A stretch of DNA of 60,977 nucleotides, counting the filler, from Rhizaria sp. SCN 62-66 (taxonomy: Eukaryota), in assembly GCA_001724265.1 (NCBI GenBank). It is 4 parts of 4 records of this genome, joined end to end, with 100 filler letters (N's around TTAATTAATTAA, not from the genome) between each part and the next. Parts side by side here need not be neighbours in the genome. Positions count along the whole stretch, not along the records: positions 1 to 15,032 come from MEDY01000498.1; positions 15,133 to 30,400 come from MEDY01000499.1; positions 30,501 to 45,415 come from MEDY01000500.1; 1 more part is not named here. One strand, written 5' to 3'. Shown here piece after piece: positions 1 to 60,977 of the stretch. Numbering within the stretch: the first letter of the stretch is position 1; each line of letters opens with the position of its first letter. The notes beneath the pieces are model-generated. The model was not told where the DNA came from, did no database searches, and was given only the letters and a program-made list of their open reading frames with translations. The translations under genes and the position numbers were made by a program.

Positions 1-1
1 G

Positions 2-2068
2 GCCGCGGCGGCGTCGGCCAACAACGCCGCCGCCGCGCAGGCCGCGGCCGCCGCGGCTGCCGCGGGCGCGCACGGTACTCATGGCACTCATGGGGCGCAC
101 GGTGCGCACGGCGGGCAGCCCGCGCCGCTGATGGGCGGCGTGAGTGGTGTCGACGTGGGCGTGATGCTGCAGCTGCAGATGTCGTCGATGTCGTCGCTGT
201 CGACGCAGCTGCCGCTGATGCCCAACATGCCGCTGCACGGCCAGGGCCAGCTCCACGGACAGGGCCAGCTGCAGGCGCACGGCCACGGTCACGGCCACGG
301 CCACGGACAGCTTCAGGGCCACGGCCACGGTCAGCTTCAGAGTCACGGTCAACTCCAGGGCCAGCTACAGGGCCAGTTGCAGGGTCAGCTGCAAGGCCAG
401 CTCCCACCACACGGCCCGCACGCGCAGCTGCAGCACGGTCCGCACCACAATCCGCACAACCCGCACGCCGTGAGCGTGAGCCACAGCGTGAGCGTGGGCG
501 TCAACCATCCGGCCCACGGGCACGCGCACGCGCACGGGCACGTGAGCGCGCACGGTCACGGGCACGGGCACCAACAGCAACAAGCGCCCGCTCCTGGGAT
601 GCTGCCGCACCTGGGCCCCCTCGGCTCCCAGACCCTGGGCTCGCAAACTCTCGGTTCACAGACGCTCGGGGCGCAGGGCCAGGGCGGCATGGCGCAGCAG
701 CCGCCGCCGCCGCCACCGCCACCACACCCGCCGCACAACCCCCATAACCCGCACAACCCGCACAATCCACACGCGCACGGCCACGGTCACGGCCACGGGC
801 ACCCGACGCTGCTGATGGGCTCGCTCCCGCCGCAGCCGCAGATCCCCGGCGTGTCGTCTAACCGCGACATCCTGACCAACATCTCGGGCACCATGAACGC
901 GCTGCTCAACGGCGGATGCATGACGCCCGAGCAGTTCACGCACTTGCACAACGAGCTCCAGAGGGCGATGAAGATCGATGAGCACAACCAGAACATTTTG
1001 CTCGACGTCGTCTCCAAGGGCGCGCCCGCGCCGCCGCCGCCGCCGCCGCCGCACGGTCTCAGCACCGGCCTCAACGGTGGTCTTAACGGCGGCATCAGCG
1101 GCGGGATCAATGGTCCGCTCAGCGTGCCGCCGCCCCCGCCGCCGCTGAATGGGCCCATCGGCGTCAACGCACCGCAGCCGCCGCAGCAACAGCAACAACA
1201 CGGGCCGCCGCCGCCGCCGTCGTCGATGACAGCGCCTTCTATGTCGGCGTCCATGGCTCCGTCCGCGCTCGGCATGCCGCAGCCACAATCGCAATCCCAG
1301 CAGCAGACGCAGACGCAACAGCCGGCGCCACCGCAGCCGTTGCCACCCGGCAGTGCGATGACCACCGGCTCTACTCTCAGCGGCAACTCGATGGGCTCGA
1401 ACACAATGGGCTCCAATGGCATGGGTTCCAACGCGATGGGTTCCCCAAGCTCCATGGGCGCACCCAACGCCATGGGCTCCAACGGCGGACTCAGCGGTGC
1501 CGCTCTGGGTGGGAATGCGCTCAGCTCCAGCGCTGCGGCACTGACGCTCGCGGCCCTGTCTGCGGGGCCCAACCCCTCTGTGGCCGTGGGCTCCGTGGCG
1601 CCGCAGCCGCTGGCGCACTCGCACTCACACAGCAGCCACGGGAGTCACGGGAGCTCGGTGACGCCGCCTGTGTCGGTGGCCGTGCCGGTCCCCGCGCCGC
1701 CCGTCCCGCCTGTATCGGTGCCTGTGGGCCACGCACCGCCGCCGCCACAGATGGCGCCACAGATGCAGCCGCCGCAAATGCAACCGCAGATGGCGCAGAT
1801 GCCGCCACCGGCGCACGGAACACATGGGTCTCATGCGCCGCCGATGCCGTCGCACCAGCAACACATGGCCGCTGTGGGCGCCGCCGCTGCTGCCGCGGCC
1901 GCAGCGGCCGCGGCGACAGCGTCAGTGTCGAATGCCTCGAGCTCTGGCTCTGGCTCTGGCTCTAGCTCTGGCGTCACCGGCGGTGCTTCGCCACAGTCCC
2001 TTCCGTCTCAGGCGCAGCCGTCTCAGGTGTCGCCTGTCGTCGGCGCCGCGAGCGCGGGCTCGGCGTGA
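2..2068 (+). CDS. 3' part of a low-complexity His/Gly/Pro/Gln/Ala-rich protein (5'-truncated by window edge); function unknown
   Basis: The frame is open from base 2 (AAAASANNAAAAQ...) to TGA at 2066-2068 with strong GC3 bias. It contains HG, HNP and poly-Pro repeats and one short globular-looking stretch (RDILTNISGTMNALLNGGCMTPEQFTHLHNELQRAMK). Confidence 0.7.
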   Translation, partial: AAAASANNAAAAQAAAAAAAAGAHGTHGTHGAHGAHGGQPAPLMGGVSGVDVGVMLQLQMSSMSSLSTQLPLMPNMPLHGQGQLHGQGQLQAHGHGHGHGHGQLQGHGHGQLQSHGQLQGQLQGQLQGQLQGQLPPHGPHAQLQHGPHHNPHNPHAVSVSHSVSVGVNHPAHGHAHAHGHVSAHGHGHGHQQQQAPAPGMLPHLGPLGSQTLGSQTLGSQTLGAQGQGGMAQQPPPPPPPPHPPHNPHNPHNPHNPHAHGHGHGHGHPTLLMGSLPPQPQIPGVSSNRDILTNISGTMNALLNGGCMTPEQFTHLHNELQRAMKIDEHNQNILLDVVSKGAPAPPPPPPPHGLSTGLNGGLNGGISGGINGPLSVPPPPPPLNGPIGVNAPQPPQQQQQHGPPPPPSSMTAPSMSASMAPSALGMPQPQSQSQQQTQTQQPAPPQPLPPGSAMTTGSTLSGNSMGSNTMGSNGMGSNAMGSPSSMGAPNAMGSNGGLSGAALGGNALSSSAAALTLAALSAGPNPSVAVGSVAPQPLAHSHSHSSHGSHGSSVTPPVSVAVPVPAPPVPPVSVPVGHAPPPPQMAPQMQPPQMQPQMAQMPPPAHGTHGSHAPPMPSHQQHMAAVGAAAAAAAAAAAATASVSNASSSGSGSGSSSGVTGGASPQSLPSQAQPSQVSPVVGAASAGSA

Positions 2069-2787
2069 TTCTGAGCGTTGAGCGTTGCGCCAACCGAGGG
2101 CCAGAGCACAACTCTATCTCTGCATTGTCTCTGCCTCCGTCATCATCTATCGTGTGAGCCCCTCCCTCTTCTGTCACTACTGATAAGTCAAGTCAGTCAT
2201 CCAGCTTCGCTCTCTCGTTCTACAAAACACCACATACTCCCTCAGCCGGCGCCTCGGCCCGCGTGCAGCGACTGCGCTGCACGGCGCGGCCGCCAGGACG
2301 ACAACGCCACAGCAGGGAGTGCTACCTTAGCTTTTTTTCCGTCACTGTAAAGACGGGTATAGTACAACCTTACTAAACGATACTTGCTGTCCCTTAAACT
2401 TCTCACTTGCCACTGCATTTAGTTTGCAATGTAAAGTAAATCCATACATACTTAACATTTCATTTAAATTGTCACACGTCTTCACTCCTCTCTATTTCAT
2501 CTCGCTATTATGTGACTTGCAGTGTCCACCTGCGACTCTGACTGCGACTACTGGCGCTCCAACGGCTATATAAGTGGGAGAGGTTTCGACAAAACATATG
2601 ACATGCATATGACCGTAATTGGGAATATAATGAATGTATACAATTTTTATTGAAGTTTTCTAACCAAGTCATTTATAATACTTCTCAGAGCTCACACCGT
2701 TCCATGTTTTGCTTTCTTTGTTTACCTCTTCTCCTCTCTCTTAAGCGAAGTCCATCCCGGAGTTTTGAACCCGTTCGTGCCTCAACC

Positions 2788-3896
2788 ATGTCCGATTCAA
2801 CGACACCAGTTGTCCCCAGCCGTGAAAACTTGAACATGATTCTTGACATCATGCTCCAGATGAGCGCGCAGCTCGACACGGAGGGCGTGCGTGCCGAGTC
2901 GATGGTGCATTCGATCGCTGCGCAGAAGCGCGACATCGCCGCCCTCCACGCAAAGAAGAACGCGCGTCTCAAGACCTACATTCAAGGTACGTTACTGTAT
3001 TGCAAACATCAGTGTCTACTTTGTATGCCTAACATGATTTATATTATCCCACCACTCCAATCATCGCTCTCTCCTGCTCTCTGTCTCATCCTTGACTGTC
3101 TCCACCTGCTTCACTCCGCATCCACTCACAGAGCTTCAAACCGTGGCCCAGAAGCTCAAGAAGCACACTGTGAACCCGTCACTTAAGTCATTGCAAACAA
3201 AGCAGGAGCTTGTGCGCCGCGACATTGCCGACGCCGCCCGCAGCGTTGCCGCGCTAGACGCCGAAATCGCCGACCAGGTACGACTCAAGCGCCGAACAGA
3301 ATTGATGCCAAACCATGTATTTCTTTACATTATCGCATCGTTCTCAGATATCACATAGAAAACGGCCGCTTCTATACTGGTTTAACATATATTTCTCTAA
3401 ATCCCACATGATCCTACGCTTCCTCTTTGACTCAATTTTGCTCCTATCGTAGGTTGCGACGCTGAACCGTCTGCGCGCTGGCGTGGCGAGCCTCGCGGAC
3501 GCCAAGGGCGAGCTGCGGGAGCACGTGCGTGAGCAGATTCAGGTTGCCGAGGCCCATGTCGGTCTGTACTCAAACATCACGTCGATCGCGTTTGACACGC
3601 GCAACACCCCCGTCGGCGCCGCCGCCGCCGCAGTCGCCGCAGGGACCGGGACCGGGCTTGGCGCAGCGCTCACGCTGCCCGGTGCGGGCGCTGCCGCCGC
3701 CGCGGTGTCTGCGGGGGGCGAGTCTGCCGCAGCGTCGGCGGGCGGAGTGGTGAGCGGCGTCGTGCACATGTTTCACCGTGGTGAAATCCGCCCTTTCGCG
3801 TTCGACACGCATCAGTGCGCGGCCGCAGACGTCGCAAACGCGCTCTGGGACGCCATGTGGCTGGAGCAGTGCGCCAAGAAGGGCGTTGCGCCGTGA
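2788..3896 (+). CDS. SPC24: Kinetochore Ndc80-complex subunit Spc24-like (3 exons: 2788-2986, 3132-3277, 3453-3896)
   Basis: GTACG..AG introns join in frame. An N-terminal coiled coil is followed by LYSNITSIAFD...SGVVH..EIRPFAFD...DVANALWDAM, the pattern of the Spc24 C-terminal RWD domain, with an Ala/Gly insert. Stop is TGA. Confidence 0.7.
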
Positions 3897-4487
3897 GAAA
3901 ACATCAATCTAACAGCTGGCGGTGTTGTCAGTTTACTGTTGGGGGGCGATCCAAAATTTGAACGGCCGAAATGGGAACAAAAAGTAAAAAAAACTCGCGA
4001 GTCATGGAGACTCGCGATTGAAACGGTTAAATGCCTGATATGGTAATAATAAAGCATGAATTTAAGTATCAAAATACAAGAAATAGCACACATGTCATTT
4101 TCATATCCCAAGAAGCTTACAATCACATAGAAACCAAGTCAAATATCAATCTATGTAGTTTCCACCACAATCGAAAATGGATGGGCCAGCCGGGACGAAT
4201 CTGGGGCACCAATTTTGTCATCATAGAACTCGATGAAAAGTGGATGTAACGCGTTGATGAGTATTGATATCGAAGTTTGCGTTCTATTTATGCCTGGTAA
4301 TGTTACACGTATTTCTTCACATTGCTATTTAGCATCGCAATGACGATTGAGCCCGCACTTGTCTTGCTCTTGTGGTGAGACCTCCACACTCAGCCCCATT
4401 TCAATCTTGACTCCACTAACGTGATTTTCGATGAGACATATGACACTCATTCAGTCTTTTTGTCGACATTTTGACCAGCCCGTGTAG

Positions 4488-6764
4488 ATGGCTTCTCTTG
4501 GGAGTTAGGTAGTGACGAGTGCTGCCCCAGTCGCAACTGCTGCTGCAACTGCCGTTGCTGCCGCCGCTGCCTCTGTCGGGACTGTTCCTGGCTCGCGCGT
4601 CTGCTCCGCGGCGGAGTGGTTTGACGAGGTGACTGGCTATGACGAGGCGACCTGGCGCGAGACAGACTACCTTGCCCTCTTTCGCCGCCGTAGCAACGGA
4701 GACCTCCTCTTCCTGAACTCAACCTCCACGTACGCGATCTTCATATATAATATCTCACATATCATCATCTAGTCATTCTTGTGACATCTTGTGTTCGGAT
4801 ATCAGCACGCATCCACGTATAAAACTAGCTACCCTTGTTTATTCACTGTTTTTAATGTGGTTTGACTTCGTTGTACAGAGATCGCAACACGATCTACAAC
4901 TGCGGCTCGTTCTCCGTCCCCACCATCGCGACCCTCCGCTCTCTTCCCTCCGCGTCCGCCGCATCCGCCACGACTGCCACGGCCGCTGACACCGCTGTTG
5001 ACAACGCTGCCGCGCGCTCCGCGCGTGCGCCGCCCCTCGTGTTTGAGATCCGCACCGCGGCGCGCGACAGCATGCGTTTCGTCGACGTGGGCGCAGTGCA
5101 AGCGATGCCGTCTTCGGCGGGCGCGCTGTTTCAGGTCGCGTCCAACTTCAACGGCATTGAGGGCATCTCGTCGCAGGCGCACCCGGACCGCGCGTCGTAC
5201 GCCACGGACTGGCACTACGACTACACACAGGGCCCGCGCGCGTCCATCTTCGCCGGCGCCGCCGCGATGGCGCGCATATTCGCACCGTGGGCCTACCCGC
5301 TGCCGCTCATGGAGACCGACGCGCCTCAGGACTACGCCACTGCCACCGCCGCCGCCGCCGCAGCTGGAATGTCAAGTGACAACACCAGCGGCAGTAACGG
5401 CCGTGCGACGCCGCTGCCGTCGCGGAAGCAGGTGTACGAGTCAGTGGTTGAGGCCGCGATCGACGACGATTCCAACGAGCGTGCCGCCGTGCTTTTCGGC
5501 GCCCAGGGCGCGTACATCCCCACCGAGGCCTCGGCGGCGTGGCCCGCGCCCGGCCCGCGGCTGCGGATGTACCTGGGCACGCCCACGGGCGCGGCGCTGG
5601 CGCGGCGGGCGGCGCAGACCCGTGGGCGACAGGTCCAGGCACTGGGCGCGCTTGCCAAGGACTTCCCCACGCGCAACGGATACGTCATCTTGCCGAAGAA
5701 TGGGCACGCGCAGCAGCAGGACGGTGAGGCGGATGATGCCGGCGGCAGTGAGTCATTCCCGACCGAGAGCGATGCCGACCGTGCGCGGTGGGAGGAGAAG
5801 TTAGGCCGCGTGCGTGTGATGTGCCACCGGCGCTGCACCGTGACATTTGACTCTGTGCCCGGACAGCCCGACGCGCTGCGTGTGCTTGACGCGCACACAC
5901 TCGTGCCGGGCGAGGACTGCGCGCAGGTGCCCGCCGTTGTGGGCCACGAAATCGACCAGGTACGTTGACTTATCTATGAACATGATCATCATATGAGTTT
6001 GAATCAACGAATTGTTGTGGCTTTCCCGATTGATATGAACACCTGATACTTTACACTAATATATTTCACGTTATGTTTCTAACTTTCCTCCTGCAGGTGT
6101 TTGCGGCGGCGCTGAACGTTCGCGAGCCTAACTCCGACAACGCGGCCGACACGCCGCTCGTGGCGCGCAAGCGGCGCTTTCTGCTGCAGGCCGCCTACGA
6201 AGGGACGTATCTTGCCGCCAAGGAGGGCAACAACCAAGAGGTACGCGCTCAGGCCATCGCATTTGTGCTTGATATCAACGACTTTGAACAGCATCTGCTA
6301 AACAACATAAACTCACATCTTGTTTTCTTCTTTGTCTGTATATGTCGCAGCTTTACTTGACTCTTGTTGGCGGCGGCGTGTTTAGGAACCCGTTTTCGGA
6401 GGTTTTCGCGGCGATGGCGGCGGCGCACGCGCGCTGGGCGCCGGGGACGGCGTTGCGCAAGGTGGTGTTGCTGCTTTTCACTCCGGATCAAAACATCATT
6501 TCGGGCGTCATGGCCGCACTTAAGGGACAGGTACGTCAGATAGAGCACATTAAACTAAGTTATATTTTACACATCTCGATTTAGCATTTATCTACAACAA
6601 TCTTGCAGTTTATCTGTGCCTATTCGTCTCACATCACGTTTCTCATGCCATGTTTCTTGCTTCCCCCACGCTTTGCTCGCGCTTTATAGGGCATCGGGCA
6701 CGAGTGGGTGCACCACGAGGCCGGCCAGCGCCAAGTGCGTGCGTCCTGGGTGCCCACTAAGTGA
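4488..6764 (+). CDS. Uncharacterised protein with probable macrodomain/PARG-like fold (5 exons: 4488-4729, 4879-5959, 6097-6240, 6351-6530, 6690-6764); in-frame TAG at codon 7 (4506-4508)
   Basis: Four GTACG..AG introns splice in frame. Motifs seen: WFDEVTGYDE, GALFQVASNFNGIE, YDYTQGP, LLQAAYEGTYLAA and LYLTLVGGGVFRN, the last resembling the Gly-rich GxGxF loop of PARG/macro domains. The only in-frame ATG upstream of the conserved part is at 4488. Stop is TGA. Confidence 0.65.
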
Positions 6765-7222
6765 AAATAACGGAAAAAAACGCTTTGCAGCGCGCGTTGT
6801 AAGGTCGTCCAACGACGTTACACGTGAGTGAAACTGACATGTTTGGAAGGATACCTTGCGGGTCAGGACGTCCCGTTTGAAGACCAAAATTAGGTAGCAT
6901 AGTTAAAAAACTTTTTGAATAAACAAAAAAACATATTTTCACTCTAAAAATATGTACGATGAAATAAGAAATGGCGCAGATATGCGTTTGTGGTGGATGG
7001 TCGACTGGCCGAATGTCCGACGGTCACTTAGTGACAGCTCTGCATTCGGCGACGTGACTGCTGTCGGTCCCCTTTGCCCAGCGCGGCCGGCCTTCGGTCG
7101 GTGGGCTCAGTGGGCCGACGGGCAAGCAGCGCGCGGCGAGTCAGCGCGCGGGGGAAGGATCTGGTCCTTTTTGCTGCTCGATCCGACTCTTGACGAAGTC
7201 GTGCGTTGTTCGAGTGTGTAGT

Positions 7223-8915
7223 ATGTCCACTGAGACTGATTTTGAGGTGCAGAAATACGAGGAGTTCAAGCAGATGACTCCGGAGATGCTTTTTGAGGAG
7301 TTCAAGAAGCTGCAGGACGGTACGGTCTTCGGAAGATATTTCCCCCTTTGTTCTCGCTTCCCTCTTTATATCCTTGGATTCTATAATACGCATATGAGTC
7401 TCAACAGGTTATTTTCATTATTTGTGCCATCTTTTTTTCAAACAACTCACTTTCCGCGTCGCTGGGATGGTTTTTGTTTCCTTCTTTTCTTACAACTCTT
7501 CTAAGAGCGTCGTGCGTTTTATGAGGAGCGCGACCTGTTCGAGGCCGACCGCGCTGCCGAGCATCGCGAGGCGTCGCTCTTTGTCGGCAACGTCGACGTG
7601 ACGACGACCGAGGACGAGCTTCGTGGCTACTTCGAGCCCTACGGCGAGATCAAGAGCGTCAAGATCCTGCGCGACCGTGACGGCCGCTCCAAGCGCTCCG
7701 GCTTCGTCACCTACTTCTACACCAAGTGCTCCGAGACCGCGTGCCGCGAGCTCAACGGCAAGTACCGCGACAAGAGTGAGGCGCTCCCGCTTCACGTCCG
7801 CCCCTCGGACCGCCGCAACAAGGACTCCGCGCCCCGCGGCGGCGCCGCTCCCCACGGCGGCAACCAGATGTACCAACAGAATGCTGGCCACCAGGGCAAC
7901 TTCAACGCCGCCCCTTGTACGTCCCCGCCACGCTTCATTCGCTCATCAAAACAACGCCACCTTTATTAAAACACCTCGCTTCCTCTTCCCGCATCATCAT
8001 TTTCACTCCCTGCACTCATCTTGCTTCTCATTACTCTCTTTCCCTCCTGCCGCGCATGTCTCCTTTGCTTTGCCCCGCGTGCCTCTCCCACAGACGGCTA
8101 CCAGGCCGGCGCTGCCCCCTACGGCATGCAGCAGCAGCAGGGCGGCTTCCCCATGCCCCGCGGCTCCTACGGCCACGGCGCTGCTGGCGCAGGTGCCAAC
8201 GGCTACAACAACAACGCCGCCGCTGCCGCGGCCGCCGCTGCCCACATGGTCGCTGCTGGCGGTGCCCCCGGCGCCGGCTTCGGCGCTCCCCGCGCGGACT
8301 ACCCCCCGCAGCAGCAGCGCGCCGTCGGTCCCGGCTCTGGCGCGCGCGGCCCCCCCGGCGCGAACCTCTACATCAACAACATCGACCCCAACGTCCACGA
8401 GGAGACCGTACGTCGCAGCTACGCGTTCAGCTTTAAACATGCGCCAGAAACACGACATTGATATTATTCTCTGTTATGTTATTCTATCTTAGATTGCTAT
8501 GTTCCACGTGTATATTTGTACAATGTTGCATAAGCTCACTCACCGTTTTAATGATAATATCAATTTTGTTTACTCTTTTGCGCCACTATTCGGGCTTGTT
8601 GCGTATGAATGCGACTGTAACTCACTATTTCAGATGCTGAACCGCTTCCGCGAGTGCGGCAACGTCATCGGCTCGCGTCTGTTCCTGTCCCAGCGCTACG
8701 GCTTTCTGTCCTTCGAGACCGCCGAGGCGGCCCAGCTGGCCGTTGCGACTCTGAACAACTCGCCCGATTTCTCGCCCTCCGCGCTCGAGGTGAGCATCAA
8801 GGCGGACAACCCGCGCAAGCAGCACAACGGCCACGGCCATGGCCACGGCCACGGCCACGGCCATCACAACGGCGGCCACCACAACGGCGGCGCTGCGGGC
8901 AAGTTCCGTTACTAA
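7223..8915 (+). CDS. RNA-binding protein with two RRM domains (4 exons: 7223-7319, 7506-7916, 8094-8407, 8634-8915)
   Basis: RRM1 has RNP2 LFVGNV and RNP1-like RSGFVTY. RRM2 has LYINNI and RYGFLSF. The linker is Gly/Gln/Tyr-rich and the tail is His-Gly. Introns splice in frame; stop is TAA. Confidence 0.85.
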
Positions 8916-9109
8916 GCGCTCAATGCTGCTCCCGGTTGAGAAGATAAACCCGTGTCTGCAGCCGCCACTCAGCGCGCTCACATTCTCAGTGCTCGCAGAG
9001 AGCATGCAGATCACCGAGCAGCGTTTTGAAGTGTGTTGGTGACTAACGGCAATGACCGCGGCTGAGGCAACAACGGCAGCGGCGGCACTCTTGCACCGGT
9101 GCTCGATGT

Positions 9110-10200
9110 AAGCTGCTGCTGCTGCCGCTGTTGTCCGTCTTTGTCAGTGTAACTGTTGCAGTTGCTGTTGGTGTGTTGCCGTTCTAGGCGTCACGTCGCA
9201 GCTGTGTTCTTGCTGCTGCCACGTTGTTGCTGTTGTTGTTTTTGTTGTTGCTGTTGCTGCTGCTGCTTTCGTACCTACGATGCTTTTCGTTTTTCGTTGA
9301 GTCACTCTCGTTACATCCCGCATTTTAGCGTTTGTGCTCGCTCTTTAGTGCGTGTCTGCTTGCTCGCTCTTTCTGTCTCTCTCGCTACTGTTCTTTTCTT
9401 TCACGTGTCGCACAGCTGCAGCAGCTGTCGTTGTTGTAAGTTCTGTGTGTGAGTTTGCTGTTTCTCACCGCTGCGATGATGAACGCGACCGCTAATCGCT
9501 CTCACACACACTCACACACCAAGCCTCTTTTGCGCGTCGACACGGACCCCCCTAGCGGCAGCAGCAGCGCGCTGGCACAGCGTCGCGAGCGCTTGCAGCG
9601 TCAATGTCATCTCTCTTTTCGGTTTATCACCGTTGTTCTGTGCTTTAATGTCCTCGGACTTGTAGTCGTGTATCGTTATCTTTGATTGTTGTTGCTGTTG
9701 TAGACAGTGTTATCGCCATGCGTGAGTCGACAGACCGTGTGGCCGCTGCCCCCGACACCGACAGTTGCGCACGATAACACACTGCACACGCAAACTAACA
9801 CACTGCACACGACAGCACACCGAGCTACGAAGACACTGTGACGACAGGACGACTCACATCACAACAAGCAACAAGCAACAAAGTATCAACAAACACGCAC
9901 ACACACACACACACAGGCACATGTACCATGCAGGCGAACACACACACTCTCTCTTGCGCTTTTTCGCTCTCTCTTGCTCTCTCCATCTTTCTTTTTGTTT
10001 TTTTACTTCGTTCAAAAACAGTTTGCGTTTCACACATGACATGATGAGACTCGCACTCTCTCTCTCTTCACCCCCCACACACCATATACCAATAACAATC
10101 ATCCTCATAATCATAATCACAGTCACACACCACTCACCTTTCATCTGCAACTGCTTTCACCCATCAATCGGCAACATAGAGTCGAGGAGGACGAATATAT
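9110..10200. repeat. Microsatellite-rich non-coding region ((TGC/TGT)n, (CA)n, (CT)n), probably the long 3' UTR of the RRM gene
   Basis: Simple repeats at about 9220-9265 and 9890-9950; no coding-type GC3 bias. Confidence 0.5.
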
Positions 10201-10748
10201 AATATCCAATTTCCACCACGACAACAAGCATTTATCGTGCGCTATTTTGTTTTGGAGACATTCTCACTAAATTGGTTTTGATATAAACACATCTGTAAAT
10301 ACAAATTCTTCATCTATTGCCACTCTAACGCCCACTTTTTGAGTCGACAAGTTGGTTCATGTAAACGGCTTGACTTCAACGATTTATTCAGCCCCACCAC
10401 AAACCACTCTCTTCGCCTCTCGCTCTCAGTCAGTCAGTCCTCTAATGCTCTTCAGGGAGAGCTGAGAGGGTGCGCGCAATCGACTTTGTTTAGGGCAGCG
10501 AGGCACGGCTGTGATGTGTGCGATTGAGATACAGGCTGAATCCGACTTTTATCTATGATTCAGATTTTTTTTCTGCCGCAGCATCGTTGATTTCGCCCGT
10601 ATTAGGCCCTGCATTCGCGCCACCTTAGCTCCCCCCACGCGGATCTTCCGTTCCCTGCTTTCGCGTCCATGTCTCACCTTTTCCCGCCCCTGTTTTGCTA
10701 TCACACCCTTTTATGCGTCTACCTCACTCTTTCTACAGCCGAGGACAC

Positions 10749-13700
10749 ATGTCGTCTTTCGCACCTACTCTGCTGAACAAGCACTTCAAGGTGCTGTCGT
10801 ACAACGGCGGCATCGGCAAGGACAACGTTGAGGTGATCTTCGACCTCGACGCGGGCCAGGATTACTTCTCCAAGTCCGGCTCCGGCTTCGACATGCTGCT
10901 CGAGTACACCGGCCCCGAGGACGTGTTCACGCTGTCCCACATCACTGCCAGTGCCGTCGCCAGCGGCACCGCGCCGCTCAAGACGCTCGGCGTGTGGGTC
11001 CACCCCGCCGGCGCCGTGCCCGACATCTCCTACGGCTCGCGCTTCCAGATGGACGAGGCTGTGTTCCTGTCCAACCAGGGCGCCATGCGTCCCTCGCCCA
11101 ACCCCACGGCCTTCTTCGCCTGCAAGCGTCGCGGCATCACGGCGCACGTCGTCGAGGCCCCCGTCTCGGGCAAGTACCTCCACCTCCGTTTCGTTAACGC
11201 CTACGCCGGCAACAACATCGACATCGGCCAGATCGGTCTCGTCGGTGCCGCCGGCGCCAAGGCCCCCGCCGCGGACATGACCGTCGCGGCCCCCGCCGCC
11301 GCGGCCGGTGGCATCGCCAAGCTCAACTGGGGCACGATGTTCAACGCCACGACCAAGCGCCCCGACGCTGCCCCCGAGGTGTACCAGCAGCTCACGCTCG
11401 CCGGCGCGATCCGCACCATGTCGCCCGACTATCGCACCGTCAACCCGGCGTACCACGTCATCTTCGCTTCGGCTCGCGTCCACGCCTACATTCTCTACTC
11501 CAAGGTCAACGTCGCGGCCGCCGTGGCCGCCGCCAAGGACAAGACTGCTACCCCCGACCAGGCGCTCGTTGCTGACTACTACAACGCGCTCACGGCCGCC
11601 GTCCGCTCGGCGCCCAACAAGCCGCGCAAGCTCGCGCTCTTTTTCGACGAGACCTCTGCCCACTCGGCTGATGTCGCGCGCTCCGGCCACGCCAAGGCCA
11701 CCGTCGACCCCAAGACCAACCTCGTCTCGTACGAGTTCCCCCAGGTACGCACATTTATTCGCACGCGTTCGCGACTGATATTTGCACTCAATCAACATGA
11801 TTCACAATTATTTCACGTAATTTTATCCTAAGACCAAATTTTATATCATTCCAAGCACACTTTATATTTCTTCTACGCACACGTGTTATTCTCTTCCGTT
11901 ATTGACTCCAGGGTGTTGACGGCCCCGTGATGCTCGTTGCCGTCACCACCGAGGGCACCGCCGCCGCGTTCCAGGACCAGGACAAGGAGGCCCTCCGCGC
12001 CGGCCTGCCCACGGGCAAGGACAAGGAGAGTCTCGAGGAGGCCCTTAAGTCCCTCTCTCTGTCTGGCTCCTCGTTCGCCGACTCCGTCGCTGGCTTCGTC
12101 CTCGCCAAGCACGACGCGCTGATGCCCTTCGCGCCCTCCGCGCCGGCCCCGGCCAACGACGCGCACCCCACGGTCGACAACGTCAAGGTCGCCACTGCCT
12201 CGACGTTCCAGCGCGTCGTGATCGACTCCGCGAACCCGGTCATCGTGGTCATCGACGTCGAGGACCACGCCCCGCTCAACAAGCTCGCCTTCGTGATGGC
12301 GCAGATGTTTGCGCGCAACAACATTGCCGTCGACGTGGTGACGTACGACCCCGCGCTCAACAAGGTCGACGACGACCTCATCAACACCGGTGATTTCGCG
12401 CCCATGTACGTCTTCGTCAAGCAGACTGCTGCCGAAGCTGAGGCCGCTAAGGCCAAGGCCGCCGCCGAGACCGCCGCTGCCGCCGCGGACAAGAAGGGCA
12501 AGAAGATATCATTCGACATTCCAGCCGAGAAGCTGGCCCAGCCCAGCAATGTCTCCGTCAAGAACGCCGCGGGCCTCACGGTGCGCGCCTTCACTCTGGA
12601 CCTCAGCAGCACCGCTAAGAGCGGCAAGAAGGCCGCCGCCGAGGGCGCTGACGAGGACGAGGACGAGGACGAGGATGAGCAGGAGCAGGACGAGGAGGGC
12701 GAGCAGCGCATGCCTCTGCCCACGTGCGCCAATCTGCTCAAGTTCCTCACCGAGGCCGGCGTCGCCGTCACTGAGAGCGAAGACGTGACCAAGGACTGCA
12801 AGGTCATCGAGGACTACTTCAAGGTCGGCTCCCAGATGGCTGAGGCCCTCCGCAGCATGCTTAACATGGCCCGCGTTCTGCCCAACCAGAAGTACTCCTT
12901 CGCCGCGGGCTCTGCTCAGGCCACCGCGCTCCTCCAGCTCGTCACCTTCATTACCTTCCTTGTACGTACAAAAGCAAAACCAATTCGTGCGGCTTCATTT
13001 GCTTACTTGTCACTCAATTTCAATTCGAAAACTTTATCTCACTATTTTTTTCTTCTTCTCTTTGCTTTGCGTTGTTTCTTGCACTACTTTGTCGACAGGA
13101 GGAGAAGGATGTGCTCAAGGGCGCCTCCGACTCCGCCGAGCTGTGGAGCAACGTCGTGGTCATCGCTTCCCAGGCGCCCGAGGTGCTGTCCAACGCGCTG
13201 CCCACCGTCCGCATGGCCATCACCGTGCTGGAGAAGACGCGCATGATGGTCTACATGACCGGCAAGACCCTCGCGCTGCAGCGCACTCGTCTTGCCGCCG
13301 AGCTCGTCTCCGAGGCCGAGGATTTCTCCGCCCGTGTCACGGCTATCGTGGGCCCGTACCTGCCCGAGTCGCTGAGCGACGCCGACCGCGAGGCCGCCAT
13401 CGCCAAGGAGGCGACCGAGATGGCGTCGCCGATCAACATGGAGGCCTTCATGACGCTCATCAAGGAGTTCGGCGCCTTCTTCAACACGCGCTACTTTAAG
13501 GCGCTCGAGGACCTCGACGCCGGCTTCCGCAAGGCGTCTGGCTACGACGACGTCGTCAAGACGCTGACCGACGTGCAGCAGTTCATGCGCGTGTCCGCCG
13601 GCCTTCCCCCCACGCCCGTCGTGGCCAAGGTGAAGCCGGGCGTCAAGGCCAAGCCCAAGGCGGAGCAGCCCGTGGAGAACGCGTCCGAGCGCCTCATCGT

Positions 13701-14085
13701 CGTGCACGTCACCCACCCCGGTCTCGTGTCGATGGAGGACTACGCGAAGCTCGCCGGCACCGTCCGCGGCTGGAACGGCGAGGCTGACCCGGCCAACATC
13801 ATCATGGTCCGCACGCAGGGTTGCGACGTGTTCGAGCAGATCTCTGATCAGCTCGCCGTGTCGCTCGAGAACCAGCCTGCGGCGCTGTACTTCAACAACG
13901 ACGCGCTCGTTGAGGGCGGCATCCAGACCCAGGCTGATGCCCAGGCCATCCGCGACTTTGTCGAGCTCATGACGTCGGCGACCGAGTTCGGCGAGAACCC
14001 CTCCGGCATGGGCGAGGAGATGGAGGGCGATGAGGGCTTCGGCGGCATGTTTGGCGAGGGCGACGACGAGGAGGACCAGGAGTAA
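10749..14085 (+). CDS. ~1010-aa protein: N-terminal beta-sandwich-like domain plus several thioredoxin/PDI-like domains lacking CxxC (3 exons: 10749-11744, 11912-12961, 13099-14085)
   Basis: Very strong codon bias and two GTACG..AG introns in frame. NVKVATASTFQRVVIDSANPVIVVID resembles the start of a PDI a' domain. The C-terminal LIVVHV...QPAALYF...AIRDFV resembles a Trx fold. Acidic tail; stop is TAA. Confidence 0.6.
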
Positions 14086-14839
14086 GCGAGCGGCTATCAG
14101 CGAAGCAATTCCGCGAAGCAATTCAGCACGCGCGCACTGAGTCACCCGTCACTCGTCACTGGGCGATTGACTGATGCTGTGAACAACAACAACATGCGTC
14201 ACACTTAACTGAAGGATGGTGGTTTTATCGCTGTCATGCGATGATGATATCGGCTATTGAAGATGATTGTTTGGAAGGGGAAAGGAAGATGTAAAGTGTT
14301 TGTGCTTTCAGCCTTGTTTTCTTGGCAAAGCAAGCACGGATACGACAAAAACGACATGTGTTTGATATAAGATCATAATTTTAAGATGTTTCCGTTGTGT
14401 CTCTACTCGATACAAAACTCGGCTATTTTAACTGAGAATATCACACTCATAACAGACTCTACTTTATCTCATCGCAGAGTGCTACTTCCTGTACGATTCT
14501 GACTTTGGCCAGGACAAGTTATACTAATATGAATAAACGTTTATAACACAGCAACATGTCGACCAATTCGATCGAGTATTATATTGCATGAAAGTCTCGG
14601 AGTAACCACAAGCATATCCATCAACACGTGCTCATGTTAAAAACAGTGACGCGGGCCAAGTTAGTTCAGTTTTTAGAAGATCAAAAGTCGGATGTTGGGG
14701 TTTGTTTTTGGTTTGATTTTGTATTCACTACTTCTACGATGAGGGTGTAAAACAATCAGAGAACTCTTTCATGTTTCACATGGCACATCTAAGATTGTTC
14801 GTTGTTGTAAGGGTCTCGAGAGGAAGAGCTCAAAACTAC

Positions 14840-15032
14840 TTACGCCTTGATGGCGTTGATAGCAGCACGCTTCTTCTTGATGATCTTAGCAACGGACTTC
14901 TTGGAGAGCTTGCCGCCGCCAACCTTGCGCTCGGCAGTGGCGTAGTTGAGCTTGGCAATGTCCTGGAGGGCCTGGAGCTTGGTGGAGTCCTCCTGAGCGA
15001 CGTCGGTGACGGCGAGGACAGCAGCCTGCTTC
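14840..15032 (-). CDS. RPL7A: 60S ribosomal protein eL8 (L7a), C-terminal fragment cut by contig end
   Basis: KQAAVLAVTDVAQEDSTKLQALQDIAKLNYATAERKVGGGKLSKKSVAKIIKKKRAAINAIKA* matches the eL8 C-terminal pattern (A.TDV..ED...L...N......GGG.L..KS.A). Stop is TAA. Confidence 0.8.
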
Positions 15033-15132
15033 NNNNNNNNNNNNNNNNNNNNNNNNNNNNNNNNNNNNNNNNNNNNTTAATTAATTAANNNNNNNNNNNN
15101 NNNNNNNNNNNNNNNNNNNNNNNNNNNNNNNN
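15033..15132. other. Artificial contig-joining spacer (44 N + TTAATTAATTAA + 44 N)
   Basis: Exact 100-nt design with stops in all six frames; the flanking genes are truncated. Confidence 0.97.
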
Positions 15133-15183
15133 AAAGATTTACATTACGTGAATGGTTCAAAGTGTTTCAAAGTGCATCCGTAC

Positions 15184-16087
15184 CCTAACGTCGCGTTCAA
15201 AGCGAGCCAGCTGCGGCGGTAGCTGCTCTGCCCGTGTCCGCAGCTCAGTGAGCACGCTGCCCAGCTAGCGGCCCGTGTGATCCTTGTGCTCGCCGAACAG
15301 GTATGCGCATTGCGCGCACGCAGTGGTGTTGCAGGTGTCGCACCAGTTGACGATCTTAATCGGGTGTTCGTGTCGGTGGCAGTACTGTGCGAGTATCAAA
15401 GGTCCAAAGCAGTTGGGAAAAGAACATAATTAGATGAGCGAAGATGATGAAAAGCGTAGTCAGTAATATAAATGCGTGGTTATCGACAGAGAGCATCGTA
15501 ACGAACGTGATGCAGTACTGATACAACTCTGGTATCCAGTTCAGTATCATTCATTTCATGAGTAATTGGTGTTCAAGAATCACTTGCACAGACCGCATTT
15601 GTCAGTGTCAAAGAATGGCGATAATTACGGACACGCAGCCTTAGGGAAACGTACGTTGGGGTTGTTCGGTAGGATGTGAGTGGCGATTGCGGTGCCTGCT
15701 GCTGCTGTTGTTGCTGTTGCTGCTGCTGCTGCTGCTGCTGCCGCTGCTGCTGCTGCTGCTGCTGCGACGGCGGCTGGAACAGTCGCATTGGAAGGCCCTG
15801 AGTGGAGACTCGCGAGCTGCTTCTATAACAACAGATACAAATAGTCGCACATTTCAGTAGTGGCAATTGTTAGTCACATATTGTACACATATGACTTGGC
15901 ATTGCGACGTCTTCCAGACTACAACTCGTAGCTCTTTTGTGTTGTGCGTGTTGTCCAAGAAACTCGGGTCAAATTTGTATGGACGTACCATCAAGCAATC
16001 CACGCAGATCTCCATGGCTGGGCCTCCAGGAGATGCAACGTGAGACGCGCGACATAACTTGCAAGGTGTGCCCATATCAGTTGACAT
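15184..16087 (-). CDS. B-box zinc-finger protein, copy A (exons 16087-15989, 15822-15655, 15384-15184; continues beyond contig end); in-frame TAG at 15265-15267
   Basis: Exon 1 has CKLC...CVDC. Exon 2 has a poly-Ala tract. Exon 3 reads YCHRHEHPIKIVNWCDTCNTTACAQCAYLFGEHKDH, a type-2 B-box. All three donors are GTACG and phase 0. Confidence 0.7.
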
Positions 16088-16508
16088 TGGGCTCTAGGAG
16101 TAGAAACAGTTTGAGATGCAGGAGAGAGCGTGGACGGTGGACGGATCGAAGTCGGTTCGGTAATTTGAGCCGTCGATTATTGGTTACACATCGGAATTAC
16201 CGGCACAAAAATACAAATAGTCTACTATTCAGCATAATGTCACAGGTAACCTGGCTATACATGTATTGACGATCAACTACGCAAAATATCGATGCTTCTA
16301 TGGTGATTAGGCCTTGTTGAAGCTGGACCGATAAAATAGTATGGCTGCCGCAGATTACGAGAAGACCACACCAATACACTTGTTCCAGTTTAGCTCTATG
16401 GTATCTTTATCAGGTTATGAGCCTTGTACGTTGCAAAAGTATTGGTGTGGTTTCAAGAGAGACGCGTTTCCTAAAAAACACGAAGCACTTCCTTCCACTG
16501 CGCAAAGC

Positions 16509-18881
16509 TCACTCTGAGGGCTGCAACAGCCGTTGTAGTGCATCCAGCCTCTGGTCCAGATCCTTCAGCCCCGCGCCATCCCCCGCACCGTTCGACTGCG
16601 CATTTGACTGAGGCTGCGACTGTGGGGTGGGTCGGCGGTGACGCTCAGTGGCCCTCATCACAGCCGACCCCGGGCCGCTGCCATTGCCGTGATGGACGCC
16701 GCTGCCGCCAGAGCGTGATGCGGGGGACGGTGAGCGGGTGCGCGCGCGGAGGGACGGAGACGAGCCTTGACTGCGCAGCTCAACGCTTCCGCCGGGCGCA
16801 AATGGACTGCGCGTAAGTATCAAAGCCGCACAAAGCAAAGCAGTGTGTTCAGAGCATATTTAAAGGAAAACAAAGAGTTAACGGTCGAGTAAGTGAGCCA
16901 GTGAGTGGACGCGACATATCATCACGAGTTGAGCTGAGCATCACATACAAGCACAATTGTATTTGTCTGTTTCTAACGATCATATCACACATCATCACAT
17001 GACGTACGCATTGTTGGCCTCAGACCCCCGCCTCGAGCCACTGCGGCTTCCAGGCCTCGACCCCTGCTGCTGTTGCTGTTGCTGCTGCTGTTGCTGGCGC
17101 TGCTGCTGGCGCTGCTGCACATATGCCACAGGATCAAACCGCGGGACTCCGCCGTGCCCCGGCCCGCGCGCCTGAGGCGACGGAGGCGCGCGGAAAGAGA
17201 AGCTCTCCCCCCGCCCCAGCGCGGGCGACGGCGACCGCGACACAGCGCTGCCACCCGCGCGCCCACTGCCCCCGTACACACCGGCAGCTGTGCTGGTCCG
17301 GGGCGCGGGCGCGGGGGACGCGGCGCGTGAGCCGGTGCGGGAGCCGGGGCGCGAGCTGTAGTTGTATCCGCCGCCGCCGCCGCCGGAGCCGCTGGCGCTG
17401 GGGACGGGAGTGCGCGAGCGTGACCGTGAGCGGCCCGCAGAGGCAAGATATGGCGACGGGGGACCGTTGTTGTGGTGGCCTGAGGAGCGCGACAGCGGGG
17501 GACCACGGCTCGGCGGGCGCCCAGAGCCAGAGCCAGCGCCAGAGCTCGACGTGGGCCCTTGAGAGGACGAAGTGTGTGTGTTATAGAGACGGCTGAACGC
17601 GTCACCAGCGCGACCGCGGCCGCTGCCACTACCATGCTCTGGCCGCGCGGGCCCCGGCGACGGCGACCGGCCTCGACTGTTCCTACCGGCCCCACCGCTG
17701 TGAAGGTTCGAGCTCGAGTCGTTGCTGCTGCCGGAAGGGCCGCGGAGCCTGATGCGTGCGAGCTCTTCGGTGAGCGTGCGGACGCGGTCGCGCGCCGCGG
17801 CCTCACCAGCGGCACGGCGGTCGAGCTCGTCCACAAGCGCGGCTTGGTCGCGCTGCAGCTGCGCGACTTCACGACGCAGCGCCACAGTCACGGAGGAGAG
17901 CTCGGCACGCAACGCGCCGGCTTCACCGCTGCTGCTCGTATTGCTGGCACTGCTGCTAGAGAGGTCAGATGTGGGAGCGAGGGCCTTGAGAGCAACAACC
18001 GCGTCCGCGGCGGCGGCCAGACGGAGCTTGAGGTCGCGGACCTCGGCTTCAAGCCGCGCGATCGTGGCCGCAGCGGACGTGCTCATGGCGCCCGATGCGG
18101 CGACGGTGCTGCTAGGCGCGTCAGCCGAGGCCGCTGTTGCGAGAGAGGCGGCGCGCACGGTCTGACGGAGCTTGCGGTTCTCTTCCTGGAAGCGCTTCAG
18201 GTCGCTCTGCAAACGGGCAACAGCGTCCGCGTCGGCCGACGGCTGCATCTGCGACTGCAGAGACTGGGACTGGGAGGGGCGGGCTGAGAGCGCGGCGGCG
18301 GCCGCGGTGGCTGTAGCAGCGGCGGCGGCGTCAGTGGCTGCAAGCAGCGCAGCGCGGAGCTGCGTGACGAGGCTCTTGAGCCGCGCGGGGTCGGGCGCAG
18401 CCTCGAACTTGAGTGGAAGCGGGTAGTGCACCTTATCGAACTCGACGATGTACGTCAGGATCACGTAGCGTTTGCTGTTGTTAGGGTGGGCAGGATTGGT
18501 CGCAACGGACGGTGCGGGGGGCAGCGCGGCTGCGGCGGCACCCGGCGGGGCGGACGCGGCGGCGGCCTTGCGCTGTTTCAGCAGCTCAAGGTCGGCGTAT
18601 GTGAGGATATCGATGAAAACGGACTCGGAAGCCTGAGAAAGCGCGGTTGAGAGCATTTTAACGAATGTGGGGAACTTCTTGATGTTTCCGGTCTTGTACG
18701 TCATCTCCTCAAGCGCGGCAGCGGAAAACTCTCCCAACCAGCGGTCAGCAGAGCCCAAATGCTAGACATGAACGTGCAGAGTGTCACCGGAGACGAAGGC
18801 ATGGATTTGGTACTGCACGCCCTGGAAACTCAGCTCCACAGTCTGGTCGTACGAGACCTGCGCGGACAGCAGCGCGGACAT
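16509..18881 (-). CDS. CCDC61: CCDC61/VFL3 centriole/basal-body protein (2 exons: 18881-17008, 16806-16509); in-frame TAG at codon 40 (18762-18764)
   Basis: The head domain is recognisable: FQGVQY...SGDTLHVHV*HLGSADRWLGEF..LEEMTYKTGNIKKF..F.KML..AL...SESVFIDILTYADLE...NSKRYVILTYIVEFDKVHYPLPL. It is followed by a coiled coil, an Arg/Ser-rich region and C-terminal LDQRLDALQ. Stop is TGA. Confidence 0.9.
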
Positions 18882-19851
18882 GGCCGAAGGGCAGGTAAGA
18901 CCGGTAAGGGCGGTCGCAGCAGATGCGGAAAGTGGAGTTGTGGGGGCCGAAGGGCGAGGCTGGGAGATGGGCGACAGAAGGAGGAGGAAGAGACCTGTTG
19001 GGTGACAGAAATGCAGTCGGGTGCAAGGTGAGATGCGAAATGCAAAACAAATAATTAAAAAATACCATACTTCCTCCCAAAGGCAGTTGAAAAACATCTT
19101 AATTTATTCAAATGACGAACAATGTACACCACGACAGAGGACTTTCACGAGGCTACTTTGGGGGCGTGTACAGCTAGCCGTTGGGAGGCGTTTGACTGGC
19201 AGCCAGCGTCGAGTCAGATTACAGAGCATTCGTGGCTGTGAACAACCGGCTTAACTTAGGGCGATGGCATCAGTCAGCAAGCAAACAGATGCTCGCAGCG
19301 GTCGCGTCTTTCCGTCAAACGGGAAACTAATTGCAATATGAAATGTATTTGCATTCAACTTTACTAATTCCTAAGTTAAATGTCTGACCGCATTCAGAAA
19401 CTCCTCTTTTCGTGTCCTCAACTGGAACACTGTACCAACGTGCATTGGTGGATGTGGTCGCTCCACAAATCTCGGCAGCTTTTGTTCTTAATCTCAACCT
19501 GTGACTCTATAGTTTTGATCTGATGCACTATACGATCCGTTATATTGAGAACCGCTGCTTTATCTCTTATATGCCACTGTTCTATGCTCATAGCCTCTGT
19601 CGCGTGCCATTTCTTCATTCGTAGAACTTTCTTTCGAACCCCTCACAAACACCTCTACAGACGCACCAAAACACCCCAGGCCTGCAATGCAGCAGGTGTT
19701 TTACTGAAGCAGGGTTTTATTCGCGCCCCCTTACACTCCCCGCGTTCTCATTAGTTCCTGTCAGAGCGCGCCACTGCGGCTCTCTTGCCACCGGTTTTTC
19801 GCCACCCCCTAATCACACCGCCTAAACTAACCTGAGACGACTCGTAGACGG

Positions 19852-22800
19852 ATGCCATCATCGTCGCAGCCGCCGTCGCAGCCGCCATCGCAGCCGCCTT
19901 GCGCGCTCCGCTCGGGCCCCGCAGACGCGGCGGCCGCGCTAGCGCTGCTGACCCAGCGCAGCCGTCGCCGCCGCCATCGCCCGCTGCTGCTGCGCTCGCT
20001 GCTTTCTGTGCTGCTGCTCGCGCTGTGCTACTGCGCTGCGCCGGCGACCGCTGACGTCACCGCTGTCACAGTCACTCCTGCTGCAATAGCCACAGGCGCA
20101 AGTGATGCTGATGACGCGGTCGCGCTGCTGTCCGCTTCACAGCAGCACAGCACAGTCAAATCAGCAGTCAAAACTTCGTCCACAACAGAGAATGACTACC
20201 CAGAGTCGTCGTCGACTACAGGCTCATCAAGCTCTGCTTCATCACTGTCTGCGGCGTTCAACACAGCGTCTATGTCCGTCTCTGCGCTGGTCTCGGCTGC
20301 GTCGCGTGTTCAGTCCGCCCGTGAGGCGCTGTTGCGGCTGTGGGCTCGGGCCACGGCCACGGCGGCGACCACGGTCACCACAATCACTGCGGTGCCCACA
20401 GTCGCTCCTGGCAACACAGTCACTGGCCAGGCCAGCACAAGTGACACTGTGGGCTCTATTGGGACCAGCGCTAGCGCCAGTGCCAGCGCGGGTGCGAGCG
20501 CGAGCGCGAGTGCCGCGAGTGTGAGGCCTGGGCTGCTGGGACTACTCACGGTCATTGTCGACGACGACTCTGCCAACACAGGCAGCAACAGCCGTGGCAG
20601 TGGCAACGGCAACGGCGACAGCAGTGCCAAGACTGACAGTGACACTGACGCCGCCTCGGCGGGGTCTGAGTCTGGACCCGAGGCTGAAACTGACGGTTTG
20701 CGTGGCTTGCGCGCTCTGTCAGCCTCCCTGCAGCGGCAGGGCCTTTCCCGGTCGGCCGCCGAAGGATTACTCTCGCGCACACTTGCACTCGCGGGCGCGG
20801 CGCTCGAGCCCAATGGTACGACACAACAACAGCAGCAACAACAAGACTCTAGCCGCACTCGCTCTCGTACTGGCTCTGAGTCGAACTCTGAGCCGAACTC
20901 TGACTCTAGTGCTGACTCTAGCGCTGACTCTGGCGCAGTAGTTGCGGTTGATGCTCAGGCCGCTCTGCTCTCTGCTCTATCCACTGCCGTTGCGGAAGCC
21001 CTAGCGGCCGCCGATGACTCGCTGCTGGTGCTGATTCATCGTGCGGCCTCCGCCTCCGCCGCTGCCGCCGCTGCAGACGCAGCCGCGTCCGCCGCGACAG
21101 ACGGGGCTGACGCTAGCGCCGTCGCAGTCTCACAACCCCAACAACAACAACAGCGCGGCTCTGCGGCTGCGGCCGCCACCGCGGCCGCCACCGCGGCCGC
21201 TGCTGCTGCGCGGGCCGGCGCGGCTGCGGCGGCGGCGGCTGCGGCCGGCGGGCAGAGGGGGGGCCCTCCTGGCGCTGGGACTGTCACGCTCGCCATTGGC
21301 GGCACCGAGACCGCCGGTGGAGCTGCGGCTGACGGCAGTGGCGACGCGATTGTCACCGTCAAAGCGACTGACAACACGCCCGCGGCTCGCATTCGCACTG
21401 GCACTGGCACTGGCACTGGTACTAATGCTAAGGCTGCTGAGACTGCGGCTGATGTCGCGGCTGAGGACGAAGATGAGGCCTACGACGACGACGATGATGA
21501 TGACGAGGACGAGGACGATTACGAAATCATTAACACTCGCTCACAGTCACACTTCAGCAGTACTCCGGCGGCAACACGTGGCAGTACACGTGGTGCTCAC
21601 AGTCGCGGTGGCCGTGCCCCGCCGTCCCGGCTGACGCGGAGACACCTCCGCACCTTGCGTTCTCTGCAGGCCGCACATCCACCCGTGATGACGCGTACCA
21701 ATGGTAACGGTTTGAGCACAACCACAGGTTCCCGCACAGGATCCCTCGCGAGTCCTCGCAAGTCTGATCTAACAATCACTGACCATGACGTTGACCATGA
21801 CCCTGATGTTGACACTGACATTGACACTGATGCTATGGCACTGGCGCTGGCTCCGGCGGCAACAGGCTCCCGTCCGAGCTCTAGCAGCGCCCGCGGCGGC
21901 AGTAACGGTCTCCCTCGCACCACCTACAGTCAAAGCAACGACAACAGTGACGGCGCAGCGGTGCCTGCAGCGGCAGCAGCTCTCGACGCCGGGCTGGTGA
22001 CCGAGTACTTGGACTGGGTAAGGGCCATGCAGTACGCGCAATACCTGCGCCTCGTTCCCCCGCCTCTGCGCGCGCTCCTGCCCGCGCCGGAGCCCCCCGC
22101 CGGCGGCGCCGCTGCGATCGCCGCCGCGGCCGCCGCGCTGGACGCTCCGGCCGCGTCGCACTCGCGCGCACTGGCGCTTGCGCAGGGCAGCGGCAGCGGC
22201 AGCGGCAGCGGCAGCGGCCACGATGTGTTGGCGACTGGGACTGGGACGGGCGCTGCTGCTGGGTGGCTGGGGCCCGGGGAAAACGGCGCCACGGCAGTCG
22301 CCGTGACTGTGCACGCTGGCTTCGGCTCCGGCTCTCACTTTGGCTCTAGCTCTATTGCTCACGGTCCCAGTCGCGGTCACGCTCACGGGCTGATTGACGG
22401 GGATGGTGATGGTGATGGTAACCCTGGTGGCAGCAACGGCGCCGGGCACGGAGACGACGACGATGATGACGACGAGGACGACGAGGACGACGAGGACGAC
22501 GGCGCAAACACCAACACCAACAAGAATCCGAACAACATCAACGACAACGACGATGCGCGCGGCACTTGCGATGCCAGCGCTGACGGCGACAACGACAACG
22601 ACACTGACCCCGACGACGACGACACCGACAGCACATCTTCCTCATCTCCGACCATCGCAGCAGCAGCAACAGCAACAGCAGCAGCCAGCTCCGTGACCGA
22701 AGGTGGCGACGTCGACGCCGACACGGGACTCGACTACCCTCCGTTGTCCCCCTTCGCACAGGCCCTGGCCCGCTTGCGCCCGCCTCCCGCGGCACGGCCC

Positions 22801-25800
22801 CCGCGCCGCCACCGCACCGCGCCCGCCGCCGTCCGCCCGCCGCGCGCGCCGCCCGCGACCGTGGCTGCCGCGGCCGGCGAGTTCCTCGAACAAGCGCTCC
22901 CGTTGCTCTGGCGCCTCGGACACGCGCTCGCTGAGCTGCTGTATCTCCTCTGGCTGTGGCGGGACGGCGTGGCCGGGGCGCTCGCGCTGGCGGGCGCCGC
23001 GGGCGCGATGCGCAGGCTATGGCGACTGCAGGATCCCGCCGCGGCGTTCGGGCGCGCGGAAGTTAAGTCGCCTCGGTCCCCGCTCGACTCCGTTTCCACT
23101 GACAATAACAACAGCAACGATGATGCCGTTTCGAGTGAATTTACCAGCAATAACAACATCGGAACGTCGTTTTCTCTCATGGGTCACAGCGATGAGTTAC
23201 GCTCGAACACTGGCTCTGGTTCTGGGAGCTTTGCCCCAGTACCGCTGCAGCCGCCCGCAAGCCTCGCTAGCCCCCTTAGCTCCCCCAGTGCGAATGCCAG
23301 TGCGAGTGCTGGTGCTGAGGACGCGTTGTCGCTGCAGTCGTTGGCCGAGCTCGCGGCTGGTCTGCAGACTCTGCAGACATTGGGTGGCGAAGTTGCGTCA
23401 CGTCTGTCGCCGGCGCTGTTGCCCGCCCTGGCGGCCGCGGCGGCTGCGCAGCTGCAACACAAGCAGCAGCTCCACCACCAACAACAGCAACAGCAGCAAC
23501 AACAGCAACAATTACACCAGCAGTTACAGCAGCAGCAACAGCAGAAGTCTCCGGTCTCGATCGCCGACGACGCTACCGTTGCCGTCGACGACGACGCGTT
23601 CGCCGCGACTGCCGATCACCACGCTCCCGGCGCTCATCCTGCGAAACCGGTGCCGTTGTTGCCGCCGCAGCCTCTGCGACGCGGCGCTACGGCCGCGACT
23701 GAGAGCGCCCTCACAGCTACAGCGGCGCTTAATAGCACAGCGGCGGTCGCGGCGGCAGCGGCGGCGCTGTCACCGCCGGTGCTGGGTCCGCCCGCTTTGT
23801 CGCTGCCCTTGCCGCCGTCGTCTCTGGCGCCCCAACCGACCGGAGTGAGCACAGTCGCGCTCAGTGTCGCCCCCACGTCCATATCAGACGCGGGCACCGA
23901 CGCCGCGTCAGCTGCCGCCGCCGCCGCCGCCGATGCTGCTGCTGCTGCTGCTGCTGCTGTTGCGGAACAGAAGAAGGATGCCGCGAAGGGTCCGGTTGAT
24001 ATTGAACTCACGACTCCTCTCGCGGTCGCCTCTGCTTCTGCTTCCGCATCAGCGTTTTCAGGGCTTGGCACAGGGCTTGAGTCGTCGTCTTCAGTTGCCG
24101 CATCCCTGGCTTTCACCACAAACCCTAACGCCGCCATCACCACAGGCACCGGGAACGTCACGGCAGCTGGTCTCACTCTATCCATGCCCAACAACACCGC
24201 GACGGGCTCTTTGACGGCGACGACTGCTGCCACGCCGTCTTCGTCTGTAGCCACGGCTACAACGGCGGTGACGGCAACCGCTCCGACTGCCGTGGCTCCC
24301 GGAGTCCCGTTTTACCTCCCGCATTTGCCAGTGCAAGTCTCCCCGGGCCGTTTCGCGTCCGCATTCCGCGTCTCTGCGCGCGCCGCGCTCGGCCGCGGCG
24401 GCTTTGGCGTTGTCCGTGTCTGCCACAACTTGCTCGACGGGGTGGACTACGCGGTCAAGCAGGTGCTGCTGTGGGAGCGTGAGCGGCGTGCGAACGAGTT
24501 GCTGGTGCGCGAGGTGCGCGCGCTCGCGCGGCTGGACCATCAGCATGTGGTGCGGTACTACAACTCGTGGTTTGAGCTAGTCGGCCACGGTGCCGCGAGT
24601 AAAGAGGAGGAAGTGTGGGCTCTGTCGGTCAAGCGGCAGGGCGAGGACACCTCAGACGACGACGAAGACGAGGACGAAGATGAAGACGAGGACGAGGACG
24701 ACGCCGGTCAGACTCTGGACGTTGGTGACGATGAGGAAGATTATGGAGATGAGAAGCGTGATGCGATAGTGCTCGACCTCGACACCTCAGTGGCCGCCGC
24801 CAAGTCTCGCAAGCGGGGCAGCAACAACAGCAAGAAAGACGGCAAGAAGGCGGCCAAGGCCTCTGCTGCAAGCACTGTCTCTGCTGCGATTGCGCACGGG
24901 CACTCGATGTATTCGATGTACAGTACGCACGACTACTCGGCTTACTCGAATAGCTCGTGCTCGTTCTCCCTCACAGCCGCCGCGCTCGCCGGACCGGGAC
25001 TTGGGTGCTCGCCCCCGCGTGTTTCCGGCGTCGCAGGCGTGAGTGCCGGCACAGGTATCATGAGTTCTGCTGTCGTGGTGCACGAGGAGTCGAGTCTGTA
25101 CACGGATGACCGCTTCCGCAGCGCTCTCCCTGCTGCTGCCGCCGCGCTCACTGACGACGACGACGACTGCGCTGACGACGGCAACAACACTGGCAGTGCC
25201 AAGAAGGGCAAGAGGGCCGGCAAGAAGTCTAAGAAGGCCAAGAAGAGTCATGCTGGGCTGGCGCTGGCACACAGCAGCAGCGGCAGCCTCGGTGGCTTTG
25301 CTTGGGGGCCTGGCTCCGCTTCTGTCTCGGGCGCAGGCGGTGTTCCCGCCTCGGGCTCTGTCACAGGTTCCGTCACAGGTTCCGTCACGGGTTCGTCCAT
25401 GGCGGGAGGTACCCGTGGCCGCTCACACAGTAGTGCGACGGCTCTGCGCCGTCCTCGTCACGCCAAGGCTACTACGGACGGGGCGGGGGACGACAGCGTG
25501 GATCTTGTGTTCGAGGCGGACGGCGGCGCCGATGACTGTAATGACGGTCGCGGTGTGACTGGTGCTGCGGGACTGTGGGCTACGGGCTGGAGCGACGAAG
25601 ACGAGGACCAGAACCAGGATGAGGACGAGGATGAGGATGAGGATGTGGAGCATGATGAGGATGAGGACGACGAAGAGGACCGGGTGTCTGGCTCCAGCAG
25701 CAGCGTCGGCGGCGGTCTTTTCCAGCACTTGCACACCGCGCAATCGCAGGCGGAGTCCGACTCTCACTCTGACTCTGATAATGACGATGAGGGCGGTGTG

Positions 25801-27810
25801 CTGAACCAGAGCACGACACGCGCACGTCAGCTATCCGCCTCGAAATCAAAGCTGCGCGCGCCTCAGACCCCGACCTCTGCGTTCTCCGCTGCCACCGTTG
25901 CGCCGTCTGTGTCCGTGACCGTGCGCATTGCGTTTTCGCGCACCGGCTCCGTCGCCTGGGCCAAGGGCCACGCGCTGACGGTCACGCTCACCGTCAGCAC
26001 CACCGCAGCCGCTGGCTCTGCCGGTGCATCGAACACAGCGCCCGGCACGCCCGCTGGTGCTGCGGGCTCTGTGACTCGCTATGTGACTCCGATGCTGACC
26101 TCAGCAGCGCGCTCTGCCTCTGCGTCGCACTTACCCGGCCTTGCTTCCTCACAGCAACAGCAACAGCAACACTTTGCGCATATGCCTGCCACGCCCCCGC
26201 GCGGCGCACTGCCCGGCTCTACTCACACCGCGACCGCGACAGCGACTGCGAGCGGGGCTGGGGTGACCCGCGCAGCCGCTGTACTGGGGCTGCCGCCACG
26301 CCCGCCCGGCTCTGCGCCGCGCCCCGCACTGCCTCTGCCGCCGCGCGGCGCTGCGAGCCCGGCCGCGACTGCCGTGCTTCTGCTCGCTGGTGGCCGGTCT
26401 CCGTCCCCGCGGCCGCGCGGCGGTGGCTTATCGGGCGACGAGTCCGACAACGAGTCTGGGTCCGACGCCTCGGTTGCCACGCACGGGGACGTCGACGCAC
26501 GCAGTGACGCTGGCGGTGCGCGCGCGGAGGCGGCGGGGGAGGCCGGCGCGGCGCTCGCGAGGGCGCAGCAGCGGCAGGACCAGATCCGCGGACAACAGCA
26601 ACGGCTCGCGCGTAAACAGGCCCAACAGCTGCAGCAACAGCAACAGCAACACCAGCAACAGAGTGGAGCGTTTGCGCTGCAGAGGCAGCTACTGCAGTCC
26701 CCTGATTCGCTCGACACGAGCTCCGGCGACGACGACGACGAGTCACGCGCTGCCACTGCCACTGCCACCGCCACGATTGTTGGAGGCAATGCTTCGGCGA
26801 GCACAACGACAGACCGCAGCCGCAGCCGCAGTCGCACAGGGCAGCAGACGCAGTCGACGAAACAGCTGTCGCGCGCGCTGTCGCCCATCGTGGCCGACGG
26901 CGCTGTGGCGGCGGCGGTGGCGGCGGGCGCGAGCGCCGCGGCGGTCGCAGCCGCGGGCGGCATGCACGGTGGCAAAGATAAGGGTCGCGGCATCTTGCTG
27001 TACATCCAGATGCAGTACTGCCGCGGCGGCACGCTCGCAGACTGGCTGCGCCGTCCTGGTCGCGTCGTGTCCGTGACGGACAACGTGGTGATCTTCGAGC
27101 AAATCGCATCAGGACTTGCACACGTGCACAAAAAGGGCATTTTGCACCGTGATCTGAAGCCGGCTAACATTTTTTTCTTCGACACGTGGCACGTCCGCAT
27201 CGGTGACTTCGGCCTATCGATCGAGCGCTCTGACCCGACCCTGGGCGACGAAGACGAAGACGCTGACGCGGATGCCGAGGCCGACGCGGGGGCCGACGGC
27301 GCTGAGCCTGCGAGTCCCAGCGCCGCGGCGGCCGCCAACGCGCTGCGCCTGCTTGCGGCCGGCGGCGCAGAGGCGCTTAACAATAGCTTCACTGTGGGTG
27401 TCGGCTCGCCGATGTACTCTGCGCCTGAGCAGCTGCATCGCCGCGGTGGGAAACCGCTGCGCTCGCCCTCAATCGCCACCGGAGCCGTTGTCTCCGCGGC
27501 TCCCGGAGCGTCGTCGTCTTCGTTATCGTCGTATGACGAGAAGGCCGATGTGTTCTCACTGGGCGTGATCTTCTTCGAAATGTTTCACGTGTTCTCCACT
27601 GAGATGGAACGCATCATGGCGCTTTCGGCCGCGCGCGAAGGTCGCGTCACGCCAGACACACGGCCGGGTGCGGCGTTCAACGAAGAGGCTTGCCGGCTGT
27701 GCCGCGCGATGCTGAGCCGCGATCCCGCGATGCGGCCGTCGCCGGAGGAGCTTCTCAAAGACCCCTGGCTGCGCCGCGAGCGCGCTAACGGGCCCGTACT
27801 CATCCTCTAA
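19852..27810 (+). CDS. Giant intronless eIF2-alpha-kinase-family (PEK/PERK-like topology) protein kinase, 2652 aa
   Basis: Kinase motifs: LGRGGFG, YAVK, REVRALARLDHQHVVRYYNSW, then a large insert, then LYIQMQYC, HRDLKPANIF, IGDFGL, TVGVGSPMYSAPEQ, YDEKADVFSLGVIFFEM and TEMER. Hydrophobic segments lie at about 19984-20050 and 22897-23010. Stop is TAA. Confidence 0.88.
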   Translation: MPSSSQPPSQPPSQPPCALRSGPADAAAALALLTQRSRRRRHRPLLLRSLLSVLLLALCYCAAPATADVTAVTVTPAAIATGASDADDAVALLSASQQHSTVKSAVKTSSTTENDYPESSSTTGSSSSASSLSAAFNTASMSVSALVSAASRVQSAREALLRLWARATATAATTVTTITAVPTVAPGNTVTGQASTSDTVGSIGTSASASASAGASASASAASVRPGLLGLLTVIVDDDSANTGSNSRGSGNGNGDSSAKTDSDTDAASAGSESGPEAETDGLRGLRALSASLQRQGLSRSAAEGLLSRTLALAGAALEPNGTTQQQQQQQDSSRTRSRTGSESNSEPNSDSSADSSADSGAVVAVDAQAALLSALSTAVAEALAAADDSLLVLIHRAASASAAAAAADAAASAATDGADASAVAVSQPQQQQQRGSAAAAATAAATAAAAAARAGAAAAAAAAAGGQRGGPPGAGTVTLAIGGTETAGGAAADGSGDAIVTVKATDNTPAARIRTGTGTGTGTNAKAAETAADVAAEDEDEAYDDDDDDDEDEDDYEIINTRSQSHFSSTPAATRGSTRGAHSRGGRAPPSRLTRRHLRTLRSLQAAHPPVMTRTNGNGLSTTTGSRTGSLASPRKSDLTITDHDVDHDPDVDTDIDTDAMALALAPAATGSRPSSSSARGGSNGLPRTTYSQSNDNSDGAAVPAAAAALDAGLVTEYLDWVRAMQYAQYLRLVPPPLRALLPAPEPPAGGAAAIAAAAAALDAPAASHSRALALAQGSGSGSGSGSGHDVLATGTGTGAAAGWLGPGENGATAVAVTVHAGFGSGSHFGSSSIAHGPSRGHAHGLIDGDGDGDGNPGGSNGAGHGDDDDDDDEDDEDDEDDGANTNTNKNPNNINDNDDARGTCDASADGDNDNDTDPDDDDTDSTSSSSPTIAAAATATAAASSVTEGGDVDADTGLDYPPLSPFAQALARLRPPPAARPPRRHRTAPAAVRPPRAPPATVAAAAGEFLEQALPLLWRLGHALAELLYLLWLWRDGVAGALALAGAAGAMRRLWRLQDPAAAFGRAEVKSPRSPLDSVSTDNNNSNDDAVSSEFTSNNNIGTSFSLMGHSDELRSNTGSGSGSFAPVPLQPPASLASPLSSPSANASASAGAEDALSLQSLAELAAGLQTLQTLGGEVASRLSPALLPALAAAAAAQLQHKQQLHHQQQQQQQQQQQLHQQLQQQQQQKSPVSIADDATVAVDDDAFAATADHHAPGAHPAKPVPLLPPQPLRRGATAATESALTATAALNSTAAVAAAAAALSPPVLGPPALSLPLPPSSLAPQPTGVSTVALSVAPTSISDAGTDAASAAAAAAADAAAAAAAAVAEQKKDAAKGPVDIELTTPLAVASASASASAFSGLGTGLESSSSVAASLAFTTNPNAAITTGTGNVTAAGLTLSMPNNTATGSLTATTAATPSSSVATATTAVTATAPTAVAPGVPFYLPHLPVQVSPGRFASAFRVSARAALGRGGFGVVRVCHNLLDGVDYAVKQVLLWERERRANELLVREVRALARLDHQHVVRYYNSWFELVGHGAASKEEEVWALSVKRQGEDTSDDDEDEDEDEDEDEDDAGQTLDVGDDEEDYGDEKRDAIVLDLDTSVAAAKSRKRGSNNSKKDGKKAAKASAASTVSAAIAHGHSMYSMYSTHDYSAYSNSSCSFSLTAAALAGPGLGCSPPRVSGVAGVSAGTGIMSSAVVVHEESSLYTDDRFRSALPAAAAALTDDDDDCADDGNNTGSAKKGKRAGKKSKKAKKSHAGLALAHSSSGSLGGFAWGPGSASVSGAGGVPASGSVTGSVTGSVTGSSMAGGTRGRSHSSATALRRPRHAKATTDGAGDDSVDLVFEADGGADDCNDGRGVTGAAGLWATGWSDEDEDQNQDEDEDEDEDVEHDEDEDDEEDRVSGSSSSVGGGLFQHLHTAQSQAESDSHSDSDNDDEGGVLNQSTTRARQLSASKSKLRAPQTPTSAFSAATVAPSVSVTVRIAFSRTGSVAWAKGHALTVTLTVSTTAAAGSAGASNTAPGTPAGAAGSVTRYVTPMLTSAARSASASHLPGLASSQQQQQQHFAHMPATPPRGALPGSTHTATATATASGAGVTRAAAVLGLPPRPPGSAPRPALPLPPRGAASPAATAVLLLAGGRSPSPRPRGGGLSGDESDNESGSDASVATHGDVDARSDAGGARAEAAGEAGAALARAQQRQDQIRGQQQRLARKQAQQLQQQQQQHQQQSGAFALQRQLLQSPDSLDTSSGDDDDESRAATATATATIVGGNASASTTTDRSRSRSRTGQQTQSTKQLSRALSPIVADGAVAAAVAAGASAAAVAAAGGMHGGKDKGRGILLYIQMQYCRGGTLADWLRRPGRVVSVTDNVVIFEQIASGLAHVHKKGILHRDLKPANIFFFDTWHVRIGDFGLSIERSDPTLGDEDEDADADAEADAGADGAEPASPSAAAAANALRLLAAGGAEALNNSFTVGVGSPMYSAPEQLHRRGGKPLRSPSIATGAVVSAAPGASSSSLSSYDEKADVFSLGVIFFEMFHVFSTEMERIMALSAAREGRVTPDTRPGAAFNEEACRLCRAMLSRDPAMRPSPEELLKDPWLRRERANGPVLIL

Positions 27811-28329
27811 TATAAAATGAACACACACAGTTTACAATAGCACATATTAGTTGTCGGTTGAGATAAAACGACAAAATCAATACATAGCCACACTTTTTTT
27901 TCCAAATGATTCCGGTCAGAACACATGTGTAATCAATCGACATTCGCAATCGTCTTAACATCTTCCACAACAGGATACGATATAATACATTGTACATGTA
28001 CATGTACAAAAAAACACGCAAGTTCTAATGATACACATCCGAGTGTATTTCGTAAGACGTAACATTCAAAAATAAATCTGGTTGACACCCCCTCACTGAA
28101 ATGCCTATCATGTCATTCATTGCTTGCATCAGCGCGCGTGCTGTGAATAGGAGACCTTTTGAGATTCTTTTGCCTTATTTATTTTTGTTTTGCTTACCAG
28201 TTGCACGCTCTGCCCCCGAACAGCTTTCGCACATTCTTGTTCGCTTAGATCAAGGAAGAGTGAAATGGGTTTCCAGACATATTAAATGTCGATCAAGGGC
28301 AACACAGAAAACGAAAAAAACTGAGGTAC

Positions 28330-28680
28330 CACCTTGGATAACAGCGAAGCATGCCTCATCGCTTCATCGCGAGCCTGTGTCAGCGCAGCTTTAGCGTTCG
28401 TTTGTGCTTCTTGGGCCGCATCGAGCTCGGCTTGTGCGCCCGCCTCAGCGCTTGAGACTTTCATTTGTGCTGCGCTCATCTTCATATCAGTTCGATAAAC
28501 GTTTAGCTTCGCGATGTGAAGAAGCATGTTGGCGTGATTGACATCGATCTTGATCTCCTTAGGCATCAAGTTAGTCGTCGTCAAACAAGTTTGCGCATCC
28601 TCGAGTAAAGATTAAGCATGCGTAAAGCGTGCGGGCGCCTCATTTAGAAAAGACTCAGCACTTGTGACACGAGTTTATTA
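28330..28680 (-). pseudogene. Possible decayed coiled-coil gene fragment
   Basis: Heptad-like translation (SAEAGAQAELDAAQEAQTNAKAALTQARDEA) with an in-frame TAA at 28612-28614, weak codon bias and no clear start. Confidence 0.3.
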
Positions 28681-29250
28681 GGTTCGCTGAGAGTGACATG
28701 GCATGCAGCGGCGGTAACGTACCTGTACGTGAGCGGATTCAGAAATCGGTTTGTAGTCGCTCTATCACGTGATGGTGGGTGTTCATATCGACTTCTAGTG
28801 ACCACGCACAATGAGAGTGACAAGTGACTGTGAGTTCAAAGAGTGGTATTGGACAAGAGGTTGAAAGCCGAGAGAAGGAGCAGATAACTTAATACAATGT
28901 ATACTGGTGAGTATCAATTAAAAGAACACCACCTTTGGCCACATCAACTTAAACCGTCATCAGCTACCTCGTTTCTCGCCTTGCTCACGGTCATTTCAGC
29001 ACTGTGGGCCAGGAAACGGGAGGCCTAATCGCCAAAGAAACATCGATCTTTTGCGTAGTTGATCATCAATACATGTATAGCCCGGTTGCATGTGACATAG
29101 TTCTAAATATTACATCTTTGTATTTTTTTGCCCCGGTAATTCCTATGTGTAAACAATAATCGACGGCTCAAATTCCCGAACCGACTTCAACCCGTCCACC
29201 GTCCACGCTCTCTCCTGCATCTCAAACTATGTTCCTACTCCTAGAGACCA

Positions 29251-30400
29251 ATGTCAACTGATATGGGCACACCTTGCAAGTTATGTCGCACGTCTCACGT
29301 TGCATCTCCTGGAGGCCCAGCCATGGAGATCTGCGTGGGTTGCTTGATGGTACGTCCACACAAATTTGGCCTGAGTTTCTTGGACAACCCGCCTCGACTG
29401 CACACAACTGAGCTACGAATTCTATTCGGGAAGACGACGCAACGCCAAATTATTTGACTAACAATCACCTCTCTTGAAATGTGCGACTGGTTGTTTTTGT
29501 TGTTATAGGCTCAACTCGCGCTTCTCGACTCAGGGCCCTCCGATCTGACTGTCCCGTCGCCTTCCGCCGCTGTGGCAGCAGCAGGCACCGCAATCGGCAC
29601 TCACATCCTACCGAACAACCCCAACGTACGTGTTCCTATAGCTGCGCGTCCGTAATTATCGCCATTCTTCGACACTGACAAATGCCGTTTGTGTAAGTGA
29701 TTCTTGAACACTGACTACTCATGAATGATACTGACCTGGATACCATAGTTGGATCAGTACTGTAAGCTCAGCTTATCACGTAAGCTACAATACGCTGTAT
29801 CGATAATCGTACTTTCTATTATCTGCGCTCATTTAATTCATTCTGCACCCCCGAAATCCATCATGTTCTTCTCTCAAAACTGCTCTGACCTTTGATGCTC
29901 GCATAGTACTGCCACCGCCACGACCACCCGATTGAGATCGTCAACTGGTGCGACACCTGCAACACCACTGCGTGCGCGCAATGCGCATACCTGTTCGGCG
30001 AGCACAAGGATCACACGGGCCGCTTGCTCAGCAGCGTGCGCGCTGAGCTGCGGACACGCGCAGAGCAGCTACCGCCGCAGCTGGCTCGCTTTGAACGCCG
30101 TTGCAGAGCAATTTAGGCGATGTGTCTAATTGCTATTTAGAAGAAAATACCAAGCAAAATTAGCATCTGAAAATGAAACAAACACATCTCATATGCAATC
30201 CGTTCTTGAATCGACTCTGTACTTGCAACTTAGGAGCGACACGTCGATATGACTCACTTCAAGACCGAGGTCGATGACACGCATACGGCTCTGCTTGACC
30301 GGAGCAAGTCCTTCACCGCCCAAGCCGCCGCCCCGCTTGCGACAGTGTTGTCGCAGCTCAAGCTGTACACTGCGCAGTCAATGAGTGCTGAAGAGAAGAG
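29251..30400 (+). pseudogene. B-box/coiled-coil protein, copy B (exons 29251-29349, 29509-29625, 29907-~30100, 30234->30400); third splice donor apparently lost; truncated by contig end
   Basis: Collinear paralog of 15184-16087 (YCHRHDHPIEIVNWCDTCNTTACAQCAYLFGEHKDH). Where copy A has GAC GTT AGG|GTACGG, copy B diverges with no GTACG donor. A downstream coiled-coil-like exon ERHVDMTHFKTEVDD... follows an AG at 30232-30233. Confidence 0.55.
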
Positions 30401-30500
30401 NNNNNNNNNNNNNNNNNNNNNNNNNNNNNNNNNNNNNNNNNNNNTTAATTAATTAANNNNNNNNNNNNNNNNNNNNNNNNNNNNNNNNNNNNNNNNNNNN
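30401..30500. other. Artificial contig-joining spacer
   Basis: 44 N + TTAATTAATTAA + 44 N. Confidence 0.97.
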
Positions 30501-30502
30501 CT

Positions 30503-31984
30503 AAGGTTCCTTCCAAGCAGCAGGACTCTAAGACTCCTTCTAAGCAGCAGGACTCTCAGCAGGACTCTAAGGTTCCTTCTAAGCAGCAGGACTCTCAGCA
30601 GGACACGAAGGTTCCTTCGAAGCAGCAGGATTCCACTAAGCAGCAGGACTCCAAGGTGCCTACTAAGCAGGACGACACCAAGACTCCTACCAAGGACGAC
30701 ACCAAGACTCCTACCAAGGACGACACCAAGACTCCTACCAAGGACGACACCAAGACTCCTTCCAAGGACGACACCAAGACTCCTACCAAGGACGACACGA
30801 AGGACTCGAGTAGCTCTCTGAACCTGAACAGTATCGTGGTCGACAGCAACGGCATCCGCTGGGGCTACCGCATTCAGAACGCCACGACCATCGACAAAAA
30901 CGGTAAGAAGGGCTGGAAGTGCGGCGGCAAGTGCCTCGACAAGACCAAAAACCAGTGCAACGCCGTCGGTGGCTTCGTCAAGAACCTCTGCGGCGGAGGC
31001 AACAACAACCAGTGCTGCCCCACGGTGATCAAGTACCGCATCGACGACAGTGCCGCTGACAAGGCTGCCGCTGAGAAGGCCGCTGCCGAGAAGGCCGCTG
31101 CTGAGAAGGCCGCTGCTGAGAAGGCCGCTGCTGAGAAGGCCGCTGCTGATAAGGCCGCTGCTGATAAGACCGCTGCTGATAAGAAGGCCGCTGATTCTCT
31201 GTCCGCCGCCGAGAAGGCTGCTGCTGAGAAGAAGGCTGCCGCCGAGAAGGCCGCCGCTGACAAGAAGGCTGCTGCGGACAAGAAGGCCGCGGACAAGAAG
31301 GCTGCCGCTGACGCCAAGGCTGCTGAGAAGGCTGCGAAGAAGGCCGCCGAGGCTCAGGCCAAGGCTGATAAGAAGGCTGCCGAGGCCAAGTCTGCGGCTG
31401 AGAAGAAGGCCGCCGCTGACGCTAAGGCTGCCGCTGACAAGAAGGCTGCTGAGGCCAAGGCCGCTGCCGACAAGGCTGCTGCTGCCCAGGCTGCCGCTGA
31501 TAAGGCTGCTGCCGACAAGAAGGCTGCTGCTGACGCGAAGGCCGCTGCCGACAAGAAGGCTGCCGATGCCAAGGCCGCTGCCGACAAGAAGGCTGCCGAT
31601 GAGCGCGCCTCTCTTGCTGGCAAGTCCACCATCACCTCCAACACCGTCACCAACGCGGACGGCTCCACGGTTGTGACGACCATCACCACGACCTACAACG
31701 CCGACGGCAGCAAGACGGAGAAGACCGAGACGCTGACCACGACGCCCACCGGCCCGTGGTTGCCGAGCAACAAGTCCATCACCGACGCAACGGGCAAGTT
31801 CCTCCGCTGGGAGTGCAACGGCTACTGCATGGACACCAAGAACCGCTGCGACACGGGCTCCTACCTGCCTGATCTCTGCCCTGGCGCGGCCGCTAACGTC
31901 ATGTGCTGCTCCAAGATGCACCGCACGGGCGGCGCCACAACCAAGGCCTCTCGCACCATCACGATCCCCGCGCCCAAGTTTTAA
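30503..31984 (+). CDS. 5'-truncated repetitive protein: KVPSKQQDS/TPTKDDTK repeats, Cys-rich module, long (A)AAEK/AADK helix, second Cys-rich module
   Basis: The frame is open from the contig start. It contains 24-nt tandem repeats at about 30660-30800, 15-nt repeats at about 31050-31600, and two modules of the form C..x.C.D.K..C...G....LC.G......CC. Stop is TAA. Confidence 0.75.
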   Translation, partial: KVPSKQQDSKTPSKQQDSQQDSKVPSKQQDSQQDTKVPSKQQDSTKQQDSKVPTKQDDTKTPTKDDTKTPTKDDTKTPTKDDTKTPSKDDTKTPTKDDTKDSSSSLNLNSIVVDSNGIRWGYRIQNATTIDKNGKKGWKCGGKCLDKTKNQCNAVGGFVKNLCGGGNNNQCCPTVIKYRIDDSAADKAAAEKAAAEKAAAEKAAAEKAAAEKAAADKAAADKTAADKKAADSLSAAEKAAAEKKAAAEKAAADKKAAADKKAADKKAAADAKAAEKAAKKAAEAQAKADKKAAEAKSAAEKKAAADAKAAADKKAAEAKAAADKAAAAQAAADKAAADKKAAADAKAAADKKAADAKAAADKKAADERASLAGKSTITSNTVTNADGSTVVTTITTTYNADGSKTEKTETLTTTPTGPWLPSNKSITDATGKFLRWECNGYCMDTKNRCDTGSYLPDLCPGAAANVMCCSKMHRTGGATTKASRTITIPAPKF

Positions 31985-32704
31985 GTCCCGCGCTTTCTTG
32001 AGAGGGACTGCGAAGATGGTGAGAGGCGCGAGTTCGTGTGGAGGTGGATGAGGTGATGTGTGTTTGATCTGTTCATGTCAAAGCGCTGTGTAGAGCTGCG
32101 TGAGCGCGCCCACAGCGGTCTTCTAAGGGGAAGGAGGTTTGCCGTCGCTCTTTGGGAGCGAGCTGGCACTGCGTTGATGAAGAATTTGTTTCTGTACACT
32201 TTGTTTTTGTCTGATTGCCTGGGATTTGTGTGTGTTTGCGTCTCGTGTGCGCTTCCCACTCTTTACCCCAGTCACTAGACCCATCGTTGATATACGTGAG
32301 GGATATGATGCCTATCGACCAATCATTAACAAAATAAACCGTATACTTCAATCTTTGCTTTCTTCTTCACGTTTATTACTGCAATGCTACCAGTAAATTA
32401 CGCTAACGCAGCATATTTGGTTGTACAATGTACATGTATTAAATTGAAGCTATTACAAATGAACTAGGTATACAACTTCGGGTACCACATAATTGATTGC
32501 GGCACAGAGAAGGCAAGAATAGACACACTCAACAGCGTCAGGACGCCACATCACAATTGTTCTTGTTCTTTCAGATACATACTTAAAAACACGTTCTTTT
32601 TACTCATAGTCATATTCAAATCGACAGAAATTAAACCAACGATTGCATGCAGCCAGCGTCGCACGCTGAGACTCGCTCCTGCACATCAGAGAGATGTCTC
32701 TCCA

Positions 32705-35700
32705 TTAGCCGTCCATGAACGCCTCGATGTCGATGGTCGTCGCGTCCGGCAGCTCCTCCAGATCGTCGCTGCCGTTGCGGCCGCCCGCGCGGCTGCTGGA
32801 GCGCGCGCCGACCACGTCCGCGTTGCTCCCGCTCGTCGCACGCGCAGTGAACGTGTTGACGCGCGTCACGGCGCCGTACACGCTGTTGCTTCTGCCGCCG
32901 CTGCCGGCCGCGGTGGGGCTGCCGGCAGTGGCGCCCCGGGTGACCGCGCCCGACGCGCTGCCGGCGCCCGCGTTGTTGCTGTTGCTGTTGCTGTTGATGT
33001 TGCTGTAGCTGTTGTAGTTGTTCATGTTCGTCGAGGAGGTGATGACCGGGGAGCCCGAGGCTGTGGAAGGCGCAGTGCGCGCGAGCGTGGCCGCCGAGAC
33101 CGCGGCGGCGACGGCGTCGCTCGACAGCGGCACAGGGGCCACCGCGCCGCCCGCCGCCGAGAGCGCCGGCGACGGGACCACCGACGGCGCAGCAGCAGCT
33201 GCGGCGGCGGCGCCGGCGGCAGCGGAGGCCGGAGAGCCCGCGGCGGCGACGGCCCAGTCCGTGGCGACGACGCCGAGGCCCTTGACGGCGCGCGCGGCGG
33301 CGCGGGGCGCGTCGGTGGCGCAGAGCACGGCGCCCAGCGTCACGCGCGCGGTTGCGGGCTGACGGCGCAGCGCGCGCGCCCACCCGCACGCGGCCGACCC
33401 GGCGCAGCGCGCAGGAGCCGACGCAGAGGCGGAGACAGAGGCAGACGCAGAGGCTGAGGCTGAGGCTGAGCCGGCCACAGTGATTGCAGAGTCAGTACCA
33501 GTCGCAGTGGCGGCGGCGTCGGAGGCGGAGATAGCGGGGGTGATGACGAGCCAGTGTGTGACGCGCTTGGCCGCGGCGGGCGCGACGCCGGCGGGCCATG
33601 CAATGCCTCCGATCGCCGCGGCGGCGTCAATGCTCGAGTCGGCGCTGGCGCTGGCGCAGACGGGGTCGCCCGCGACCGCGGCGACGATGGCGGGCAGAGG
33701 GAGCCCGGCGACCATTGCGGCGGACTCGGCCTCGGCGCGCGCGAAGCCAGCGATGGCGGCGGCGACGGCGGCGTCGGCGTCGGTGTCCACGGCCACCACT
33801 AGCACGCCCCACACGGCGCGCGCGCACGCGGCTGCGGCCGCCGCGGCGGGGGCCGACACCGGCACGGGCATCAGTGCACGCTCGACCAGTGCGCGCGCGA
33901 CGGTGCGCAGCGCCGCGCGGGTCTGCGCCGCGCCGGCCTCCGCATCGGCCTCTGCCTTGGCGGCGCGCGCGGCCTCCGCGTCCTCCTCGTCTTCGTCCTC
34001 GTCTTCGTCCTCGTCGTTGTCTTCGTCGTCGGCGTTGTCCGCTGCAGCTGTGTCGCCGTCGTTGTGGTCGTCGCCGTCATCGTCGCTGTCGTCCTCCTCT
34101 TGCTCGAGCTCGGCCGGGCGAGGCGACTTAGCTTTCTGCTTGCGCGCCTTCTTGGCCGCCGCCGCAGCCGTCGCCGCGTGCTTGCGCGCCGCCCGCGCCG
34201 CGGGGACCGTGGGCAGCAGCGCGGGCGTGCCGCCGCCGGTGACGGTACGCGCGAGCGCGGGCGCCAGTGCCGCCCACGAACGAGGCCACTGCAGACTGAG
34301 CGGCAGGACCGAGCCCGCGAACAACGCGCTCGCGCCACCGCTGCCGCTGTTGTTGCTGTTGTTCGCGGCCGACTTCATCATCGTCATCGTCGTCATGACG
34401 CCGGCGCTAGAGGCGTTGCCGTAGCCAGCGGCAGTGCTGGCGTCCGCGGCCCCCGCGCCGGCGTCGCTGCCCGACGAAGTCATGTTGAGGCCGGCGCCGG
34501 CGCCGGCGCCGCTGTTTCTCCGCGCGGCCGCGTGGCTGAAGTAATAGCGCAGCCGCAGCGACGCGAGCGCGAGCAGCGCGGCGCGCAGAGCCGGCGAGCG
34601 GGGCGCCGAGGCCACGGCCACGGCCACGCGGCGCGGCAGCGGCACGGGCACCAGGGTGCCGGGGGTTGTCGTCGCGGCCGCGCCCACGCCCGCGGCCATA
34701 AGGCACCCGGGGCTGCCAGCGCCAGCGCCATAGCCAGAGCCAGAGATGGAGCCGGAGGAGGATCTGGAGACGGAGCCGGCGTTGATGCCGCCCGCGGTGG
34801 CGGTAGCGTTGGCGAACGAGAGCGCGATGGGCGAGAGCAGCAGCGCGAGAGCGGGCATGAGCACCGTCACAGTCGACTTGGCGTACAGAGGCTTGCGCGC
34901 GCGCGCGGCGGCCGCGGAAGCCGCGGCGGTGGCCGAGGTGGAGGCCGAGAGCGTGCGCGACGAGCCCGAGGCTGAGAGCACGACGGAGCGCGTGCGGGAC
35001 ACCGAGACCTCGCTCTCGCTCTCACCGTGCTGCGTCGCGATGCTCGTGCTGTCGTCGGCGGACGCCTCCGCGTCGTCGCCGTCAGCGCCGCCGTCGTGGT
35101 TGTTGTGGTTCGCCTCGTCGTCGTCGTCATCATAGTCGTCGTCGTCGTCGTCGTCGAACTGCTGGATCATGGCCGGCGGGTACCGGCCTGCGCCCGCCGC
35201 GGCTGCGGCCGCCACCGCTGCGGCCGCCGCGGCTGCGGCGAGGGCAGGGTGCTGCGGGGGGTCCAGCGCAAGCATCGCGGGCGCCGCGGCGGCGGCCGAG
35301 GCGGCAGCAGCGGCGGCAGCAGCAGCAGCGGCGGCCGAGGCAGCGGCGGCAGCGGCGGCGGCGGCGGCGGCCGAGGCCGAGGGGGGTGCGATCGCAGACG
35401 CCGCGGCGGCCGCGGCGACCGAGGGCGTGGCGATGCTCGCGCGCTTGAACTTCTGCTTGAGCGCGCCGGCGAGCCCGCCGAGCTTGGCCTTAAGCGTCGA
35501 GTGGCCCGTCAGCTGCGGCGACGCCGCGGCGGCTGCGGCTGCGGCCGCGGCATCGGCGTCGGCGGCCGCTGCGGCTGCGGCTGCGGCGGCCACGTCAGCG
35601 ATGGCGTCGGGGAAGGCCTGCGGGGAGAAGAGGTCCATCGCGGCGGCGGCAGCAGCGGCGCCCGCAGCGGCGGTGGCCACGGCGGCCGCAGAGGCCGAGT

Positions 35701-38700
35701 TGCCAGCGCCGCCGCCGCCGCTGTTGTTGATGTTCGTGTCGTAGACGGGGGGCGTGGCGCTGACGCCGCTGGTGTTGGAGCTGCTGCCGGCGTTAGTGGT
35801 GCTGCCGAGGTTGTTGCCCATAGTAGGGACATGGGGGATCATCACCGGGGCCAGGTTCGCGGGCGGCTGCACCCCGCTCGAGCTCGAGGTGTTGCTGCTG
35901 CTGTTGCCGAGCAGGACCGAGCCGAGCCAGCCGCGCTTCTTGACCGGGACGCCGGCCGCGATGGCGCACTCATCGCACTTGCTGACGTTGCCGCCCAGCC
36001 CGGTCCCGGGCCCGTGGCCCGCGCCGCCCAGCGCGAGGCCGGCCGCGGCGGCGAGCGCGTGCAGCGCCGCGAAGGGCGCGGCGGCGAGCGCGACCGAGGG
36101 GAATTGGTGCTCGATCAGCAGCATCGCCAGCGCCAGCGCGGGCCCGCCCGGCTGCACCGCCGGATCCAGGAGCGGCGCGGCGGCGCGGCTCAGCGCGGCG
36201 GGCGCGGCGTTGGCGCCGCCGTGACCCGAGCCCGCGACGCTGCCGTCGGCGCCCGCGCCAGACTCGGACGCAGCGCCGTCGTCGTTGCCGCTCGCGTTCG
36301 CAGCGGCGGCGGCGGCGGCGGCGTGGGACAGCGTGCCGCTGCTGGTGCCGGCGGGCGCGTTGGCGGGCGCGGCGGGCGCGTCGCCGTAGACGCAGATACG
36401 CAGCGCGCCCTTGGCGGGCGTGAGCGCGGCGATCATGTCCGCGCAGTCCATGGGCGACGAGAGGATCTGCGGCGGCACGTTCACGGCGCCCGGGAGCCGC
36501 GCCTGCGCAAAGCGCGCGGGCGCGCGGCAGTCGAGCAGCAGGTGGTGCGGGCGGCCGGGCGCGGCGACGGCGGCGGCGGCGCAGGCGGCGGCGACGGCGA
36601 CGGCGGGGGACACGGCGGGCGCGGCGGCGGGGTCGGGTGCGTTGTCGAGTGCGGCCGTCGTAGCGGCGCCGACACCCTGCGCGATGAGCTCGTCCGCAGA
36701 CAGGATCAGACAAGGCCGGTTGGCCAGCGTGGCCGCCACGGCGTCGGGCGAGTGCGCGTCGGCGCCGCTGCTCGCGGACCCGGCGCCGTTGCTGCCGCCG
36801 CCGTTGCCGCCGGTGCTGTTGCTGCACTGCGGCGCGGGGTAGGGCGGGTTGACGCCGAGCATGAGCGTGACGCGGTGCAGTGCCAGCAGCGCCGACACGG
36901 GCGTGACGGCCCGCAGCGAGCGCGCGCGCGACAGCGCCGCGTCGACTTGCGACGGCGAGCGGAACACGAGGCCCTTGGTCACGAGCTCCGGCAGCGACAC
37001 CTTGGGTTCCGAGAAAATGGCCTCGCGCGCCGAGATGAGGAGCGCGAGCGAGATGAAGATGTGGAACAGCGGGTCGTTGCTGAGCTCGAGGAAGATGGCG
37101 TCCCACAGCGCCGCGGTCGCGGGGATGGTCGCCAGGCTGAACGAGACGAAAAATCACAAAAAAGGTGATATATATCACAAGAGGAATGAGAGTTCATGAG
37201 ATCTTTTTAAGTAAATTATGAATTAGTCAAGTTGTCAAAAGTATTCGATTGTTTTAGTCCATGGTGCGCGAATTATACTTCGCAGCGCAATATATCCAAT
37301 CTAGAGACGTACCGCGCACGCGAGGCGTGAAGCGTGAGCACCCACGAGGACGCATACGCCTCGGGCCCCAGGTCCGAGTCGTCGAGGTGCGCCGCCAGCG
37401 TCGGGTCCAGGTACTGCAGCAGCAGCCGCAGCAGCGAGAGCGAGCACTGCAGCGGCGCGTAGTCGTCGCACGCGTACAGCGCGCAGACGGTGCGTGACAC
37501 GAGCGAGCGCAGCGTGAGCAGCATGGGCAGCGAGCAGGCCGTCAGGTGGGACGTCAGGCCGCGCAGCAGCAGCGCGGACTGCGGCGAGAACGGGGCCGCC
37601 GCCGCCGCCGCTGCTGCGACAGCGCCAGAGCCAGCGCCAGCGCCGGAGTCGGAGGACGCGGCAGGGACGACCGAAGTGTTGTGGCTGTGGCTGTTGTTGT
37701 AGTGGGCCGGCAGCGCGAGCCCAAAGGTGGGCCCGTAGCCGGTGAGCGCGGCGGCGTCGAGCGAGAGCACGGGGTCCACAAAGCAGCTCTTGGCGACGGG
37801 GACGCCGGCCGTGACCGTGGTCGTCAGAGTCATGTTGAGCGCGCCGAGCGCGCTGCCCGTGCCCGCCGCGGTGAGGAATGTGGCGCTGCTGCTGGTCGTC
37901 GTCGCGACCGTGCTGCTGCCGCCGACATCGCCGCCGGCAGCGTTGGTGCTCCGGCCATCGCTGCCGTTGTTGTTGTGGTTACCGCTGCTGCCGTCAGCGG
38001 CCGCGCCCTGGACGGGGCTGTGGCTGCGGCTGTGCACAGTCACCGTCGTCGTCGTCGTCGTCATCGTCGTCGTCGTCGCCGTCACGGTCACCTGATGTTG
38101 CGACTGCGACAGCGGCTGCAGGTGCTGCTTGTAGATGGCGGGAAACATGTACCCGCTGACGCCGACGCTGCCGAGGCCGCCGCTGCCTCCGCTGCCGGCC
38201 ACCGCCGCCGCCGAGGCCGCGGCCGCCGAGGCTGCCGTGAGCTCAGCCAGCGCCAGCGACATGAGTCCCTCGAGCGGGGACGGGGACGGGCTGGCGCCGA
38301 GACTGGCCGCAGTGCCGCTGCCGGTCAGTGAGGGCGCGCCGGGGCAAGGGTAGAGGCTCGAGGTGCCGAGGCTCTTGGCGACGCACGGCAAGTACGACAG
38401 CAGGATGGGCGCCAACAGGTAGTTTAGGCCCTGCTTGTAGGCCACTGCGCCCGCGACCGAGCCGCAACCAGCACTGGCGCTGGCGCTAGCAGTGGGGGAG
38501 ATGCACCCGTTCTTAGCGGTCCCCGAGCTGCTGCTGTTGCTGCTGCTGCTGGTGTTGTGTGGGTAGGCAAGGACGCAGAAGCGGAGGAGCGCGAGCTGGA
38601 TCTGGTGCAGCAGCGGCGGGAAGGCGAAGAAGGGCGCGAACGGCAGCGTGCGCGGCGCGTCGGCGGCGACGGTGCGCAAGTTCGCGCGGTCACACGGCCG

Positions 38701-41700
38701 CATCGGCTCGGGCTCCACGAGCTCCAGGGGCTCCAGGGCCGCAGGGGACGCACTCGCAGGCACTGTTGCAGGCGCAGGCACAACAGCCGCACTGCCGGGG
38801 TTGTCGCTCTTGGCGGCAGCGGCAGCGTCGCCACTGGGGTCCGAGGGCGAGGAAGTGAGCTGTGACAGCGATAGAGAGGGGGCGGGGGCCGAGGCCGAGG
38901 AATAGGACGCCGGCGGCGACAGCGTCAGCGACTGCGTTGTCGACTGAGACTGTGTCGACTGTGAGGCCTGCGACTGCGAGGCGGGCAGCGAGATCACCGC
39001 GCCAGCATCCACACTCGTGTTGGCGCCGTTTGAACTCGCACCAGAGCCAGAAGCAGAGCCAGAGCCGGAGCCGGAGCCGGAGTTGGAGGTCGAGTGCAGC
39101 GCGAGCGCCGCGGCGGCCGCGGCCGAGGCGGCGGCCTGCTTGCGGTGCTCCCACAGCAGCGTCAGTAGCGACAACAGCGGCGCCGGCGGCCGGCGGCTGC
39201 CCTGGCCCAGTCCGCCGCCGCCGCCGCCACTGCCGCCGCTGCGGCCGCCGGAGCCGGGACGCGAGCCGGAGCCGGAGCGGGCGCTGTGGCGGCTGCGGGC
39301 GCCGCTGCGGGCGCTGCTGAGGTCGGTGCCGACCGAGTCCGCGTCGTAGTCGTCGTCGTCGTCGCCGTCGTCGTGACCGGCGCCGGTGTCGTTGTCGGCG
39401 TTGTCATCGAAGTCGACGTCAAAGTCGCTGCCGGCGGTGTCGTCCCCGTTCGCGTTGCCGCTGCCGCTGCCACCGTTGCTGTTGCTGTTGCTATTGCTGT
39501 TGCCGCTGTTGGCGCCGTTGCGCGAGCTGCCGGCGCGCCGCGTGCGGCTGTGGCGGCCGCCGCGGCCACCGCGGCCCACCGCCACGTTGCTGTAGTGGTT
39601 GCGGCCCGAGTTGTCGGCATTGTCGCCATCGCCGTGGCCGCCCAGCAGCGCCTCGGCCAGCCCCGCGGCCGCCGTGGAGTCGTCGTGCGCGCCGTGGCCA
39701 TGGTCGTGGCCGTGGCCGCTGACGTTATGGGCGCGGTCCCCGTCGTGCTCGGCGTCCACGTCGTGGTCGGTGAAGCTGTTGCTGTTGCTGCGGGGCGCGT
39801 TTCTGCCGTTGCCGCTGAGCGCGCCGGCCTTGCTGCTGTTGTTGTGAAGCGAGGACGGTGACAGCAGCGCTTCGTGGTCGTGGCTCAGACTGACGTCGAG
39901 CGCGCCGACGCTGAGGCCGACGCCGCTCACGCCTGCGGCGGCGCCCGCAGTAGCGCTCGTGCCGCCGCTGCCATTACCGCTGCTGCCGTGGGCGCCGTTG
40001 CGGGAGCGAGTCCGGCTCTGGCTGCGGCTGCGGCTCCGGCTGCGGCTCTTACGGCGCGCCGACGACGCCTGTTGCTGCTGCTGGTTGTTGTTACCGCTGT
40101 ACTGCAGCGACTGGGACGGGGACGCGAGCGAGGGCACCGACGAGAGCAGGTCGCTGAGTCCGCTGGCGTGCCCGAAGCCCAGTTGCGGCACCGCGCCGTG
40201 CCGCGGCGAGTCCAGCGCTGCCGCCGCCGCCGCTGAGGATGGGGTGGCGAGGTGTGACTGTGAGCCCGAGCCGAAGCCCGAGCGGCGGCGCCGGTGGTGC
40301 TCACGCCCGCTCCGCCCCCCGTGGCCGTGACCGTTGCCGTCTCTGGTGTCGCGGCCCGTGCTGTCGTAGTCGTTGGAGCGCGCGGTCGAGTCCCAGTTGA
40401 CCGTCGGGGTCATGCCCAGATTGTTGCTGCCGCTGCTGGGACCGTGGGCCGAGGCCGAGTCGAGCAGGCTGCTGACGGGCACCTCGTCGCCTTGATGTGG
40501 CTGCCCACGGTCGCCTCCCAGCATCAGCCCCGCGCCGGTGGCCGGCCCGCGGGCCCTGGCGGGGCCGGCGCCGCTGTGATGCCGACGCGCGCGGCCCCTC
40601 TGGCTCGCCGTGCTCGTCGTGTTGTTGCTGTTGCTGGGAGCGCCGTTGCTACTGTTGCTATGCCGGGGGCGGGGGCGCGGGCGCGGGCGCGGGCGCGCGA
40701 AGGCGCGGCGGAGTGCGGCCGAAGCGGTGTAGAGGGCGAAGCCCCACCACACGTCGTCGTCAAAGCCGCACGCGCACGCGCACTGACACCCGAAGCCGCT
40801 CACCGCTGCAGCAGCAGTACTGGCGGCCGAGGTGTTTGCACCTGAGCTCGTATGCGCGCTGCCGAGGTTGGTCGGCGAGGGAGCGGGGGAGACGTTGGGG
40901 GAGCTGGACGCCGAGCGGGCGTTGTTGGCGTGGTTGCTGTTGTTGCAGAGACATGGGCACGCGCACACCGCCTCGGCCCATAGCAGCGAGGCGGGGGCGG
41001 CGCCGGCCAGCGCGCCCCACACGGCGCCGCGGAGGCGCGCGGGCACGCCGTGCGAGGAGCAGAGGCGGACCACGGTCGACTGCGACTGCAGCTGCCGCGG
41101 CGGCAGCGGCAGCAGGCGCACGCGGCGCGGCCCGCGCGCGCTGCCGGCGTGAGAGGACGCGTTTGCATTAGTATTCGCGCCGTCGGGCTCGGCGCTGCTG
41201 TTGGTCGCCGTGAGCAAGTTGTTGTTGCTGCTGTTGTTGTTGTCAGAGCAAGCGCTGGGGCCGGCGGGGCAGGGGCGGAACGAAGGCGGCAGCAGCCACG
41301 CCAGCGGGCCGGAGACGGCGTCGGCGGTGAAGCCCCCGGCACCTACACTGACACTCGCACTAGAGTTGGCGCTGGAGCTGGCCGCAGTGGCGCTGGCGCT
41401 CACGTTGTTGCTCGGCCCCACCGGGACCAAGGCGGTGCTCAGGTTGCAGCTGTTGCTGCTGCTGTCGGTCAGTGGGTTGGAACTGGCGCTGACGCGGGCG
41501 CGGGCGCGGGCGACGACGCGCGCGACGGCGGCGGCGGCGGCGGGCGTGGCAGGAATGGGCAGCGCGTCGCCGAGCAGCAGGAACGAGGCTGTGAGCCCGG
41601 TCAGCGTGATCGTGGGCACCGCCGCGGGCACCGTGGGTGCGGGCAGGGTGACCGTGGGCAGCGCAGCACCGTGCGCGGCAGCGGTGAAGCCCGCGTCGTG

Positions 41701-42882
41701 GGCTGCATCATCGTTGTTGTTGTCGCCGTCAAGCGACGACGTCGCCTGTTGCTTCGCGCCCGATTGACCGTTGCCGTTGCTGATGTTGATAGCGCTAGTG
41801 CCGACCGCCCACGTCCTGGCCTCGGCGACGGCGGCGGCAGCGTCCGGCGTGGCGAACAGCTCGTGCACCAGCGAAAGCTCGATGGACCAGGGCGCGTCGC
41901 AGGAAAGCCACGCCATGCGCGGGGCAGCGGTCGCCGCGGCCACGGCGGCGGCCACGGCGGCCGCGCTGTGGCTGCGCGCGGCGAGGTCGGCGCTGGCGCC
42001 GGTGCTGTCTCCATAGGTGAAGCCGGAGCCTGAGGCCGAGGCGGACAGCGGGCTGGTGGCTGTGAAGGCGCTGGTGTTGACCGCAGCAGCCGCAGCAGAA
42101 TTGCCGCTGTTGTTGTTATTGCTAGTGCCAGGGGTGGGGACGGGCGAGCTGACGACCGCGGGCGAGGTGAAGTGCTCCAGCGAGAGCGTGTGCGGCGCCA
42201 GACCAGTGTAGTCAGTCCCCGCCGCGCTCGCACTGGTCGTTGCAGTCCCACTGGCAGCGGCTCTCGCAGTGGCGGCGGTGGGGGTGGGGATCTGTCCGAC
42301 GAGAACACCGTTCGCGCTGATCCCAGAGGCGGAAGCCACCGCGTTCGCCGCCGCAGAGGCCGGGACATGGAGTGTCTGCAACTGCGACTGACTGGACGCG
42401 GACGTGTACGACGACGCGAGCGTGGAGGCGTCCTCGGCGCCCGCCGCCGCCGCGGCCGCGTTGGCCGTCGCCGCAGCGGCCTCGGTGTCGACCTTCTTGG
42501 CCAGCGCGACGAGCTCGAGCCAGGCGGCCGAGGTGGCGTCGAAGATGATCCCGTCGGGGCGCGCCGCGACGGCCGCGCGTAGCAGCCGCTCGCGATAGTC
42601 GGGCAGCGTTGTGGCGCGCGACGCGCAGCGGGCCGCGATCTGCGGGTATGTGAACCGCTTCAGCGCCGAGGCGGGGATTAGTGCGAGGGCCTCGGGGGAC
42701 AGAGGGCGGATCGGGCCGCTGGGGGTGTCCTGGAACTAAGGCACCGCGGCCGAGGCGGCGCCCGCGGCGGCGGCTGAGGTCGGCAGCGACGCTGACATGG
42801 GCGCAGAAGCTGATGTTGTGGTAGCTGTCGCTGCAGCCTGAGCTGAGTTCGGCGTTCGCGGACGCGAGGGCGGGCGCGACAT
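32705..42882 (-). CDS. TBC (Rab-GAP) + rhodanese-domain protein, TBC1D23-like, about 3333 aa (2 exons: 42882-37313, 37136-32705); in-frame TAG at codon 49 (42736-42738)
   Basis: TBC motifs: GVPARLRGAVW, VAADAPRTLP, YKQGLNYLLAP, LLLQYLDPTLAAHL...YASSWVLTL and ALWDAIF..DPLFHIFISLALLISARE. Rhodanese motif: LLLDCRAPARFAQARLPGAVNV. One GTACG..CAG phase-2 intron; stop is TAA. The frame continues about 500 nt upstream of the ORF-track start, through a TAG, to ATG 42882. Confidence 0.8.
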
Positions 42883-43597
42883 GGGGGCGCGCCGGAGCGG
42901 AAGCGTGAGACAGGCGGGGGGCGCGGGGCAAGGGTGGGGTCTGGGACGGGCGCGGGCACGGCTGGGAGCTGGCGGGCGCGGAGGGTGCTAGGAAAGGGAG
43001 TGGGGAAAGTGGCCGCACGGGAGAGGGTTTTTCTCGGGAAAAGCTAAGTCAGAAGAGATATGGTAGAAGTATAGTAATGTTGAGAAAATATTTCATGCGT
43101 TGATATCAGCCACATGTGATCATAAGCTGGAACATATGCTGATATTGAGGGGAAAGTGGAGGCAAACTGAGACGTCATCGCTGAGATACGTCGCATTATC
43201 ATGGCCCCATGCGCCCCTACGAGGAGCCCTGGGATAAACATCTTTCTGCATACTCATCAAAATCTCATCGCATAAAGCTTTGTCGATGAATGAATCCTAT
43301 TGACGACGTTTGAATCGCTCCTTGATGTAAAATCTTGGCACCTGACCCTTCCTCACGCCAACCGCTCACGAACGAGGGACGCTTTTTTTGCGAACACACA
43401 GTGCTAGCTGTTGCTTGCTCGCGGGCAACGGCTCAAACTTTTGAGTGAGGTGAGGCCCAGAGCACGAGCTTAGTCTTTGTTCCGAGACGCCGTAGACAGC
43501 GTACTTGCTTGATTATTCAGAAATACCCTGTTGAGGTGTATTGATATTTCTTTTTACACATCACCAGCTAGCGTCTGGCCTGCTACTCCACGAGCCA

Positions 43598-44888
43598 ATG
43601 TCGACCGGTACGTGCTCTCGAACAAGCAACTCTTCTTTCACATTTGACCATGCTAAACACTTTCTTTTTGCAAGGTTGCGAAATGTTATCATTGCTCATA
43701 TGCACGTTGTGTTTTTATTGTTACAATTTTCCTTCTTGTTTATTCTACACTCATTTGACTGCCTTGGATACCTTACGCGCTTCAAACTCACGTTCAACCA
43801 TTGAGTTTACTCGCTGGTCTTGCTCTGCTTTGTGATCACGCTATACTTCTTCCCATATAGACCCTGCTAATGAGGCGAACAGCCCTCAGAGCCCTGAGTT
43901 TCCTGAGAGCTCTGCTGACCTCAAAATCATTCTTCTTGGCGACTCCGCCGTCGGCAAGTCCAAGCTCGTCGAGCGCTTTCTTCTTGACGACTACAAGCCT
44001 TTCCAACTGGTACGTCCAGCAGCATATATCTTTGCTATTAGGCATTATTTCTACATCTGACATGCATAATATTCATTAGTTTTGCTGTAGTTGACTATAT
44101 CTTTTGTATATCTCAATGATCTCGACCAATGTGTCACAACCATTTTCTCATCGCTTTGGCTCGCCTTTCTTCCCTTGTTATGCCATTGTCGCTTCTGTAT
44201 CATCCAGTCGACCTATGCGCTGACAGTGTTCCGTCACGAGATGCGTTTCCCCGGCGCGTCCGCCCCCGTGAACATCGAGTTCTGGGACACAGCGGGCCAG
44301 GAGCGCTTTGCGTCGATGCACCCGTCGTACTACCACCGCGCGCACGCGTGCATTATGGTCTTCGACGTCACGCGCAAGGATACCTACACCAATCTCGCCG
44401 GCTGGTACCGCGAGCTGCAGACGTACCGCAAGGGCATCCCCATCCTTGTCGTCGCCAACAAGGTTGACTGCAACCCCAAGGCGGCGTCCAAGCCCTTCCA
44501 GTTCACGGACAAGCGCGGGCTGCCCAAGGTGCGCTTCTGCTCGGCCTCGGACGGGACCAATGTCGTCTCCACCTTCACCGATATTGTCAAGATGGCGCTG
44601 CTCAAGAAGCGCGAGACCGCGATCGGGCGCGCGGGCGCCGGCGTGGCGGGGGAGATTGACATCGACGCGCTCACGGTCGATGGCGTCGACATGACCATGT
44701 TCGGCGGCGGTGGCGGCGGCGGCAGCAGCGGTGCGAGTGGCGTCTCGGCGGGGGCGAACGGCGCCGCGGGGACGGGCCGTGGCATGAGTACCGTTGGCGA
44801 CGATGAGCAGGAGTTCCTGGATGAGGTGCTTGCGACCCTCGAGTATTTCGAGACCAAGGACCCTGTGGCGCCCGGCGCCGCTGAGTAA
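43598..44888 (+). CDS. RABL2: Rab-like GTPase RABL2 (ciliary/IFT-associated) (3 exons: 43598-43607, 43861-44009, 44208-44888)
   Basis: KIILLGDSAVGKSKLVERFL..YKPFQLSTYALT, FWDTAGQERFASMHPSYYHRAHACIMVFDVTRK, NKVD and SASDGTNVV. No C-terminal prenylation Cys. Stop is TAA. Confidence 0.9.
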
Positions 44889-45318
44889 GCAAAACACGAA
44901 AGAGAGCAAAACAAACGAGAAACTCTCTGCTCTTGTTCACAAACACCTGTGTAAATTTGACAGCAATAACAATAATATCATTATTTTTAGAAGTAACATA
45001 GTATGAACCAACGATTTTATATAACAGTCCTTACAATAGAAAACAAACAAGATGATTTACAACAACATTCCAAGTGCATACGAAGACAAGCATATGAAAC
45101 ATAGTTGTTTTTTTTTTTTTGAGGATTTGGGAGAGTCTATTGTGTCTAGTCTAGATCAGCCTAAGTATGGAGTATTAAAATACAAGTGTTTCGCTTATAC
45201 CACAACATTGAGTCAACTTCAACACTACTATGTCAGCGTACTGACAACGAAGTTATGACATGCGACACGACGCTGTTGAACGCAAATGAGTTCCAAGTCA
45301 GTCAGACGAGCGGGTCAT

Positions 45319-45415
45319 TTACTTGGCACGGGCGAGGACGCCGTCCATCTCGGCGACCTTACGCTTGGCGCGGAGGTGGGCACCGAGGCGCTGCTTGGCG
45401 TACTTGTACGCACGC
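45319..45415 (-). CDS. RPL36: 60S ribosomal protein eL36, C-terminal fragment cut by contig end
   Basis: RAYKYAKQRLGAHLRAKRKVAEMDGVLARAK* matches the eL36 pattern RALK..K.RLG.H.RAKRK..EM. Stop is TAA. Confidence 0.85.
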
Positions 45416-45515
45416 NNNNNNNNNNNNNNNNNNNNNNNNNNNNNNNNNNNNNNNNNNNNTTAATTAATTAANNNNNNNNNNNNNNNNNNNNNNNNNNNNN
45501 NNNNNNNNNNNNNNN
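45416..45515. other. Artificial contig-joining spacer
   Basis: 44 N + TTAATTAATTAA + 44 N. Confidence 0.97.
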
Positions 45516-45516
45516 C

Positions 45517-46299
45517 ATCGCCACCGACGGCGTCTTCAGCATGGACGGCCACATCGCCGACCTCCGCTCCATCTGCGACCTCGCCGACCGCTACAACGCG
45601 CTTGTGTTTGTCGACGACGCCCACTCCACTGGCTTCGTCGGCAAGACCGGCCGCGGCACTGCCGAGCACTGCGGTGTACAGGTACGCTCACTTTCAGCAG
45701 AAATATATCGATCTTACATGAAATCATGCTATTTTACAACATTTATATCACATATTTACGAAGTATTTACTTTGTAAAACGCGTGTATATTGTAGCTTTC
45801 GAACGTATTCACCGACTTCTGCTATGTTTTGTCCCTTTTACGCAATCGCAGGACCGTGTCGACATTATCAACTCGACCCTCGGCAAGGCGATGGGTGGCG
45901 CGTCCGGCGGCTACACTACGGGCCCCAAGGAGGTTGTCGACATTCTCCGCAACAAGGCGCGCCCTTACCTCTTCTCCAACTCGATCGCGCCCCCGCTGGT
46001 GGCGGCGGCGCAGCAGGCCTTCGACCTCGTCTCGCGCGATACCACTTTGCGTGACAAGGTCGAGGCCAACACCACGCTCTTCCGCAAGCTCATGAGCGAG
46101 AACGGCTTCAACGTGCCCGGCGAGCACCCGATCGTGCCGGTGATGCTGGGTGACGCGAAGCTGGCGGGCGAGTTCGCGCGCGAGATGGTCAAGGAGGGCA
46201 TCTACGTCGTCGCCTTCTCCTACCCCGTCGTGCCCATGGGCAAGGCGCGCCGCTTGCGCCAAGGCATTCGCCGTTGTTAAGAAGCGCCTTAACGCGTAA
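45517..46299 (+). CDS. GCAT: Glycine C-acetyltransferase (2-amino-3-ketobutyrate CoA ligase), 5'-truncated (exons <45517-45681, 45852-46299), with apparent deletion/frameshift at about 46250
   Basis: [27 protein letters not shown], the PLP-lysine motif [33 protein letters not shown] and [12 protein letters not shown]. Confidence 0.9.
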
Positions 46300-46528
46300 A
46301 GAGGTTGCATCTCGTCAGTGCGTGTTTCATGTTAATGATGCTTTGACATTGATTTGCGAGTTTTTTTTCTTTCATTGAATGGTTATTATTATGTATTGCG
46401 AGTAGTATTTTAATAGAAACAAATAAAAATACTATGTTCAAAGTTAAAATCGAATTTATGTCAGTTTAGTTCAATCTATTCTTATATGTTTGCTCGTAAG
46501 TCAGTCGTCATAAGTTGTGATGCTAACT

Positions 46529-49500
46529 TTACTTACGGGGAGTTGCGGCGATTTCTTGCGAGAGCACAGCCATGATCGACTCCAGTCCCTTCGCACGAGG
46601 TGAAGTAATCTCAGCGGTACTCGAGCTCCCATTAGTAGAGCTGTTGTTATTGGATGTAACAGCATTCGCGCTCGACTTATCTGACAGCGAATCAGCCGTG
46701 CGGGCGAAATGGCCGGGCAACGGGCGCGGTGTCGTCATTACCGAGGAGCTGGCTTTGCTGTTGCTGCTGCTAGCACGAACCGTGTTAGTTTTTGCGAAAA
46801 TGACCCCGACATTACTTGCATGCACATGCGGCTGCTGCTGCTGCTGTTGCTGAGACTGCTTATTACTGGTTGTGGTATAAGCAGGGAAGGGTGACGGCGG
46901 CACAAACACACTTTGGTTCAACATCATACTCGTGTTGTTGTTCCCGTTACTGACAGCTCCCTCATTCCGTTGCTGCTGCTGCTGGTACGCGAGAGCAGCC
47001 GCCTTATCGACAGCATGACCATGAGTGTTGTTAACAATGCCCTGCTGAACAGTGCTCCCAGGCACAGCAGCGGCGGCGTTCACCACAGCGGCGGCGGCCG
47101 CGGCCGCCGTGGTCGTGTTGACGAGCGACTCGTTGAGCTCCTCGAGTGCCAGCGCGGCCGCGCCCGCCTCCTCCTCGCTGGCGAACAGACGGCCCTTGCC
47201 GGCGCGGTGCGCGTGGTTCAGCCAGCGGATGCAGAGCCCCACGCGACGCCGCACGTCGCGCACCAGCCCCTCAGCCTCCGCCGCAACCGAGTGCAGACGA
47301 CGCGTATTGGCAGCGACGGCGCGGCCGACGGTGATGACGTCGTCGCCGACCCGCGCCAGCCCGCTCTCGGTGTCGCTGCGGAATGCGGCGGTCTCGCTGC
47401 GTAGCGCGGCCGTCTCGCTGCTGATGTTGCGCTCCAGCGCGGCGACGGTGGACGCAAGCTGTTCGGGGATGGTCTCGGTCACGGCAACCTCAAGCGACGC
47501 CAGCTGCGCCGTGTTGGCAGCGGCGGCGCTCGCGGCGCCCTCGGCGACAGTCGCCGCGACAGCGGCGGCCGACGCGGCCGAGTCAGCACGCTTCTCAGCC
47601 GCTGAGGCAGCCACAGTCGCCGCGGTCGCCGCCGCGGTGGCAGACGCGACGCGGTCTGTCAGCGTCGCGAAGACAACAGAGCCCTCGACCGCGGCGTCCA
47701 CGAGCGCGACGTTCAGCTTATTACTGCTGCTGCCGTAGTTGCTGTGCGTAGTGACGGTGGCGACAGCGGCAGTGAGATCCGAGACTGCGGCTTCCGCGGC
47801 AGCGACGCGATCGGTCAGAGCGCGCGCCGCGTCCGTCGCTCGGGCCGCCGCCGCAGTCGCTGCGGCCGTAGATGAGGACCCATCCGCGCCCGCCGTGATC
47901 GCGGCGAACGCGGAGACGCGGGCGCTGAGCTCCGCGCCCGCAGCGCGCGCGGCGCTGGCGTCGTTCGCAGCCGCAGCGGCTGTCGCGGTAGCGGACTCAG
48001 CTTCGGCCATAGCAGTCGCGGCGGCGTCAGCGGCCGCAGTCGCGGTCGCGGCGGTGTCGGCGAGCTCGGCCTGTACGCAGTCGAGCGTCTCATCGTGGCT
48101 GCTCACAGTCACCTGGAGCGCGGCAACGCCCGCGGCTGCGGACTCGGAGCCCTCGGTGACCTCGTCGATGCGGTCCGCGATGGCGGCGAGCACCTCATCC
48201 ACCTTGTCGACGCGCGCGACGACGTTGGCCACGCTCGCGGTGACCGCGGCGACGCTCGCGCTCACAGTTGCGCTCATGTTTCTCACGGTCGCGCTGGCGC
48301 TGTTTGCCGCCACGCTCGCAGTGTCGGCCGTCGCGATGGCCGTGTCCGCGGTCGTGTTGGCCGCGGTGACGCTCGCGGCGAGCACGCGCACGCCCTGCAC
48401 GGCCTCAGTAGCCAGCGCGTGCGCGCTGTGCGCAGTCTCCACAGCGCGCGTCGCCAAGTCGCGCACGGCGGCCGACTCGGCGATGAAGCCCATGTCAGCG
48501 TGCTTGCCGCTATTGTTACTACTCGCGCCGCTGCTGTGTTGCAAGAGATCAAGCCGCGTCGTGAGCGACTCGACGTAGCGACCCGTCTCGGCAGTGCTCG
48601 CGCGGGCCTCGGCAGCCGCGATGCGCGCCTCAGTCGCCGTGGCCTCCGCCGACTTGGCGGCGGTCCGCGCCTCGTGCGCAAGGCTCGTCGCGACCTCCAT
48701 GCTGCGCAATGCCGTGTCCACGCCGTCGCTGAGCGCGGAGCACGCGGCCGCGGCGTCGCGCACCTGGCTCTGCAGCGTCGCGACGGCAGCCACAGTGTCG
48801 CCGCCAGCGGGAGCATCAGTGTGAGCCGCCGTCGCCGGAGCACCGTTGTAATTTTTGCCGTTGTCGTTGAGAGCCTGTTCGGTAGCAGCCACGCGCGATG
48901 CGAGCGCTGTGAGCGCCTCCGCGACCTCCGTGCCGAGCGCGTCAACAGCGGCATTCGCGGCCTCAGTTGCCAGCGCAGTGACCCCAGCAGCACCGATGCT
49001 CGCGTCACTGCCGGTGCTACTGCCAGCACGACTGTGCTGCTGAAGCTCCGCGAGAGCCTGGTCCAAGCTATGAATCGCGCCGCCCTGCTCCGCCACAGCC
49101 GCGTCCCGCTGCTCGTTGCGCGCAGCAACCTCGGCGGCAGCGGCGTCGACGTCGCGCCGCCACAGCGCGATGCCGGTGATCGCGTCAGCGACCTCGCCGC
49201 GCAGCGCTTCAGCCGCCTCGCTCGCGCTCTCGGCCGCGCCGTGCGCCCGCGTTGCAGCAACCTGTGCCATCTCGGCCGCACCGTGCGCTGCGGTGGCAGT
49301 GCTGCGTGCGCTCTCGGCGGTGCTGTAGGTGGATTCGGCCAGCGCACTGGCGGCGGCGGCGGCGGCGTCGGCGGCCGCGGCAGCATCAGCGGCAGCGGTG
49401 GCCTTCTTGAGAGCCGCTGCGGCAGTGGTCTGCGCAGTCGTCGCGGCCGTGAGCGCAGGGCGTGTCGCCGTAGTTACAGCAGCAGAGACTTCGCTCTCGA

Positions 49501-52500
49501 GCTCAGAAAGAGTCACATAGCGCTCGCTGTCACTGCTCGCGGCAATGCGCTCACGCTCACTGCTGCTGCTCTTCGTGCCGGCGTTCGCGGTCGTCCCGGT
49601 GCGCGCGGAGCGGGCACTGGCTGCGGCGTCAGCGGCAGCCTCAGCAGCGTCCGTCGCCGCAGAAGCCGCGGCTTCGGCATGCTGACGTGCTTGACGCTGG
49701 CTGGCCGTGACGCGCTGCTCGCAGTCGCCCACGCGCTGCTGACAGTCGCCCACACGCTGCTCGCAGTCGCGCACAGCGTCAGAGAGCGCGCGCTCACAGT
49801 CGCTGAGACGCTGCTCGCACGCACTGACACGTTGCTCACAGTCACCCAAAGGGGCATTGCCACGTGAGCTGCTGCTGATCGAAGAGGTGTACTTTGCACT
49901 AACTTTTGAAGATGCAAGAGCACCAGCAGTGAAACCGTCAAGCGCTTGCTGAACCGTGCTCACAGTCACCTCGAGGCCGCCCACAGTGGCGCTGACGGCG
50001 CCCACGGTCGCTTCGAGCCCGTTGAGCCCGCGGTCAACGCGCGCGAGCGTGGAGCCCATGGAGCCCACGGTGGCACCCATGCTGCCCACAGTCACTCCGA
50101 GCTTCGCCACCGTCGCCTCGAGCTCAGCCGTCGTCTTTGTCGTGCTAGATTCCGCAGACAGTGTGCTGGGGTGGCTCTGATTCTGGCTCTGGTTGAGATT
50201 GTTATTGCTCGTGATCGCGGCGGTCAGGGCGTCGAGCCTCGCGGCGTTGGCGGTCGCAACAGCGTCGAGCTTGGCCGCTGTTGCCGCAGTGACGCTGTCG
50301 AGCTGCGCAACTTTCGCAATGACATCGGCGGTCGCCGCGTCGATAGCAGTGGCAACAGCAGCACGCAGCACAGGACTGCTTGCGCTGTTCGCACTACTCG
50401 CTGCATGAGCGCTCGTGTTGGCCTTAAAGTTATTCACAGTAGTCGTAGCTTCAGCAGCAGAAGCCTGCGCACTCGTAGCGAGCGCATGCGCACTGTTCGC
50501 ATTCGCGTTCGCCGTCGTCGACAGCGTCTGCGCGCTGCTCGCGGTCGCTTGCGCTGCGGCGACGTCGCCGCGCAGCGCTTCCACGGCCTCCGACGCGGCG
50601 TGCGCGGCGGCGGCGGTGGGCGCGAGCTGTGCAAAGACGAACTTCTGCACTGCGGCACTGACAGCGCCGCTGGAGACGGAGGAGCTGAGACCGAGGCCGA
50701 GCGGGGGCTCGTGCAGGTGCGATGTCCGCAGCACAAACGAGGCATCAGCACCGCCGTCGTTGGCGTGCGCGTTGTTCGCCGCAAAGATGCTGTTACCGTT
50801 GCCGCTATTGCCGTTGACATTGTTGTTGCTCGTGAACGTCGCGAGCGTGTTGACGTCGCTGCGCAGCGTCGCGAGCCCGCGCGCCAGGCCGCGCACCTCG
50901 GTGCCCAGCTGAGACAGCGCGCGGCCAACCGCGCCCGCGCCCGCGGCGGCGTCGGCGTCGGCCGCGGCGCTGCTCGAGAGCTGCTGACTCAGCATCGCAG
51001 TGGCGACCTCGTGGCGCACGCTCTCGCGCAGCCGCGGCAGCAGCGACGCCAGCACGTTCGCGCTCACGCCGCCCGCGCCAGCAGCAGCAGCAGCGGCGGC
51101 GTTGCTGCCGAGGAGGTCGCCGCCGTCACTGCTCAAGTACGACCCCACCGTGTTGGTGAGCGATGTAACGCGGGCGTCGAGCGCGGTGACCTGCCTGCGC
51201 AGCGCGGCGCCGAGGCGCCCGCACTCCTCCTCCGCCGCAGCCGCAGCGGTCGCGGCGCCAGACGCAGCGCGCTTGGCGCCGTCGGTGTCGCTCTTGACGG
51301 AGCTGACGTCACTCTTCACAGCCGTGAAGTCGCTCTTAAAGGCATTGACGTCGAGCTTGATAGCAGAGATCTCATTCTTGACCGCCACAGCCTCGGCCCT
51401 GGCAGCAGTGGCCTCAGCCTTGGCCGCCACCGCCTCGGCCCTAGCGGCCGCGGCTTCCTTCTTCGCCGTGGCCGCGGCCTCCGCTTCTGCGACGGCAGCC
51501 CGCTGCAGCTCGCGCATCACGCCCGCCACCGCGGCGACGTTGCCGACGAGCGCGTTGTGCGCCGTCTCCAGCTCCGCGCTCGCGCTCTGCAACGACTCCG
51601 CGGCCGCGGCGGCGGCGCGGGCCTCCCGCAGCGCCGCGGCCGCCGTGTTGTTCGCCGCGGCCGCCGTGGAGGTCGCGGAGGCGGCGGCGGCGGAGGCGGC
51701 GGCTGCGGCGGCCGCGGCGTCCGCGGCGACGTCACTCACAGCCTGTTGCTGCTGCTGTTGTTGCTGCTGCAGACTCGCGCTCATGTGGCTGTTGTTAAGG
51801 CCGCTGCTGTTGTTGTTCGTGGTCAGGTGGCGAGTCAGCGCAGCGGCGACGGCCTCGTGAGCAGCCGCCTCGAAGTCAAGCCGCATCCCGACCAGCCTCT
51901 GCTCGAGCACTGCCGCCGCCGCAGCTTCGGCCTCTGCCCGCGCGCGCGCCAGCTTCTGCTCAAACGCGTTCTCAGCGGCCGCCAGCGCGCGCGTAGCCGC
52001 AGCGGCTGAGGCAGACGCTGCGGCCGCCGCGGCCTCGGCGCTCTCCGCGCGCGCCGCCAGCGCGTCCGCCGTGGCCGCAGCGTGCGCTGCCGCGGCAACG
52101 GCGCTGTCGCGGGCGCGGTCTTTGGCCGCGGCGTCCTGCGCGCGCTGCCATTGCTGCCACTGCTCGCGCCACGCCTCCTGCTGCCGCGCCGCCTCGGCCA
52201 CAGCCGTCTTGGCGGCGGCGGTCTCCGTGGCGGCCGCGGCGGCCGCGGCGGCGGCGCGCTCCTCGGCCGCCGCGATGCGCTGCTCCAACTCGACCGCGCG
52301 CTGGGCCGAGAGCGCGGCGCGCGCGGCGGCGGTGTCGTCCGCGGCGGCCGCGGAGGAGCGCGCGAGCGCGAGCATGTCCTCGTTGAGACGCAGGCGCGCG
52401 TCGACCTTCTCGAAGCGCGTGTCCGCGGCGAGGACGTACGCGCGCAGGGACTCGATCTCCTGCAGCAGCACGGTGTTCTGCGCCGACGAGTGCAGCATCA

Positions 52501-53053
52501 GGCGCGCGTGGGCCTGCGCGTCGGTGACGGCGAGAACGGAGCCCGGCGCCGCGGGGTTCACAGTGGCAGCGGGCGCGGGCAGAGAGAGATGTGGCTGCTG
52601 CGACTGCGCCTGAGAGGGCGGGTAGTGATGCTGTTGCTGTTGTTGAGGGGTTGCAACAGGAACAAGATGCTGCTGGTACTGATACTGCTGTTGCAGCTGT
52701 TGCTGGTCTTGCTGCTGCTCTTGCGACGCGAGGATGGCCTCGAGCTCCCGAATCGTGTGCTTAAGGTTACGCGGGCTCAGCGGCGACGCCTCGACCCCGC
52801 TCTGTTGCTGCTGCACATAAGACGAAGAGGCTGAGGGAACAACGGTGGCACGGGGTAGCGGCTGCAAAGTCGATGCTGATGAGGATGAAGAGGATGACGA
52901 CGAGGACGGGTACTGGTGCTGGTGTGCAGGCGCGGTGTTGGGCGCGGCGGGGAGGGCGGGACCTACCAGGTGGTGGTGTTGCTGTTGCTGTGATGCCAAG
53001 AAAGCATACGTGCCCGGTGAAACGCCAGCACGTGCTGGTGTAACAAAACTCAT
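46529..53053 (-). CDS. Large intronless Ala-rich coiled-coil protein, about 2174 aa, unknown function
   Basis: A 6.5-kb uninterrupted frame from ATG 53053 with extensive heptad patterns and Gln-rich ends. Stop is TAA. Confidence 0.75.
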   Translation of the reverse strand: MSFVTPARAGVSPGTYAFLASQQQQHHHLVGPALPAAPNTAPAHQHQYPSSSSSSSSSSASTLQPLPRATVVPSASSSYVQQQQSGVEASPLSPRNLKHTIRELEAILASQEQQQDQQQLQQQYQYQQHLVPVATPQQQQQHHYPPSQAQSQQPHLSLPAPAATVNPAAPGSVLAVTDAQAHARLMLHSSAQNTVLLQEIESLRAYVLAADTRFEKVDARLRLNEDMLALARSSAAAADDTAAARAALSAQRAVELEQRIAAAEERAAAAAAAAATETAAAKTAVAEAARQQEAWREQWQQWQRAQDAAAKDRARDSAVAAAAHAAATADALAARAESAEAAAAAASASAAAATRALAAAENAFEQKLARARAEAEAAAAAVLEQRLVGMRLDFEAAAHEAVAAALTRHLTTNNNSSGLNNSHMSASLQQQQQQQQQAVSDVAADAAAAAAAASAAAASATSTAAAANNTAAAALREARAAAAAAESLQSASAELETAHNALVGNVAAVAGVMRELQRAAVAEAEAAATAKKEAAAARAEAVAAKAEATAARAEAVAVKNEISAIKLDVNAFKSDFTAVKSDVSSVKSDTDGAKRAASGAATAAAAAEEECGRLGAALRRQVTALDARVTSLTNTVGSYLSSDGGDLLGSNAAAAAAAGAGGVSANVLASLLPRLRESVRHEVATAMLSQQLSSSAAADADAAAGAGAVGRALSQLGTEVRGLARGLATLRSDVNTLATFTSNNNVNGNSGNGNSIFAANNAHANDGGADASFVLRTSHLHEPPLGLGLSSSVSSGAVSAAVQKFVFAQLAPTAAAAHAASEAVEALRGDVAAAQATASSAQTLSTTANANANSAHALATSAQASAAEATTTVNNFKANTSAHAASSANSASSPVLRAAVATAIDAATADVIAKVAQLDSVTAATAAKLDAVATANAARLDALTAAITSNNNLNQSQNQSHPSTLSAESSTTKTTAELEATVAKLGVTVGSMGATVGSMGSTLARVDRGLNGLEATVGAVSATVGGLEVTVSTVQQALDGFTAGALASSKVSAKYTSSISSSSRGNAPLGDCEQRVSACEQRLSDCERALSDAVRDCEQRVGDCQQRVGDCEQRVTASQRQARQHAEAAASAATDAAEAAADAAASARSARTGTTANAGTKSSSSERERIAASSDSERYVTLSELESEVSAAVTTATRPALTAATTAQTTAAAALKKATAAADAAAAADAAAAAASALAESTYSTAESARSTATAAHGAAEMAQVAATRAHGAAESASEAAEALRGEVADAITGIALWRRDVDAAAAEVAARNEQRDAAVAEQGGAIHSLDQALAELQQHSRAGSSTGSDASIGAAGVTALATEAANAAVDALGTEVAEALTALASRVAATEQALNDNGKNYNGAPATAAHTDAPAGGDTVAAVATLQSQVRDAAAACSALSDGVDTALRSMEVATSLAHEARTAAKSAEATATEARIAAAEARASTAETGRYVESLTTRLDLLQHSSGASSNNSGKHADMGFIAESAAVRDLATRAVETAHSAHALATEAVQGVRVLAASVTAANTTADTAIATADTASVAANSASATVRNMSATVSASVAAVTASVANVVARVDKVDEVLAAIADRIDEVTEGSESAAAGVAALQVTVSSHDETLDCVQAELADTAATATAAADAAATAMAEAESATATAAAAANDASAARAAGAELSARVSAFAAITAGADGSSSTAAATAAAARATDAARALTDRVAAAEAAVSDLTAAVATVTTHSNYGSSSNKLNVALVDAAVEGSVVFATLTDRVASATAAATAATVAASAAEKRADSAASAAAVAATVAEGAASAAAANTAQLASLEVAVTETIPEQLASTVAALERNISSETAALRSETAAFRSDTESGLARVGDDVITVGRAVAANTRRLHSVAAEAEGLVRDVRRRVGLCIRWLNHAHRAGKGRLFASEEEAGAAALALEELNESLVNTTTAAAAAAAVVNAAAAVPGSTVQQGIVNNTHGHAVDKAAALAYQQQQQRNEGAVSNGNNNTSMMLNQSVFVPPSPFPAYTTTSNKQSQQQQQQQPHVHASNVGVIFAKTNTVRASSSNSKASSSVMTTPRPLPGHFARTADSLSDKSSANAVTSNNNSSTNGSSSTAEITSPRAKGLESIMAVLSQEIAATPRK

Positions 53054-53559
53054 TGCGACAGCGGTATAGCAGCCGAGGTAGCGAGTGCTATGCGCGGGCA
53101 GAGCCAGGTCAGTTAGCAGGCACAAAGCAGATCGTTGTTGAGTTCGCGCGCTTCCTGACGAGATGTTAATAGTAATAAGATAGAAGTGAGTTTGATTCTA
53201 TATTAGTAACCATACATTTCAGTTATCATAGTTCGACTACAGGCAGTTTGACGATCAAACGAACGAGAATGGTGTCATTATTTGTAGGCGCAAGCCTCAC
53301 ATCTAAACTGTCACCTCCTGTTGACACTGCAAACAGTGCAATTTCACTCAAAAGTCGTGATTTTATGATCAAGATGATATATGATCATAGTATATTTTGA
53401 ATATATAATACAATACAAATATAGAAACAAAATATCAATCACTATGTATTCTACGAGTTCATATACTCAGAGTTCTCAGTGGCCCTAAATCAAAGTAGCC
53501 TCTGACCCCAGTGACGAGCAGAAAGGCAGCAGTGGATATCACTATATTTTCTCGCTCGT

Positions 53560-53905
53560 TCACTGCGCAGGCATCCTGCCGTACAAACTCGCGGCCTCCC
53601 TGCCCTGCGCAGCCTCCGCCTCGCCCGCACCCGCATTCGCTGCGCCCTCGGGGTTGCCCGCGCCGCCCTCTTCCTGCGGCGCGCTGCCACTCAGCAGCGC
53701 GTGTGCCTGCGCCTGCGTCATGCCCTGGGCCTTGGCCAGCGCCGCCGCGGCGTCCGCCCAGCCCTGCGCGCGCCCCGCGGCAGCGGCGTCGCACAGCATC
53801 GTCAGCACGCGGTCCTCGCGCGCGTCCCCGCTCAGCGGCGCGGCGCTGGCCGCCACTGCGCTCGAGATGAGCTCATCTGAGGCATAGGCGACACCGCCAG
53901 GCTGA

Positions 53906-53936
<31 letters not shown>

Positions 53937-55070
53937 GCTGGGCGGTCGCGGCGAGGGTCTCCTGCTTCACGGCGAGCATGTCCGATAGTAGTTGCGCCTT
54001 CGCTACGGCGGCCTCGGCGGAGTCAGGCCCAGGGACGGCAGCAGCGGCAGTGGCGCCGCTGCCGTTACCGTTGCGGGTGATGTTGCCAGAGTTCATCGCG
54101 TTGTTGCCGCTGCTGCTGTTGCTATTGGCGAGGGCAACCGCGTCGTCGCGCTCGCGCTGCAGCGCCTCCGCGCGCGCGCTCACAGTCGCGAGCTGCGCCT
54201 GGAGCGAGTCGAGCTGCAGCCGCAGGCCCTCGACCAGGCTGCCGCTGCTCCCTGCGCCGGCACTGTTGGCGGCGCTCAGAACGGACGCCGCAGCGATGGA
54301 CGAGTTCGCAACGGCGCCCTGCTGCTGCTTGCTCTGCTGCTGCTGTTGCTGCTGCTGCGCCCAGAGGCGGGACTGCAGCGACTCGGCCAGCGCCTGCAGC
54401 TCCGCGCGCTCCGAGCGCTGGCGGTCAACGTCGGTGGCCAGCGCGAGGTTCGTCAGCTGCACGAGTCGGCGCACCAGCTCCGCGTACGACGGGCAGGGAC
54501 CGAGCGAGGAGTCGATGCCGCCGCCGCCGCCCACGGCCGAGCCGGAGCCCGCGGCGCCGGCGCCCGCGGAGGAGGAGGCGCCGCTGGAACTGTTTGCGTT
54601 ACTGCCAGCTGAGGCGCCGCCAGAGGCGCCGGCGCCAGCGGTCGCGCCGAAAGCGAGCGGCACGGCCGAAGGTGGCGCGGGCGCGGTGAGGACGCGCGCG
54701 ACGGCAAGCTTGGCGTTGTCATGGACGGGGATGGCCGTGAGGCGCGGCTGCGACGGCAGGCCCAGGAGCGAGAGCGGAACCTCACTCGTGTCGAGGCCGA
54801 TCAGGCGACAGCCCTTGAGGCCGAAGATCTCTTGCACGCGGCGACGGAGGCCGCCAAGAGTGCCATCTGCAGATGATAAAAGCACGGGTGATAAGACAGA
54901 AAGTAGCATACAAGATGAGCCATGGACTGTCAGAGCGTTGATAAAAGGCAACTGAACGAGAGGCAGAGAGCGGAGTGAGCGAGAAAGGACGTACGTGTGT
55001 CAAATTCGATGGCCGCCTGCTTGTTGTTGCAGGTGACGTGAAACGTCACTAGGTCGGACTGCGAGCTCAT
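53560..55070 (-). CDS. Protein with a possible N-terminal ubiquitin-like/PB1-like domain and coiled coil (2 exons: 55070-54995, 54866-53560)
   Basis: Splicing a GTACGT..CAG intron gives MSSQSDLVTFHVTCNNKQAAIEFDTHGTLGGLRRRVQEIFGL, a beta-grasp-like pattern. Coiled-coil segments follow. Stop is TGA. Confidence 0.6.
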
Positions 55071-55614
55071 GGGTCGAGCGCGCGCTGGAAGACACATGCC
55101 GGGTCGTGGACGAGGGCGGAAGGGTCGGGACAGCAGTTACATTGGTGAGGGGTCGAGTGACGATCAAAACTGAGGATAGCACAATGCTTACATCGTCAGA
55201 TCAAATTTCAATAGTGAATCTAAATGTAAAGCAACAAATAAATTCGCAAACATTTGAAAATTCTTTAGGACATAACATTTCCGAGATGCTGGAGTCATTT
55301 GATCGACGATTCGAGGACCGAAGCAATGGAAACAGGCACATTGGGCCGGTTCGCAAAAAGTCGAGCATCAGTCAGACCGCTGCTGACCAACCGAAGCGAG
55401 GAGGAGATACGCGCTGAATGTGTGCTAGCTCTATTGGTCATATCTGCGAAATGTTGATTGATATTATATCACCACGCTGCACTCGGCTTTCCTTTCTTAT
55501 TACACGCATTGAGTCGTTGATCTCAATGCACTGTGCTATCCTTAACTTACGGCTATCATTTATCTTCCCTTCTCTATGATTCGCTCACTTCTTTCCACTA
55601 CAGCCGCCCCCACT

Positions 55615-56098
55615 ATGGACGTCACCAAGTTCGCCAACGAGATCAAGAAGGTATGGTGCATATAATGTCTATTCTGCCGTGATATTTGTCTCTAGCCTCT
55701 TCATATCACGCTACATCACAGCTCCTGCACCTGCTGACCCTTCCACTTCACCACTTCCTCCCTGCCTCATTTCCCGCACTCTCCAGTACTCCACCGTTCG
55801 CGAGGCCGACTACTTCCCCACCTCGTGGCCTCGCAGCGCTGTTACGGTTTCCTCTAAGTCCGCCAAGTCCTCCGCTGAGGCCTTCCAGGCCGCGTCCAGC
55901 GACGACTTCTGGTCCGCGCTCTCGGGCTACCTCGCGACCCAGTACTCCGCGGCCGAGGCGGAGAAGATCGCGCTCGAGTGCCGCCGCCAGTACGCCGCCA
56001 TGCTCACACACGCGTCTAAGGACACACTCGCGATGCTTGTCGACGAGGCCAAGGTCGTCGCGGCCGCCGCCAGCGCCAAGACCGAGCTCCTCGATTGA
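55615..56098 (+). CDS. Small Get5/UBL4A-C-terminus-like (TUGS-like) protein without ubiquitin-like domain (2 exons: 55615-55650, 55787-56098)
   Basis: FWSALSGYLATQYSAAEAEKIALECRRQYAAML resembles the UBL4A C-terminal helical domain pattern (W..+...L...+SAA+A.++....+.Y...L). Donor is GTATGG; stop is TGA. Confidence 0.5.
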
Positions 56099-56956
56099 GC
56101 GCACAGTCAGCACTTCTCTATGTACAGCAGATATGTCACCTTGGAGGCAACAATTCTTTCGCAAAATAGTTGCCGTATCGCAAGATACTACTGATTTGTG
56201 TTCATTTGTTGCTTAGTGATGTGATCTGATGCTGTGACAAAGACGCTAGAGATGTGGCACGTCTCTCTAAGGTTCTGCTTACGCTCCTTACTACTTACTT
56301 AGATTGGTCGACATGCGTGCTTAATGATGGCAGACAGGTGGCAACACGTGTTATAGACGTGAGTTTTGCTTGTTTTATGACTCATTGGACGCACAACGTC
56401 ACTCTGGCCAGTGAAGAAACATCAATACAAAAAACATCTCCTTAACTCGAAGCATAGCGAAACATATCTTCAGCTATGAGATGAATGATTTGAATGTTTA
56501 AGAGAGTTTATTGTTTGTAGTATCGTAATATAGATAATAACAAAGATACATAACTTTTTTTGTTTGGTTTTACATTGTTTAGAGCTGAGTAAACGGTCCC
56601 AAGTTACTTTGATCGTCGCAGTTAACTCCTAGTTGTAACGGAGAGAGCTGGAGGGGAAGAGGCGCAAACATGGGTGATGGTGGCTTGATACGTGTAACCG
56701 GCAAACGGCAGCGTCACACGTACATGCACTGAGGGGGAGCCTTGCGCTCTGAACATCAAGCAGATATCAAGCTTTAATGTTTTGAGGGCAGGGGAAAAAG
56801 AAAATATAGCATAAATGATTTGTCTTCTGTCTAAGACTGACTGACAACAAGTAATTTCAGTCAGTCAAGGCAGGATACAATAACAGCAACAACTGTCAGT
56901 CGCACAGCAACGCACTAGACCACAGCTGTGGCATGCAGCAGCCATAGACGGGCCGC

Positions 56957-57538
56957 TTACTCCTTGGTGTAGCCCTTGGAGTCAGTGGTGTTGTGTCCGC
57001 GGACCATAGCGTAAGCGGAGATGGCGGCCGAGGCGCGGGCGGCAATGTCCGAGTACGCCGCGGGCGGCGCGGCGGGCAAGTCGCGGACGAGGTAGTGCGT
57101 CGGGTCCGGAATCCAGTTGCGGACGCGGTCGGGGTTCTTGTTGTACTCGCGCGATGCAATGACGAGCTCGCCGTAGGGCGCGAGATTGGGGTTGTCCGAC
57201 AGCGGGGTCTTGGGGCCGAAGGCGTCGATGGGGTTGATGACGATGGGGGTGGAGACGGCGGAGATCTCGGTCTTGGGGGTGAGGTGGGCCGACGTGTGCA
57301 GCTTCGACTGCAGGGGCTTGCTCTGGTCGCGCAGGATCTGGCTGCCACCGGGGGTGGTCTGGTTCATCACCCAGTAGTAGAAGGCAGGAACACCGACAAG
57401 GAGGATCGTGCCGTGGACGCGGGTGCGGGTGGTAACCTTGCGGTACTGGGTCGACAGCAGAGTACGGAAGTTCTCCACGCCGACGATAAACTTGTTCGCG
57501 TCGGGGGTCGCCGACGGATTGAAACCAGCGGGGCGCAT
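56957..57538 (-). CDS. Single-TM protein resembling complex I accessory subunit NDUFB4 (B15) with a long C-terminal extension
   Basis: NKFIVGVENFR....QYRKVTTRTRVHGTILLVGVPAFYYWVM resembles the plant/protist B15 pattern NKF...R....R.T.R..hydrophobic..P..Y. Strong codon bias; stop is TAA. Confidence 0.45.
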   Translation of the reverse strand: MRPAGFNPSATPDANKFIVGVENFRTLLSTQYRKVTTRTRVHGTILLVGVPAFYYWVMNQTTPGGSQILRDQSKPLQSKLHTSAHLTPKTEISAVSTPIVINPIDAFGPKTPLSDNPNLAPYGELVIASREYNKNPDRVRNWIPDPTHYLVRDLPAAPPAAYSDIAARASAAISAYAMVRGHNTTDSKGYTKE

Positions 57539-59368
57539 CGGAAGACGCTACACGTAGCAGTGGGGCAAGGAACAAAAGGGCAAGAGTGCGATGGTAAGAC
57601 AGGAGACGGCGCAGGAGCAAGAGCACAAGTGTGGGAAGTGGGGTGCAAGTTGATCGGGTTGGTTCGCGCAGGAGGCTGCAGAAGGCCCAAACAACTCGTG
57701 GTCAAATCAAGATAAATAAAAATAGATAGAATGGCAAGGGGAAATGTGCCCACATTCATTCATTTCGTAATACAACCACGCCAAGGGCACTAACGAGGAC
57801 CTACAAGTTGGTCGTCTTCTCTGGCGGCTTAATTTCGAGTCTCTGCCCACTGGCCAGTCCACCCACACCAACACCTCTGGACGGCGGCACGAAAACAGCT
57901 GAAGCGCGGGACGGCAGCTGCTAGAAGACACATAATTGTATTTTACGACACATCTTCTCACGTCCTATACCATACCAGACGCGCAGTGCGCTAGGGCGAC
58001 AAACGGCTCTGCCGATGATACTCTGGATCTGTGCAGCGCCCCAACACTTCCACTGCACTGTAAGAGTTGCTTCGGCCTAGTCACTTTCAGAGTCTCTAGG
58101 CGCGTCTGCTCCCCGTGTATAGCACTTCAGACACCGGTTTCCACTAGCACAGATGCTTGATTATCTGTTTACAGAGTACTATTTGCATGCAGTTTGTTTT
58201 GCGCCAACTGGACTCTATCAGCTGATGCCGTCAGCAACCATGTTTTGTTGGTTCTCCTCCTTGCTAAGATCTTCCGCAATGTCTGCTCTCGAAGCCTCCG
58301 CAATCTCGAGACCAGCCCATATTCTAGCTCAGACGTAGATCTACCCCCGCAAACAATTTTCTGCCGCACCTGCTCCGTTACTTCTCCGAATTGTGCCTCA
58401 CATCAACCCGACCCCGATATTCAACCGCTCTTTCTCTTCCCCCCAACCTCTCTTGCCCCTGCTCTCTCTCCCACTCTGACGCGCTTGCAGCTTTGCGCAC
58501 TCCTGCAGTCTCGGCCTCGCTCCGTTACTGCATCGACCGCGCGTTTTAATCTTTCCTGAGCGCTTTCCCCGCTCGCCTGTGTCGTTGTCGTTGTTGCTGT
58601 TGTTGTGAAGCGCCTCCAGAGCCCTCGCAGCACCTCACTTCGCACCAGCAGCCGCCGCCGCCGCCGCCGCCGTCCGCCGTCGCTGCCGCTGCTGCTGCCA
58701 CCGCGAATCTGCACTATCGCCGTTGCCGCCACAGCTATTTGCTCGTCGCTGCCGCCGCCACCGCTCCATTTTTTAGTCCGTTCGCGTGCGTTGCTGTGTC
58801 AGCCTTAGCTACTAACCCTAGCTAACTCGCACAAACACACCCCGTTTCGTGCCGCGTCACTGCTCACAGGACGTACACAGAACGGTAACTTATCAGGGAC
58901 ACTCGCCCCTGTGTCTCACGCGTTCCTGTTTTGATCTCAGTCTGAACAGAGACAGAGGTCGACGCCCACGAAGCCAGGACACGTAGCCTTTAACTGCTTG
59001 TGTCTCGATAATCGCTTCGCAGCTACTTGTCGCCCAGTCTGCGACTGACAGTTTGCTTGCTTTTCTGCTCCAACAGCAGCACAATCGCAGTGTCTGTCGT
59101 CTGGTCTTGTCTCGTTCACTCGAAGAACGCTTGACGGACACTGGCACCGCCCTCTTTAAGTCAATCTGCACCAGTCTACTCAGCGGTGCTATTGACATTG
59201 TAACGGACAGCTTCTCTCCTCGACTGCTGTGCTGCACTGGCTGTTTGACTGATTGTTCACCGCACAGACTGCCACAGCTTCACACCACCCTCAGAAGCAC
59301 CTTCACGCCCTCGCCTTTTCCCTCTCTCACCTCTGGCCGCACTGCTCTTGAGAGCGACCCCTGAGACC

Positions 59369-60977
59369 ATGGCCAACTCCCGCAAGATCCAGGCCGAGGT
59401 CGACCGCGCGCTCAAGAAGACCCAGGAGGGGCTCGGCGAGCTGGACGACCTCTGGCCGCGCTACACGGCGGCCGCCGCCGCGGCTGCTGCGGCCTCGCCG
59501 CCCTCGGCCACGGCCCTTGCGGCGCGCGAGCGCGTCGACGGCGAGATCAAGAAGCGGCTGCGCAAGCTGCAGCGGCTGCGCGATCAGATCCGCACCTGGA
59601 TCGGCTCAGCCGAGATCAAGGTCAAGAAGCCGCTGCAGGACGCGCGCAAGGCGATCGAGGCGGCCGTGGACCGGCACAAGACGGAGCGCGAGGCCGCGGG
59701 CGGGCTCGGCGCCGGCGGGCTGGGCGCGGGCGGCGACCCGCGGCGCGCGCGGTACGCCAGCGACCCGACCAAGGACCCCGACTACGATGCGCTCAAGTGG
59801 CTGTCGACGGTCACGACGACGCTGCGCGAGTCCGCGGACGAGCTGCAGACGCGCGTGGACAACATGAGCGACGAACTGGCCGCCGCCTCGCGCAAGGGGC
59901 AGGCGCGCGCCGCCACGGAGCAGGCGCAGGCCACGCTCACCGAGACGCAGAAGTGGCTCGAGCGCCACGAACATCACCTCGACCGCCTCGAGTCCGCGCA
60001 GGTACGCAACTAAGAACAAAATAGAATATATATCGTCTATATCGTATTGTTCGCGCCTGCAGCTGGTTTTTTTTTTTGAAATTCAAATGATTGTATTCCG
60101 CATTTTCACGCGCAATTCTATCGTGAATCTCACGAATTGATATTCTTAAACGTATTTGCTTTGTTTTAACCCCCTTTGCAGGAGAAGCTGCTTGCGCGCG
60201 TGATCGTGCGCGAGCAGGTAGATGAGCTGCGCGAGGCGGTGCAATACTACATCGACTCGCACCAGGACCCCGACTTCTTCGACGACGAGGCCCTCTACGA
60301 CGTGCTCGACGAGACGCCCGAGCAGGTGGCGGCCCGCCGCGCCGCGCGCGCGGTGCCTGACGAGGATGACATCGAGGAGGCCGCCGCCGCCGCCGCTGCC
60401 GCGCAGGCCGCGCAGGCCGCCGCCGCCGCGCAGGCCGCCGCGAGCTCGTCGAGCCCGCAGTCGGCGGTGCCCGATCCCGCGGGCTTCGCGGCGCTCGCGC
60501 GGCCCAGCTCCGGTGCGCTGCTGGGCGGCGCGCTCGGCGCCACCGGCGGCGCCCGCGTGCAGCAGAGCATGCACGCCGCGCCCGGGACCCCCGCCGCTGC
60601 GGCGCCGTCCTCGGCCGCGGCCGCACACGCCGCGCACGCGGCTGCGGCCGCCGCCGCGGGCAACGGCGGCAACGGCAACCTGCTCGACTCGCTGTCATCG
60701 CCGCTGCTGTCGCCGACAGCCTCACTGGCGTCGCGCGTGCTCGCCGCCGCCGCGCCCGTCGCCGCCCCTTCCACTGGCAACACAGGCGCCGGCGTGCCCG
60801 CGACCCCCGCCAAGCTCACGGGCGCGGCCAGTGCCGGCGCCACCGCCACCCCCGCCGCGCCGCGCGCGCTGGGCGGGTATGCCACCGCGCTTAAGGCGGG
60901 CTCCGCGGCCGCCGGCCAGGCCGCTGCCGCCGCGGCCGCCGCCAACGCCGCCGCCGCCGAGGCCGCCGCCGCCGCCG
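59369..60977 (+). CDS. CNOT3: CCR4-NOT subunit NOT3/NOT5, N-terminal part (exons 59369-60001, 60182->60977)
   Basis: MANSRKIQAEVDRALKK..EG, LRKLQRLRDQIRTWI.SAEIK.K.PLQDARKAIE, RHEHHLDRLE and VQYYIDSHQDPDFFDDEALYD. The intron is GTACGC..CAG. The gene runs off the window. Confidence 0.92.

What the first reader, a model, noticed from the sequence alone, without database searches (positions are those of the whole stretch)
4488..42882. Probable non-standard nuclear genetic code: UAG read as an amino acid while UAA/UGA stay stops
Seen in sequence: four genes on three independent contigs contain one in-frame TAG in otherwise intact CDS. They are at 4506-4508 (+, PARG-like), 15265-15267 (-, B-box), 18762-18764 (-, CCDC61) and 42736-42738 (-, TBC/rhodanese). 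None of the intact gene models needs an internal TAA or TGA. All 17 definable gene ends are TAA (8915, 14085, 14840, 27810, 31984, 32705, 44888, 45319, 46299, 46529, 56957) or TGA (2068, 3896, 6764, 16509, 53560, 56098); none is TAG. Established knowledge: UAA and UAG almost always change meaning together in nuclear codes, and UAG-only reassignment is known from only a few eukaryotes (e.g. Leu in a rhizarian, Gln in the fornicate Iotanema, some ciliates). Inference: this protist has such a split code, which implies a tRNA with anticodon CUA and an eRF1 that no longer recognises UAG.
Basis: partly seen in the sequence, partly recalled or inferred. Interest (0 to 1): 0.93.

Follow-up and report, generated by a model that had tools for sequence, protein, structure and literature searches.

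The report
Probable UAG sense codon, wastewater protist
An uncultured GC-rich eukaryote from wastewater and bioreactor metagenomes appears to read the stop codon UAG as an amino acid, probably glutamate, while still ending genes with UAA and UGA, which would be a rare kind of genetic-code change.

Summary
The window is four eukaryotic contigs joined by N spacers. All four in-frame TAGs exist at the stated places. In 34 coding segments (14,192 codons) there are 4 TAG, 0 TAA and 0 TGA. All 17 listed gene ends are TAA (11) or TGA (6).

- **CCDC61 (18762-18764) is the strong case.** The TAG sits inside the conserved head domain. It is present unchanged in contigs of two other studies. Known differences in one of those strains are mostly synonymous downstream. 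The aligned column is Glu in 120 of 133 homologues that have a residue there, including a close relative.
- **The TBC and "PARG-like" TAGs are supportive.** There is no later ATG for 273 and 138 coding-like codons, and no intron donor upstream.
- **The B-box TAG is weak.** It lies in a duplicated, fast-evolving gene whose other copies carry TTG.

"Only TAG is seen" is not discriminating, because 70% of one-step nonsense paths give TAG here. No tRNA, eRF1 or RNA evidence could be obtained.

Verdict: UAG is probably a sense codon (about 0.68), most likely Glu.

The parts
18762..18764 (-). In-frame TAG, codon 40 of CCDC61/VFL3-like gene (strong case)
   Evidence: The PDB alignment to the CCDC61 head domain runs across it. 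It is unchanged in X3 and X4 contigs. The aligned column is Glu in 120 of 133 homologues with a residue, and in the close relative P0146.
16509..18881 (-). CCDC61-like gene: ATG 18881, intron 16807-17007, TGA 16509-16511
   Evidence: The X4 strain has 6 differences in the last exon: 5 synonymous and 1 Ser>Thr.
42736..42738 (-). In-frame TAG, codon 49 of TBC/rhodanese gene
   Evidence: It is followed by 273 codons without ATG and with coding score +129.6. The other five frames score far lower, and four of them are negative. There is no GTANG donor between the TAG and 43100.
32705..42882 (-). TBC (RabGAP) / rhodanese gene, ending in TAA 32705-32707
   Evidence: Pfam RabGAP-TBC and a weak Rhodanese hit. 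ORFs.
4506..4508 (+). In-frame TAG, codon 7 after ATG 4488 of gene G3 ('PARG-like')
   Evidence: Exon 1 (4488-4729) joins exon 2 (from 4879) in frame. It is followed by 138 codons without ATG, score +44.5. There is no donor motif upstream.
4488..6764 (+). Gene G3, family unresolved (weak microbial-PARG lead), ending in TGA 6762-6764
15265..15267 (-). In-frame TAG in B-box zinc-finger exon, copy A (weak case)
   Evidence: The B-box2 alignment crosses it. It is not seen in X3, X4 or X12, where all contigs read TTG. The gene is duplicated.
15133..16087 (-). B-box gene copy A (3' end cut by the contig end)
30024..30026 (+). TTG (Leu) in B-box copy B at the position of copy A's TAG
29000..30400 (+). 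B-box gene copy B, an inverted duplicate of copy A on the same contig
   Evidence: Inverted repeats I1-I6, 75-95% complementary. Alignment.
8913..8915 (+). TAA end, RRM protein gene
14083..14085 (+). TAA end
14840..14842 (-). TAA end of eL8 (L7a) gene
   Evidence: The alignment reaches residue 261 of 262 of a solved eL8. Also.
27808..27810 (+). TAA end of 2659-codon kinase ORF
31982..31984 (+). TAA end
44886..44888 (+). TAA end of RABL2 gene
45319..45321 (-). TAA end of eL36 gene
46278..46299 (+). TAA end of KBL gene (46278-46280, or 46297-46299 in another frame)
46529..46531 (-). TAA end of 2229-codon coiled-coil ORF (donor-like GTAAG overlaps it)
56957..56959 (-). TAA end
2066..2068 (+). TGA end
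3894..3896 (+). TGA end
53560..53562 (-). TGA end (GTACG 25 bases upstream, so less certain)
56096..56098 (+). TGA end

Best explanation
**What it is**
The four contigs come from one uncultured, GC-rich, intron-bearing eukaryote found in wastewater and bioreactor metagenomes. [quoted passage not shown]

**Shown**
- TAG sits inside functional coding sequence, and it is rare: 4 in about 14,200 codons.
- The CCDC61 TAG persists in independent samples.
- No gene end in the window is TAG.

**Inferred**
- A tRNA with anticodon CUA reads the codon.
- eRF1 no longer, or only poorly, recognises UAG.
- The amino acid is most likely glutamate, which would arise by one anticodon change from tRNA-Glu(CUC). 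This rests on one 90%-conserved Glu column. Gln is second; Leu is unlikely but not excluded.
- The low codon frequency suggests an early stage of capture of the codon.
For: **1. CCDC61**
- phmmer alignments to solved CCDC61 head domains (E 8e-34) run across the TAG in one frame.
- The orthologue of a close relative, P0146, is 85% identical in the head domain and 60% overall. It has Glu at that column.
- Among the 150 best homologues the column is E in 120, a gap in 17, S in 5, Q in 4 and D, A, N, M in 1 each. None has Leu.

**2. The TAG is not an assembly error**
- A 1235-base contig of run X3 (another study) covers it with 0 differences.
- A 1363-base contig of X4 (a third study) covers it with 5 differences, all upstream of the ATG.

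**3. Selection after the TAG**
- The X4 strain differs at 6 places in the last CCDC61 exon: 5 synonymous and 1 Ser>Thr.
- One further known difference, at 17558, is Gly>Arg.
- That is 5 synonymous of 7 known, p about 0.02 if 28% of random changes were synonymous (my estimate).

**4. The TBC gene**
- 273 codons follow the TAG before the next ATG, with coding score +129.6. The other five frames score -279 to +29 and hold 2-9 stops.

**5. Gene G3**
- Exon 1 joins exon 2 in frame only in the TAG-bearing frame.
- 138 ATG-free codons follow the TAG, score +44.5.

**6. No intron can remove these TAGs**
- 10 of 10 introns read have a GTACG donor.
- No GTANG lies upstream of TAG 4506 or TAG 42736.

**7. 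Gene ends**
- 0 of 17 are TAG, 11 are TAA and 6 are TGA.
- Two TAA ends are fixed by eL8 and eL36 C-termini.

**8. Assembly quality**
- ORFs of 2659, 2229, 1939 and 1482 codons are uninterrupted.

**9. Precedent**
- UAG-only codes with UAA and UGA stops are described in PMC5304391 (abstract and sections 6 and 8 read) and PMC11687900 (passages read).
Against: - The sample is small: four TAGs, and only one in a well-conserved column.
- The B-box TAG is unconfirmed elsewhere. All contigs of X3, X4 and X12 at that place read TTG. It lies in a duplicated gene with 5 non-synonymous against 3 synonymous differences between copies, so it may be a dead copy.
- TTG would point to Leu rather than Glu.
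- Seeing only TAG is expected for random nonsense changes about 0.24 of the time.
- TAG is far rarer here (0.03% of codons) than in the described UAG-sense lineages: 384 UAG in 71 genes in the rhizarian exLh, and about 8% of Gln codons in Iotanema (PMC5304391, sections 6 and 8).
- The KBL gene seems to lack about 30 C-terminal residues or is frameshifted, so not every gene is intact.
- 8 of the 9 further X4 differences in CCDC61 exon 1 were not listed by the tool, so they could not be classed.
- 0 of 17 is only p of about 0.02-0.17, depending on the assumed TAG share.
- No tRNA(CUA), eRF1, RNA read or peptide was seen.
Confidence: 0.68

Rival explanations
1. The code is standard, and these few genes depend on leaky or programmed read-through of UAG by near-cognate tRNAs. 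UAG would still end other genes elsewhere in the genome.
For: - TAG is very rare in coding sequence: 4 in 14,192 codons.
- Only 17 gene ends could be examined.
- Two of the four TAGs are followed by C, a context I recall as leaky in eukaryotes.
Against: - The four contexts share no motif. The next bases are G, C, C and T.
- Codon 40 of an essential structural domain is an odd place for regulated read-through.
- 0 of 17 gene ends are TAG.
Confidence: 0.15
2. The code is standard, and the TAGs are nonsense alleles, young pseudogenes or consensus errors in a metagenome assembly.
For: - 70% of one-step nonsense paths give TAG with this codon usage, so 4 of 4 TAG is unremarkable.
- The B-box TAG is in a redundant, fast-evolving duplicate and is absent from the other runs.
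- The KBL gene looks truncated or frameshifted.
Against: - The CCDC61 TAG is identical in contigs of two other studies.
- Downstream differences between strains are mostly synonymous.
- The region upstream of the TAG still aligns with homologues.
- Four ORFs of 1482 to 2659 codons carry no frameshift.
- Four of about 20 genes each hit by exactly one nonsense change and no frameshift is unlikely.
- It does not explain 0 of 17 TAG ends.
Confidence: 0.12
3. The TAGs never reach the ribosome as UAG. They would be removed by unusual splicing, changed by RNA editing, or skipped by downstream initiation.
For: - TAG 4506 and TAG 42736 both end in a possible acceptor (..TTAG|).
- No RNA contig covering a TAG-bearing copy was found.
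Against: - There is no GTANG donor upstream of either TAG, while 10 of 10 introns use GTACG.
- The flanks are GC-rich and coding-like, unlike the AT-rich introns.
- Downstream initiation would delete 59 residues of the CCDC61 head domain, or 145 to 322 coding-like codons in the other genes.
Confidence: 0.05

Closest known systems
Rhizarian exLh (Sainouroidea): UAG = Leu, UAA and UGA stops (PMC5304391; abstract and sections 6 and 8 read)
   Same: - UAG is in frame in conserved genes.
- Terminators are only UAA and UGA, with UAA dominant: 56 against 15 there, 11 against 6 here.
- It is a non-ciliate protist.
- The RABL2 tree gives a weak hint of a rhizarian neighbourhood (72/99 support).
   Different: - UAG is abundant there (384 in 71 genes) and sits at conserved Leu.
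- Here it is rare, and the one conserved column is Glu with 0 Leu among 133 homologues.
- Leu appears only in the B-box paralogues.
Iotanema spirale (Fornicata): UAG = Gln, UAA the main stop (PMC5304391; abstract and section 8 read)
   Same: The code is split, and UAG is a minor codon.
   Different: - UAG is about 8% of Gln codons there. Four TAGs here would be about 0.6% of Gln codons.
- The aligned column is Gln in only 4 of 133 homologues.
Ciliate cases: phyllopharyngeans (UAG = Leu or Gln), Protocruzia (UAG = Gln), Oligohymenophorea sp. PL0344 (UAA = Lys, UAG = Glu); also Scotinosphaera (UAG = Ser) (PMC11687900 passages read; PMC10553269 search listing only)
   Same: - UAG is reassigned apart from UAA.
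- PL0344 shows that UAG = Glu is workable.
   Different: - This organism has GC-rich exons, long AT-rich GTACG introns and large low-complexity proteins. From recall, that is unlike ciliate macronuclear DNA.
- In PL0344 UAA is also a sense codon, whereas here UAA ends 11 of 17 genes.
UAR = Glu codes (peritrich ciliates, Blastocrithidia nonstop) (PMC11687900 passage; PMC12153298 abstract in a search listing)
   Same: Glutamate is the likely meaning of UAG.
   Different: Both UAA and UAG are sense codons there. Here TAA is the commonest terminator.

Membership tests
Nuclear code with UAG sense and UAA/UGA stops | In-frame UAG at positions inside conserved coding sequence, supported by independent sequence data | tested here: met
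   - CCDC61: the alignment crosses the TAG, and the TAG is present in X3 and X4 contigs.
- TBC and G3 are supportive.
- B-box is not confirmed.
- Only DNA contigs support this. No RNA was seen.
Nuclear code with UAG sense and UAA/UGA stops | UAG absent from bona fide termination codons | tested here: met
   0 of 17 ends in the window. The sample is small, and two ends are less certain.
Nuclear code with UAG sense and UAA/UGA stops | UAA (and UGA) still terminate | tested here: met
   There are 11 TAA and 6 TGA ends. The eL8 and eL36 C-termini fix two of the TAA ends.
Nuclear code with UAG sense and UAA/UGA stops | A tRNA gene with anticodon CUA | not testable with these tools
   ARAGORN found 0 tRNAs and Rfam 0 matches in the window. 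No genome is held.
Nuclear code with UAG sense and UAA/UGA stops | eRF1 N-domain changed so that UAG is not recognised | not testable with these tools
   There is no eRF1 gene in the window and no genome.
UAG = Glu | UAG falls at conserved Glu columns | tested here: inconclusive
   One column only: Glu in 120 of 133 homologues with a residue and in the close relative.
UAG = Leu (as in exLh, NCBI table 16 pattern) | UAG falls at conserved Leu columns | tested here: inconclusive
   - B-box paralogues have TTG, but that column is variable (Phe in KAP1).
- The CCDC61 column has 0 Leu among 133 homologues.
UAG = Gln (as in Iotanema) | UAG falls at conserved Gln columns | tested here: inconclusive
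   The CCDC61 column is Gln in 4 of 133 homologues. No other informative column exists.
Programmed stop-codon read-through | A shared downstream context or motif at the read-through stops | tested here: not met
   The next bases are G, C, C and T, with no common motif by eye. RNA structure was not examined.

The most novel reading that the evidence does not exclude
A non-ciliate, uncultured wastewater protist uses a nuclear code in which UAG alone means glutamate while UAA and UGA remain stops. I did not find this combination in the papers and passages I searched and read. The codon is caught at a very early stage of capture, at about 0.03% of codons.
Probability: 0.35. Interest if true: 0.85.

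Novelty: new member of a known kind. Interest (0 to 1): 0.72.

Why it matters
**Rarity.** The passages I read name fewer than ten eukaryote lineages in which UAG and UAA have separate meanings (PMC5304391, PMC11687900).

**What a new origin would add**
- Another independent origin outside the ciliates, in an organism that recurs in wastewater and bioreactor samples over about ten years.
- A possible new amino-acid assignment for a UAG-only change (Glu).
- A case with very few UAG sense codons. That is the stage at which the codon-capture and ambiguous-intermediate models make different predictions.

**Practical consequence.** Gene callers that use the standard code will split or truncate genes of this organism in metagenome annotations.

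Tried and rejected

- Whole genome: none is held.
- Sequencing-run search: busy twice, then answered. No RNA holder is listed for the CCDC61 stretch.
I laid contig 2 only, so TAG 4506 and TAG 42736 were not checked in other runs.
- The RNA-labelled runs gave no contig over the CCDC61 TAG. X12 contigs over the B-box region read TTG and include intron sequence, so they say nothing about expression or splicing.

**Searches with no result**
- tRNA and Rfam scans of the window: nothing found.
- Crude ORF-length gain per stop codon: uninformative in GC-rich DNA.
- First coding-score threshold: too strict; recalibrated.
- TBC N-terminus protein search: no hit, because low-complexity words saturated the candidates.
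- TBC N-terminus scan of metagenome contigs: no relative found.
- Pfam, PDB and NCBIfam for gene G3: nothing. The Atlas gave only a weak microbial-PARG lead (0.76).

**Searches that fell short**
- RABL2 scan: it found the same organism (L001, 100%), but that contig stops 225 bases short of TAG 42736. It also found a relative's spliced transcript (L002) that ends in TGA.
- Taxonomic placement: the Atlas and cluster look-ups gave no names. A RABL2 tree gave only a weak neighbourhood to Plasmodiophora and Spongospora.

**A reading I dropped**
At first I read the "divergent" B-box contigs as a related strain. I rejected that once the inverted duplicate was found. They are family variants.

**Not seen**
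Supplementary files of the papers were not seen.
Full report
**What the window is**

The 60,977 bases are four contigs: 1-15032, 15133-30400, 30501-45415 and 45516-60977. They are joined by N runs around a 12-base spacer.

All four contigs look like one eukaryote:
- Exons are GC-rich, with G+C about 78% at third codon positions.
- Introns and spacers are AT-rich.
- All 10 introns I read start with GTACG, and they occur on all four contigs.

Genes recognised:
- a CCDC61/VFL3-like gene
- RABL2
- a Not3 N-terminal domain, a protein kinase and a TBC RabGAP
- an RRM protein
- 2-amino-3-ketobutyrate CoA ligase, KBL
- eL8 and eL36
- a B-box zinc finger

The window holds no tRNA or Rfam family.

The same DNA occurs in public bioreactor and wastewater metagenome runs. 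Ten listed runs from eight studies hold at least part of it.

**The observation**

I defined 34 coding segments totalling 14,192 codons. They contain 4 TAG, 0 TAA and 0 TGA. The segments were chosen open for TAA and TGA, so those zeros are partly circular.

A scan that treats the three stop triplets alike asked for coding signal in the same frame on both sides. It found 2 TAG (18762, 42736), 0 TAA and 1 TGA. That TGA lies antisense to a low-complexity gene.

Other TAGs inside long TAA/TGA-open frames lie in AT-rich introns or upstream regions. Several are the AG of a splice acceptor.

All 17 gene ends carry the stated codon, 11 TAA and 6 TGA. G+C drops downstream in 17 of 17. Qualifications:
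- One end is ambiguous between two TAAs.
- Two ends (46529, 53560) have a donor-like motif nearby.
- Two ends are fixed by homology to eL8 and eL36 C-termini.

**How much is chance?**

With this codon usage, 70% of all one-step changes to a stop produce TAG. Four of four being TAG therefore has probability about 0.24 under random nonsense mutation. Zero TAG among 17 ends gives p of about 0.02 if TAG normally ended a fifth of genes, which is my assumption. The case has to rest on the individual genes.

**CCDC61 (TAG 18762-18764, codon 40): strong**

*Position in the protein*
- Alignments to three solved CCDC61 head domains (E 8e-34 to 1e-28) run through the TAG in one frame.
- A search of 1.8 billion representatives found P0146, the orthologue of a close relative. 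It is 85% identical in the head domain and 60% over 653 columns. It has Glu at the TAG column.
- Across the 150 best homologues the column is Glu in 120, a gap in 17, Ser in 5, Gln in 4 and Asp, Ala, Asn and Met once each. That is 90% Glu among the 133 with a residue, and no Leu.

*Independent sequence data*
- Logan contigs of two other studies cover the TAG.
- X3 covers it with a 1235-base contig and no difference.
- X4 covers it with a 1363-base contig and five differences, all upstream of the ATG.

*Selection downstream*
- The X4 strain differs at six places in the last exon: five synonymous and one Ser>Thr.
- One more listed difference, at 17558, is Gly>Arg.
- Eight further X4 differences in exon 1 were not listed by the tool, so I could not class them.

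A gene that keeps its frame, keeps homology on both sides of the TAG and evolves mostly by silent changes is being translated through that codon.

**TBC/rhodanese gene (TAG 42736-42738, codon 49): supportive**
- 273 codons follow before the next ATG, with coding score +129.6. The other five frames score -279 to +29 and contain stops.
- The flanks are GC-rich on both sides.
- No GTANG donor lies between the TAG and 43100.
- I could not find relatives of this N-terminus.
- An identical contig from another metagenome (L001) stops 225 bases short of the TAG.

**Gene G3 (TAG 4506-4508, codon 7): supportive**
- The exon holding ATG 4488 and the TAG joins the next exon in frame through a GTACG...AG intron.
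- 138 coding-like codons without an ATG follow.
- No donor motif lies upstream.
- The label "PARG-like" has only a weak Atlas lead (0.76). Pfam, PDB and NCBIfam gave nothing.

**B-box gene (TAG 15265-15267): weak**
- The B-box2 alignment crosses the TAG, which sits at a variable column (Phe in KAP1).
- The gene is one arm of an inverted duplication on contig 2: copy A at 15133-16330 and copy B at 29000-30400.
- Copy B has TTG there.
- Every contig of X3, X4 and X12 over that place also reads TTG, in at least two further sequence variants.
- The copies differ by 5 non-synonymous and 3 synonymous changes in this exon.
- This TAG may be a nonsense allele of a redundant copy. If it is translated, the TTG neighbours hint at Leu, against the CCDC61 evidence.

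**Meaning of the codon**

The single conserved column says Glu. GAG to TAG is one change, and so is TTG to TAG. I weight the constrained, single-copy CCDC61 above the fast-evolving B-box family. Given a sense reading, I put Glu at about 0.55, Gln about 0.2, Leu about 0.1 and other residues the rest.

**Mechanism**

This part is inferred, not shown. A tRNA with anticodon CUA reads the codon, and eRF1 has lost or weakened its UAG recognition. The first could arise from tRNA-Glu(CUC) by one change. These follow the mechanisms discussed for the known cases (PMC5304391, section titles and passages; PMC11687900, passages on suppressor tRNAs).

**Against the reading**
- The sample is small.
- TAG makes up 0.03% of codons, far below the described UAG-sense lineages (PMC5304391, sections 6 and 8).
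- The KBL gene lacks about 30 C-terminal residues or is frameshifted, so some damage or assembly error exists.
- There is no RNA or protein evidence.

**Comparison with known cases**

UAG-only reassignment with UAA and UGA stops is known in these lineages:
- the rhizarian exLh (Leu) and Iotanema (Gln) (PMC5304391)
- phyllopharyngean ciliates (Leu, and Gln twice), Protocruzia (Gln) and Scotinosphaera (Ser)
- a ciliate with UAG = Glu together with UAA = Lys

The last two lines come from passages of PMC11687900.

My four literature searches listed no report of such a code in a wastewater or activated-sludge protist, nor of UAG = Glu with UAA kept as a stop. Papers outside the held library and all supplements were not seen.

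The organism is not placed. A RABL2 tree puts it with unnamed environmental sequences, weakly near Plasmodiophora and Spongospora (72/99 support). Its CCDC61 and RABL2 genes suggest that it builds cilia or flagella. That link to cilia is from recall.

**Verdict**

My probabilities are:
- UAG sense codon with UAA and UGA stops: 0.68
- read-through under a standard code: 0.15
- nonsense alleles or errors: 0.12
- removal before translation: 0.05

It is a new member of a rare known kind, and possibly a new variant (UAG = Glu only). Interest 0.72.

Noticed in passing
window 15133-16330 (-) and 29000-30400 (+): The B-box gene is present as an inverted duplicate at the two ends of contig 2. Exons are about 95% alike, and the CAG tract of copy A is 51 bases longer. 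Other runs hold further variants at higher depth (11.5 and 26.4 against about 5), so it is probably a small gene family.
   Followed up: partly
window 46236-46299 (+): The KBL (2-amino-3-ketobutyrate CoA ligase) gene stops aligning at residue 369 of 400 of solved homologues. Only 8 more codons follow in frame, while another frame reads a KBL-like C-terminus. This looks like a deletion of roughly 50 bases with a frameshift, either a damaged gene or an assembly fault.
   Followed up: partly
window, all four contigs (e.g. 4730, 5960, 6241, 6531, 17007, 43608, 44010, 45685): Intron donors are uniformly GTACG (10 of 10 read). Introns are AT-rich and about 100-250 bases long, in sharp contrast to the GC-rich exons.
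   Followed up: partly
window 42882-43598: The TBC gene and RABL2 are a divergent pair about 700 bases apart. L002, a relative's contig at 80% protein identity, is a spliced RABL2 transcript that confirms the exon 2/3 junction and ends in TGA.
   Followed up: partly
window 2-2068, 19831-27810, 32705-43092, 46529-53218: The proteins are extremely rich in Ala, Ser, Gln, Asn and Asp/Glu runs. The ORFs are very long (up to 2659 codons), and recognisable domains fill only a small part of them.
   Followed up: no
window 8916-10740: About 1.8 kb between two + strand genes has no clear coding signal but many simple repeats (CA, CT, GTT/GCT runs). It may be a long UTR or a spacer.
   Followed up: no
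window 30503-31981 (+): This gene encodes tandem KQQDS/KDDT(K)TP and AEKAAA repeats, flanked by two Cys-rich modules. It ends in TAA and has no family match beyond a weak HC2 hit.
   Followed up: no

What the first reader, a model, noticed from the sequence alone, without database searches (positions are those of the whole stretch)
18700..18881. In-frame TAG inside the conserved CCDC61 head domain (strongest single case)
The ORF track splits this gene at 18762. The upstream piece (FQGVQYQIHAFVSGDTLHVHV) and the downstream piece (HLGSADRWLGEF...KTGN) are in the same frame. They align without gaps to my recollection of human CCDC61 (FRGVEHAVRVMVSGQVLELEV-E-DRMTADQWRGEF), with TAG occupying exactly one residue opposite Glu. 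No intron fits here, and the rest of the gene, including its splice sites and C-terminal motif, is intact. The polar aligned residue favours Gln or Glu for UAG.
Basis: partly seen in the sequence, partly recalled or inferred. Interest (0 to 1): 0.8.

Follow-up and report, generated by a model that had tools for sequence, protein, structure and literature searches.

The report
Real in-frame TAG in CCDC61 gene
An uncultured wastewater protist carries a genuine TAG "stop" codon at a conserved glutamate position of an otherwise intact basal-body gene, and a second one in a neighbouring contig's gene, which suggests but does not prove that it reads TAG as an amino acid.

Summary
On the minus strand, a two-exon CCDC61/VFL3 gene (18881..17008 and 16806..16509, 723 codons, TGA stop) has one internal stop, TAG at 18764..18762 (codon 40). 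The head domain matches solved CCDC61 heads (E 2e-34) without a gap across the TAG. The column is Glu in 21 of 24 homologues.

The TAG is not an assembly error. Contigs of other sequencing runs, including a diverged strain sampled ten years later, carry it, and no intact allele turned up. No intron fits.

A second in-frame TAG (42738..42736) lies in a 3333-codon TBC/rhodanese gene. It sits between the only upstream start codons and an N-terminal block shared with homologues. No comparable in-frame TAA or TGA exists. None of 10 confident gene ends uses TAG (9 TAA, 1 TGA).

Best reading (about 0.55): this organism translates UAG, probably as Glu or Gln, but uses it very rarely (2 in roughly 14,000 codons).

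Rivals are a fixed nonsense allele, gene-specific readthrough, and downstream initiation.

No tRNA, eRF1, peptide or RNA evidence across the site was available.

The window is four contigs joined by spacers, so "same organism" is inferred.

The parts
18762..18764 (-). In-frame TAG, codon 40 of CCDC61, at a column that is Glu in 21 of 24 homologues
   Evidence: Present in contigs of runs X2/X3 and X4.
17008..18881 (-). CCDC61 exon 1 (ATG at 18881): head domain (about residues 1-170), Ala-rich coiled-coil-like middle, low-complexity Ser/Gly/Arg-rich tail
   Evidence: A poly(A) RNA-library contig of run X5 covers 17435-17806.
16807..17007 (-). Intron, 201 nt, AT-rich, GTACGT...CAG
   Evidence: the frame closes only with this junction. 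Strain X4 has an ACA insertion and 2 substitutions here.
16509..16806 (-). CCDC61 exon 2 with the conserved C-terminal motif (DLDQRLDALQRLL) and the TGA stop at 16511..16509
42736..42738 (-). Second in-frame TAG, codon 49 of a TBC/RabGAP-rhodanese gene. It lies between Met1/Met29 and the conserved N-terminal block (residues about 72-125). The next Met is codon 323.
   Evidence: Not checked in other runs.
37313..42882 (-). TBC/rhodanese gene exon A (ATG 42882; alternative ATG 42798)
37137..37312 (-). Intron of the TBC gene, 176 nt, GTACGT...CAG
   Evidence: The junction restores the TBC domain as in P0038/P0039.
32705..37136 (-). TBC/rhodanese gene exon B, ending in TAA

Best explanation
The TAG at 18764..18762 is a real, population-stable codon inside a functional CCDC61/VFL3 gene of an uncultured, GC-rich, intron-bearing protist. 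Its closest named CCDC61 is from the cercozoan Mataza. The most likely mechanism is that this organism's ribosomes insert an amino acid at UAG instead of terminating, or much more often than terminating. That would give a full-length protein with an intact head domain. By conservation the residue is most likely Glu, one anticodon change away from tRNA-Glu(CUC). By precedent it could be Gln. The same decoding would let the TBC/rhodanese gene on the neighbouring contig be translated from its ATG through its own TAG at codon 49. UAG is used very rarely as a sense codon here (2 in roughly 14,000 codons). That fits either a young, codon-capture-like reassignment or inefficient suppression that selection keeps rare. 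Shown: the TAG is real; both genes are otherwise intact; both TAGs lie where translation is needed; no intron can remove them. Inferred: that UAG is decoded at all, by which tRNA, with which residue, and that the two contigs belong to one organism.
For: (1) CCDC61 homology is ungapped across the TAG, E 1.9e-34. The column is E in 21 of 24 homologues that cover it, with S, T and N once each.
(2) The CDS of 723 codons has no other lesion, a spliced conserved C-terminal motif and the head-dimer Phe-Asp pair.
(3) The TAG is reproduced in Logan contigs of X2/X3 (0 differences in 1235 nt) and of X4, a 2025 run of another study (5 differences in 1361 nt, none at the TAG). The 39-residue N-terminal ORF occurs on 2 contigs. 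No spanning allele was found.
(4) Between strains, exon 2 differs at 6 sites, 5 synonymous and 1 not. P for at least 5 of 6 is 0.0075 under random change.
(5) No intron fits. All 7 of 7 homology-supported introns start with GTACG and end in CAG. The only minus-strand GTACG near the TAG (18852) would give a 91-nt, frame-breaking excision of conserved residues (my reading).
(6) There is a second in-frame TAG in a 3333-codon CDS whose only other stop is its end. Mets are at codons 1, 29 and 323, and the TAG is at 49. The conserved block shared with P0038/P0039 lies at residues 72-125. No minus-strand GTACG lies between 37477 and 43504.
(7) Controls with 25 stop-free codons on both sides: both flanks are coding-like at 4 of 123 TAG sites, 1 of 82 TAA sites and 2 of 340 TGA sites. 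Only the two TAGs above lie in real genes.
(8) 0 of 10 confident gene ends use TAG (9 TAA, 1 TGA).
Against: UAG is extremely rare as a sense codon, about 2 in 14,000 codons (sum). By contrast, the rhizarian exLh has 384 in 71 genes (PMC5304391, passages), and ciliate-like CCDC61 loci L004/L005 have 9 in-frame stops in about 150 aligned residues.

Only one site is informative about the residue. GAG to TAG is a single-step nonsense mutation at a Glu codon, so the pattern is also what a null allele looks like.

Because TAA so dominates gene ends (9 of 10), the absence of TAG there has little weight.

No tRNA gene of any kind is in the window. eRF1 is not in the window.

The second TAG was not checked in other runs and could be bypassed by a non-AUG start.

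The two genes lie on different contigs that were joined artificially.

A third gene, the KBL fragment, has an unexplained truncated 3' end, so broken genes or local assembly faults may exist in these contigs.

The RNA-library contig covers only 17435-17806 and does not prove transcription.
Confidence: 0.55

Rival explanations
1. Fixed nonsense allele (young pseudogene or dispensable gene). A GAG-to-TAG transversion knocked out CCDC61 in a lineage that thrives in bioreactors without needing properly positioned basal bodies. The gene has not yet accumulated further lesions. The TAG in the TBC gene is an unrelated feature, such as the end of an upstream ORF.
For: The TAG is one substitution from the Glu codon expected at this column. 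In-frame TAGs are far too rare for an established sense codon. A neighbouring conserved gene (KBL) also looks damaged at its 3' end.
Against: The allele is the only one seen in three samplings spanning about ten years and in two haplotypes. There is no other lesion in 723 codons, and the splice sites and C-terminal motif are kept. Strain differences in exon 2 are 5 synonymous to 1 non-synonymous. A second gene with a TAG between its start codons and a conserved block would need a separate excuse.
Confidence: 0.22
2. Gene-specific leaky termination under a standard code. UAG is a normal stop in this organism, but at these two sites a near-cognate tRNA reads it often enough to give useful amounts of full-length protein.
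For: Rarity of in-frame TAG fits site-specific recoding better than a code change. The base after the CCDC61 TAG is C. By my recollection, which no call tested, that is a weak termination context.
Against: The six bases after the CCDC61 TAG (CAUUUG) match the recalled CARYYA readthrough motif at only 4 of 6 positions, and the TBC site (UUCCAG) does not match. There is no unusually stable structure downstream of either TAG (z 0.60 and -1.44 against 200 shuffles). A basal-body scaffold made only by readthrough at codon 40 would be an odd design.
Confidence: 0.13
3. Termination at TAG, with the functional products made from downstream starts: Met59 in CCDC61, and a non-AUG codon or Met323 in the TBC gene.
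For: In-frame ATG codons exist downstream. Coiled-coil and C-terminal parts of human CCDC61 bind microtubules on their own (PMC7267773, passages).
Against: The solved head domain includes the residues before the TAG (alignment starts at query residue 15), so a Met59 product would lack its first strands. The 39 codons before the TAG are still clearly homologous to P0001, with 80% identity over the head region. The TBC conserved block lies before Met323.
Confidence: 0.05
4. Assembly or sequencing error at 18762-18764.
For: The window is a low-coverage metagenome assembly (word depths of about 5-7).
Against: The same three bases stand in independently built contigs of X2/X3 and of X4, a different study and year with a diverged haplotype.
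Confidence: 0.02

Closest known systems
CCDC61 / VFL3 (XRCC4-superfamily paralogue of SAS6; PDB 6HXT, 6HXV, 6HXY)
   Same: N-terminal head domain (E 1.9e-34). The Phe-Asp pair of the head-to-head dimer interface is present (EFD in the alignment; its role is taken from PMC7267773, passages). The order is head, coiled-coil-like region, then low-complexity tail. The C-terminal motif is shared with 9 protist homologues.
   Different: Codon 40 is TAG. There are long Ala/Ser/Gly-rich inserts. The closest relative is only 80% identical in the head (P0001, a metagenome protein), and the closest named one is 54% (Mataza sp. D1).
UAG-only stop-to-sense nuclear codes: rhizarian exLh (UAG=Leu) and Iotanema spirale (UAG=Gln) (PMC5304391, passages read); phyllopharyngean ciliates (UAG=Leu or Gln, UAA the preferred stop) (PMC11687900, abstract read)
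   Same: Only UAG appears in frame. UAA dominates and UGA is the minor terminator (here 9 TAA and 1 TGA of 10; exLh has 56 UAA and 15 UGA). The lineage is possibly rhizarian, like exLh.
   Different: Usage is lower by orders of magnitude (2 sites in about 14,000 codons, against 384 in 71 genes). The one informative column points to Glu, not Leu or Gln. No tRNA or eRF1 evidence is available here.
Codes with UAG=Glu: Oligohymenophorea sp. PL0344 (UAA=Lys, UAG=Glu; PMC10553269, abstract read) and Blastocrithidia nonstop (UAR=Glu, UGA=Trp; PMC12153298, start of abstract in the search listing)
   Same: UAG standing at a Glu position.
   Different: In those organisms UAA is reassigned as well. Here TAA is the main terminator. 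The organism is neither a ciliate nor a trypanosomatid: it has GC-rich genes and GTACG introns.
Programmed UAG readthrough (the tobamovirus CARYYA context and retroviral UAG-plus-pseudoknot are my recollection, from no call)
   Same: A single in-frame UAG early in an otherwise open frame.
   Different: The context matches at 4 of 6 positions at best, and there is no downstream structure.

Membership tests
CCDC61/VFL3 | N-terminal XRCC4/SAS6-like head domain homologous to solved CCDC61 heads | tested here: met
   6hxy E 1.9e-34, 6hxt 2.2e-34, 6hxv 5.3e-32, covering residues 15-169. All 14 near-length homologues carry the precomputed label PF27933. My Pfam scan found no CCDC61 family. I take the local copy to lack that model.
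CCDC61/VFL3 | Conserved Phe-Asp of the head-to-head dimer interface (human F128/D129 per PMC7267773) | tested here: met
   The alignment pairs query ...vefdkvhyplpl with human ...vefdrihyplpl. The role of these residues is taken from passages of PMC7267773.
CCDC61/VFL3 | Coiled-coil after the head domain | not tested
   No coiled-coil predictor was run. The only hint is a weak Leu_zip hit (E 0.0078, below cut-off) and heptad-like sequence seen by eye.
CCDC61/VFL3 | Conserved C-terminal motif at the very end of the protein | tested here: met
   exon 2 ends with a D-x-R-L-x-A-L-Q-x-x-L motif that aligns with the C-termini of 9 of 9 homologues compared.
CCDC61/VFL3 | Uninterrupted reading frame | tested here: not met
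   One TAG at codon 40. This is the finding itself.
Nuclear UAG stop-to-sense reassignment | Many in-frame UAGs in conserved genes, concentrated at columns of one amino acid | tested here: inconclusive
   Two in-frame TAGs in two genes. One is at a Glu column (21 of 24). The other lies in a low-complexity stretch. That is too few to infer a code.
Nuclear UAG stop-to-sense reassignment | UAG absent from genuine gene ends | tested here: inconclusive
   0 of 10 confident ends use TAG (9 TAA, 1 TGA). Five further ends were set aside as uncertain: three TGA ends at 2066, 53560 and 56096, and two TAA ends at 46278 and 45319. With TAA this dominant, the absence is weak evidence.
Nuclear UAG stop-to-sense reassignment | Cognate tRNA with anticodon CUA | not testable with these tools
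   ARAGORN finds 0 tRNA genes in the window. No whole genome is held.
Nuclear UAG stop-to-sense reassignment | Altered eRF1 stop-codon recognition region | not testable with these tools
   eRF1 is not in the window, and no genome is held.
Programmed stop-codon readthrough | Stimulatory 3' context or downstream RNA structure | tested here: not met
   The recalled CARYYA motif matches at 4 of 6 positions at the CCDC61 site. Folding 120 nt from each TAG gives z 0.60 and -1.44.

The most novel reading that the evidence does not exclude
An uncultured, GC-rich, probably cercozoan protist of activated sludge is at an early, codon-capture-like stage of reassigning UAG alone to glutamate. UAG has vanished from gene ends, where UAA and UGA terminate, and is only beginning to reappear at Glu positions by GAG-to-UAG changes. 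A nuclear code with UAG=Glu and UAA/UGA=stop was not among the variants I saw in the papers consulted. An incipient stage of a stop-codon reassignment has rarely been caught.
Probability: 0.2. Interest if true: 0.85.

Novelty: new member of a known kind. Interest (0 to 1): 0.6.

Why it matters
If UAG is decoded here, this would add a non-ciliate and possibly rhizarian lineage to the few eukaryotes that split the meaning of UAG from UAA. Sense-UAG usage is so low that it could show what the first steps of a stop-codon reassignment look like. In practical terms, gene callers cut both proteins at the TAG: the 39-residue N-terminal piece is filed as a separate protein. Eukaryotic bins from wastewater may therefore hide such cases. 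If it is instead a fixed nonsense allele, it is an ordinary young pseudogene of a basal-body gene.

Tried and rejected
- **Whole genome:** none is held for this window.
- **Close relatives' DNA:** two scans of metagenome contigs returned no close relative. The first found nothing. The second gave 7 loci at 30-57% identity. Neither P0001's contig nor the window itself was in that collection, so no dN/dS against the 80% relative was possible.
- **Earlier scan notes:** none exist for this genome or its look-alikes. The word search gave two unrelated cases.
- **GC3-based screen for read-through ORFs:** dominated by antisense frames and uninformative.
- **Strict codon-score screen, 40-codon flanks:** the tight thresholds found nothing. 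In the ranking, only the CCDC61 TAG had both flanks score positively, in absolute terms and relative to the other five frames. The TBC TAG ranked sixth.
- **Two other TAG sites with coding-like flanks:** dismissed. 3450-3452 looks like the 3' end of an intron whose GTACG donor is at 3278 (my reading). 9184-9186 lies in low-complexity intergenic sequence.
- **An intron across the CCDC61 TAG:** a 12-nt GT..AG span and the 91-nt span from GTACG 18852 were both rejected. They are too short or frame-breaking, and they would remove aligned residues.
- **An intron ending at the TBC TAG from the only upstream GTACG (43504):** rejected. The in-phase frame before that donor has a TGA five codons upstream with no ATG between them (reading).
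- **RNA structure after the TAGs:** none beyond shuffles.
- **tRNA search:** 0 genes.
- **Not3 search for taxonomy:** returned only the window's own protein and one distant hit, because of the length limits.
- **Rab-like GTPase:** my recollection that it is RABL2, a ciliary protein, was not confirmed. PDB and Atlas searches gave only generic Rab/Ran hits, so I do not use it as evidence for a flagellate lifestyle.
- **KBL 3' end:** neither alternative frame matched anything.
- **Exact look-up of the 48-residue ORF before the TBC TAG:** not in the collection. This says nothing either way.
- **RNA run X5:** gave no cover at the TAG or the intron.
- **Rosculus vilicus:** the rhizarian amoeba genome is 37.7% GC (PMC10770858, passages), so it is not this organism.
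- **Literature:** searches for Cercozoa + UAG + sense codon found 0 papers. The search listed only known cases.
Full report
**What the window is.**
The 60,977 bases are not one molecule. Three spacers of 44 N, TTAATTAATTAA and 44 N stand at 15033-15132, 30401-30500 and 45416-45515. The window is therefore four contigs of about 15 kb joined end to end. Run look-up places the DNA in bioreactor and wastewater metagenomes.

All four pieces share three features:
- GC-rich coding sequence, with third-position GC of about 0.8.
- AT-rich introns of 110-250 nt.
- One codon-usage model fits genes on every piece.

I treat the pieces as one organism, but that is an inference. The finding lies on piece 2.

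**The observation.**
On the minus strand, ATG 18881 opens a frame that runs 39 codons, meets TAG at 18764..18762, and continues in the same frame. Residues 1-170, with the TAG read as X, hit the three solved CCDC61 head domains at E 1.9e-34 to 5.3e-32. There is no gap from residue 15 to 116, so the TAG fills exactly one column.

I aligned 33 homologues from two searches. Of these, 24 cover the column: 21 have Glu, and Ser, Thr and Asn occur once each. The nearest relative, P0001 (80% identical in the head, from a metagenome), has Glu. The human chain has Glu and the zebrafish chain has Ser.

**Gene model.**
The 588-codon ORF after the TAG runs into stops at 16997. All seven introns that homology lets me place in this window begin with GTACG and end in CAG. 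Applying that rule gives four parts:

| Part | Coordinates |
|---|---|
| Exon 1 | 18881..17008 |
| Intron | 17007..16807 |
| Exon 2 | 16806..16509 |
| TGA stop | 16511..16509 |

The joined CDS is 2172 nt, with stops only at codon 40 and at the end. My first guess at the donor, made, was wrong and is replaced by this one.

Exon 2 ends with the motif that closes 9 of 9 protist homologues compared. The Phe-Asp pair that Ochi et al. describe as the core of the head-to-head dimer is present. The gene is CCDC61/VFL3 and, apart from codon 40, it is whole.

**Is the TAG real?**
I laid Logan contigs of four other runs on 15200-19900.
- X2 and X3 give identical figures throughout and are probably one data set. 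Their 1235-nt contig covers 18223-19457 with 0 differences.
- X4 is a 2025 run of another study. Its 1361-nt contig covers 18461-19821 with 5 differences, all listed (18886, 19187, 19356, 19405, 19419). None is at the TAG.
- No contig with another letter at 18762-18764 appeared in any run, although depths are low (about 5-7).

In the 5.8-billion-protein collection, the 39-residue N-terminal ORF exists as its own entry on 2 contigs. No near-identical protein spans the site. Assembly error is excluded, and an intact allele was not seen.

**Is it removable or avoidable?**
No GTACG donor lies where an intron could take out the TAG. The nearest, at 18852, would excise 91 nt, break the frame and delete aligned residues. 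The alignment itself leaves no room for an intron.

Starting at the next Met (codon 59) would delete strands that are part of the solved head domain.

**Is the gene under constraint?**
Between the window and the X4 strain, exon 2 differs at six sites. Five are synonymous and one changes Ser to Thr near the end. Random changes in that exon would be synonymous 28% of the time, which gives P = 0.0075 for at least five of six. One further difference in exon 1 (17558) changes Gly to Arg in a low-complexity part.

Three caveats apply:
- Other X4 differences were not listed.
- The exon-2 contig and the TAG contig of X4 are separate records.
- In a sexual population such variants could predate the TAG.

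A contig from a poly(A) RNA library (X5) covers 17435-17806. This is compatible with transcription but does not prove it.

**A second case.**
On piece 3, a minus-strand gene with a RabGAP-TBC and a rhodanese-like domain can be modelled as 42882..37313 plus 37136..32705. That is 3333 codons ending in TAA. Its only internal stop is TAG at 42738..42736, codon 49.

In-frame Mets stand at codons 1, 29 and 323. An exhaustive HMMER search found two homologues, P0038 and P0039 (E 1.4e-05 and 1.9e-05). Their N-termini align to window residues 72-125 (LKRFT..QIA...P.Y..LL...DG..FD...W), and their own Met starts lie 36-48 residues before that block.

In the window that block can be reached from an ATG only by passing the TAG. 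No GTACG lies on this strand between 37477 and 43504. The frame in phase with the 43504 donor has a TGA and no ATG just upstream.

Several confident starts here share the ATG-TCN pattern of both upstream ATGs, which is soft support. A non-AUG start after the TAG cannot be excluded, and I could not check this TAG in other runs.

**Controls and rarity.**
I asked for 25 stop-free codons and coding-like scores on both sides of each stop triplet.

| Stop | Sites passing | Sites examined |
|---|---|---|
| TAG | 4 | 123 |
| TAA | 1 | 82 |
| TGA | 2 | 340 |

Two of the four TAG sites are the cases above. One is an intron end and one is low-complexity intergenic sequence. The TAA and TGA sites lie in antisense or intergenic sequence. 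In-frame stops inside real genes are therefore TAG only.

They are also very few: about 2 in 14,000 coding-like codons (sum). The four longest ORFs, 8183 codons together, have none, which is by construction but still limits the frequency. True reassigned codes look different. The ciliate-like CCDC61 loci L004/L005 show 9 in-frame stops in about 150 aligned residues. The rhizarian exLh has 384 UAGs in 71 genes (PMC5304391, passages read).

**Terminators.**
Of 10 gene ends I trust, 9 are TAA, 1 is TGA and none is TAG. Five more ends were set aside because a GTACG donor or an odd model makes them uncertain. Three of those are TGA and two are TAA. With TAA this dominant, the lack of TAG is only a hint. 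The same UAA-over-UGA pattern is reported for exLh and for phyllopharyngean ciliates that reassigned UAG (PMC5304391 passages; PMC11687900 abstract).

**Mechanism.**
The data fit best with UAG being translated in this organism.
- Shown: the codon is real and stable. Both genes are otherwise intact. Both TAGs lie where translation must pass.
- Inferred: decoding by a tRNA with anticodon CUA, and the residue.

Glu is favoured by the one informative column and needs a single anticodon change from tRNA-Glu(CUC). Gln is the commonest outcome elsewhere and would be a mild change at this surface strand. The window itself has His where its relative has Glu two residues earlier.

I found no readthrough signal. 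The context matches a recalled motif at 4 of 6 positions, and folding gives z 0.60 and -1.44. No tRNA gene is in the window.

**Why I stay at about 0.55.**
- A Glu codon turned into TAG by one substitution is also the signature of a plain nonsense mutation.
- The usage is far below any described reassignment.
- The second site has an escape route through a non-AUG start.
- The two sites sit on contigs whose common origin is inferred.
- A third conserved gene, a 2-amino-3-ketobutyrate CoA ligase fragment at 45516-46277, loses homology at residue 369 of 400 and stops eight codons later, with no frame restoring the end. Damaged genes or local assembly faults may therefore occur here.

**Comparison and novelty.**
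The gene is an ordinary member of CCDC61/VFL3.

The decoding question belongs with the UAG-only reassignments: exLh (Leu), Iotanema (Gln) and phyllopharyngeans (Leu or Gln). It also relates to the UAG=Glu codes of Oligohymenophorea sp. PL0344 and Blastocrithidia, where UAA changed as well (abstracts read; for Blastocrithidia only the listing). The closest named CCDC61 is from the cercozoan Mataza sp. D1 at 54%, so the host may be a rhizarian. I did not place it by phylogeny.

Searches for Cercozoa + UAG + sense codon (0 papers) and for protist metagenome code changes showed no report of such a case. Supplementary files were not consulted.

Noticed in passing
window 15033-15132, 30401-30500, 45416-45515: Three spacers of 44 N + TTAATTAATTAA + 44 N. 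The window is four contigs of about 15 kb joined artificially. Genes at the joins are cut: a ribosomal-protein-like ORF ends at 15032 and 45415, and the KBL gene starts at 45516.
   Followed up: yes
window: donors at 17007(-), 37312(-), 44010(+), 45682(+), 60002(+), 7917(+), 8408(+): A very strict 5' splice site. 7 of 7 homology-placed introns begin with GTACG(T/C) and end in CAG. They are AT-rich and 110-250 nt long. GTACG is not rare by chance (48 and 38 per strand), so it is a rule for introns rather than a marker on its own.
   Followed up: partly
window 45516-46310 (+): A 2-amino-3-ketobutyrate CoA ligase gene (E 4.4e-47 to PDB 7v58) is cut at the contig start. Its 3' end is odd: homology stops at residue 369 of 400, the frame ends eight codons later at TAA 46278, and no other frame or downstream ORF supplies the missing end.
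   Followed up: partly
window 43598-44885 (+): A Rab-like small GTPase whose first coding exon seems to be only ATG plus 7 bases (43598-43607). It is followed by a GTACGT intron that ends in TAG at about 43856. The main exon has no in-frame ATG. It resembles RABL2 by my recollection only; PDB and Atlas searches gave generic Rab/Ran hits.
   Followed up: partly
window gene ends 8913, 14083, 14840, 27808, 31982, 32705, 44886, 46529, 56957 (TAA) and 16509 (TGA): TAA ends 9 of 10 confidently placed genes although third codon positions are about 80% G+C.
   Followed up: partly
L004 4-460 and L005 475-931: CCDC61 loci from other metagenome contigs carry 9 in-frame stops within about 150 aligned residues, as expected of ciliates with reassigned stops. 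They served as a contrast for what a well-used reassigned codon looks like.
   Followed up: no
window 19852-27810 (+): A single 2659-codon ORF encodes a protein kinase whose catalytic domain is split into three stretches by long acidic, Ala/Ser-rich and poly-Gln inserts.
   Followed up: no
runs X2 and X3: The two runs give identical contigs, depths and differences although they are filed under different studies and years. They are probably one data set and were counted once.
   Followed up: no
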